In this document: positions 1 to 64,000 of the stretch, piece after piece | How the letters are laid out: each line of letters begins with the position of its first letter | Position numbering within the stretch: the stretch's first letter is position 1 | Source: Magallana gigas | Lineage: Eukaryota | Reading direction: 5' to 3' | DNA: 64,000 nucleotides | NCBI RefSeq assembly: GCF_963853765.1 | Contig: NC_088854.1 | Span: 60,078,001 to 60,142,000, forward strand | Made by a program: the position numbers and the translations under genes | Notes under the pieces: generated by a model | What the model saw: the letters and a program-made list of their open reading frames with translations, nothing else | Databases searched by the model: none | Told to the model about the DNA's origin: nothing

Positions 1-1089
1 CTTTTGCTATATACAAATGCGTCCGTGACAACAGATGATGGACTGTCTGCAAGGTGCACTTTAGGTAACTATTTAATTCATAATTACATAAATACATATA
101 AAGCCTTTAACATAGCTATTCTTTTGTTCATGCTGCTAAGATTTCTTTATAGTAACATTTTTTGTCGCCTGATAAGTCTCACAATTGTACATAATATGTA
201 TCATATGACGTCATTGGATGTGAGAGTCACGTACGGGGAACAATGATATTCAAAATAAGTTAAACTAAACATCGACTGTAACTTTATTATTTGTTCACAG
301 ATATTTTAAGAGAATTTAGGTATATATAGAGTGAAATAAACTTAATTTCATTGGTTATCATAATTGACTGTAAAATTATATTTATACAGTGTGTATAGTA
401 AGTGACTCGATAGCTGAGTGGTTAGCGATGTCATGTCAGTGTAATGTAGTGCTGGAGTCGTATGAATTAAAATTTTAAGAATTTTCTACAGAATGTGCTT
501 ACTTTTCTGAGCTAAGCAAAATGCTTTGTTTCTGTTGCATAATATTCTAAGCAACATGCTTCTATGGTAATACTGTAAAGCATACCGTAATCCACTTACA
601 CTGCATACCCTTTTTCACTTTTATGTAAACTTTTATTGGCATAATACTATATAATTTTCATGAAATTGAAAAGTGTTATGAACTAACAGAGGAAAATTGG
701 ATTAAATTTAATCATCATAAAACTTAAAGTCCAAAATTAAACCAGTGTCATCAAAGTGCCATCTCACATTTGATTATCTATGATAGCATACAATAAAATA
801 CATTAAATAATTCATCATTACCTTAATTGACCATTGGAAACAATTCACTTTGCACAGTAACTCCAGTGTTTACAACAGGGATTTGAGTTAGAATTATTTC
901 CCCTTTTGTTTACAAAAGGGACAAGAGAGGTAACTCTAAAATCTTCTCTGTAATGCGCATTTTTATTTATTTATCTACATTGATATCATAAGTGTAATAA
1001 TGAAGTTTTTGACTATTTAATTAAGACACATACAAAAATTACAAAACAAGTGACCCGATTTTGTAGAGTTTACAAACTAAGAGCAAATT

Positions 1090-1235
1090 TTATAACTTTA
1101 GACTGACCAATCGATAAACGGGGCATGTATATTTCAGTCTGGTTGTTTCTATAGAGCTATGAATTAACTATAAGTTTTCGTAAGATATAGAGGGAATAAT
1201 ACTTGGTAGATGTAAATATATCTTTATAATCTAAG
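1090..1235. mobile_element. Fragment of the dispersed hairpin-bearing (Crypton-like) repeat
   Basis: ccaatcgataaacgggg...tttctatagagctatgaattaacta...gtagatgtaaatata matches 10560-10680 and its copies near 17020-17140 and 23440-23560. Confidence 0.55.
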
Positions 1236-2177
1236 CACGCTGTGTTGAATCCCCCCCCCCCTTTTAAAGCCATATCTAGATAAGTCAAGTGGTATTGCAG
1301 TTAGAATAGATTCCATCCGTGTCTGGATTTTTCGATTGGGTTCGAACCCTGAAAAATTTGATTTTTTTTAGTACATATATCTTTTAATCGCATGATAATG
1401 TACTGCATAAAGATAAATTTAAATTGGCAGATAAAAGTTATTTAAACGCTTGTTAATGTAATAATTTGCATGCGTGCTTAATTCTTTTTCAAAAGTACTT
1501 ACTGTGTGATCTCTCCGTTATAAACTTGAATCATTAACATTTTCTTTTGAACAAGGGATTTTAAAACAATTTACGCATCAATGTAGAAAATTGATTTTTC
1601 CCTCTTTTTATGAAATAAGCGGGCATGCCGGTATGAATCGTTGATGAAGCAATAGGTTAATGAAAATATGTACGGATACATTTATTCCACCTTTTTATCC
1701 AGATAAGGCGTTTGTTTAGATACTAAAGAAACATGGGATAATCATAATTACAACTCAATTGAAGACCCCGGGATCGGATTTTTTCATGTAGCTCCAAAGA
1801 ATGATATTTCAAACACGCCGGACAGTAGAAATCGTTAACATCAAAATACAGAATATATGGCCATCTTCAGAACTGTTTTTGTTGGTTGCCGTGTTTGATA
1901 GAAATTCGCGTAATATGTGTGTGTTTTGTCTACATACGGAACATGCCCACCAAGTAAATATAGTCGCCTACGTAATGTGTCTATATTTAGATATGACTTT
2001 TTTATAAAAGCTCCTTTCCTTCAGTTTTTTTTCAATTTTCGTCATTTTTTTTTTGTTAATTCAAGATCGTAATAATATATCATTAGTATTTATATTAATG
2101 TATCTTTAATATTATATACGACTTTCTTATACATTTATGTGTCAGTGCTCAAAAAATCAGAGAGACAGCAACAATGT

Positions 2178-2180
<3 letters not shown>

Positions 2181-2224
<44 letters not shown>
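2181..2224 (+). repeat. (GA)22 microsatellite
   Basis: Direct reading. Confidence 0.98.
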
Positions 2225-2227
<3 letters not shown>

Positions 2228-2282
2228 ATTTGATAAAAAGATGAAAAGAAAAGCAGCCGATTAAAATTGTTTACTGGGAAAA

Positions 2283-2321
2283 GGGGTGGGAGGGGGGAGG
2301 GGAGGGGTGGGGGAGGGGTGG
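2283..2321 (+). other. G-run tract with G-quadruplex potential upstream of the transposase
   Basis: ggggtgggaggggggaggggaggggtgggggaggggtgg has more than four runs of 3+ G. Folding is not demonstrated. Confidence 0.5.
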
Positions 2322-2456
2322 CAAATCATCTCTTATCTTACACATGCACGCACATATTTAAACTGTATATACGGTCGGTGTACATGTGATGGGGTGAAAC
2401 AATATTTTCTGGTGGTGGTGGTGGTGATCGGTTTTAAGTTATTGTGGTTACTGCAT

Positions 2457-2487
<31 letters not shown>

Positions 2488-2539
2488 TTTAAAATGTTTT
2501 CTTTTGAAATTTAAAGTGTTTTTGTCTGATATATGCAGC

Positions 2540-5040
2540 ATGCCAGGAACAGGACCAAAATCATATCCATGTGTTCTATGTAACAAAAGGACAACACCAA
2601 ATGACAGATACAAAATTAAAAGTCAGCATGCTACAATAATAGAAAAAAAGTTTTTACAGAAGACAACAAATGAAGATGTTCTTTGCAGGAAATGCAGATA
2701 TATCTGTGAAACTCAATCATTTGCAACGCAAGAAAGTAAATCTGATAACTCAGGTCCAAGTGAACCATGCAAGAGAATGAAAACATCCGGCTGTGCTAGT
2801 CCACCCTCTATTACACTAAGCATTCCTAGTACGTCGAAGAGTCATGCAAACTTTGTTATATGCAAAAAAACTTGGTCCAAAGCTCATTGTTGTGACTCAG
2901 TATGCCCGCGTCAGAGCCTTCATACGGAAAGAAATGTTTGTTCCTGCCGGTTCGAGGTGTTGCCCAAAACATATTGCAGACAATGAGTTTACTGTCGATG
3001 CTCTACAAAAGATGCAGCAAACTAACCCTGACACAAATATCAACAGAACAGCGACTGTGGGATTGCTTCAACAAACCAGAGACTTTGCTATACGGAATGA
3101 AAATACTAGACTTAACTTTGACAACCCAAATAGCATGGATAATGAAGACTATTATAACCTTACTGGGTTGACGAAGGACCAGTTTGAAGAATTACTCTCA
3201 TACCTGAAAGATGTTGACATCAGAGCATCGAAGACCAGAAGTGCAAGGACTTGTATTGCAATTCTTTTAACAAAACTGCGTTGTGGAATAAGTAATCACT
3301 TACTCGGAACCCTCTTTGGCTTGCAGAAATGGCAGGTAAGTTCTTTTACATAAAATATCCATTGTTAACTAAGATATTTTGTTAAAGAACGACCATATAT
3401 TACTGTATTATCTTTCATAGGTAAGGCGTGCGGTACTGACAGCAAAACATGCTCTAATGTCAAACTTTGTTCCCCATCATTTGGGATTTCCCCACATTGC
3501 TAGGGAAGACGTTAAAGAAAACCACACCCGTCCATTAGCTAAAGAACTACTCTGCAATGTAGCTGAAAATCCAGTAATTCTAGTACTTGATGGGACGTAT
3601 ATTTACCTGCAGAAAAGTGGCAATTTTACATTCTCAAGAAGATCATACAGTACTCATAAACATAGACCGTTGGTTAAACCCATGATAGTGGTCACAACAT
3701 CGGGGTACATTGTTTCCGTACTGGGTCCATACCTGGCTGACTCTAAGAATTCGGATGCAAAGATTTTGACGCATATGATAGAAACGAACGTAGAAGAAAT
3801 TAAGGACTGGATACAGGAAGACGACATATTCATAGTCGATAGAGGGTTTAGGGATGCAGAAGCTCTACTGAGTGATATTGGAATCCACATTGAAATGCCT
3901 TCCTTCTTAACACGTGGAGCAAAACAACACTCAACAGAAGAGTCTAATGCAACACGTCTAGTTACAAAAGTAAGATGACTGTTGAAAATTAGGATTGAAA
4001 CATGTATGAACATGCATTTTAAGTGTAAATTTTAAAAAACAATATTTCAATTGTATTTTGACTAAACTTATGATAAGAATAATTTCCTAGTTAGTAAAAA
4101 TTATTGTAAATCAATCAAAATCTACACTTTGAATTATTGTAGCTGCGATGGGTTGTGGAAAGTGTGAATGGTAGACTCAAGACCTGGAACTACTTAGATA
4201 GGACAATTCCTAATAGTCAGATTCCACACATCGGAGACTATGTTCGCATCATAAGCGCCATATGTAATAAATTCAGGCCTGATGTTAGTGTAGCAGTTGA
4301 GAGCGACCTATCCACTGCTGCAAAGATGCGTTTTCTTTCAAAGGAAGCAAATGTACTTAAAGAATATGTAGAAAGAAACGGTAATTTGCTAAAACTACTC
4401 GACATAAAATCATTACATTAGGGTCATTTTGTTTAGATTGTTACAACATCTGAAGAATATTTTTCTTTTGTCATACTTGATATGAGTTTATAAAATGATT
4501 ACTATTAATTTTGATATATATGTTAACGTGGATTTTTAAACAATAGGTCTGGACAAACGGGAAATACGATGGCAGAAGATCGACGCCAGCGATGCAAGTA
4601 TTGCATTTCCTCAACTTTCAGAAGAAGAAATACGAGAGTTAACGATGGGGGTATACCAGATAAAGCTAGCTAAGTCTTATGCCCAAGAACACGTTGATAA
4701 AGATGGAAACTATGAAATTCTTGTCAACAATGACCATGATGGTATCCTATGCGCCAAACTTCAAAGCAGACATGTCTCGGCAAAGAAATATATGTTGTGG
4801 ATTGGTTTTGATGAGATGAGCATTAAGTCATGGTTCTGTAAGTGCAAAGTAGGATCTAGAGTTGTGGGTATGTGCGCCCACATCACAAGTGTTATATGGT
4901 TTTTGTCATATGCAAAATACAAAGACATTCAAAACCTTGGTGTACGCAATTGGTGCAGCTACGTTGATGACGCTGCAGCGTTGCCTGTGGATAATTCTGA
5001 TAGTGAAGAAGACAGTCTTGTCGGAAATGAAGAGGAATAA
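2540..5040 (+). mobile_element. PIF/Harbinger-ISL2EU (PHIS)-type DDE transposase gene with N-terminal Cys motifs and C-terminal SWIM-type finger; one +1 frameshift
   Basis: Exons 2540-3335, 3421-3969, 4143-4380, 4547-5040 with GT-AG sites and matching phases. Motifs LDGTY, VDRGF and VESVNGRLK give the D,D,E triad of the DDE_Tnp_4 type; CKC-x9-CAH is SWIM-like. One extra A in the A7 run at 2864-2870 joins ORFs 2444 and 2844. Confidence 0.88.
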
Positions 5041-5078
5041 TATGAACAAAATGATTGTGTTTTATATTTGGTTCCATT

Positions 5079-5084
<6 letters not shown>

Positions 5085-5130
<46 letters not shown>
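5085..5130 (+). repeat. (GA)23 microsatellite
   Basis: Direct reading. Confidence 0.98.
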
Positions 5131-5134
<4 letters not shown>

Positions 5135-6255
5135 TATAGTGTTTGAGAAGTTTTACGGAGAGAGTGTGAGGGAAAAAATATATAGCAACGTTCTTAGCAA
5201 AGTGTTTCCTTGACAGTATGTTTAAATATATTCGATGAGAAAGAGGGAGAGAGTTATTTTCATGTTGGTACTCTTTTTAATAGTAGGTAGTTACAGAGAA
5301 AAATTAAAATTATCATTTTAATTATACAAAAATTATGATTTCTTGATTCATAAATTCAATGACGTCGCCTACAATCTTAGGTATTATGACAATTGTATGT
5401 ATTTATATACTGTACATGTATGTACATAAACATACATGTATATACCTAATATTTAAATATAATGAAGTAAAAGATAAACAGGTATAATTGTATTACATAA
5501 TTGAATTGAGTGTCAGGTAAATCGAGAAGAACAATGTTTCCTATACATGTACCGGTAGATGTTTTACCAATTGCGTTTTGGTTGAACCGTTTTTCATTTG
5601 TCGGAATTTATCACCATGAAGACCCTATATAATACTAATATCAAATCAAAAGTTGATTATCAATTTATAAAGTAACTGAAAGGTTAAGAGTAGAACACAT
5701 ACATGTATAGAAAAAACACAATAGCGGCATAACATTGATTAATTAATCTACAATTTTTCACGCAGTACAGATGTTATTACATTGAAATCTGATAACGTCA
5801 AGTTGACGTCATGACGTCGTGAGCGTTGTTTTCGTCATCAGACATAATAATTTTAGTGAGTTGTATAAGGAGAATAGCTTGAGATATCTAAAAAATATAA
5901 ACTGATTTAAAACAGGGAAATCCTAGACATTATTCACTAATATCTTCATTTGATTTCGGAACTGGGCCGATTTTGGTACAAAATGTACCTTGTTCTTTAT
6001 TCCAATTTCGAATATTATGAATTATTTTGATTGAATAATTCATGAATCTATAAGATTATTTTAATGTAAGAAAAATACATAAAAGAATAAAAATATTATA
6101 CATGTACATGTATATTATTTCAAAATAATTATGACTAGAGCGAAATCTACTTCACACTTCAAGCACCATATCATGAAGGAGATTCAAATGTATGCTTTTC
6201 AATTTCTAAAAATTAGAAATCGCCATACTATATGCATTTTAAATCTTGAACTCAC

Positions 6256-7608
6256 AGAGAACATTGATGGCAACTGAAGCAGCATCCGACCACCCAACAC
6301 TGTTTCTGGCGCTACACTGCAGAGTATTGTTGCCCCTCAGTGAAACTCTATCAATACTTAAATACGATTCTCTTCCAACAATTTCAGGATTTCCTGGCAC
6401 CGACCAGAGGTATTCCAGAATTACTACAGGGTTTGCCTTTACAACTTCACAGATGACTTTTACTTTCCCGCCAATATTAACATTCAGGACTTTGGGAGAT
6501 GCAATCCTGGTAACGGGTTTGTCTATTCGTGATTTAGAAAAAAAATTAATCTTTAAAAATTGTAATCGTGTAAATACATAAATTCAGCAACTTGGAATAA
6601 AACATACAGAGAATATTCAGGACTGTAGCTGTAGTGAGCGAGTTGTTATTGTTGGTCGCCCGGCAACGTAATATTTTTGCGTCATCATTTTTGTCAGCTA
6701 TCAGTTCCAATTTTTGATTGGTCCCATTAACTTCAGTTTCTCCGATAAACCATTGGATGATGGGGGCGGGGTAGGCATCACTATTTACAGAGCACGTAAC
6801 CAACGTCCTTGTGCCTTCTGCCAAGGTTAACGGATTTTTGTTTGGTGAAAGAGACAAGTTCCGAACAAATACTTAAATTGAAAAAAAAAATCAAAACTGC
6901 TGAAACTGTACCCATTCAAAATCACTGGAAATGTTATTGTTTATTTATGAAAACTTATGGATTTAACTGACTTAGATACATTACAAAATTTATGAAAGTT
7001 TTTATTTAAAAGGTTAGTCTTAGGTTTTCATATTCATTAATGCTTGTAGGAATTACCAGTCTCTAAAAAAAACTTTCATAAAATTACCTGCAATTTTGAG
7101 TTGTACAACCTTGCTTTTGTAACTTTCATCCCCGAAGTAACCACATCGCCAGTCTGAGCTTTCTTCGTATTTCGTCATGCTTGCAGGAGGAATTGAAAGA
7201 GAAAATACATTTTCGGAGACACAGTGAAGCTCATACCTTGAACTTTGAGGATTAGAAAGACATGTACCATCAGAATTCCATCCAACAGTTCCAACAAGGA
7301 TATCGTTCCTTGTAAATTTAACAACAGTATACTTTTGGTCTACTGGTGTAAAAATGGAGCACGTCCACGAATATGCCTTTCCTAGTATTGCTGCTGGAAG
7401 TGAACCAGTTAAATTATATTGTCCTGGAATTAAAGTTTTATAAAAAAAAATATGAACTCTGCAAAGATAACTCTACTGTCGTCAGCAATGATTGAAATAA
7501 CAAAATTGAGAAAATGGTTAGTTATTGTATGAACCATATCTTACCCAGAGAACTGTTGTAATTATTCAATAATATTAAGATTATAAAAAACAATCCGATG
7601 TTATCCAT
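6256..7608 (-). CDS. IgSF gene copy 1: signal peptide + 3 Ig domains; FN3 exon absent from the window
   Basis: Exons 7545-7608 (MDNIGLFFIILILLNNYNSSL, signal-like), 7088-7423, 6608-6871, 6256-6522; all phase-1 introns and open frames; Ig C...W...C patterns. Homology to the other units stops at ~5997. Confidence 0.82.
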
Positions 7609-8759
7609 ATTCGTATTTCAGAAAGATTAATTATTAAATAAATTTAACAATTTGTGATTCAACGCTTAAAAAACATGTCCTGTTCTGTCTAAGAGTTTAA
7701 GTGTCATAACTTCGAGTCAACCTTTACTCTTGATGCAATGTGTTACGGACGTCAGTATGATTATACATGAATCTCATTATGATAAAAAGTATATCCGCTC
7801 CAAGGGTAAAACACTCCAAGTCAAAGCAATTAACTCAGAGCCCACGATTAAATTCTACAATTTGAATGCTTTTCTTGGGACTTGAAATTAAAAAAAACCT
7901 GGAATATTTCAAAAAACAATTCAACAAGAAAACAGCTCTTTAACGACGGCTAGGTACATGTATTTGTGAATTAGAATTTAATATTTCCCTCAGATTAACT
8001 TAAATGTATCACATAGTACAGATACCCGTATTGTTTCTTTGTTCTTTCATGGTTTGATACTCTGTCGTTGTTTATCACTTAGACATGACGATATTGATGT
8101 TCATTGTAATTGTTTATTTCCCGTTCCGTTATGACGTTGTCAAAGGTTTTAAAATCGACAGGTGCATATTTTTTTTTTAAATTCATATTATACATCAATC
8201 AAAAATACTTTATTCATCTGAAAATAAATAACGGTTGAAAATGCCAAAAGTCAATTATTTGGTTTAATTGTAATAAAAAATAATCATTGCTTGTTTAGCT
8301 TTCTTATCGCTAGATATAAATTTTATCCCTGATTATCACACGAAAAGGCTTCAGCAGTGGTGATTATATTAACGCACATGTACTTAAAGTTGCACAAAAG
8401 CATACTTTACCAGTGTCACCATAAATCAGTGAACATAAAGTTTAAATAACCATCAATTCGAAACTTGATTTTAACAATAACAAATTATTGTAAAAAAAAT
8501 ACTACATTACCTTTTTACTTATCCAATCCACATGTGATATGTATCAACTCTTTTAAACTTCATAAAAAAGATTAAAAACACCCAGTATTTTAAACACCAT
8601 TATGTCACTTGAATTTTAACTTTTATGTCATTATGCTTTATTTCAGAATAATAATTATAATTAAGAACACTGGATACCTTGTTCATTGGTTTTTCTGCTG
8701 CAAACCTGGACAGGAAAATAGTACATATAATAGCCTGTGTAGTTTCTTTTAATTGAATG

Positions 8760-9275
8760 TTAACTCCCGTGATGTTTGGGTGGTCTAGATGGGATGTACA
8801 TCTGGGTCTTGATGTAACTGGGAACTGGACAGTAGGTCGGTGAACCGATTGTATATTTAACTGGGGACCCCATGTGGTCAGGGTTTATGTTGTTTCCATA
8901 AGTTCCCATCTCTTTAGACGCAACAAAGAAACCGTATCGGTGACTTTGTCCAGACTCTAGCAAGTGTGTATATTGAGCTGTAGAAGTCTTCGTCCGGGAC
9001 TGTCATCCATGTAGCCAAGCTCTTCAAACATTGGTTTGACGTTGTCGAATCCGTTTTGGATCACGTTGTTGTGGTCTGTCACCAGTGCTCTTATTGCGTC
9101 CATCGGTAAGTTTAAGTCTCCACTTATCAAAACCTCAGTTTCCGTCTTCAGTGCTAGATACTGCGCCAACGCGGGTTATGTATTTTTTCTGCAATGTCGC
9201 TATCTTCATATCCCGAATGAATCACCAAAGAAAGCATTTTTAAAAATCATTTAAATAATTGACCACCGGTGAACC
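8760..9275 (-). pseudogene. 3' remnant of the EEP-fold gene (unit 1)
   Basis: Frame-broken matches to 57533-58423 (VLISGDLNLPMD, FFVASKEM, MYIPSRPPKHHG*), interrupted by a hairpin arm at 9171-9240. Confidence 0.85.
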
Positions 9276-10122
9276 AAGTCTAGTGACAATGGTACTATTT
9301 TTTCAGTGGCCGGACGCATATAAGCGAGGTCATGTCAAAACTCAAAATTAAAATCATAATAAATTATTTTATAAAATGATGATGAAAGAATTTATATTAA
9401 ATTTTAGCGAAAACTTGTATACAACCTGGTATAAAATAAGATATTGTGCCAAATAAAATAAGATTTATAATTTTCAATTATATGAGTTTATAATTATACT
9501 AGATATTATAATTATATGAAAAAGTTAAGATTCATTTTAATTGTAACAAAGTTAAGAAAAATTCAATCATATTTGATATGTATTTATGTACATGCATGCA
9601 TATGTTTCAAATGAAATAATAAAGATAAGGGAGTGCTTCAAATTTACATTAATTATACACTGTCCCGAGTTTTTGCTTCCACCGTTTTTCGCTTGATATT
9701 TCGATAGCCATCAATGCCTTTTTGCTCAAACTACGTTCATCCACTAATATTATAAATGTTCAGATTATTTGTTTTGAAACGCCCCCTCTGCCGCTTCAGG
9801 TTTCAATACACATCCCAAAATAAAAAGTCTACAGGAATTTTGCATTGCATTAGCCATCAATAAGCCCGGATAACGTTGAACAATTGTGTGAGGTATTGCG
9901 AGTGACTTCCGAATGCCGAAAAGATGTAAACATTTCCCATTATAAATCTCCATAAGAACTATAAAACGCATTTGTTCTTTGTTTTTCATGTTTTTTGATA
10001 CTGTATCATTGTTTATGACTTGGGCAATAAAAATATTGATGTCCATTATAATTGTTTATTTCTTGTTCCGTAATAACGTTGTCAAAATTAGTGCATGTTT
10101 TAAAATCTACAACTGCATAATT

Positions 10123-10702
10123 ATATGATTATATTATTTAAACAATAAATTGCTTTCTTTGGTGATTCATTCGGGATATGAAGGTAGCGACATTGCAGAA
10201 AAAAGACATAACCCGCGTTAGCGGGTTATGTAATTTTTTTCTGCAATGATCGCTACCTTCATAACCCGCATTAATCATAAAAGAAAGCATTTTATTATTT
10301 ATATTAACATCTTTCTTTAAACTAATAAATAAATTGATTATGAAAAGTTAGTAAAATTCACCAAATTATTGTTAATGTACATAAGTACTTTATCTAAAAG
10401 AAACAGCCAATTCGTCTCCTGTGAGACTTTGAGTCTGACATCATCATGATTATTTTGTGCAGTCCATGATTATTCTTAGGTTGCTGGTGGCTTCGACCAA
10501 TCGATAAACAGGGCGTGTCCATTTTATTCCTGTCTGTGAGTTTCAGCCGTTGTAGATTTCGGCCAATCGATAAACGGGGCGTGTAGATTTCAGTGTGACT
10601 GTTTCTATAGAGCTATGAATTAACTATATGTTTCCGGAAGAAATAGAGGAAATAATACTTAGTAGATGTAAATATATGATTATATATCAATCAAAAATGC
10701 TT
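10123..10702. mobile_element. Non-autonomous element with a ~140-bp imperfect hairpin (10151-10289) and short terminal direct repeats; Crypton-like
   Basis: tgctttctttggtgattcattcggg...cataacccgc-gtta-gcgggttatg...aagaaagca folds back. atatgattatat...aaaatgcttt recurs at both ends. Family assignment is inference. Confidence 0.55.
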
Positions 10703-12120
10703 TAATTGTATATATACTTGTCAAAGAACTATTATAGACATTTATAGTATTGTTTTATATTAAGTCCTCATGATTTTCAGTTTAAATTACCACTTTATTA
10801 TTTCAGAAAGTTTGTTTATTGTGCATGTATTTACTAAATCAAGGAATATATGATGTAGCTTATAACATGATTTTATTGAAAGATTCAGCATATTATACAC
10901 ATAAAGATTTTGTTATACGTTATTCTAAATGTTTTGATATACATTGTGTATATATAATAGAAATTGATCTTTTTATTTGTTTTAATGTATAAATGGCACA
11001 TTAAGCGACAAACGGATACCTACATTATTAGCATTCTGTAGTTTTGTCAAAAAGGAAATAAATGAATTGTCAAATTTTAAGTTGTAATTGTTGTATAAAG
11101 TCGAAAGTTCATGACTTAATTAATAGGAAAGATGAGAATAATGGGAGCTATGTGTTGCATTCCTCTATTTCATCTTACAAAAGCAGTGCATTTTTATGTT
11201 GTATAATTTTGATATTTCAATTTTGTCCATAAAACATACATAATAAACAAGAGCTCTATTGATCATATTTAAGGGCTGGATGGTGGTGGCCATTTTTAGG
11301 GTATATTGATCTCCTTGAGAAGAAGAGCTCTTTTAAAGATCTAAGAAAATTTTAAAGTTAAAAAATTAGTACGGAGTTTTTCTTTAGTAAAAAAAAGTCT
11401 ATGACTGAAAAAAGCATATCTAAATATTTTAATTACATCAGGTGATTAATTTGTTGATTACCTATCCTCAATTATCAATAGATTAAAAATTTAACATATT
11501 TTAATTCTTTAAATGAACAGTCGTCAATAGTATTAATTAAAATAATATATAAATTAAATGCATTTAATGGTAATTAAAGTAATATGCCATGATACCTTCA
11601 CGAGAAGTCAGAAAATGTTATTACAAAATCATAATTTAACTTTGAGTCTCATATGACGAAACTAATGCTATATTCTGTCTGTCATGTTTTGTGGTAAAAT
11701 GTATTAGGAGTCTGATATTGAAGCAGAGGTCGTATTGTACAAAAGTCAGTTTGCTATTACTAGCATTCCAATGCACAGACATCTTTCTCCTGGTACAAAG
11801 GTATTCAAATATTATCTATCTTAAATTGTTAAAGTACATTAAAAGTTATTAAAAGTAATATTGTAGTTTAGTTTCATTAATGTTTGTTGAATACCAACTT
11901 TCTGTGATTTCGTTATTTTGTTGATTCACAAACACTGAATGTTCAAAGAAGTTAAATACTCCATAACATATTCCATTGATAGAATATTTGACCAAAAAAT
12001 AAAGTTTCCCTGAAATTGTCATTTTTATGAAATCCATGAAAATAAATGCCGTTCGATATTAATTAAACACAGAAGGTACACATTTCAATAGATAAAAGCT
12101 TTCTTACTTGGACAACCTAC

Positions 12121-14048
12121 CTCTCATTTTGATTTGACACGAGACAGTCGTGGAGCTGACGGATCCGTACCGGTTCACAGACACCACTCGGAACAAGTAC
12201 CTGCTGTCTGGGGACAAGTGGTTCACCCTCACTGAATATACGCCTTCCTCTGTCGTGTTCACGGCATCTGTTGAAGCTTTATAGAAGGGTCCATCATGAA
12301 CATCTGAAGCCCATTGTACAAAGGATGTTTGCTCCACAGAACCAGACGTTGATGTTGCCCATATAATATCGGCATGGTCGTAGCAGCAAACTGCTTTGAT
12401 GAATTTTGGGGAAACAGGCACAACTAGCAATTTAAATAAACATTGTTTAAATTTATTTCAATTTCGAATATTATGAATTATTTTAATTGAATAATTCATG
12501 AATCTATAAAAACATTTTAATGTAAGAAAAATACATAAAAGAATAAAAATATTATACATGTACATGTATATTATTTCAAAATAATTATTACTAGAGCGAA
12601 ATCTACTTCACACTTCAAGCACCATGTCATGAAGGAGATTCAAATGTATGCTTTTCAATTTCTAAAAATTGGAAATCAACATACTATATGCATATTAAAT
12701 CTTGAACTCACAGAGAACATTGATGGCAATTGAAGCAGCATCCGACCACCCAACACTGTTTCTGGCCCTACACTGCAGAGTATTGTTGCCCCACAGTAAA
12801 ACTCTATCAATACTTAAATACGATTCTCTTCCAACAATTTCATGGTTTCCTGGCACCGACCAGAGGTATTCCAGAATTACTACAGGGTTTGCCTTTACAA
12901 CTTCACAGATGACTTTTACTTTCCCGCCAATATTGACATTCAGGACTTTGGGATATGCAATCCTGGTAACGGGTTTGTCTATTCGTGATTGAGAAAAAAC
13001 ATTAATCTTTAAAAATTGTAATCGTGTAAATACATAAATTCAACAACTTGGAATAAAACATACAGAGAATATTCAGGACTGTAGCTGTAGTGAGCGAGTT
13101 GTTATTGTTGGTCGCCCGGCAACGTAAAATTTTTGCGTCATCATTCTTGTCAGCTATCAGTTCCAATTTTTGATTGGTCCCATTAACTTCAGTTTCTCCG
13201 ATAAACCATTGGATGATGGGGGCGGGGTAGGCATCACTATTTACAGAGCACGTAACCAACGTCCTTGTGCCTTCTGCCAAGGTTAACGGATTTTTGTTTG
13301 GTGAAAGAGACAAGTTCCGAACAAATACTTAAAATGAAAACAAAAATTTCAAAACTGCTGAAACCGTACCCATTCAAAATCAATGGAAATGTTATTGTTT
13401 ATTTATGAAAACTTATGGATTTAACTGACTTAGATATATTACAAAAATTATGAAAGTTTTTATTGAAAAGGTTATTCTTAATGCTTGTAGGAATTACCAG
13501 TCTCTAAAAAAAACTTTCATAAAATTACCTGCAATTTTGAGTTGTAAAACCTCGCTTTTGTAACTTTCACCCCCAAAGTAACCACATCGCCAGTCCGAGT
13601 TTTCTTCGTATTTTGTCATGCTTGCAGGAGGAATTGATAGAGAAAATACATTGTCGGAGACACAGTGAAGCTCATACCTTGAACTTTGGGGATTAGAAGG
13701 ACATGTACCATCAGAATTCCATCCAACAGTTCCAACAAGAATATCGTTCCTTGTAAATTTAACAACAGTATACTTTTGGTCTACTGGTGTAAAAATGGAG
13801 CACGTCCACGAATATGCCTTTCCTAATATTGCTGCTGGAAGTGAACCAGTTAAATTATATTGTCCTGGAATTAAAGTTTTATAAAAAAAATATGAACTCT
13901 GCAAAGATACCTTTACTGTCGTCAGCAATGATTGAAATAACAAAATTGAGAAAATGGTTAGTTATTTTATGAACCATGTCTTACCTAGAGAACTGTTGTA
14001 CTTATTCAATAATATTAAGATTATAAAAAACAATCCGATGTTATCCAT
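12121..14048 (-). CDS. IgSF gene copy 2: signal peptide-Ig-Ig-Ig-FN3 (nephrin/SYG-2-like layout); 3' end unresolved
   Basis: Exons 13985-14048, 13529-13864, 13064-13327, 12712-12978, 12121-12423; all open, all phase 1. FN3 motif LSPDSRYLFRVVSVNRYG. Confidence 0.87.
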
Positions 14049-15241
14049 ATTCGTATTTCAGAAAGATATAAACATTATTAGATAAATTTAACGATTTGTG
14101 AATCAACGCTTTAAAAAAATGTCCTGTTCTGTCTAAGAGTTTAAGTGTCATAACTTCGATTCAACCTTTGCTCTTGATGAAATGTGTTACGGACGTCAGT
14201 GTGATTATAGATGAATTCCATTATGATAAAAGGTATATCCGCTCCAAGGGTAAAACACTCCAAGCCAAAGCAATCAACTCAGAGCCCACGATAAAATTCT
14301 ACAATTTGAATGCTTTCCTTGGGACCTGAAATTTAAAAAAAAACCTGGAATATTTCATAAAACAATTCAATAAGAAAACAGCTCTTTTACGACGGCTAGG
14401 TATTTGTGAATTAGAATTTAATATTTTCCTCAGATTAACATAGACGTATTGATTCCCGTATTGATTCTTTGTTCTTTCATGGTTTGATACTCTAGCTGTC
14501 AATTTTTATCACTTAGGCATGACGATATTGATGTTTATTGTAATTGTTTATTTCCCGTTCCGTAATAACGTTGTCCAAGGTTTTAAAATCGACAGGTGCA
14601 TATTTTTTATTCATTCATATTATATATCAATCAAAAATACTTTATTCATCTGAAAATAAATAACGGTTGAAAATGCCCAGTTCATTTATTTGGTTTAATT
14701 GTAACAAAAAATAACCATTCTTGTTTAGCTTTTTTATCGCTGGATATAAATTTTATCCCATGATTATCACACATCAGGCGCTATCAGAGGTGATTATATT
14801 AATGCACATATACTTTTAAGTTGCACAAAAGTATAACTTACCAGTGTCACCATAAATCAGTGAACATAAAGTTTAAATGACCATCAATTCGAAACTTAAT
14901 TTTAACAATAACAAATTATTGTGAAAAAATATACTATATTCCTTTTTTATTTATTCAATTCACATGTGATATTTATCAGCTCTTTTAAACTTCATGAAAA
15001 ATATCAAAAACATCCAAGTATGTCACTCAAGTTTATTGGAAACCTTTTCATGGAAATAAGTTACTTGTATTTTAAAAACCATTATGTCACTTGAGTTTTA
15101 ACTTTCATAACATTATGCTTTATTTCAGAATAATCATTATTATTATAAATACTTGATACCTTGTTCATTGGTCTTTTTGCTGCAAACCCGGACAGGAAAA
15201 TAGTACATATAATAGTCTGTATAATTTCTTTAAATTGAATG

Positions 15242-15765
15242 TTAACCCCCGTGATGTTTGGGTGGTCTAGATGGGATGTACATCTGGGTCTTGATGTAAC
15301 TGGGAACTGGACAGTAGGTCGGTGAACCGATTGTATATTTAACTGGGGACACCATTTGGTCAGGGTTTCCAATTGAGTTTATGTTGTTTTCATAAGTTCC
15401 CATCTCTTTGGACGCAACGAAGAAACCAGCATCGGTGACTTTGTCCAGACTCTAGCAAGTGTGTATCTTGAGCCGTCGAAGTCTCCGGTTGGGACTATCA
15501 TCCATGTAGCCAAGCTCTTCAAACATTGGTTTGACGTTGTCGATTTCGTTTTGGATCACGTAATTGTTGACTGTCACCAATGCTCTTTTTGCGTCCATCG
15601 GTAAGTTTAAGTCTCCACTAATCAAAACCCCAATTTTTTTCGTCTTCAGTGCTAGATACTGCGCCAACGCGGATTATGTATTTTTTCTGCAATGTCGCCA
15701 TATCCCGAATGAATCACCAAAGAAAGCATTTTTAAAATTGTTTAAATAATGGACCACCGGTGAAC
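15242..15765 (-). pseudogene. 3' remnant of the EEP-fold gene (unit 2)
   Basis: VLISGDLNLPMD...GYMDD...RRLRRLKIHTC; frameshifts; same hairpin-arm insertion as unit 1. Confidence 0.85.
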
Positions 15766-16579
15766 CAAGTCTAGTGACAATGGTACTATTTTTTCAGTGG
15801 CCGGACGCATATAAGCGAGGTCATGTCAAAACTCAAAATTAAAATCATAATAAATTATTTTATAAAATGATGATGAGAGAATTTATATTAAATTTATATT
15901 AAATTTTAGCCAAAACTTGTATACAACCTGGTATAATTTAAAAAAAATAAGATTTTTAATTTTCAATTATATGAGTTTATAATTATATGATTATATAATT
16001 ATACTGGATATTATAATTATATGAAAAGGTTAAGATATGTATTTATGTACATGCATGTATATGTTTCAAATGAAATAATAAAGATAAGGGAGTGCTTCAA
16101 ATTTACATTAATTATACACTGTCCCGAGTTTTTGCTTCCACCGTTTTTCGCTTGATATATCGATAGCCATCATTACCTTTGTGCTCAAACTACGTTCATT
16201 CACTATTATTAAAAATGTTCAGATTATTTGTTTTGAAACGCCCCCTCTGCCGCTTCAGGTTTCAATACACTTCCCAAAATAAAGAGTCTACAGGAACTTT
16301 GCATTCCATTAGCCATCAATAAGCCCGGATAACGTTGAACAATTGTGTGAGGTATTGCGAGTGACTTCCGAATGCCGAAAAGATGTAAACATTTCCCATT
16401 ATAAATCTCCATAAGAACTATAAAACGCATTTGTTCTTTGTTTTTTCATGTTTTTTGATACTGTATCATTGTTTATGACTAGGGCAATAAAAATATTGAT
16501 GTCCATTATAATTGTTTATTTCCTGTTCCCCAATAAAGTTGTCAAAATTAGTGCATGTTTTAAAATCGACAACTGCATA

Positions 16580-17165
16580 ATTATATGATTATTATATTAT
16601 TTAAACAAAAAAATGCTTTCTTTGGTGATTCATTCGGGATATGAAGGTAGCGACATTGCTGAAAAAAGACATAGCCCCCGTTAGCGGGTTATGTATTTTT
16701 TTTCTGCAATGATCGCTACCTTCATAACCCGCATTAATCATAAAAGAAAGCATTTTATTATTTATATTAACATCTTTCTTTAAACTGATTAATAAATTGA
16801 TTATGAAAAGTTAGTAAAATTCACTAAATTACTGTTAATGTACATAAGTACGTTAGCTAAAAGAAACAGCCAATTCGTCTCCTGTTAGTCTGACATCATC
16901 ATGATTCTTTTGTGCAGTCCGTGATTATTCTTAGGTTGCTAGTGGTTTCGACCAAACGATAAACAGGGCGTGTCAATTCTATTCCTGTCAGTATTTTGTG
17001 AGTTTCAGCCGTTGTAGATTTCGACCAATTGATAAACGGGGCGTGTAGATTTCAGTGTGACTGTTTCTATAGAGCTATGAATTAACTATATGTTTCCGGA
17101 AGAAATAGAGGAAATAATACTTAGTAGATGTAAATATATGATTATATATCAATCAAAAATGCTTT
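16580..17165. mobile_element. Second copy of the hairpin (Crypton-like) element
   Basis: Hairpin ~16611-16755; collinear with 10123-10702. Confidence 0.55.
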
Positions 17166-18577
17166 AATTGTATATACTTGTCAAAGAACTATTATAGACA
17201 TTTATAGTATTGTTTTATATTAAGTCCTCATGATTTTCAGTTTAAATTACCACTTTATTATTTCAGAAAGTTTGTTTATTGTGCAAGTATTTACTAAATC
17301 AAGGAATATATGATGTAGCTTATAACATGATTTTATTGAAAGATTCAGCATATTATACACATTAAGATTTTGTTATACGTTATTCTAAATGTTTTGATAT
17401 ACATTGTGTATATATAATAGAAATTGATCTTTTTATTTGTTTTAATGTATAAATGGCACATTGGGCGACAAACGGATAGCTACATAAATAGCATTCTGTA
17501 CTTTTGTCAAAAAGGAAATAAACGAATTGTCAAATTTTAAGTTGTAATTGTTGTATAAAGTCGAAAGTTCATGACTTAATTAATAGGAAAGATGAGAATG
17601 ATAGGAGCTATGTGTTGCATTCCTCTATTTCATCTTACAAAAGCAGTGCATTTTTATGTTGTATAATTTTGATATTTCAATTTTGTCCATAAACATAGAT
17701 AATAAACAAGAGCTCTATTGATCATATTTAAGGGCTGAATGGTGATGGCCATTTTTAGGGTATATTGATCTCCTTGAGAAGAAGAGCTCTTTTAAAGATC
17801 TAAGAAAATTTTAAAGTTAAAAAAATTGTACGGAGTTTTTCTTTGGTAAAAAAAGTCTATGGCTGAAAAAAGCATATCTAAATATTTTAATTACATCAGA
17901 TGATTAACTTGTTGATTACCTATCCTCAATTATCAATAGTTTAAAACTTTAACATATTTTAATTCTTTAAATGAACAGTCGTCAATAGTATTAATTAAAA
18001 TAATATGTAAATTAAATGCATTTAATGGTAATTAAAGTAATATGCCATGATACCTTCACGAAAAGTCAGAAAATGTTATTACAAAAATCATATTTTTACT
18101 TTGAGTCTCACATGACGAAACTAATGCTATATAAAATTCTGTCTGTCATATTTTGTGGTAAAATGTGTTAGGAGTCTGATATTGAAGCAGAGGCCGTCTT
18201 GAACAAAAGTCAGTTTGCTATTACTAGTACTCCAATGCACAGACATCTTTCTTCTGGTAAAAAGGTATTCAAATATTATCTATCTTAAATTGTTAAAGTA
18301 CATTAAAAGTTATTATAAGTAATATTGTAGTTTAGTTTCATTAATGTTTGTTGAATACCAACTTTCTGTGATTTTGTTGATTCACAAACAATGAATGTTC
18401 AAAGAAGTTAAATACTCCATAACATATTCCATTGATAGAATATTTGACCACAAAATAAAGTTTCCCTGAAATTGTCATTTTTATGAAATCCATGAAAATA
18501 AATGCCGTTCGATATTAATTAAACCACAGTAGGTACAGATTTCAATAGATAAAAGCTTTCTTACTTGGACAACCTAC

Positions 18578-20502
18578 CTCTCTTTTTGATTTGACACGAG
18601 ACAGTCGTGGAGCTGACGGATCCGTACCGGTTCACAGACACCACTCGGAACAAGTACCTGCTGTCTGGGGACAAGTGGTTCACCCTCACTGAATAAACGT
18701 CTTCCTCTGTCGTGTTCACAGTGTCTGTTGAAGCTTTATAAAAGGGTCCATCATGAACATCTGAAGCCCATTGTACAAAGGATGTTTGCTCCACAGAACC
18801 AGACGTTGATGTTGCCCATATAATATCGGCATGGTCGTAGCAGCAAACTGCTTTGATGAACTTTGGGGAAACAGGCACAACTAGCAATTTAAATAAACAT
18901 CTATTTAAATTTATTTCAATTTCGAATATAATGAATAATTTTAATTGAATAATTCATGAATCTATAAAAACATTTTAATGTAAGAAAAATACATAAAAGA
19001 ATAAAAATATTATACATGTACATGTATATTATTTCAAAATAATTATGACTAGAGGGAAATCTACTTCACACTCCAAGCACCATGTCATGAAGGAGATTCA
19101 AATGTATGCTTTTCAATTTCTAAAAATTAGAAATCACCATACTATATGCATTTTAAATCTTGAACTCACAGAGAACATTGATGGCAACTGAAGCAGCATC
19201 CGACCACCCAACACTGTTTCTGGCCCTACACTGCAGAGTATTGTTGCCCCACAGTAATTCTCTATCAATACTTAAATACGATTCTCTTCCAACAATTTCA
19301 TGGTTTCCTGGCAGCAACCAGAGGTATTCCAGAATTACTACAGGGTTTGCCTTTACAACTTCACAGTTGACTTTTACTTTCCTGCCAATATTTTCATTCA
19401 GGACTTTGGGATATGCAATCCTGGTAACGGGTTTGTCTGTTCGTGATTGAGAAAAAAAAACATTAATCTTTAAAAATTGTAATCGTGTAAATACATAAAT
19501 TCAGCAACTTGGAATAAAACATACAGAGAATATTCAGGACTGTAGCTGTAGTGAGCGAGTTGTTATTGTTGGTCGCCCGGCAACGTAATATTTTTGCGTC
19601 ATCATTTTTGTCAGCTATCAGTTCCAATTTTTGATTGGTCCCATTAACTTCAGTTTCTCCGATAAACCATTGGATGATGGGGGCGGGGTAGGCATCACTA
19701 TTTACAGAGCACGTAACCAACGTCCGTGTGCCTTCTGCCAAGGTTAACGGATTTTTGTTTGGTGAAAGAGACAAGTTCCGAACAAATACTTAAAATGAAA
19801 ACAAAAATTTCAAAACTGCTGAAACCGTACCCATTCAAAATCAATGGAAATGTTATTGTTTATTTATGAAAACTTATGGATTTAACTGACATAGATATAT
19901 TACAAAATTTATGAAAGTTCATATTCATTAATGCTTGTAGGAATTACCAGTCTCTAAAAAAAACTTTCATAAAATTACCTGCAATTTTGAGTTGTACAAC
20001 CTCGCTTTTGTAACTTTCACCCCCGAAGTAACCACATCGCCAGTCTGAGCTTTCTTCGTATTTCGTCATGCTTGCAGGAGGAATTGATAGAGAAAATACA
20101 TTTTCGGAGACACAGTGAAGCTCATACCTTGAACTTTGAGGATTAGAAAGACATGTACCATCAGAATTCCATCCAACAGTTCCAACAAGGATATCGTTCC
20201 TTGTAAATTTAACAACAGTATACTTTTGGTCTACTGGTGTAAAAATGGAGCACGTCCACGAATATGCCTTTCCTAGTATTGCTGCTGGAAGTGAACCAGT
20301 TAAATTATATTGTCCTGGAATTAAAGTTTTATAAAAAAAAAAAATATGAACTCTGCAAAAATGACTTTACTGTCGTCAGCAATGATTGAAATAATAAAAT
20401 TGAGAAAATGGTTAGTTATTGTATGAACCATGTCTTACCTAGAGAACTGTTGTAATTATTCAATAATATTAAGATTATAAAAAACAATCCGATGTTATCC
20501 AT
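18578..20502 (-). CDS. IgSF gene copy 3: signal peptide-Ig-Ig-Ig-FN3; 3' end unresolved
   Basis: Exons 20439-20502, 19979-20314, 19525-19788, 19170-19436, 18578-18880; all open, all phase 1. Confidence 0.87.
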
Positions 20503-21656
20503 ATTCGTATTTCAGAAAGATATAAACATTATTAAATAAATTTTACAATTTGTGATTCAACGCTTTAAAAAAAATGTCCTGGTCTGTCTAAGAGTTTAAG
20601 TGTCATAACTTCGATTCAACCTTTGCTCTTGATGAAATTTGTTGCGGACGTCGGTATGATTATACATGAATCTCATTATGATAAAAGGTATATCCGCTCC
20701 AAGGGTAAAACACTCCAAGTGAAAGCAATTAACTTAGAGCCCACGATAAAATTCTACAATTTGAATGCTTTCCTTGGGACTTGAAATTGAAAATAAAATC
20801 TGGAATATTTCAAAAAACAATTCAATAAGAAAACAGCTCTTTAACGACGGCTAGGTATTTGTGACTTAGAATTTAATATTTGCCTAAGATTAACATAGAT
20901 GTAGTGCATTGTACAGATACCTGTATTGATTCCTTGTTTTCATGGTTTGATACTCTGTAATTGTTTATGAATTAGACGATGAAGATATTGATGTTCATTG
21001 TAATTGTTTATTTCCCGTTCCGTTATGACGTTGTCAAAGGTTTTAAAATCGACAGGTGCATATATTTTTTTTTAATTCATATTATACATCAATCAAAAAT
21101 ACTTTATTCATCTGAAAATAAATAACGGTTGAAAATGCCAAAAGTCAATTATTTGGTTTAATTGTAATAAAAAATAATCATTGCTTGTTTAGCTTTCTTA
21201 TCGCTAGATATAAATTTTATCCCTGATTATCACACGAAAATGCTTCAGCAGTGGTGATTATATTAACGCACATGTACTTAAAGTTGCACAAAAGTATAAC
21301 TTACCAGTGTCACCATAAATCAGTGAACATAAAGTTTAAATAACCATCAATTCGAAACTTAATTTTAACAATTACACATTATTGTGAAAAAAAATACTAC
21401 ATTACTTTTTTACTTATTCAATTCACATGTTTCATATTTATCAACTCGTTTAAACTTCATGGAAAAGATTAAAAACACCCAGTATTTTAAACACCATTAT
21501 GTCACTTGAATTTTAACTTTTATGTCATTATGCTTTATTTCAGAATAATAATTACAATTAAGAGCACTGGAAACCCTTTTCATTGGTCTTTTTGCTGCAA
21601 ACCCGGAGAGGGAAATAGTACATATAACAGTCTGTATAATTTCTTTTAATTGAATG

Positions 21657-22180
21657 TTAACCCCCGTGATGTTTGGGTGGTCTGGATGGGATGTACATCT
21701 GGGTCTTGGTGTAGCTGGAAACTGGACAGTAAGTCGGTAAACCGATTGCTTTTTAACTGGTGACCCCATTGAGTCAGGGTTTCCAACTGAGTTTATAATG
21801 TTTCCTTAAGTACCCATCTCTTTGGACGCAACGAAGAAACCAGCATCGGTGACTTTGTCCTGACTCTAGCAAGTGTGTATCTTGAGCTGTCGAAGTATTC
21901 GGTTGGAACTGTCATACATCTAGCCAAGCTCTTCAAACATTGGTTTGACGTTGTCGATTTCGTTTTGGATCACGTTATTGTTGACTGTCACCAGTGCTCT
22001 TATTGCGTCCATCGGTAAGTTGAAGTGTCCACTAATCAAAACCCCAGTTTCCGTCTTCAGTGCTAGATACTGCGCCAACGAGGGTTATGTATTTTTTCTG
22101 CAATGTCGCTATCTTCATATCCCGAATGAATCACCAAAGAAAGCATTTTTAAAATTGTTTAAATAATGGACCACCGGTGA
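21657..22180 (-). pseudogene. 3' remnant of the EEP-fold gene (unit 3)
   Basis: Collinear with 8760-9275 and 15242-15765; frame broken. Confidence 0.85.
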
Positions 22181-23024
22181 ACCAAGTCTAGTGACAATGG
22201 TACTATTTTTTCAGTGGCCGGACGCATATAAGCGAGGTCATTTCAAAACTCAAAATTAAAATAATAATAAATTATATTATAAAATGATGATGAGAGAATT
22301 TATATCAAATTTTAGCCAAAACTTGTATACAACCTGGTATAATTTAATAAAATAAGATTTATAATTTTCAATTATATGAGTTTATAATTATATGATTATA
22401 AAATTATACTGGATATTATAATTATATGAAAAAGTTAAGATTCATTTTAATTGTAACAAAGTTAAGAAAAATTTGATATGTGTTTATGTACATGCATGTA
22501 TATGTTTAAAATAAAATAATAAAGATAAAGGAGTGCTTCAAATTTACATTGATTATACACTGTCCCGAGTTTTTGCTTCCACCGTTTTTCGCTTGATATT
22601 TCGATAGCCATCAATACCTTTGTGCTCAAACTACGTTCATCCACTAATATTAAAAATGTTCAGATTATTTGTTTTGAAACGCTCCCTCTGCCGCTTCAGG
22701 TTTCAATACACATCCCAAAATAAAGGGTCTACAGGAACTTTGCATTGCATTAGTCATCAATAAGTCCGGATAACGTTGAAAAATTGTGCGAGGTATTGCG
22801 AGTGACTTCCGAATGGCGAAAAGTTGTAAACATTAACCATTATAAATCTCCTTAAGAACTATAAAACGCATTTGTTCTTAGGTTTTTTTTCAAGATTTTT
22901 TTATACTGTATCATTGTTTATGACTTGGCCAATGAAAATATTGATGTCCATTATAATTGTTTATTTCCTGTTCCGTAATAACGTTGTCAAAATTAGTGGA
23001 TGTTTTAAAATCGACAACTGCATA

Positions 23025-23590
23025 ATTATATGATTATATTATTTAAACAATAAAATGCTTTCTTTGGGGATTCATTCGGGATATGAAGGTAGCAACATTG
23101 CAGAAAAAATACATAACCCCCGCTAGCGGGTTTTGTAATTTTTTTCTGCAATGATCGCGACCTTCATAACCCGCATGAATCATAAAAGAAAGCATTTTAT
23201 TATTTATATTAACATCTTTCTTTAAACTAACTAATGAATTAATTATGAAAAGTTAGTAAAATTCACTAAATTACTGTTAATAAATACGTTAGCTAAAAGA
23301 AGAGACTTTGAGTCAGACATCATCATGATTTTTTTATGCAGTCCGGGATTCTTAGGTTACTGGTGACTTCGACCAATCGATAAACAGGGCGTGTCCATTT
23401 TATTCCTGTCAGTATCTTGTCAGTTTCAGTCGTTGTAGATTTCGACCAATCGATAAACGGGGCGTGTAGATTTCAGTCTGGCTGTTTCTATAGAGCTATG
23501 AATTAGCTATATGTTTCCGTAAGAAATAGAGGAAATAATACTAAGTAAATGTTAATATATGATTATATATCAATCAAAAATGCTTTAATT
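23025..23590. mobile_element. Third copy of the hairpin (Crypton-like) element
   Basis: Hairpin ~23052-23198; collinear with the other copies. Confidence 0.55.
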
Positions 23591-26500
23591 GTATATATAC
23601 TTGTCAAAGAACTATTATAGTACTGTTTTAAGTCCTCGTGATTTTCAGTTTAAATTACCAATTTATTATTTTAGAAAGTTTGTTTATTGTGCATGTATTT
23701 ACTAAATCAAGGAATATATGATGTAGCTTATAACATGATCTTATTGAAAGATTCAGCATATTACGTACATTAAGATTTTGTTATACGTTATTCAAAATGT
23801 TTTGATATACATTGTGTATATATAATAAAATTGATTTTTTTCTTTGTTTTAATGTATAAATGTCACATTAAGCGACAAACGGATACCTACATAAATAGCA
23901 TTCTGTTATTTTGTCAAAAAGGAAATAAATGAATTGTCAAATTTTAAGTTGTAATTGTTGTATAAAGTCGAAAGTTCATTACTTAATTAATAGGAAAGAT
24001 GAAAATGATAGGAACTATGTGTTGCATTCCTCTATTTCATCATACAAATGCAGTGCATTTTTATGTTGTATAATTTTGATATTTCAATTTTGTCCATAAA
24101 ACATAGATAATAAACAAGAGCTCTATTGATCATATCTAAGGGCTGGATGGTGTTGGCCATTTTTAGGGTATATTGATCTCCTTGAGAAGAAGAGCTCTTT
24201 TAGAGATCTAAGAAAATTTTAAAGTTAAAAAAATATATATAAATGCCGTTCGATATCAATTAAACCACAGTAGGTACAAAATTCAATAGATAAAAAGCTT
24301 TCTCACTTTGACAACCTACCTCTCTTTTTGATTTGACACGAGACAGTCGTGGAGCTGACGGATCCGTACCGGTTCACAGACACCACTCGGAACAAGTACC
24401 TGCTGTCTGGGGACAAGTGGTTCACCCTCACTGAATACACGTCTTCCTCTGTCGTGTTCACAGCGTCTGTTGATGAGTTATAGAAGGGTCCATTATCAGC
24501 ACCTGAAGTCCATTGTACAAAAGATTCCTGCTTCACAGAACCAGACGTTGATGTTACCCATATGATATCAGCATGGTCATAGCAGCAAACTGCTTTGATG
24601 AACTTCGGCGGAAAAGGCACAGCTAGCAATTAAAATACATATCTGTATTTAAATTTGTTTCCATTTCGAATATTCTGAATTATTTTTAAATGAATAATTG
24701 ATGAATCTACTGGAATGTTTTTCATAAGATAAGGAAAATACAGAAAGAACAAGAGGCCCATGGGGCCACATTGCTCACCTGAGCAACATTGGGCGTTCAA
24801 AAGATATTGTGCCATATGACCCTCGGTTAATTAACAAAAAAATAAATATTGTAAAGGATTCGAATTTTACACTTATTTTTGCATACACGTAATCTTTGAC
24901 ATTGTACCTTCATGAAATACTGTTTTTACACAGAATAAGAAAATCCTACGCAAGATATAGAACTAAATATTTGGTAGGGGTACACTGTTATATAACTTCT
25001 AATTCTCTGAATTTTCGTTCTGCCCCCCCCCCTCCCCCACTTAATAAAGCGATCAAAATATATGAGAGCATAAAGGTACATTTTCTTCCTCAACTACTTA
25101 CTAGTTATTGCATATATTTTTTAAAAATATAATAGTTATTGTATTTTATCAAAAAAATCCTCCTACATGTATATATGTGAAGAAGAAAATTGCACCTCAA
25201 TGCGCTCAATTTCTCAAATTAAAAATATTCAACAATTTAATTTGTCTTCTCCATTATAATGAAATGACTGTTGTTTACGTCGCGTAAACTCGTGACTTTT
25301 ATAACTTTACTCACACTTGATTGATGAATACACTGGAATGAAAAATGTTGTCACGTGACAATTTAAAGAGCTATAAAAATCAATGTTACCGTATTGACAG
25401 GCACATCACTCTTATTTACTATGGCCCACCCATTATTTTTATTTTTATTAAAAAATAACAAATGGCTACAAACCAGGATAATTTTCCGCTGTAATATTTT
25501 CTTAGGAATAGCGATAATTCTTTTATCCCCGCAACGGAAATGTGTCAGAACTATGGAAACTGTTTTAACGATGTCGTTTTTATTTATTCACATTTCACAT
25601 TATTCATTGTATAAAGAGGGGGCCCCAGAGAGTAGTTATATACAGCATATCATTCTTTAATTTTTTTGTGTACAAGTATTTAACATACTCTAATTCATAT
25701 AGAATTTCTAATGATCAACCAAAATTTCAGCGTCAATCGTAGAATTATAAGCAAGATACACAGCTCAAAATTTTGCTAGGTTTGAGTCATATTTTGTTCA
25801 CATGAGTTTATTAAATTCAGCTTAAGATTTTTAACTTTCCTATTCGGCATTTAAAATGGAAAAAAATGAATGGCCTCATATCTGTGTACAAACATAGAAT
25901 TGTGAGCAAATCTCTGTATTTTGCTTATAATTCGAAGCTTAAGGTATTCAATGTATAACGACCTAAATCAGGTATAGACCTCTACTTTTCATTTTTACAA
26001 TAAGCATATATCTCAGTACCATATTATAAAAAAGAATGAAAATTTACCTTGTTGTTTTCAAAATATTTGGAAAAGTATGCCATTGATATTTTCGGTGCTT
26101 CAGCACTAAATGTAATATTAAACCTCAGTTCATAATATCCAATAATTCAAAAAGAACTGTATGATAGATTCATATTATTTAGTTAAATATATAAGAAAGA
26201 GAATGCAATAAAAAACAAATCCAAGAATGAAGGTCTTATAATTTTTTTTTCACACAAACTGCAAACATGGCTTCCAAGAATGTGTTAGTGAAATACAGAC
26301 AAGTGTACAATATGGCCCAAAATAAAAAAAAGTATGAAAGTGCACCAATATTTGGTATAACAATAATTTAAAGACATCTATAAGCAACAAATTCAGATAC
26401 AAATTTTGTTTTTTTACCGTCAATTTTTTTAAAAATTCTAGTTTCTACTACCCCTCCCCCCAAAATGTAAAATCTGAGAAGTGCTAATCTGATATACATA

Positions 26501-26669
26501 AACATGCTTAATCAACTCAAGTGTTTGATATCTTCATTTGAAATGTTACAATCAGAATAGTGAATATATTTATATGTAAATGCATATACTTATATTACAT
26601 AGATATACACACATATATAAATGGTTCTTCAAAATAAGCATGTTTTCCAGTACTTGACTTTACAATCAT

Positions 26670-38179: not shown

Positions 38180-41100
38180 TCATTTTGCCGACTTCCAGTT
38201 ATTTTCCTGCTTGTCAATTTCTAGTTGTAACTTGTAAGATGCCGCTACCCCTGGGTCACGTGGGTCACTATTAATGTTTATAAGAATAACCTTAAATAAA
38301 TGGCAACTCAATTGTAATATAATAATTATCTTTTTCATATTGTATTTGCCTCATTTGTAATAAAGTAGCCTTACCACAAAATTAAATCATGTTTATCTTT
38401 GTATCCGAATCTGTAGTTGCTTTTGTTTCCATTTGGCCATCTCACCTGCTCACATAGACAATTGTAAAATATATTGATCATATCAACCTGGTTAATAGAA
38501 ATATTACAAGTAACAAAACATAAATTGATACTTTATTGTCTGAATATTTAATAAAAGTAAAACTGATGTTAAATTACATAACATAATACATTAAATTTGT
38601 AAGTATTTAAATATCTTTAATCATTGCTCGCCTATTTTCATATAAATCTGTACTTCAATTTTAACCATAACAACATATTGCAGCTAAATCAAAATTGATG
38701 TCAATCATTATTCCAATTATAAACCAAAATGAGATGCCTCCCTGTTTTGATGTTAGAGTAGTTTTGTTCTCCAAACATTAAATCATGATTTAATAAGGAG
38801 CATAAACAATTATTAATCATTTATCAATATGTTTGTTTGAATTCTTACATATACTTCTCCTCTGGACTTTATCCGGTACACAGTTCCAATACTGTCTTCG
38901 CTTCCATTTTGATTGCCCCATTGCCAGTCAGGTCCTTGAGGAAAACAGAAAGCTTATTTTTGTATATTCAAGCAGTGAGAAAAATATGTTGAGTAAACTT
39001 GGGTTTGTGTTTGATTTCTCTATCACCTTTGCGAACAAGACAACCGACCGCTATTTCTTGGTTTTCTGGAACAATTCTCGGCTCATTACACACCTTGAGA
39101 TCATATTTTTCTGTTAATCCATCGTTTCCGAAGCGATATGGAAATAGTTGACCATTGTCCCATTCAACATGTAACCATCCGACTAAAATAAACACCACTA
39201 AATTGAATGATTTGGTCATAAGGCAACTTTTTAAAAAAGTTAATATGATATTAAGTTTTCGTGTAGGGTAAATATTGTCCATCTTTTTAGTTTAAGAAAA
39301 TAATAATTTGAATTAATATGAGCATTTTTTTTTTTAAATTAAACAAATAAACTACTGAAATACAACTAATACATTATATAGATAAAACAAAATTTGAAAA
39401 GAAAAGTCTTGGTTTTATTCATTTTTAAAGCAATAAACGCCAATTCAAAATCATGTATTTATAAACAAAACCGAAACATATGCCAAAAGGATCTGATCTT
39501 ACATCCATATCATTAAAAATATTAATATTTATATACCAGTTCTTTGTATAAAAAAAACCCCCCAAAAAACCCATTTATTTTGAATTCGCCACTTATTGAT
39601 GACATGCATATTTTGCATTTGTGAAGTTTGAATTCTGAACTGAGACATGTGTTGATGGATCACACAATTTATTTTCACTTAGTTTAGTTTGATTAATTGT
39701 TATGATTCTGCATCATGACTCTTCAAATGAAACTTTCGTTGTGATATTTATTAATCACTATTTGAGATTTGATTTGAAGTCTTTGAAGAAGGATGTTTTT
39801 GAAGGATTAACAATCTATATTATTATACCTCATATGTATATCCACTAGTTAAACAGAATTTGACTGGCTCATATGGTCACGTGACCATCGTGTTCGCCAT
39901 GCGACAAATCATCGTGTCTCGCTTATTCGAATATTTCTTGTTTTACTTTCGGTTCGAGTTATAGGAAAAGACCAGAGAGTTCCGAGTGTCGAAGACGATA
40001 ACAATCGAAAGTCAGTAAAGATGGCGAGGTTTCACCAGCCTAACAGTGAAGATTTTTCTGCATTATTAAATGAAAAAGACTCGGTGAACACGAAAATATC
40101 AATGAAAGTTGCGTTAAAATGTTTTCAGGACTTTTTAACAGAGCTTGAATTGCCTGCAAATTTTAAAGACTTGCCGATCGATGAGTTGAACAAATCTTTG
40201 AAATCATTTTACGTTGGTGCGAGGAAAACGTATGGGAATCTTTAAAGAGTAAAGGACTCGGGGGAACTGACCATCACCCTACCATTTCAGAGCATGATAT
40301 GCAGTAATTTTACAGTAAGTCCACTCCGGTTTTTGATGTAAACCCTCCGTTTGGTCTACAGAGAGAAAGGTATGGTTTGAAACTACGCTTTATCTGTGCA
40401 GAAGAGGTGAAGAAAATTTGAGATCAATGACCAAAGACACATATGAGTAGCAAAAGATGATGGTGTGAGATTGTACATGTATGTATATCAGTTTGTTGTT
40501 ATATGTTAAAATATATTTCATTATCATTACTTCTACATAGCTATTGTAATGATTATGGAGAACGAATTGTTTTCCTTATTTTTTTTTTCAGAAAACATAA
40601 ACTGCCCTGTGCTTTCGAAGAGTATGTATCAAAGTTGAACCCAAACAAGGATGATTTGTGGCAGCGACCTAGGGGTTCCTTCTCCCTCAATGATGATGTG
40701 TGGTATGCAAATGCACCTTGGGTGGGGGGAATTCATTGTCTAGCTTTATGTCCGATATTTCAAATGTAGAGAAAATTTCTAAAGTATATAAGAATCATTC
40801 GGTATTGGATGTTGCGGGCATCACATTATGAAAGTTTCTGGACATAAATCGGAGACCTCCCTCAAGTTTTAAGGGACTTGAGGGAGGGAAATATAAGAAA
40901 CTCTTAGTTACGCCACTGGATAGCAACCATCGACAACTAAAAATGAAGCTGGTACAGTGATTTTGGCTAGTGTGTTTGCAGACAACTTTGAACTTGACCT
41001 GCTTGATGATAAGAATCAATCAAATGAGCTAAAAAAGGTGTTGTGTGAGCTTAATCAAAGCAAATCAGTTACTAGTATGCAGAATCAGATGGACATATCT

Positions 41101-43481
41101 GCAGTGGGAATGGGAATGATAAACTTCTGAAATTGTGTTCAAATCAACGTTAGTTTTCCAAAGTAAACTTAAAGTTATTATTTACATATTTACTGTTTAA
41201 CAATTTTCTCAGGTTAAATCAATCATTTATATCTTTTAGAATTAAATTAAATTAAAATGTTGTTATAAAATCTAATTGATAACTATTATATTGTATATTT
41301 ATTTCATATATGATACAGTGTGTTATGATATCCGGAATGGGATATCTCACTTTTTTGTCATCTTTTTTGTGTTATTAATCTAAGCTGAATAGAAAAAAAT
41401 ATTAAAATTCTGAAAATTCAATTAATTTTTTGTTGAAATAAAATTATCAACTTATACATTTATTCAATCTGTGATACAGTCTGTTTTTCAGAATGTGATA
41501 TCTCATTTTTTGTCATGTTTTATTTTGTGTTATTGATATTTGTTGAATAAAATTGTTTAGTTTGAATATCAATGAATTTATAATTGGGCTTGATTCGGTA
41601 CAATAAACAATTTATTGCATGAATGTTCGGGAGACATGAAGATTTATTCACCCTTGAAAAAGTATATTCCCCGAGGGCGTTGCCCTCCGGGAATTTGATT
41701 TTTCACGGGTGAATAAATCTTCATGTCTTTCTCACCATCATGCAATAAATGTGTAATGATCAATTTGAAATCTTACATACATTGCGCAATTTGGAGGGTT
41801 CATTTTTTTCTGTTATAACTTTGATTCCCCTTTCTAACCGTGTCGATAGTTAAGAAGGTCTTTAGAAGTATTGATAGTACATGCTATCTTAATGTTTTGT
41901 TGTTGTTGTTGTTGTTTTTGGGTTTTTTTTAATTCGGTTGATTTTTAAAAAAAATGAAATCTATTCTATTTTTATTTTCTCCTAATATTCGTTGAAAAAA
42001 ATCTTTCCTTGTTGTAAATCAAAATCAATCCAACTCAAAATTTTAATTTTGATGATTTCCTTCCCAACCAAATCAAGGATAAACTCACAGTACAAATGTT
42101 ATTTGTACGATATGTTTAACAAGCATTTTAAGATAGGGAGAAGATTTTAACCACGCAATGCTTTTAATGAACAAATGCTAGCTAAATGAGGTTAATTGAT
42201 ATTTGTTACAAAAAAGAAAAGAAAATGCCAAATAAACCTTGTTCAGAATGTCCAATTACTGTTCCAACCCCGTAGCTATCCTGGTTTTCATAATGCCAAT
42301 GTCTTCCTCTTCTTACTCTTGTACCAGCACATGGCAAATTTGAATATCGTTCTTTAAATATGTCTTCTGTAATGTCATCGTCATCTCCATATGCTTCTCT
42401 TTCATTCAAAATTTCACATACTTGATTCTAAAACAAAGAGTGATCTCAAAGGACCAGTCTTTTTATGCTCCATATAAAGCATTAGTTCAGTGGGTTATAA
42501 TTTGTAAAACATATTTGCTTTAAACTTACAATATCATCTTCACTTCTGCCAAACCGTGAACATTCGCTTTTTACGATTGTTTCTGTGATCGTCTCGTTGG
42601 GAAACCTTCTGAGAAGTTTAGCAGCAACACGCTACAATAAAATGCACAACAAAGAAAGGTTTGTCTCTTTTTGAGAATTATAGATCGAGTTTTATTATAT
42701 CACAAATTTCAATTTCTTACAAAACAGTGAGACAATCTCGCATATTGACGAGCATCCTTCCATCCAATGAGTCGACCCCCTCTTGAGGCTAAAGCTAATT
42801 CCCCTAGTAGGCACTTTTTATAAAAGGTTTAGATTAAGAAAAGGTAACATTGAAATACTGTAATCATTTAAATAAGAGGAGTTGTGTTAATTGCCCTTAA
42901 TTAACAACACATCGAGATCGAAGAGGTTATCCTGCAACATTCACGAAAACAAGAACTTCTATTTCTATTTCTATTCTACTTTTAGCCCAGTATTTCTACA
43001 GATCGTTTCTCCTATAGAGAGACGATCTAGATCATTTTGACGGCTGTTCCGTGTAACCCCAACGGTTTTGTTAGTAATGTTTACATGTGTATCGATCAAA
43101 GGAATGACATGCAGATGACAGACTTTTTCTTTGGAGTTTTAATACTCTTCACTTATTTATAAAATATCTTTGAATCATATTCCTTATATTTTAAGGTAAA
43201 TTTAATACGATTATAACTACTACACGTCATACATTTTATGTAAAAACACGCAGTAAAAATATACTAGGGAGGTCTTAGGAACAATTGCATTGTTTTTGAC
43301 TGGAACTAACACGTGAAATTAACAAGATTTTAAAACTTTTACTGTTTAAAGTTGTACTTTCATGATCAGTGCGAGACAACAAATAGTTATTTCTGATCTG
43401 ATAATTTACTGATGACGTTCGTGGTAAATTGGAGAATAATGTCCGTGGCTTCTCTTTAATCACGGGAATTACTGTAGTGTT

Positions 43482-43556
<75 letters not shown>

Positions 43557-45726
43557 ATATAGAAATTCTTGATCTTTTATTGCATTATGCTGTTTTAGCA
43601 TCAACCTCAGCTTCTGATTCAAATATATTAAACATGACAATTTATTATAAATTGACAATCTTTAATGACTAATTTGAAATGCAACGTTCCTTACATAATT
43701 TGGAGTTTTCCCAACTGGAATGAATGTAAAAGGATTCATTTTCCCTTGATGTTCAACCAATCGCAAAAGTCTGTTAAAAGTCTAAATTGATGGAAACATT
43801 GTTAAACAAGCCCTATCAAGATCGAGCAATACTAATTTAATTTATAACCTTATTTTTCAAATAATTGTCGTTCTACCCTGAGCAGGAAGACATTGAAACA
43901 CAAGACATAAAAGTATTTTATCCTCAACAACCAAATTTTGTTGTCGCAATCAACTTATTGTAATAAATGTAAGTTAATAAATTTGTTTTAAAAAACAATG
44001 TAAATCATAATCATTCTTGATTTGCAATATTTTCCAATAATTCATCTTATCTTCTATTCATTTGGGTTTTCTTAGTAGAAATGATTATTTAGATTTCCAT
44101 TGATGATTTAATGTGCAAAATGCACATGCCTCAGAGTCTTTTGTTGTCTCTGAAGCGTCAGTAGGACTCGACATGTCTAAATCTGTGGGGTTCCCATCGG
44201 AAATCACCACTACTCTTGCTCGAATATGGAGATCACCCATTATTGCCGAATGTCCTAAAATAGCAGAAATATTTTTGAAGGAAATACTGCGCGAGATATT
44301 ATACAAATGTGTTTCATTCAGTATGTTGTTTAAAATACCTCCTCCAAATTTTATGCATGAAAATGATAAAATGATTCCTGCTTCTAAAGGCGATGGTCCT
44401 TCATATTTGATGTTATCTATTTAAAGTCAAGAACAGAAATATAAATTAACGCCATAATTTTAAAGTAATGATGGATGTTATCCTTCAGTTTAAAGTTATA
44501 CTATACATGTTTTATCATTACAATATAACTTATGCAAGTAAAAGCAATCCAAAAGGAAATAATTTACCTAGGCATTTCTTGATAGAATAATAATTGTTTG
44601 AATAATAATGAAGAAATTTCACTTCTTTTCCACATCCTATGACAGCAATGTTGTCATCTAAATGCAAGGACTCGTATTCTAAAGAGGACAAAATACCAGC
44701 AAAGTTACTCTTTAACATAATGAGTTGCAAAGCTCTTTATTATAGATACTAGTATTACTTGGTAGTATATTACTAAGTTTTGCCCTGATGGTTGTTCCCT
44801 AACAAAATACAAAAAATTGTAACTATGTGCTAGCAAAAAAAGTTTACTTTAAAAAGGCTAGAATACTGATTTACAGTGTTACCAGTATCATTAATATTTT
44901 ATCATAATAATTATAATTTACTTATCAATAAGAAGTTAACATTTTAACTTTTGGTTCAATGACCTCAGGTTTGGGTCAAAGAACATCATCTAATCATCTA
45001 AAATATCTGTGCCATGTTTCAGCCTCTGGTACATTTTTATTTTAATTAAAATGACTTAACACAAATGTGGAGCGTACGGATAAAAGAGGAGACGAACATT
45101 TAAATCTTCGAAACTTTGTTTCGAAGATCATAGATTTCGTAAATCATAATTAACGCTTAAACATGAAAATAACATTTGTTTCTTTATCCAAAAGTATGTA
45201 TGTTAAATATAAAAATACAGAGAAGAATTTAGCAGTTTAAGGATAGTTTACCGTTTAAGATGGCTGACATGGCCATTTTCATCTCTCGACCTCCTTCTCC
45301 CGCCATGCTTTCCGATGTATCCAGTATAAAAACGGAACAGATTCCTTTCCCATGTTGACGTCTTCTCTTGCTATCTTTATAACGATTTAACCAATTGTTT
45401 ATCAAATCAGACCATAACGGCACTATTACTAATAATCATCCGTAAGGCGAGTTAGAGCTTAAACAATGACACCTCACTTTTTAAGAACTTGCAGAGAATA
45501 TTCAGTTAAGTAAAGCACAGTCTTGCATAATTCCCTCAGAAAATNNNNNNNNNNNNNNNNNNNNNNNNNNNNNNNNNNNNNNNNNNNNNNNNNNNNNNNN
45601 NNNNNNNNNNNNNNNNNNNNNNNNNNNNNNNNNNNNNNNNNNNNNNNNNNNNNNNNNNNNNNNNNNNNNNNNNNTTTCCTCGTGGGCTTTCTTCATCCAA
45701 AAAGCCTCTGCCAGTCGAGTTTCCAT
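38180..45726 (-). CDS. vWA + 2x MIB/HERC2 protein, copy A (~470 aa, 13 exons; exon-1 donor hidden in the gap)
   Basis: Exons ?-45726, 45252-45422, 44568-44678, 44339-44416, 44130-44254, 43695-43781, 42721-42813, 42530-42631, 42238-42427, 39027-39182, 38849-38934, 38375-38445, 38180-38267; phases consistent. MIDAS DTSES...GPSP...SDG; MIB/HERC2 motifs GTRVRRGRHW...VEWDNG and GPDWQWGNQ...VRWPNG...YRFG. Confidence 0.88.
40021..41750 (+). mobile_element. Decayed Crypton (tyrosine-recombinase, DUF3504-type) DNA transposon in an intron of copy A
   Basis: MARF...KDSVNTK...KSFYVGARK; CRRGEENLRSMTKDT (40397); SKLNP...LWQRP...WY; HIMKVSGHKSETSL (~40823-40865); stops and frameshifts; 141-bp hairpin at 41610-41750. 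The left boundary lies somewhat upstream of 40021 and was not resolved. Confidence 0.82.
43483..43560 (+). repeat. (TA)n microsatellite
   Basis: Direct reading. Confidence 0.95.
45545..45674. other. Assembly gap (130 N)
   Basis: Direct reading. Confidence 1.
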
Positions 45727-47548
45727 GATTTGTGTCTTTTTAACGGTTTAGTAGAATTTTTTAAAAAAAATATCAGATTCATCAAGGGTCATGTTAGTGA
45801 GATAAATGAATTAAATAAATCTCTATCTCCGTATGCTATTTTAGGATTTGTATACAAATTTCCTGCATAGCTAATATTGAGGAAAGTAAATACAATAATA
45901 ATATCAAAAAATAAAATATTTTCAGCTGAACGTAAATTTCCTTTTGACTTTTTTCATGTTTTGAATAGTCAGACTCATAAAAAATGTCAATTAACATTAT
46001 ATGGATTAGAGTAAATACATTAAGCCTACTTACAATCTATTTGCACGCTTTCGATCGTTTTTATTAGATTTTTTTTAAAAAAAACTACAGTACTGCTGAT
46101 TATCTGTTTTGTTGCGCATATTGTTATAATAAACTTAAAAAACCAGACGTCTTAGTATTTTAAATTTATTTTTAAAAAAAAAATCCATGAAACCTTCCTA
46201 AGTATGGCAATCCTAATATTATTTTTCTTAGTTTACATTTTTGCAAACATGAAAATTGGACGAGTGTTAATGCCACGTTTTCTACTTTCAAAACACCTAT
46301 AATTGCTACTGATGAGTTCATATATCAAAAGTTGTTAACTTAATATTGTTGACATTTGAATTTAAATCATTTCGATTGCTATTTATAAGCTATATACATG
46401 TATAACTGGTGGACAGTTACAACTTTTCGGATTACTCTTTGTAATATTTATAATAAATATGTTACACTGTAAGTGTTTAAAATGCATTATGATAAAATAC
46501 GACGTTTGATTTAAATGTAGTGATGTGTTTATTTTTTAATTTCGAAAACAGTTTCTTCAACATAAAAAATCGAATATTTGAACATGATTTCAGAATCATC
46601 GAGCGGGAGTGCAACATTAATTATCTAAAACTGGGAATCAAAAGAACAAAATACAGTCACTGTGGTAGACATTACACACACAAAAACCCGGTAGTAAACT
46701 TGTGTATTCCCGAGTGGGTTTTATGACTTGTTATCTCATTAAATAATATCACAAGCCTTGTTTACCTTTAAAAATAATTATATTTACATTAACTATGTAG
46801 TTTCTGCTTTATTTCTTAACAAGACCGATTGTAATTCACATCGCTGGGGATACTGACAGGGCTAAAATCTACATGATCGAGTTGTAAGCAGTTTATAAGT
46901 TTGAAACCTTAAGCATTCTAACACAAATCACGCACTGCATGGAATAATCATGATTATGTCAGACTCAAATTCCCATGTATGACGATTTGGCTATTTTTTG
47001 TTTAAATCTAACATACTGATGTACATTATAAATCATCATCAATAATTTATTTACTTTTATAAATAAATTCATGATTAATCAAATAATATATCAAACAAAA
47101 AATGTAGATAAAAGCAATAAAATGATATCTCTTGCGGACTATGGAGGGAGCAATTATATTCTCAAGTAAATAAATTTTAATGAAACTAAAACATAGACAG
47201 TTGTACAAACTGAGTATTTTAAGGGCATACAAATGTCTCACATAACATACGAGTTCACATAAACACACATGTACACTTTGCTAAATTAAAATTTAATAGA
47301 CAATCAACTGTTGACACCATGTGCTTAAATTTACAAATCGAGAAATTTACAGCGCTGGTCGAATATGAAACAGAGATCAAATTGCTAGTAATGTTTAAAA
47401 TCGTAGAGTTTCTTTAATGTACAATATGTTATTTTAAGCAGTGCTCTTAAATTGTTCTTAAATGATTTACGTCACATTTTCAAATTCAATTTAGCAGTAT
47501 CTTTTTAATGACCACCAAGTAGACTGTATTATTAACACGACTCATTTC

Positions 47549-50500
47549 TCATTTTGCCGACATTTTGGATTTTTCCTTCAGGTACGTTTCAAGCTGTAAC
47601 TTGTAAGATGCTTTTACCTCTGGATCTCTTGGGTCACTATCGCCGGTTAAAACAAAAAAAGAGATATAATGTAATATCATTCGTCAATTTTAAAGTGAAA
47701 AAAAATCGCTATTATATCATATTTACTATTTAATGACAAATAGCCTACCACATTATTAAATCATATCTATCTTTGTATCCAAATCTGTAATTACTTTTTG
47801 TACCATTCGGCCATCTCACCTGCTCATAAAGATAAAATACAAGAGAAAAAGAATTAAATGCTTAGTTGGCGAGATAACGCCACATTAAAAGACACATATA
47901 GTGATATATTTGTTGACTGAATCAAATTGTTACAGCCAATATGTCTTTGTGCAACGTCACCTAACTGAGCAACGGTGGTTTTAGTGACGAAGATACAGTA
48001 AAATATTACCGGTAGCTTTATCACATAAAGTGCAGCCCAATCACATCAAACTAATCATGGTGGTCAAATGTAGTTAATACAAATAATGATATTATTTATT
48101 TCAAACTTGTGAAAACAGCATCAATAATTGTTTTTATATTGAACAAATAATGAGCGTGTTCGACACTCAGTTTTGAATTCTTACATAAACTTCTCCTCTG
48201 GATTTTATCCGGTACACAGTCCCAATACTGTCTTCGCTACCATTTTGATTACCCCATTGCCAGTGAGGTCCTGTAGAAAATACCAAATTATTCTTTTAAA
48301 TATTCTCATGCAGTTATTTTTTAGAACTTTTTTGCTGTTAAAATCTGCTAGTATGATAAGTCTGCATATAACATAAACTCTCATGATAAATAGGATTTGA
48401 AAACATCATTAACTTTTGTCAAAGGAAATATGTCTCTTCTAAGGAATATATAGCAAATCAATTTTTGTACAGGATGACAATTATTCAATTTAGCTTCAAC
48501 TAAGGCTTCTTAACGGCCTTTTCTAAAACAAATATGGCTAACAGAAATTCAAAAACCATGATAATTTTGTCATTTTAGTAGAAAAAAACATTATAGTATA
48601 AAAAAAACAACATGAAAAACGCAGCTCAGATTGCTTTAAGTAAACTTAGTTTGTGTCTGATTTCTTCACTACCTTTGCGAACAAGACACCCAATCGCTAT
48701 TTCTTGGTTTTCTGGAATATTTCGTGGCTCATTACACACCTGGATATCATATTCTTCTAGATCTCCATCATATCCAAACTGATATGAAAACTGACGACCA
48801 TTGTCCCATTCAACAAATAACCATCCGACTAGAATATTTTAAAACGATGGTTATCTTTAGACAGCTCTATATGAAAAATACTTGTTGGCGTATATAGATG
48901 TATAAAATAAGTTGTGAAACAAGATTGATTACATAGAGATAAATTGATACACCTCGTTTGCAATGTCCTATCACTGTTCCAACACCATAGCCATCCTGGT
49001 TTTCATAATTCCAGTGTCTACCTCTTCTTACTCTTGTGCCAGCACATGGCATATCCAAATATCGTTCTTCAAAACTGTCAAAAAAAATGTCATCGATATC
49101 TCCATATACTTCTTCTTCATTCAAAATTTCGCGTATTTGATTCTGAAACAAAGATTGATCAGGTAAAATATTTCTATGCTTCACATAAATCATTAGTTCA
49201 AAGGGTTATTATTTGTAAAATATTTCGCAAATTCTATTTTTAAAACGAAGTTAATGATATTGAAAAAAGTGTTTATGCTTAGCAATAATTAATGGTTGCA
49301 TATTTTATATTTTTTGTTCATAATAATGGGTATGTTTGATTAAACTTACAATATCTTCCCCTCCCCCGCCATAACTTGAACATTCACGTCTCACAATTGC
49401 TTCTGTTATTTTTTCACTGGGAAACATTCTAAGAAGTTTACCTGCAACTTTCTACAATACAATGTAAAACACAAAATAAGATTTTAGCTTTTTTGTTTTA
49501 AAAGTTATCACACAGTCATTGTACATAATTTTAGAAATTATCTTTAAAATAAAAAGATTGTCTGTTCTTTTGGCAAGTTTGATTTATTTCTTACAAAATA
49601 GAGAGACAATCTTGCGTATTGGCGGGCATCCTTCCAACCAATAAGTCGACCCCCTCTTGCTGCCAAAGCTAGTTCTCCTAGTAGGCACTTGAATATCGTA
49701 GAGATACATGATTTTTTTTGTGTATTATATATTATTTTAAAGAGTTAATGATTTATACTTCCATACAGGCGTAGTAAAACGTCATCTTGACTACAAATAT
49801 TGGATAAGTTAAAAAAAGTGTTCAAACTGTTTTATGTTCTTTATAACGTTATATCAAACTAATGAATCAATAGCGATCAATAGAGTTATTAGTATTTATG
49901 CTTCTTACAAAGGCTTCTAAGAAAAATAGCTATAGATTCTAATTCAAATTTATATACGATTTTAGACAATGGTTATGCTTAGTATGTGTATACGTATGAT
50001 AATGGACATTGCAGTAGATTTCTCGTCGATTAAGTCATGAAAAATGATGTACAAATTTTTATTTACAAAACAAACGACATTAAAAATATTCCGTTATTTC
50101 GCCGTCGAGGCGAAGATAATTGTATCCTGACCTCGCATTTTTAATAGATATTAAATAGGAGTAATCTTCTGACAAACCAAATACATGTATAAACGTTGTT
50201 AACAATCGATGCATGACATGCGGGTGGAAGAAACCCAAATATTTGGGAGAAACTAAACGGTTACCTTTCCTAAACATTCCCATTACGCATTTTTTTTGCC
50301 CAGAAAGAAATAATTTTTATTTACTTTGAATATTTCTAACCTTTGAAGGTTCTGCATGTGTAAAGTTGCGAAAGTTTTTAATTATGTAAGATATTGGTTT
50401 GTATAGAGACTCATTTCATATTGTGATATCAAAAAATAGGACCATGCAGCTTTAACTTGATTAAGATGAGTTATTAGAAAATGCTACTCACATAATTTGG

Positions 50501-53197
50501 ATCTTTACCAACAGGAATAAACGTAAAAGGATTTAATTGTCCTTGATTTTCAATAATACGCCGAAGTCTATGAAAAGTCTGTGATAAAGACATTGTCATT
50601 ATATTGCAAAAATATTAGTATATCTCCAAAAGATGGATATTTCTTTTCTTAACGTTTGTCTTTAACATTAATATTGAATTAATATAATTGCATGATATTA
50701 TTACTTAAAATGTTTGTTACTGACTGACTACAGAAATATATCGGGTTCATAAATCTCATAGACGACGAGGCGAAACCGGGCTGTTTCTGTAATTAGTCAG
50801 TAACAAACCTATTAAATGTTTTGTTTTTCCAGGTCTACCGGTATCAAGAGAGATATTTATTCACACAAAGCGACGACCTTCCGAAATCCATGTTAAAGTA
50901 AAAAAGGCCTTACAACTCGTCCTATTTTACACAATCAAACTCTTCATTTTCACTTTTCAAACACTCTTTGAAAATTTTCATTGCACCCTTATTTACAAAC
51001 AATGTTTTGTTGTTTTTCAAATTTTGAATGTTATGTTTCTTTCCTCCGCAGATATTTGAAAAAATCTCGACGCAGCTATTTTAGTCTTCTCCAGACCCCG
51101 CCGTCACCAACTTTCCTTAAGTCAATACACAGCCTCAAGTCTGAGTCTTTACCTCAAGTCTATGCACTTTTCTTTTAAGGATTTGGGGTGAGGATTAAGT
51201 TGAGTGATTTGAAAATTTTGGTGGTGGTGGGGCCAAAAATGATAATGTGATGTCATTTCAAAGGGTAACTACACTCTTATTTTAAAGTAATTCTAAAAGA
51301 CAACTACTTCAAATATTTTAATATCTTACAGATTACTGTTTCTGTATTAATTATAATGAAATGTGAAGATGAGTATGCAAAGCGTCAGCCATATTGCAGA
51401 ATCCTTATATTAATCAGACGGACTGGGGCATTTAATTATGGGAAAACAAATATAAATGTTTTAAATCCGAAATGCTTTAACTTGACGCAACGCCACTTAT
51501 TCCAATGGTACTTTATAATCAGTATTTGGTGAAAATTCCGACCATAAACACACAAAAGCAATTCTTTCGATCCAATATCATCTTATTATCTTAGTATTCC
51601 CCTACATTTTGGCAAATTCATTTTGTAACAAAAAGTCGCCTGTACCATATATCCATATTACAATATACAATACATTTGATGAATTCAGTGAATTATGAAC
51701 TATTCAATGTGCTTGCCCCAGTATCAGTTGTCGTCTCTGATGTCTCAATGAAACTGGACATTTCTAGACCCGTGGGGTTACCATCAGAAATCACCACGAC
51801 TCTTGCTCGAATGTGGAGAGGAGGTATAATTGCCGTGTGTCCTACAATAACAAGGATGTTTTACAACTAGATATTTTTTTTTGGTTGCAACACCTTATTT
51901 GATGGGCTTAAGAAATTAATTTATAATGTGTAACTTAACTTGCCTCACAAGACGACGCGTGTGTAGACATTAGTCTGCTTGAGGTTATATCTAACTTTTG
52001 CACAATTTTATGTCTTTTTTTAAATGCATTTATCTGAACATAACGTATGTAAAAAATTAAGACATAAGAAATAAATACAACGTGAACCTATGTTATAGCT
52101 CCAAAAGAAATACAGAAATCTTTTTGTTAAAATTGAAAAAATTGAGAAAATTAGTAGAAATAAAATCAATTCCCTAAATACAGATTTTAGATTTTATGTT
52201 TATATGATTAATAATGGATTAATAATGGATATTGTTTCCAGTTACATGTACCTCCTCCAAACTTAATGCATGAATATGATAGAATGATTCCTGCTTCTAA
52301 AGGTGATGGTCCTTCACAGTGGATCTTATCTGTTGATAAAAAATGTCATCATTTTCAAGTTGTATCATTTTAAAAGTTAAAACGAAGTTCCCATTCCATC
52401 TAAAGTTTTCAGTGGCATCTCACTTCAATTGCAATTGTTTAAAAAGAGCAACCTCAAATGGCGTTGTAACGATTTTAGTTGAAATTTGCCAAATTTTAGC
52501 TTCCCATTCTTGTTTTTTTACTATACTTTGTCATTGTGTTTCTAATAAATTCAAATTTGAGATTTGTTTGTTAGTTATTATTGAGGAACAAATTAAAGCT
52601 CATAATATATTGTCATGAAATCAAACCTCAGGTCATGTTGTAAATTATTTGAAAAGTGTTTCTTTAAATTTTAAGAAAACTATTGTTTACAAAAGGACTG
52701 CTGAATAAAAAATACTAAAAAACCAAACGTAACAAACATTAGAATATATTCATTCTTGTTCATATCGAACTAGGAAATATTGTCTTAATTAAGTATTAGG
52801 AATAACCCTGGATGCGTTGTAAATATTAAAAATTGAAAATTAAGTCAGATATATTCAGATAAAATTTTGACCTTCATGACATACCAAGGCATTTCTTGAT
52901 AGAATAATAATTGTTTGAATAATAATGAAGAAATTTCACTTCTTTTCCACATCCTATCACAGCGATGTTGTCATCTAAATGCAAGGACTCGTATTCTAAA
53001 AAGAAAAATAAAGAGGTTATTTGTTAACATAATAAGGTGCAAAAAAATTACAAAGCTTTTGATTATACAAACTTTCCTGTACATTTAGGCTATTTAATTC
53101 CTTTCGCTCTTTTGATTGTGATGTATTAAAATCAATAAAATGATTTAGAAATATGTGATAGCAAATGTCAATATGTGTAACAAAATTAATTTTAACT

Positions 53198-53261
<64 letters not shown>

Positions 53262-54032
53262 TAAAACATTGATTGTATGACCTCAGCTTAAAGTCATGAT
53301 CAATCTTAAAGTCATAAGAAACCCTTGTGCAAAGTTTAAGCCTCCTGTGTTTTTTCTTTCAAATATTTAGACTTAACAAGGTCAGACAGAATAAAAAAAT
53401 CAGAGAGACGGACATAAAAATAAAGTGACACAATAAATTAATATACCCTCTTAGACTTAATTCTTGGAAAAAAGTTATTATCAACTAATGTATAAATATG
53501 TAAATTATTATCAAGGATCATTACACCAACATGAAATGAACAGGAAATATCTTGTTTTTTAACTAATCAGGAAATTATTTCTATAAAAATGGAATTTTTA
53601 GCTAAAAGATATCGTACCGTTTAAAATATCTAAAAAGGCTGTCTTCATTTGTCGGACTCCCTCCCCTGTCATGCTTTCCGATGTATCCAATATGAAGACT
53701 GAACAGATTCCATTTCCTTGTTGATATTTTCTTTTATTGTCTTCAAAGTATCAATTTCTCAAGATAAAAAAGGGAACATTTTTCATTTACATTAATGAAT
53801 GAAAATTTGATGAAGATGCTAACACGAAGCGTTCCTTTTCAGTTAGACCTTAAAGTGACTTTTTAATGGAACAGACGTGAAATGCATAAATATCGTTATA
53901 GCCTTATATTGTAATTTCAACAAATTTTTTTTAACTTCATGATAATTATATTGAATAAGTTTAATACGCACTTTCATTGGCTTCCTCGTACGCTCTCTGT
54001 ATCCAAATAGCCTCTGCAGGCCGAGTTTCCAT
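47549..54032 (-). CDS. vWA + 2x MIB/HERC2 protein, copy B (exon-2 5' end altered)
   Basis: Same exon set and sizes as copy A (e.g. 53972-54032, 52252-52329, 51717-51841, 49350-49451, 48953-49142), ending SAK*. Exon 2 lacks the copy-A acceptor; an AAG acceptor starting the exon at 53740 would keep frame. Confidence 0.78.
50712..50808. repeat. 97-bp foldback/mini-MITE with 25-bp inverted ends
   Basis: gtttgttactgactgactacagaaa versus the reverse complement gtttgttactgactaattacagaaa (23/25). Confidence 0.7.
53201..53260 (+). repeat. (TG)n microsatellite
   Basis: Direct reading. Confidence 0.95.
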
Positions 54033-56725
54033 ATTTTCCAACCTTAACTGTTCATTCTAGTTTGCTTGGGTGAAACATTTAGAGTTTCGTGAAATACATA
54101 TATGAATCATGGACAGAAATGAAACAAAAATATTTTAGTGTCCTTATGCCATGTGTGTCATTTCCTGCTTCGTCTATTTTGAGGATAGTCAATGTTTACA
54201 GATTAACATGATGTGAATATTGTTTATGGTAGAGAATTACAGTTTTCACTTTAATCTTATATTTGAAAAGTTACATAATGTTAATTCAATATGCATTATC
54301 ATTACTAGGTTATATACTATAAAAATCAGAAATTGATAGAAAAACGTTAAACAATCCAAAGTAGCCAATACACTGTCAAAAGACTCAAAGTATAATACAT
54401 TTGTTTTTACTATATCAATTTTACTGAAAACTCTGTGTATGTTTCAGCCACTATGTAATCTGTTTAAGAAACCAGCAAACCAGAAAATCGAAATCAACCT
54501 TAGCCATACTAGAATCAAATATTTTTTCTTCGTTTTAGAAATTCGTATATCATTTGCAGTGTAATGAGAAAAATGACAATTTGTACAAGCTATAACGTTA
54601 ATTAGATTTCTGCCAGATGTTAATGATTTGTACTGGCTGATTACTGATGAAAAATCAATTTGCATAAAATTTCAGAAACTCTATAAAAACTAGTTCTTTT
54701 AAATTTCGAAAAAAGAGACTAAATAATGAAGGATTTAGATGTAATGACCACACGTTTTAAATGCATTTTTATTTCAGAGTTTGTTCCCTTTTGCTGCTAC
54801 TTTCTACAAAACATTGTTCGAGGTTATTTACTGCTAAACTTATAAATCTTTTCAGCCAAAATTCTAAGATCAGATAATCCAATGCCATGAAACATTTGAA
54901 GACGATACTTGCCTTGTGGGTTTTTTTTATTAATAAATTTATTCACTTGAGCTTTTTTCAGTCGTTAATTTGATCTTAAAAAAGATAAAATAAAAACTGT
55001 TTCAACATGCTAACGTTTCATTCATCTTTTTTTATGTCATAAACATTAATATTTCTTCCGTTAAAATCCAAATATTTATTAAAATGCAAAGAAGTGCGTG
55101 ACACTTTGAAACACGAAGATAAACGGCAGCAATAATTTTTGAATATTTTATATGTTTCTATATTTAAGTTCCAGTAATTAAAGGTGTAGTTGTGATGTTA
55201 AAACGTTCTACAAAGCTATTAATGTATCAGCAATTCGTTTAAAAGAAAATTAATTTAAACATGGGCAATGTTTCAATGGTTCGTACTACAATAATTGATA
55301 TCATCAGATGTTATTATTCTTAAGTGTGGAAAAGCAAAACTTGATAGCGCCAAAAAACGTGCTGTTTGCAAGACTTTAGTGGGACCACTAGAAAATATTT
55401 TTTCTTCTTCACCCCATCGGTGGATATTCTCACAACCAAAGTTGATGCTAATATAGTTGTAAAAGGAAAATGTTGTAGTTATTTCCCCAATATATCAGTT
55501 GACCAACCTAATAAAAGTGGAGATACACGGTATGTTACCAATCAAGGTACAAGGACGGACTGAAAAAAAATCCAAAACAAAGCATACACATATTCTATAT
55601 AAACAGCAAATGACGAAGATTTGTGCTCTTTAAAGTAAAATTGGAAATGCTTATGGGAATTGCTTACTATATTTTTATTTACATCCTTTGTAGGCACGTA
55701 GAATCGTTTTTGAAAGTGATGTGGGTCAGACTAACTAAATATCTGAGATAAGCATAAAAGAACACGGGGGAGGGGGAAGTTCCTTAAAAAGCTGGATGCT
55801 AAGTCTTGAAAATCGCATGATAGAAGGATATATTTCTCTTCTGTTGAAGAGGAAATGAATTTTTGATGAAAGTTCTTTTGTTTCGGAAAAAATCGTAAAC
55901 TAGTACTTACATCTGTATTTAAATAAAACTGCGAGCTAATTAACTATTTTTAATTTTCTTTCAACTAAATGTTTAAAACTCATTAAGTCACCCATCGTTA
56001 CCACTTTCATAACATCGCAAACCACGACCCAATATATCATTTATTATTATTGATTTGGTTGGTAACTGCATGCCCATCATTGAATAATTTTATTTCTTGA
56101 ATATATCATCATTCAAAGATATGTAATTGGTTGGGTTTCTTTAAAAAAAAAAGGGATAATCTTCATTGGAGGCAAGAAATACGGTAAATGATCGCGTTGA
56201 ATTCCAAATCCCTAAATTTACTTCTTCACCTGTCATAATTGTTTTTAAATGAATCTAGACTCGATGCCATGAACTTTAACGTTTTAATTTCATGTCCTCT
56301 TAAGAAAAAAGCTTAAGTTTGAATTTGTGCAATAAATTTTCAGCAATTAATTATCTTATCATTTCAGAATTTTGAATTTGACACTTCCAAAATTAAGTCT
56401 CTTTGTTTTATTCACTTTAGATCCTAGGTTGAATATAATCCATCAGCAGAAAAAATTTAAAGCTCGTGATAGAAGATATAACCCCCCCCCCCCTCCCCAT
56501 CACAAAATGTTTGACCTAACTATATAACAGGGCCCAATAAGGATGCAGGTATCAGAAATTTGAAACATGTAGAGTTTTTTTTTAAATATATTTGTTCAAT
56601 ATACAGCTAGAGTACCATATAGCACAACATAATGTGATAATCAAAATGCAACGCATATGTGTCGGTATTTTTCTTTTGTTTCTATATGTTTCTTTTGTTG
56701 TCTAGATTTGTGATATGAAGGATTT

Positions 56726-57190
56726 AATAGGGCATGGCCAGATTTTGTATTTTGGAGATTTATTGAGGCATTTAAATAGTTCACCAAAATTTGAGTGTCG
56801 GTCGTCGAATTTTAAACGAGGTATAGAGCTCACAATAAGTTGCTGTAGGTAAGCAATTTTCAGGTGGTCATTGCTTACATTTTGAATGTCGAAACGAAAA
56901 CTCTAGATTTAGACCTAAAAAAGAATGTCAAAAAACCCCACTAGAATCGTTTTATGTTCAAAACAAACTAGCATGTAGGAAAATGATTTTGGAAAAGAAC
57001 TTTTACCGGTATATTGAACCAAAGTAAACAAAATATGGGACAAGCCTTGTCAATATAACAAAAATTTGTGAGAAATGTATCTTGCTTATAACTTTACGAC
57101 TGTCACTGAAATTGTGGTTGATCATTTGAAACGCATTGTAAACATTAAAAATAGAAAAATATTATTTGACCGAAATCGTGATCTTTACAT
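56726..57190. mobile_element. Degraded non-autonomous DNA transposon (Kolobok-like TTAA-flanked MITE)
   Basis: Left ttaatagggcatggccagattttg, right atttgaccgaaatcgtgatc. A cleaner right end of this type (tcgtgaccaggttcctttaa) occurs at ~36568-36587. Assignment from recall of oyster repeats. Confidence 0.4.
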
Positions 57191-57532
57191 ACAGGAGAAA
57201 ACACAATAAAAAATTCATACTTTTTATTAGAAATCATCATGACAAACATAAAACATTGTATAAAAATAATTAAATAATTATCTTACAATCCGAAACAATG
57301 AAAGTGATGAAAACTGAAACTGGGAAACATTTCAAAAAGATAAAAACATTTAACAATAGTTTGATAATGAAGCCCATATCCTTTCTAAATACTAATGATA
57401 ATCTCACGGATGTTTACTTTATTGTTCTTATATGTTATACAAAACCGCTATAATTGTATAGCAACTTTAAACACTGTATTGGGTATAAGCCTGTTACATA
57501 AAAATATTTACAATACTTATAGTTTTCGTTCT

Positions 57533-58423
57533 TTAACCCCCATGATTTTTTGGTGGTCTGGGTGGAATATACATTTCTGTTTTGGTGTAGGTGGGCTCCG
57601 GGCAGTAAGTCGGAGTGCTCGTGCTCGTTTTTAATTGGAGACCCGCAGATCGATAGGTCAAGTTTTCCAATTTGGCATATTTGGTTTCCCTCAGTTGCAT
57701 CTCTTTTGAGGCCACAAAGAAGTTGCAGTCGCTGATTTTCTCCTGACACTTGCAAGTGTGTAATTTGAGCTGTCGAAGTCTTCGTACCGGTCTGTGTATG
57801 TTTTCGGTCATGCAATCCATGTAACCAAGTTGCTGAAACAATGGCTTGATGCTATCAATCCCTGCTTCAACCATTTTATTGTGCTCTGTTATCAGCCCCA
57901 TAATCGTATCCATCGGTAAATTAAAGTCCCCTCCAATTAACACTTCAGTTCCAGTAAACCAAGCTAGGAATTGTGCATACATCATGAACTGCTTTCCGTT
58001 TTCATAGATGACCGGTGAACCTCTTTCTTTCATTGTCAATTCCCAATGCCAAGACACACAGATAAACTGTTTAACGATTTGGGATGCAGGCGCTGGTGAA
58101 CAAACGTCGACCATAGGTGAGAGGACTTTGTCAAAATCGCAGTTTGGTATTTTGATACCTGGTCCTGTTGGTTGTTGGCGGATCCTCAGGCGCGTGGAGT
58201 CGTACAGAAGGACTGTTTCGTTGTTAGTCGGGTCCAGTAGCTGCTGGTAGCTGGTCTGAGTGAATGTGTCCCCAGGATTGTCTCCAGGAAGAAACATTAT
58301 ATCGGGCCTCTCGTTTTCAACGAGGTTGCGTAATTTATCTTTGCGGTAGTCATTGTACATTCTTCCTTTCCGGCCCGAGGCGTTCATGCTGATTATATTT
58401 AACACATCTGTGTCATACCCCAT
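57533..58423 (-). CDS. Intronless EEP (endonuclease/exonuclease/phosphatase, DNase-I-like)-fold protein, 296 aa, catalytically degenerate
   Basis: Ordered motifs IISMN, ERPDIMFL, TVLLYD, FICVSWH, VLIGGDFN, FFVAS match the EEP beta-sandwich. The paralog at 63646 differs at many synonymous sites. Confidence 0.8.
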   Translation of the reverse strand: MGYDTDVLNIISMNASGRKGRMYNDYRKDKLRNLVENERPDIMFLPGDNPGDTFTQTSYQQLLDPTNNETVLLYDSTRLRIRQQPTGPGIKIPNCDFDKVLSPMVDVCSPAPASQIVKQFICVSWHWELTMKERGSPVIYENGKQFMMYAQFLAWFTGTEVLIGGDFNLPMDTIMGLITEHNKMVEAGIDSIKPLFQQLGYMDCMTENIHRPVRRLRQLKLHTCKCQEKISDCNFFVASKEMQLRETKYAKLENLTYRSAGLQLKTSTSTPTYCPEPTYTKTEMYIPPRPPKNHGG

Positions 58424-58758
58424 GTTTGGTTTTTTGTCCGTTAAACTCTAAAATTCAAGAAACGGTTGAATAAGTCTAAAATTATTCCTTATGATAAAAA
58501 TACATGATAAATCTATTAATTTGATACTTTTGAATAAAACAGATTGATCAAAAAATATTCTAAAGACAAGAGGAAACGATCTTTAAAAGCTTCCTCAGAA
58601 TTAGTTCTTTTAATACATACAGTTCCAAAATTCTAACTGTTCTTAATCATGATAAAATAAAAGTAAAAGTTATATTTGGGGAAACAATTACTGACGCAGA
58701 AAAATTTCATTAAATACTTCGTAGCTTTTATGCACTTACCTCTCTAATTTTTTAATCG

Positions 58759-59018
58759 AAGTGGTAATATCAGGGGTAGGGAGCTCTTTTATACACGGTG
58801 AAATAACCCCTAAAGTGTTAATATCAGGGGTAGGGAGCTCTTTTATACACGGTGAAATAAACCCTAAAGTGGTAATATCAGGGGTAGGGAGCTCTTTTAT
58901 ACACGGTGAAATAAACCCTAAAGTGGTAATATCAGGGGTAGGGAGCTCTTTTATACACGGTGAAATAACCCCTAAAGTGTTAATATTAGGGGTATGGAGC
59001 TCTTTTATACACGGGTGA
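58759..59018 (+). repeat. 54-bp minisatellite, ~4.8 copies
   Basis: Units start at 58761, 58815, 58869, 58923, 58977: gtggtaatatcaggggtagggagctcttttatacacggtgaaataacccctaaa. Confidence 0.95.
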
Positions 59019-61583
59019 AATTATATAAGCTCTAAAAATATAACTACCACATTTGTATAAATAGATATGGGAAAATGGCTTTATTAAAAATATAGAACAT
59101 TTCATTGGAAGTTCAATGTTTGGGTAATTGAAATTAAGTCAATAAGTGTACGCTTCTATAATTTCATTATCTTTACAATACGTTTTCTTATTTTCATTTA
59201 TTATTTTTTCATATATATTTCTATACAAAATGCTTCTGATTAATAAGCCGTTTTTCAAAAATTGCATTTTTCGTAGAAAATAAATCGAAACTATGTTTAT
59301 CTATAGGTGCATTATCTGCATGTAGTGGCAATACAATGTTAACGTTTCTAATTTGTTGTTTAAATGGAAACTATGTTTCAATTCAGTAAGTACTGCATTA
59401 TATATTTTTCCTTCTCTCACTGAATTAAATGAGGGAAGATATCCTTGTTTTGGGGGAAACAGATTTTGGCACAGATCCAGATTTAAGTGTTTGAGGGTCG
59501 ATCATTTAAAAAATGTTGCAGGGTGTCTGGGGAATGCTTGACTTCCAAAGACTGTCAATTTGATACAAGAATATCTTAAATTCTTCCATTATTAAGAGGG
59601 CTGAAAAGTCGTATCAATTGTAAACTTTATCATAAAGCTAAAATAATAGAAATTCTGCTGTAAGCCTACTTAAATCAGTTTTGGTTTTGAAATAACCTTG
59701 TCAAAAGTTTTTTTTGATTGTTAATATTTTGACAAACGAGCTGCCTTAAGCCTTTATACCATTATCACAAATAGAAATGTATCGTAACAAAATGGTATTG
59801 AAAACTTTATTAATAATGAGTTTTAAATTGTTTTTTAAAGAAATTTTTAAGATAAGAGATTACATTACATCTTATTGCCATTCTCACTCCGACATTCAGC
59901 TGTTGCAAAGACGAGAAATTTTTGCATGCATTTATTATATGTAAAATTATACATATTTTCTTTCAGAAAGCAAACAAATCTAAACATGTTTATCCATTGT
60001 CCATTAAGTAGGCCAATGCATGTCCACGTATCTAAAATAAATACAACGCACTATTATAAATGCTATTAATAGATGGAGATTTCCCCGAGGAAATTCTGTT
60101 CTTTTTTTTTTGTTAGTGCATAGAAGATTCCAAAATAAACAAATCTTTAGGTATATCTACACTTATCATAGCTTGTTATCTGTTGAAACAGTTTGCAATC
60201 AGTTGGCTAACTTATTGCAAAGTTATTTATATCCATGATGCGCGTTTCTATGGTCGTCAAATTTATTCTATTCATCCGTCATCAAATCAGAATACGCGTA
60301 TATTCATTTTGAATATTATTCGAAATCATATTCATTCATCAGCTCAATAAATTTTTTTAAACATTCATTTTTATTTATGAATTAGATTTCTTTTTCTTTT
60401 TTTTAGGGGGGGGGGGCGGTGGCTTGTATTGAACATACATGATGTTAAAAAGATTTGGCATGCATGTTGATAGCTCTGAATAGGCACCGGGCTTCTCGTG
60501 TTACTATTTTCTAGAATCAATAATCAATATTATCAAAATGTTTAGATATATATCTTCTTGAAACATAATCCATTTGAAGAATACGATGTTATTTTATTTT
60601 CAAAATAAAAAAAATGTTTTTTTGTAGAAATAAAACCGAAATTAATGTTTTTACACCTTATTTCTGTTTGAGTTGTGCAATTTTAATTTCTGTGATAAAA
60701 AAAAAAAACGTTTTAGTAATCTACGTGTAATGCAAGATTTAAATGAGGTTGCTATTGCATAACAAATAAAGTAGTGCAAGGCAAAATGCGTGCGCAAATT
60801 GTAAAATTTGCCGAATGCCTCATATGGACACAATAGTAATCGGCCGAACCGATCACTAAAAGGAATTTTTATTAACTGCACCCCACCCTCAAAACAATTA
60901 TAAATGATTTTTTTCTTATATAGCACAAAAAACAAGGCATGAAATTTGTTGACATACCAAATAAATTAAGAACCATTTATCTTGCTTGTATAACTCGACA
61001 ACTGATATCCAAATTTTGATCAGGAATTAGGTTCAGAATTATATACATTAGCAAGAGACCGATAGGCCTAAACGGTCACCTGAGAACCATTACCCATAAA
61101 TGCATATAATGAAGTGTCATTCGTGAGAAGAAAAAAATGCTATCATAATAACGACCACATCCCTGCCAGAAATCTTTCAAAAAGAACTATGAAACGTTTT
61201 AGCAAAAGAAGATTATAATATAGTGCATGACCTGATATTGAAAAGGTGCTAGACTCTGATTGTAAATAATTGTCCTATATCTGTGAACTTTTAAGATATG
61301 TTTTAATGCTTATATGTTGTCATAGATAAACTAAAACAAGGTGGCTAGTACACGTATTTATTTTAAACCTTTCATTACCCATCACCAGGAGCAGACAGAA
61401 GTCTCCCTGCATTCGGCAAGGGAACTCTTTCCAAATGTTTTCACAATATCTTAACTTTGATAGAGAGTTTAATTTTTTCTCTTTTTTAAATATGTGATTT
61501 GACTCATTTTTTTTTCATTGAAATACCTGATCAGAATAAAATGATAAGACAATATATCACCCGCCCAGCCAAAACTCTTGCCT

Positions 61584-61640
<57 letters not shown>
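61584..61640 (+). repeat. (TAGA)n microsatellite
   Basis: Direct reading. Confidence 0.95.
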
Positions 61641-61641
<1 letters not shown>

Positions 61642-61814
61642 TAGTGACATGAAATATTATGAATGATGAGAGCTTATTGGTTTTTTTTTCTAAATATGCA
61701 GTCAGTTTTTATTCTCTGTCCGTAGATTGTATTGAAAATTCATTTGTAAAATATAGACATATCATTATATATTTGTAAATTCAGTGCTTATTATGAAATA
61801 TTCATTGTGCATGC

Positions 61815-62085
61815 CTCACTATCAGTCGTTGTCGATACAGTTTCCATGGAACCGAAGGGTTCCCATCAGAATCACCACTACCCTTGCTCGGATGTTGAGA
61901 GGATGAATACCTGCTGTATGACCTGCAATTATAAGAATAATTGACAAAGTAGATCAAAGGCCGCTCATGCTTAACATTTTTATATGGGTATTGTTTTATG
62001 ATACCTCCTCCAAACTTAATGCATGAATATCACAGAATGATTCCTGCTTCTAAAGGGGATGGTCCTTTACAATAGATGTCATTAG
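61815..62085 (-). pseudogene. vWA-MIB/HERC2 copy C fragment (exons 4-5 only)
   Basis: GPSPLEAGIIL*YSCIKFGG with a stop at 62030-62032; GHTAGIHPLNIRARVVVI followed by a 1-nt deletion at SDG. Confidence 0.85.
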
Positions 62086-62329
62086 TTTGAAGATAATGGA
62101 AAACTTAAAATTACATGGCTTCTTAAGTAAAGGCAAATGTAACCTTTCAATCCAAGTTCCACCAGTTATATCACATCTTTAAACAAGCATAATTGTTTAC
62201 GAATAAACATTGTTAGGAATTGAGGGGAAATTGTCAAATTTAACGTATCATTTCTTATAATTTCATTGCTCCGTCAAGCTGTTTCGGGTGTTAACCAAAA
62301 TTTGAGTGCCATTTATGGAGTTAAAATTG

Positions 62330-62700
62330 TCAAGCTACTGACAAACAAGTTGATAAAACAGGACTATCAACAGTCTCGTTTGAAGTCATCTTTCGTATGT
62401 TCTATGGTCGATACAACGACCTTGTCCATATTTCACTGGGTGGTATGCTGACTGACGTTTTTCATACTAATTGTTAGACCATAATTGATCACCTAATTGT
62501 CTACGGACTTTTTCGTTTTTCCCGATTTCGAAAAAGAGCACACTTCGGGTTTGACCGGTTAGCAGAGGATGCTTAATCCTCCTAGGCACCCGATCCTACC
62601 TCTATCTTTTTAGAGGTCTGTGTTGATCTGCTTTGAATTTGTATTTAGTTTAATGGATTTTTCATATGGTTGACAGTTTGTTATTGTCATTGTTCAGAAG
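62330..62700 (+). mobile_element. 5'-truncated retroelement 3' end (Penelope-like RT tail plus UTR)
   Basis: LLTNKLIKQDYQQSRLKSSF then, shifted, RMFYGRYNDL; followed by gaccggttagcagaggatgcttaatcctcctaggcacccgatcctacc. Clade assignment from recall. Confidence 0.6.
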
Positions 62701-63645
62701 AAAATTATTGAAACATGGGCAATTATCCATGGTTCGTATAACTTAAGATGTAAGTATTCTTAACTGTGACAAAACCTTTGTAGAGATAAAAAGGGAATCT
62801 GTTTTAAAGACAGAACCGTGAGTACTAGAAAGTGTTTCTCATTTTTTCATCGGTTGATTTCCACAGTACCAAAGCTGTTGGGTTGCTAAAATAGTTGTAA
62901 AGGGAATTCTTATATGTGTGGGTGTTGATTGTTTATCTTTTAAGTTTCTGAAAACAAAGTGTTTAAACTAATTAAATAACCCACTGTTACCAATTTTATT
63001 ATATTGCAAACAATTAGATAATTATGTACCTTACATATATTATCATTGAAAGATATATTATCGGTGGGTATTCTTTCATTAAAAATGCAATCGTTCTTGG
63101 AGGCAGAAAACTATCACTTCGAATTCTAAAAACCTTAATTTGTCTTGGAACCATCTTAAAATTATCATCAAAACTGTATGAGTCAATTAATAATCTCAAG
63201 AGTTGGGACCATGTGTCCCCTGCATGCAAACCAATTTTAGCAAATTTAAAAATTCAATTCAATCATTTCAGAATCAAGAATTCCAAACTTTAAAAAAAAT
63301 CTCTTTTTATCGTTTTGCTCAATCTATTGAGTATATAACGTACCACATCATCCTATGATAACAAAAAAAACCACAGATGTGTTGGTGATATTTCTGTTTG
63401 TTATCTATATATGTCATGTAAAACATTTCAGAAAAAAGAAAAATAAATTGCATAATTTTTATTAAAAGGAAGGAAACTTCACAACAAAACAAAAACATTT
63501 CATAACAATAACTTAGATGAAAAGTATCAAAAGAAAACCTTTGAAAGGATAAAACAAATAACGAAAAATTGATAATAAAACATATTTTTATAACAAATGA
63601 TATTGATAATCTCATGGATCATTGTATTTTTACTTGGCTTCGTAT

Positions 63646-64000
63646 TTAACCCCCATGATTTTTTGGTGGTCTTGGTGGGATGTACATCTGGGTCTTGGTG
63701 TAGGTGGGTTCTGGACAGTAGGTAGGAACTCGGGTACTTGTGTTTAATTGGAGACCTGCGGAGCGATAGGCCAGGTTTTCTAACTTGGTGTGCCTGGTTT
63801 CCATCAGTTGCATTTCTTTGGACGCCACGAAGAAGCTGATGTCGGTGTTCTTCTCCTGGTTGTTACAGGTGTGCAGTTTAAGCTGGCGAAGTCTGCGTTC
63901 TGGTCTGTGTATGTTTTCGGTCATGCACTCCATGTAACCAAATTTCTCAAAGTCGGGTTTGACGCTGTCAATCCCATCTTGAATAATTCTGTTGTGTTCT
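63646..64000 (-). CDS. 3' part of a second EEP-fold gene (5' end outside the window)
   Basis: Open frame EHNRIIQDGIDSVKP...PPRPPKNHGG*; the last 95 aa are 78/95 identical to the 57533 copy. Confidence 0.85.
   Translation of the reverse strand, partial: EHNRIIQDGIDSVKPDFEKFGYMECMTENIHRPERRLRQLKLHTCNNQEKNTDISFFVASKEMQLMETRHTKLENLAYRSAGLQLNTSTRVPTYCPEPTYTKTQMYIPPRPPKNHGG

What the first reader, a model, noticed from the sequence alone, without database searches (positions are those of the whole stretch)
8760..64000. Three unrelated families co-oriented and co-duplicated, with an EEP copy heading nearly every module
In transcription order: EEP > vWA fragment > EEP > vWA-MIB B > vWA-MIB A > psiEEP > IgSF4 > psiEEP > IgSF3 > psiEEP > IgSF2 > psiEEP > IgSF1. 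That is 6 EEP, 3 vWA-MIB and 4 IgSF copies, all on the minus strand. Non-coding blocks are also shared (55260-55400 vs 62715-62860; 57385-57410 vs 63595-63620), so EEP + vWA was itself a duplication unit. Birth-and-death turnover of a surface Ig receptor, a cytosolic vWA/peptide-binding adaptor and a pseudo-nuclease resembles a fast-evolving innate-immune cluster. A functional link among them is inference only.
Basis: partly seen in the sequence, partly recalled or inferred. Interest (0 to 1): 0.72.

Follow-up and report, generated by a model that had tools for sequence, protein, structure and literature searches.

The report
Oyster three-family duplicated gene cluster
The repeated order of three unrelated gene families on one strand of this oyster chromosome is real, but a few block duplications explain it, including one that broke a gene, and every test I could run found the families apart elsewhere, so the cluster is ordinary.

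Summary
On the minus strand the order is EEP3 > vWA-MIB C (both outside the window) > EEP2 > vWA relic > EEP1 > vWA-MIB B > vWA-MIB A > EEP N-half > IgSF4 > EEP C-half > IgSF3 > EEP C-half > IgSF2 > EEP C-half > IgSF1.

A few block duplications explain the order:
- **EEP plus vWA-MIB** was copied en bloc. Non-coding blocks are colinear in all three units, and dS is about 0.7-0.8 for both genes.
- **The four "psiEEP" pieces** are one paralog, EEPx, broken once. The N-half and the C-halves meet at the same 5 bp (GTTGG). A contig from another oyster carries EEPx intact between the 3' flank of vWA-MIB A and a single IgSF gene.
- **The 6.46-kb C-half plus IgSF unit** then amplified recently (dS 0.05-0.2).

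A functional link found no support:
- EEP occurs only at this locus in the genome.
- More than 40 vWA-MIB exons and 11 IgSF paralogs lie elsewhere without EEP.
- EEP genes in Ostrea, Saccostrea and Mytilus have no vWA-MIB or related IgSF within 10 kb.
- vWA-MIB arrays in C. virginica and S. echinata have no EEP.

Co-expression was not tested, and the complex prediction gave no verdict. The assembly gap hides the end of coding exon 1 of vWA-MIB A.

The parts
63649..64000 (-). EEP2, an intact 296-aa EEP-like gene. Its 5' part runs off the window (full ORF 63649-64536).
   Evidence: It is a mosaic: the 5' 300 nt are 97-99% identical to EEP1 and the 3' 450 nt are 97-100% identical to EEP3.
61853..62083 (-). 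vWA relic: two exon-equivalents of a vWA-MIB gene, out of frame with each other.
   Evidence: 74-81% identity to the guide proteins over 27 aa, plus the IRARVVVI motif.
62692..63619 (.). Non-coding blocks between EEP2 and the relic, colinear with 55237-57411 between EEP1 and vWA-MIB B.
   Evidence: five colinear HSPs, 60-69% identity, E 1e-9 to 1e-22.
57536..58423 (-). EEP1, an intact intronless 296-aa gene with an EEP fold but without the catalytic Glu (FLPGD) or an SDH-type His.
   Evidence: Pfam PF03372 scores only 15.2 bits against a cut-off of 24.5. A profile of the family matches TDP2 at E 0.016. The AlphaFold model has pTM 0.79 and its best Foldseek hit is TDP2, E 1.5e-8. There are 46 homologues in oysters and mussels. 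Omega is about 0.15.
47552..54032 (-). vWA-MIB B: about 11 exons, a vWA domain with an LDTSES MIDAS motif, two MIB/HERC2 domains and no ligase module.
   Evidence: A spliced transcript-derived protein, P0071, is 92-93% identical exon by exon.
45545..45674 (.). Assembly gap at the exon 1 / intron 1 border of vWA-MIB A.
   Evidence: Not filled.
38183..45726 (-). vWA-MIB A, with the same exon set as B, a 3-kb intron holding foreign plus-strand ORFs, and no upstream EEP partner.
   Evidence: no stops in 234 aligned codons; omega 0.18-0.31.
35606..36038 (-). N-terminal half (aa 1-149) of the broken paralog EEPx. It has 2 stops and ends in ...CTGTTGG.
24306..33338 (-). IgSF4 pseudogene. Its SP, V, Ig2 and Ig3 exons lie at 31980-33338 and its FN3 exon at 24306-24622. 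It has 2 in-frame stops and a Mutator-like transposase/exonuclease element in the Ig3-FN3 intron.
21660..22079 (-). EEPx C-terminal half, copy 3. It starts GTTGGCGCAG.
18564..20502 (-). IgSF3: five intact exons (SP, V, Ig, Ig, FN3) and no TM exon in its unit.
15245..15668 (-). EEPx C-terminal half, copy 2.
12121..14048 (-). IgSF2: five intact exons whose borders are confirmed by RNA contigs. The FN3 exon ends at a GAG|GTAGGT donor.
8766..9170 (-). EEPx C-terminal half, copy 1.
6256..7608 (-). IgSF1, exons SP to Ig3. Its FN3, TM and tail exons lie outside the window, at -583 to -1615, behind a Harbinger-type insertion.
5996..24235 (.). Tandem array with a 6456-bp period (2.8 units, about 92% identical) that carries the C-half plus IgSF unit.

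Best explanation
This is a lineage-specific, transposon-rich patch of segmental duplication on an oyster chromosome. Earlier scan notes name the species as Pacific oyster; I did not check that. The regular order and shared strand come from how the DNA was copied, not from a functional module.

Step 1, shown: an EEP gene with its downstream vWA-MIB gene was duplicated en bloc. This gave EEP3-C, EEP2-relic and EEP1-B. vWA-MIB A has no upstream EEP partner.

Step 2, shown: a fourth EEP paralog, EEPx, once lay intact between vWA-MIB A and a single IgSF gene, as it still does in another oyster.

Step 3, shown as an outcome, mechanism inferred: one rearrangement put a second IgSF copy into EEPx at codon ~149. 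A 5-bp overlap (GTTGG) remains on both halves.

Step 4, shown: unequal crossing-over then amplified the 6.46-kb [EEPx C-half + IgSF] unit, so the dead C-half recurs in front of IgSF3, IgSF2 and IgSF1.

The intact genes are ordinary coding genes under purifying selection: EEP1-3, vWA-MIB A-C and the exons of IgSF1-3. IgSF4, the vWA relic and EEPx are casualties of the turnover.
For: - **En-bloc units.** Coding and non-coding blocks are colinear between 53.5-58.9 kb, 61.5-65 kb and 84.9-91.4 kb. dS is 0.78 for EEP1-EEP3 against 0.67 for B-C.
- **One break in EEPx.** The N-half homology ends at EEP1 coordinate ~57979 and every C-half starts at ~57976. The sequences read ...CTGTTGG| and |GTTGGCGCAG.
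- **The unbroken state exists elsewhere.** Logan contig L012 has an intact 289-aa EEPx (P0009). Its left side aligns to 37877-35606 and its right side to 15668-12691, 9170-6235 or 22079-19149.
- **Young IgSF array.** Period 6456 bp, about 92% identity. dS is 0.05-0.085 among IgSF1-3 and 0.17-0.20 to IgSF4.
- **No linkage elsewhere in this genome.** All 10 EEP matches lie at C2:60.086-60.169 Mb. vWA-MIB exons also lie on C6 at 18.4-18.9, 3.4-3.6, 49.1 and 52.3 Mb and on C9. IgSF paralogs lie at C2:48.4-49.6 Mb.
- **No linkage in other species.** EEP genes of O. edulis, S. cucullata, S. echinata (two places) and M. galloprovincialis have no vWA, MIB or related Ig exon within +-10 kb. The vWA-MIB arrays sampled in C. 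virginica (40 kb) and S. echinata (25 kb) have no EEP. In S. echinata the two families sit on different scaffolds.
- **Selection.** Omega is 0.14-0.19 for EEP, 0.18-0.31 for vWA-MIB and 0.3-0.5 for IgSF. IgSF exons are 96-99% identical against 83-92% for introns.
Against: - The vWA-MIB A - EEPx - IgSF neighbourhood is shared by at least two oysters, so the adjacency is older than the array.
- Three EEP-vWA-MIB pairs have kept both genes intact and constrained over dS ~0.7.
- The other-species tests reach only +-10 kb around each gene.
- The species behind L012 is unknown, and orthology of the C. virginica and S. echinata vWA-MIB genes to A, B and C was not established.
- Co-expression was not examined.
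- The exact rearrangement that split EEPx is not resolved. Candidates are an insertion with a target-site duplication, a template switch, or a transposon-assisted event; an arm of a MITE-like repeat abuts the C-half.
Confidence: 0.75

Rival explanations
1. EEP and vWA-MIB form a two-gene functional pair. A catalytically dead EEP-fold protein would work with a cytosolic vWA/MIB adaptor, for example through the invariant C-terminal PPRPPK..GG tail of EEP binding the SH3-like MIB domains. Selection would then favour copying them together.
For: - There are three co-oriented pairs 3.5-4.8 kb apart, with both members intact and constrained.
- The EEP family has an invariant C-terminal IPxRPPKHxGG that contains a PxxPxK motif.
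- An automatic gene model of this or a very close genome even fuses EEP3 with vWA-MIB exons (P0073). That is probably a prediction artefact.
- Earlier scan notes report a separate vWA protein fused to a dead GIY-YIG nuclease domain in this genome. I did not test that.
Against: - EEP is absent next to more than 40 other vWA-MIB exons in this genome and next to the vWA-MIB arrays of C. virginica and S. echinata.
- EEP genes of Ostrea, Saccostrea and Mytilus have no vWA-MIB within 10 kb.
- vWA-MIB A has no EEP partner.
- No Mytilus protein appears among the 35 matches to the vWA-MIB query, although Mytilus has EEP.
- En-bloc duplication predicts the same pattern without any function.
Confidence: 0.12
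2. All three families belong to one fast-evolving innate-immune supercluster: a surface or secreted Ig receptor, a cytosolic adaptor and a pseudo-nuclease. They would be kept together for co-regulation.
For: - There is copy-number turnover and pseudogenisation, and the non-synonymous to synonymous count is raised in the third Ig exon (8-12 N against 1-2 S between IgSF1-3).
- vWA-MIB is a large expanded family.
- In C. virginica a vWA-MIB array sits beside an LRR-TIR gene.
- The three-gene neighbourhood is shared with another oyster.
Against: - There is no direct evidence of an immune role for any member, and no paper was found.
- The families are unlinked at paralogous loci and in other genera.
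- The IgSF array destroyed an EEP paralog when it expanded, which speaks against selection to keep EEP with IgSF.
Confidence: 0.08
3. Part of the repetition is an assembly artefact, with haplotypes or collapsed repeats stitched in tandem around a scaffold gap.
For: - There is an N gap at 45545-45674.
- In my experience oyster genomes are very heterozygous; I did not test this here.
- DNA runs of other individuals hold only 0.56-0.65 of the sampled words of one unit.
Against: - The units differ by 8-14% and carry different transposon insertions.
- Units 1-3 share the same junction sequence.
- EEP1-3 and vWA-MIB A-C differ at dS 0.5-0.8, far beyond allelic divergence.
- The gap flanks are colinear with the paralogs.
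Confidence: 0.05

Closest known systems
Birth-and-death tandem gene clusters made by segmental duplication and unequal crossing-over (for example vertebrate KIR/LRC or olfactory-receptor arrays, and expanded gene families in oysters)
   Same: Co-oriented paralogs, block duplication that carries neighbouring genes and non-coding DNA along, mosaic or converted copies (EEP2), pseudogenes and relics, and many transposons.
   Different: Two adjacent arrays of unrelated families are interleaved here with pieces of a third. One duplication can be reconstructed base by base, because it split a gene that is still intact in a related oyster.
TDP2 and other endonuclease/exonuclease/phosphatase (EEP) fold enzymes (Pfam PF03372)
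   Same: Same fold (Foldseek E 1.5e-8, TM 0.54/0.67). The N-terminal Asn motif and the GDFN motif are kept.
   Different: It scores below the Pfam cut-off. The metal-binding Glu is replaced (FLPGD) and there is no SDH-type His; the family has an invariant ASKE there. It also has an extra invariant C-terminal tail ending in GG. The family is seen only in oysters and mussels, apart from some unnamed environmental and run-derived sequences.
MIB/HERC2 domains of Mind bomb E3 ligases. From my own knowledge, these bind Notch-ligand tails.
   Same: Two tandem MIB_HERC2 domains (82.8 bits on the relative P0056).
   Different: They are fused to an N-terminal vWA domain with a MIDAS motif. There is no ZZ, ankyrin or RING part, so no ligase module. 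Longer paralogs add a WWE domain.
Clustered protocadherin or UGT1A loci, where variable cassettes are spliced to shared constant exons. This is a resemblance only.
   Same: There are several tandem cassettes, each with its own start codon and signal-peptide exon. A conserved splice donor ends each cassette. TM and tail exons are present only downstream of the last cassette.
   Different: Splicing from IgSF2 or IgSF3 to the distant TM exon was not observed, so those copies may simply be truncated or secreted forms.

Membership tests
EEP superfamily (PF03372) | Score above the Pfam gathering cut-off | tested here: not met
   15.2 bits against a cut-off of 24.5, E 0.018.
EEP superfamily (PF03372) | Four-layer alpha/beta sandwich fold shared with TDP2, APE1 and CCR4 | tested here: met
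   The model has pLDDT 75 and pTM 0.79. 172 PDB chains match at E<=0.001, and all 50 listed are EEP-fold proteins, with TDP2 on top.
EEP superfamily (PF03372) | Catalytic set: Asn, metal-binding Glu, Asp/Asn of GDxN, and His of SDH | tested here: not met
   N14 and GGDFN are kept. Where TDP2 has LQE the family has LPG (alignment). No SDH is present; the family has an invariant ASKEMQL instead. The His position is inferred from sequence only.
vWA-MIB proteins (vWA plus tandem MIB_HERC2) | vWA domain with a DxSxS MIDAS motif | tested here: met
   The LDTSES motif is in exon 2 of A, B and C. PF13519 and PF00092 pass their cut-offs on P0053, which is 99% identical to copy A.
vWA-MIB proteins (vWA plus tandem MIB_HERC2) | Two MIB_HERC2 domains | tested here: met
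   Single exons score below the cut-off (18.8 and 20.2 bits). The full-length relative P0056 scores 82.8 bits in 2 stretches, and all its exons map to A, B and C.
Mind bomb-type E3 ligases | RING, ankyrin or ZZ modules | tested here: not met
   None are found in P0056, P0061 or the mapped exons.
Immunoglobulin superfamily receptor | Signal peptide, Ig domains, FN3 and a TM segment | tested here: inconclusive
   The SP exon, three Ig-like exons and an FN3 exon are present in all four units. Pfam hits are mostly below cut-off, though C2-set_2 scores 22.3 against 21. A TM exon exists only behind IgSF1.
Functionally linked gene cluster (conserved module) | Linkage repeated at independent loci in the same genome | tested here: not met
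   EEP occurs only at this locus. vWA-MIB and IgSF paralog arrays elsewhere lack it.
Functionally linked gene cluster (conserved module) | Synteny conserved across genera | tested here: not met
   limited to +-10 kb. Only one other oyster shares A-flank - EEPx - IgSF.
Functionally linked gene cluster (conserved module) | Co-expression | not tested
Functionally linked gene cluster (conserved module) | Physical interaction of the products | tested here: inconclusive
   Complex prediction gave no verdict.
Variable-cassette / constant-exon locus (protocadherin-like) | Each cassette spliced in cis to shared downstream exons | not testable with these tools
   The donor GAG|GTAGGT is conserved in all four FN3 exons. 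One RNA contig leaves the FN3 exon at the donor for sequence outside the laid stretch, but its origin (IgSF1 or IgSF2) is unknown.

The most novel reading that the evidence does not exclude
The dead-nuclease EEP protein and the vWA-MIB adaptor are a real two-component module of an oyster-specific defence or signalling pathway. The invariant proline-rich, GG-ended tail of EEP would dock on the MIB domains. Next to it, the IgSF array would work as a protocadherin-like locus, with several ectodomain cassettes sharing one TM/tail exon set.
Probability: 0.08. Interest if true: 0.65.

Novelty: new member of a known kind. Interest (0 to 1): 0.3.

Why it matters
- It shows that a striking, regular interleaving of three gene families can arise from two or three block duplications, and that the copies should be counted as events rather than as instances.
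- It gives a clean, base-level example of a gene being killed by the expansion of its neighbour. EEPx is split at one 5-bp site here and is intact in a related oyster. That makes it a usable presence/absence marker for oyster haplotypes.
- It defines gene models for three uncharacterised bivalve families: a TDP2-like EEP-fold protein without the catalytic Glu and His, vWA with two MIB domains and no ligase part, and an SP-V-Ig-Ig-FN3 IgSF. These can now be tested directly.

Tried and rejected
- **Complex prediction**, EEP1 against the vWA-MIB B orthologue P0071: no verdict. This is not evidence either way.
- **Literature searches** on MIB_HERC2 plus oyster, MIB/HERC2 domain plus von Willebrand plus bivalve, IgSF tandem duplication in Crassostrea, and six LOC gene ids: nothing relevant.
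- **The search for homologous proteins with the FN3 exon**: it returned unspliced genomic ORFs plus one old M. gigas model (P0047) that joins FN3 to the tail exons and skips the TM exon. It could not show what the FN3 exons of IgSF2 and IgSF3 splice to.
- **Reading the four IgSF units as one long gene**: rejected. Each unit has its own ATG and signal-peptide exon, and FN3 to V splicing would be out of frame (phase 1 into phase 2).
- **EEP as a transposon-borne endonuclease**: rejected. There are 3 intact copies at one locus, it is conserved from oysters to mussels, and omega is about 0.15.
- **A simple tandem duplication as the origin of the N-half / C-half split**: rejected. It would leave the first N+C copy intact. 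Instead the N-half is followed by about 450 bp of unrelated sequence and then IgSF4.
- **Terminal inverted repeats** at the ends of the inserted block: none found by eye.
- Two Pfam calls failed on my own coordinate errors.

Full report
**What is in the window**

The window is G000:C2:60078001-60142000 of a 564-Mb genome. Earlier scan notes call it Pacific oyster, and the protein matches are to Magallana, Crassostrea, Saccostrea, Ostrea and Mytilus.

A self-comparison shows a 6456-bp tandem repeat from 5996 to 24235, about 92% identical. An older partial fourth unit lies at 31839-33358 (86-88% identical). EEP-like similarity links 8.8, 15.2, 21.7 and 35.7 kb to 57.5 and 63.6 kb.

I fetched 40 kb beyond the window's high end and 20 kb before its start. 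Searching these with the window's exons gave this minus-strand order, in window coordinates:

| Element | Position | State |
|---|---|---|
| EEP3 | 90030-90920 (outside) | intact |
| vWA-MIB C | 74892-85239 (outside) | intact |
| EEP2 | 63649-64536 | intact, runs off the window |
| vWA relic | 61853-62083 | two exon-equivalents |
| EEP1 | 57536-58423 | intact |
| vWA-MIB B | 47552-54032 | intact |
| vWA-MIB A | 38183-45726 | intact in the visible part |
| EEP N-half | 35610-36038 | fragment with stops |
| IgSF4 | 24306-33338 | pseudogene |
| EEP C-half | 21660-22075 | fragment with stops |
| IgSF3 | 18564-20502 | intact exons |
| EEP C-half | 15245-15664 | fragment with stops |
| IgSF2 | 12121-14048 | intact exons |
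| EEP C-half | 8766-9166 | fragment with stops |
| IgSF1 | 6256-7608, then FN3 at -899..-583 | intact exons |

**The assembly gap**

The gap at 45545-45674 begins right after the 17 visible codons of coding exon 1 of vWA-MIB A (45726-45676). In copies B and C the sequence homologous to both gap flanks is one continuous stretch:
- 53982-54322 and 53592-53743 in B.
- 85466-85694 and 85097-85379 in C.

So the flanks belong to one gene on one strand. The end of exon 1 and its splice donor are hidden, and the frame cannot be checked.

**The three families**

*EEP.*
- EEP1 is an intronless 296-aa ORF. Pfam sees Exo_endo_phos only below its cut-off (15.2 against 24.5 bits).
- A profile of 31 homologues weakly matches TDP2 (E 0.016).
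- The AlphaFold model (pTM 0.79) hits TDP2 and other EEP-fold structures (best E 1.5e-8; 172 chains at E<=0.001).
- The family keeps the N-terminal Asn and GGDFN. It has LPG where TDP2 has LQE, and ASKE where EEP enzymes have SDH. It ends in an invariant IPxRPPKHxGG.
- It has 46 matches, and the named ones are all oysters and mussels.

*vWA-MIB.*
- A representative search with one vWA exon gave spliced models. These map exon by exon to A, B and C.
- Pfam finds VWA plus two MIB_HERC2 domains and no ligase part. Longer paralogs add a WWE domain.
- P0071 is a 425-aa protein from a 1.4-kb run-assembled contig, so it comes from a spliced transcript. It is 92-93% identical to B, which shows that B or its orthologue is expressed.

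*IgSF.*
- RNA contigs laid on 8700-14600 give CT..AC joints at 12423/12712, 12978/13064, 13327/13529 and 13863/13984.
- The resulting reading frame is MDNIGLFFIILILL... followed by a V-like domain, two Ig domains and an FN3 domain.
- All five exons are present without indels in all four units. IgSF4 has two in-frame stops.

**How the order arose**

*1. EEP plus vWA-MIB units.*
- Between EEP1 and B, and between EEP2 and the relic, five non-coding blocks are colinear.
- The EEP1-to-B interval is likewise colinear with the EEP3-to-C interval, including the promoter and exon 1-2 region of the vWA-MIB gene.
- dS is 0.78 for EEP1-EEP3 and 0.67 for B-C. This fits a single copying of both genes.
- EEP2 is a mosaic: EEP1-like over its first ~300 nt (97-99%) and EEP3-like over its last ~450 nt (97-100%). 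That indicates unequal crossing-over or gene conversion.
- vWA-MIB A shares exon 1 and ~300 bp upstream with B but has no upstream EEP.

*2. The psiEEP pieces.*
- The N-half covers aa 1-149 and each C-half covers aa ~150-296.
- In EEP1 coordinates the N-half homology stops at ~57979 and the C-halves start at ~57976.
- At the sequence level the N-half ends ...CTGTTGG and each C-half begins GTTGGCGCAG, a 5-bp overlap.
- P0009 is a 289-aa protein that clusters apart from EEP1-3. It is encoded intact on a 5.7-kb contig, L012, from another oyster.
- The left part of that contig aligns to window 37877-35606, which is the A 3' flank plus the N-half. Its right part aligns to 15668-12691, which is a C-half plus the IgSF SP, V, Ig2 and Ig3 exons. 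It aligns equally to the other units.
- So the ancestral order was vWA-MIB A - EEPx - IgSF. One event placed a second IgSF copy (now IgSF4) inside EEPx.

*3. Amplification.*
- The [C-half + IgSF] unit then multiplied. The same junction sequence is found in units 1-3.
- dS is 0.05-0.085 among IgSF1-3 and 0.17-0.20 to IgSF4.
- All units are closer to each other (86-92%) than to L012 (81-84%), so the expansion followed the split from that oyster.
- The four psiEEP pieces therefore count as one gene and one event.
- The mechanism of the split is not settled. The sequence abutting the C-half is an arm of a MITE-like palindromic repeat present 1 kb away in every unit.

**Is there a functional link?**

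In this genome:
- All EEP matches lie in this 83-kb stretch.
- The MIB exon finds 45 places. Most are on C6 (18.4-18.9, 3.4-3.6, 49.1, 52.3 Mb), and vWA exons co-locate there.
- The V exon finds 11 paralogs at C2:48.4-49.6 Mb.
- None of these places has an EEP gene.

In other species:
- EEP genes occur as tandem pairs or singletons with no vWA, MIB or related Ig exon within +-10 kb. This holds for O. edulis, S. cucullata, S. echinata (two places) and M. galloprovincialis.
- One S. echinata copy has an unrelated IgSF gene 8 kb away on the other strand.
- A 40-kb C. virginica region holds vWA-MIB-WWE, an LRR-TIR gene and two vWA-MIB genes but no EEP. A 25-kb S. echinata region also has none.
- In S. 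echinata the two families are on different scaffolds.

The complex prediction gave no verdict. No paper on these families was found.

**Selection**

| Genes | Omega |
|---|---|
| EEP1-3 | 0.14-0.18 |
| vWA-MIB A-C | 0.18-0.31 |
| IgSF1-4 | 0.30-0.50 |

IgSF exons are 96-99% identical while an intron is 83-92% identical. The third Ig exon shows an excess of non-synonymous changes, but the counts are small. The intact copies are therefore real genes under constraint, and the cluster shows ordinary birth-and-death turnover.

**Open point on the IgSF array**

- A TM exon (about -1101 to -1254), a small exon and a tail exon ending ...HQYQEITVS lie only behind the FN3 exon of IgSF1.
- Units 2-4 lack this ~650-bp segment, yet all four FN3 exons keep the donor GAG|GTAGGT.
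- One RNA contig leaves the FN3 exon exactly at that donor for sequence outside the laid stretch.
- Either IgSF2 and IgSF3 are secreted or truncated forms, or they share the downstream TM and tail exons. I could not decide this with the remaining tools.

**Verdict**

The reading that these are duplication units is supported. The recurring "EEP heads each module" pattern and the functional link are not supported. This is a new, well-resolved example of a known kind of locus.

Noticed in passing
57536-58423 and alignment A1: Every member of the EEP-like family starts with MG, and every member ends in ...IPxRPPK(H/N)xGG with GG as the last two residues. The tail contains a PxxPxK motif. Its role is unknown.
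   Followed up: partly
63649-64000 (ORF continues to 64536 in L003): EEP2 is a mosaic. Its first ~300 nt are 97-99% identical to EEP1 and its last ~450 nt are 97-100% identical to EEP3, which indicates gene conversion or unequal crossing-over.
   Followed up: yes
Outside the window, L007 (window coordinates -1101 to -1615); FN3 donors at 12120, 18577, 24319: TM, small and tail exons of the IgSF gene exist only behind IgSF1, while all four FN3 exons keep the same splice donor. This may mean shared constant exons, or secreted copies. An old M. gigas model (P0047) joins FN3 to the tail and skips the TM exon.
   Followed up: partly
26670-30398: A Mutator-like transposase (PF20700) is followed by a DEDDh exonuclease with a PML_C tail (PF00929, PF25244). 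It sits in the Ig3-FN3 intron of IgSF4.
   Followed up: partly
2444-5086: Harbinger-type element on the plus strand (DDE_Tnp_4). It is part of a ~6.5-kb insertion in the same Ig3-FN3 intron of IgSF1.
   Followed up: partly
9155-9259 and 10072-10370 (repeated in each unit): A MITE-like palindromic repeat, with one arm abutting the EEPx C-half junction. The 9.1-10.9 kb stretch has very high depth in RNA-run contigs, typical of a multicopy element.
   Followed up: partly
58759-59021: A short tandem repeat (about 108-bp period, 95% identical) lies just upstream of EEP1. It gives a repetitive ORF on the plus strand.
   Followed up: no
L008:3050-8167 (outside the window, about 12-17 kb before its start): A 1706-aa uninterrupted gag-protease-RT-RNaseH-integrase ORF of a Ty3/gypsy-type LTR retrotransposon. 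It is flanked by 738-bp direct repeats that are 100% identical. I only observed it.
   Followed up: no
P0073 (protein of this or a very near genome): An automatic gene model fuses EEP3 with exons of vWA-MIB C and B into one 743-aa protein. This is probably a prediction artefact caused by the co-oriented repeats.
   Followed up: no
L014 (C. virginica, 40 kb): The vWA-MIB genes there lie in a row with a vWA-MIB-WWE gene and an LRR-TIR (Toll-like) gene, all on one strand.
   Followed up: no
Third Ig exon: 6256-6522, 12712-12978, 19170-19436: Between IgSF1-3 the third Ig exon has 6-12 non-synonymous against 1-2 synonymous differences, while the second Ig exon has none against 1-3. The counts are too small for a test.
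   Followed up: partly
40021-40769: Two plus-strand ORFs with no Pfam match sit inside the 3-kb intron of vWA-MIB A. They are probably remains of a mobile element.
   Followed up: no
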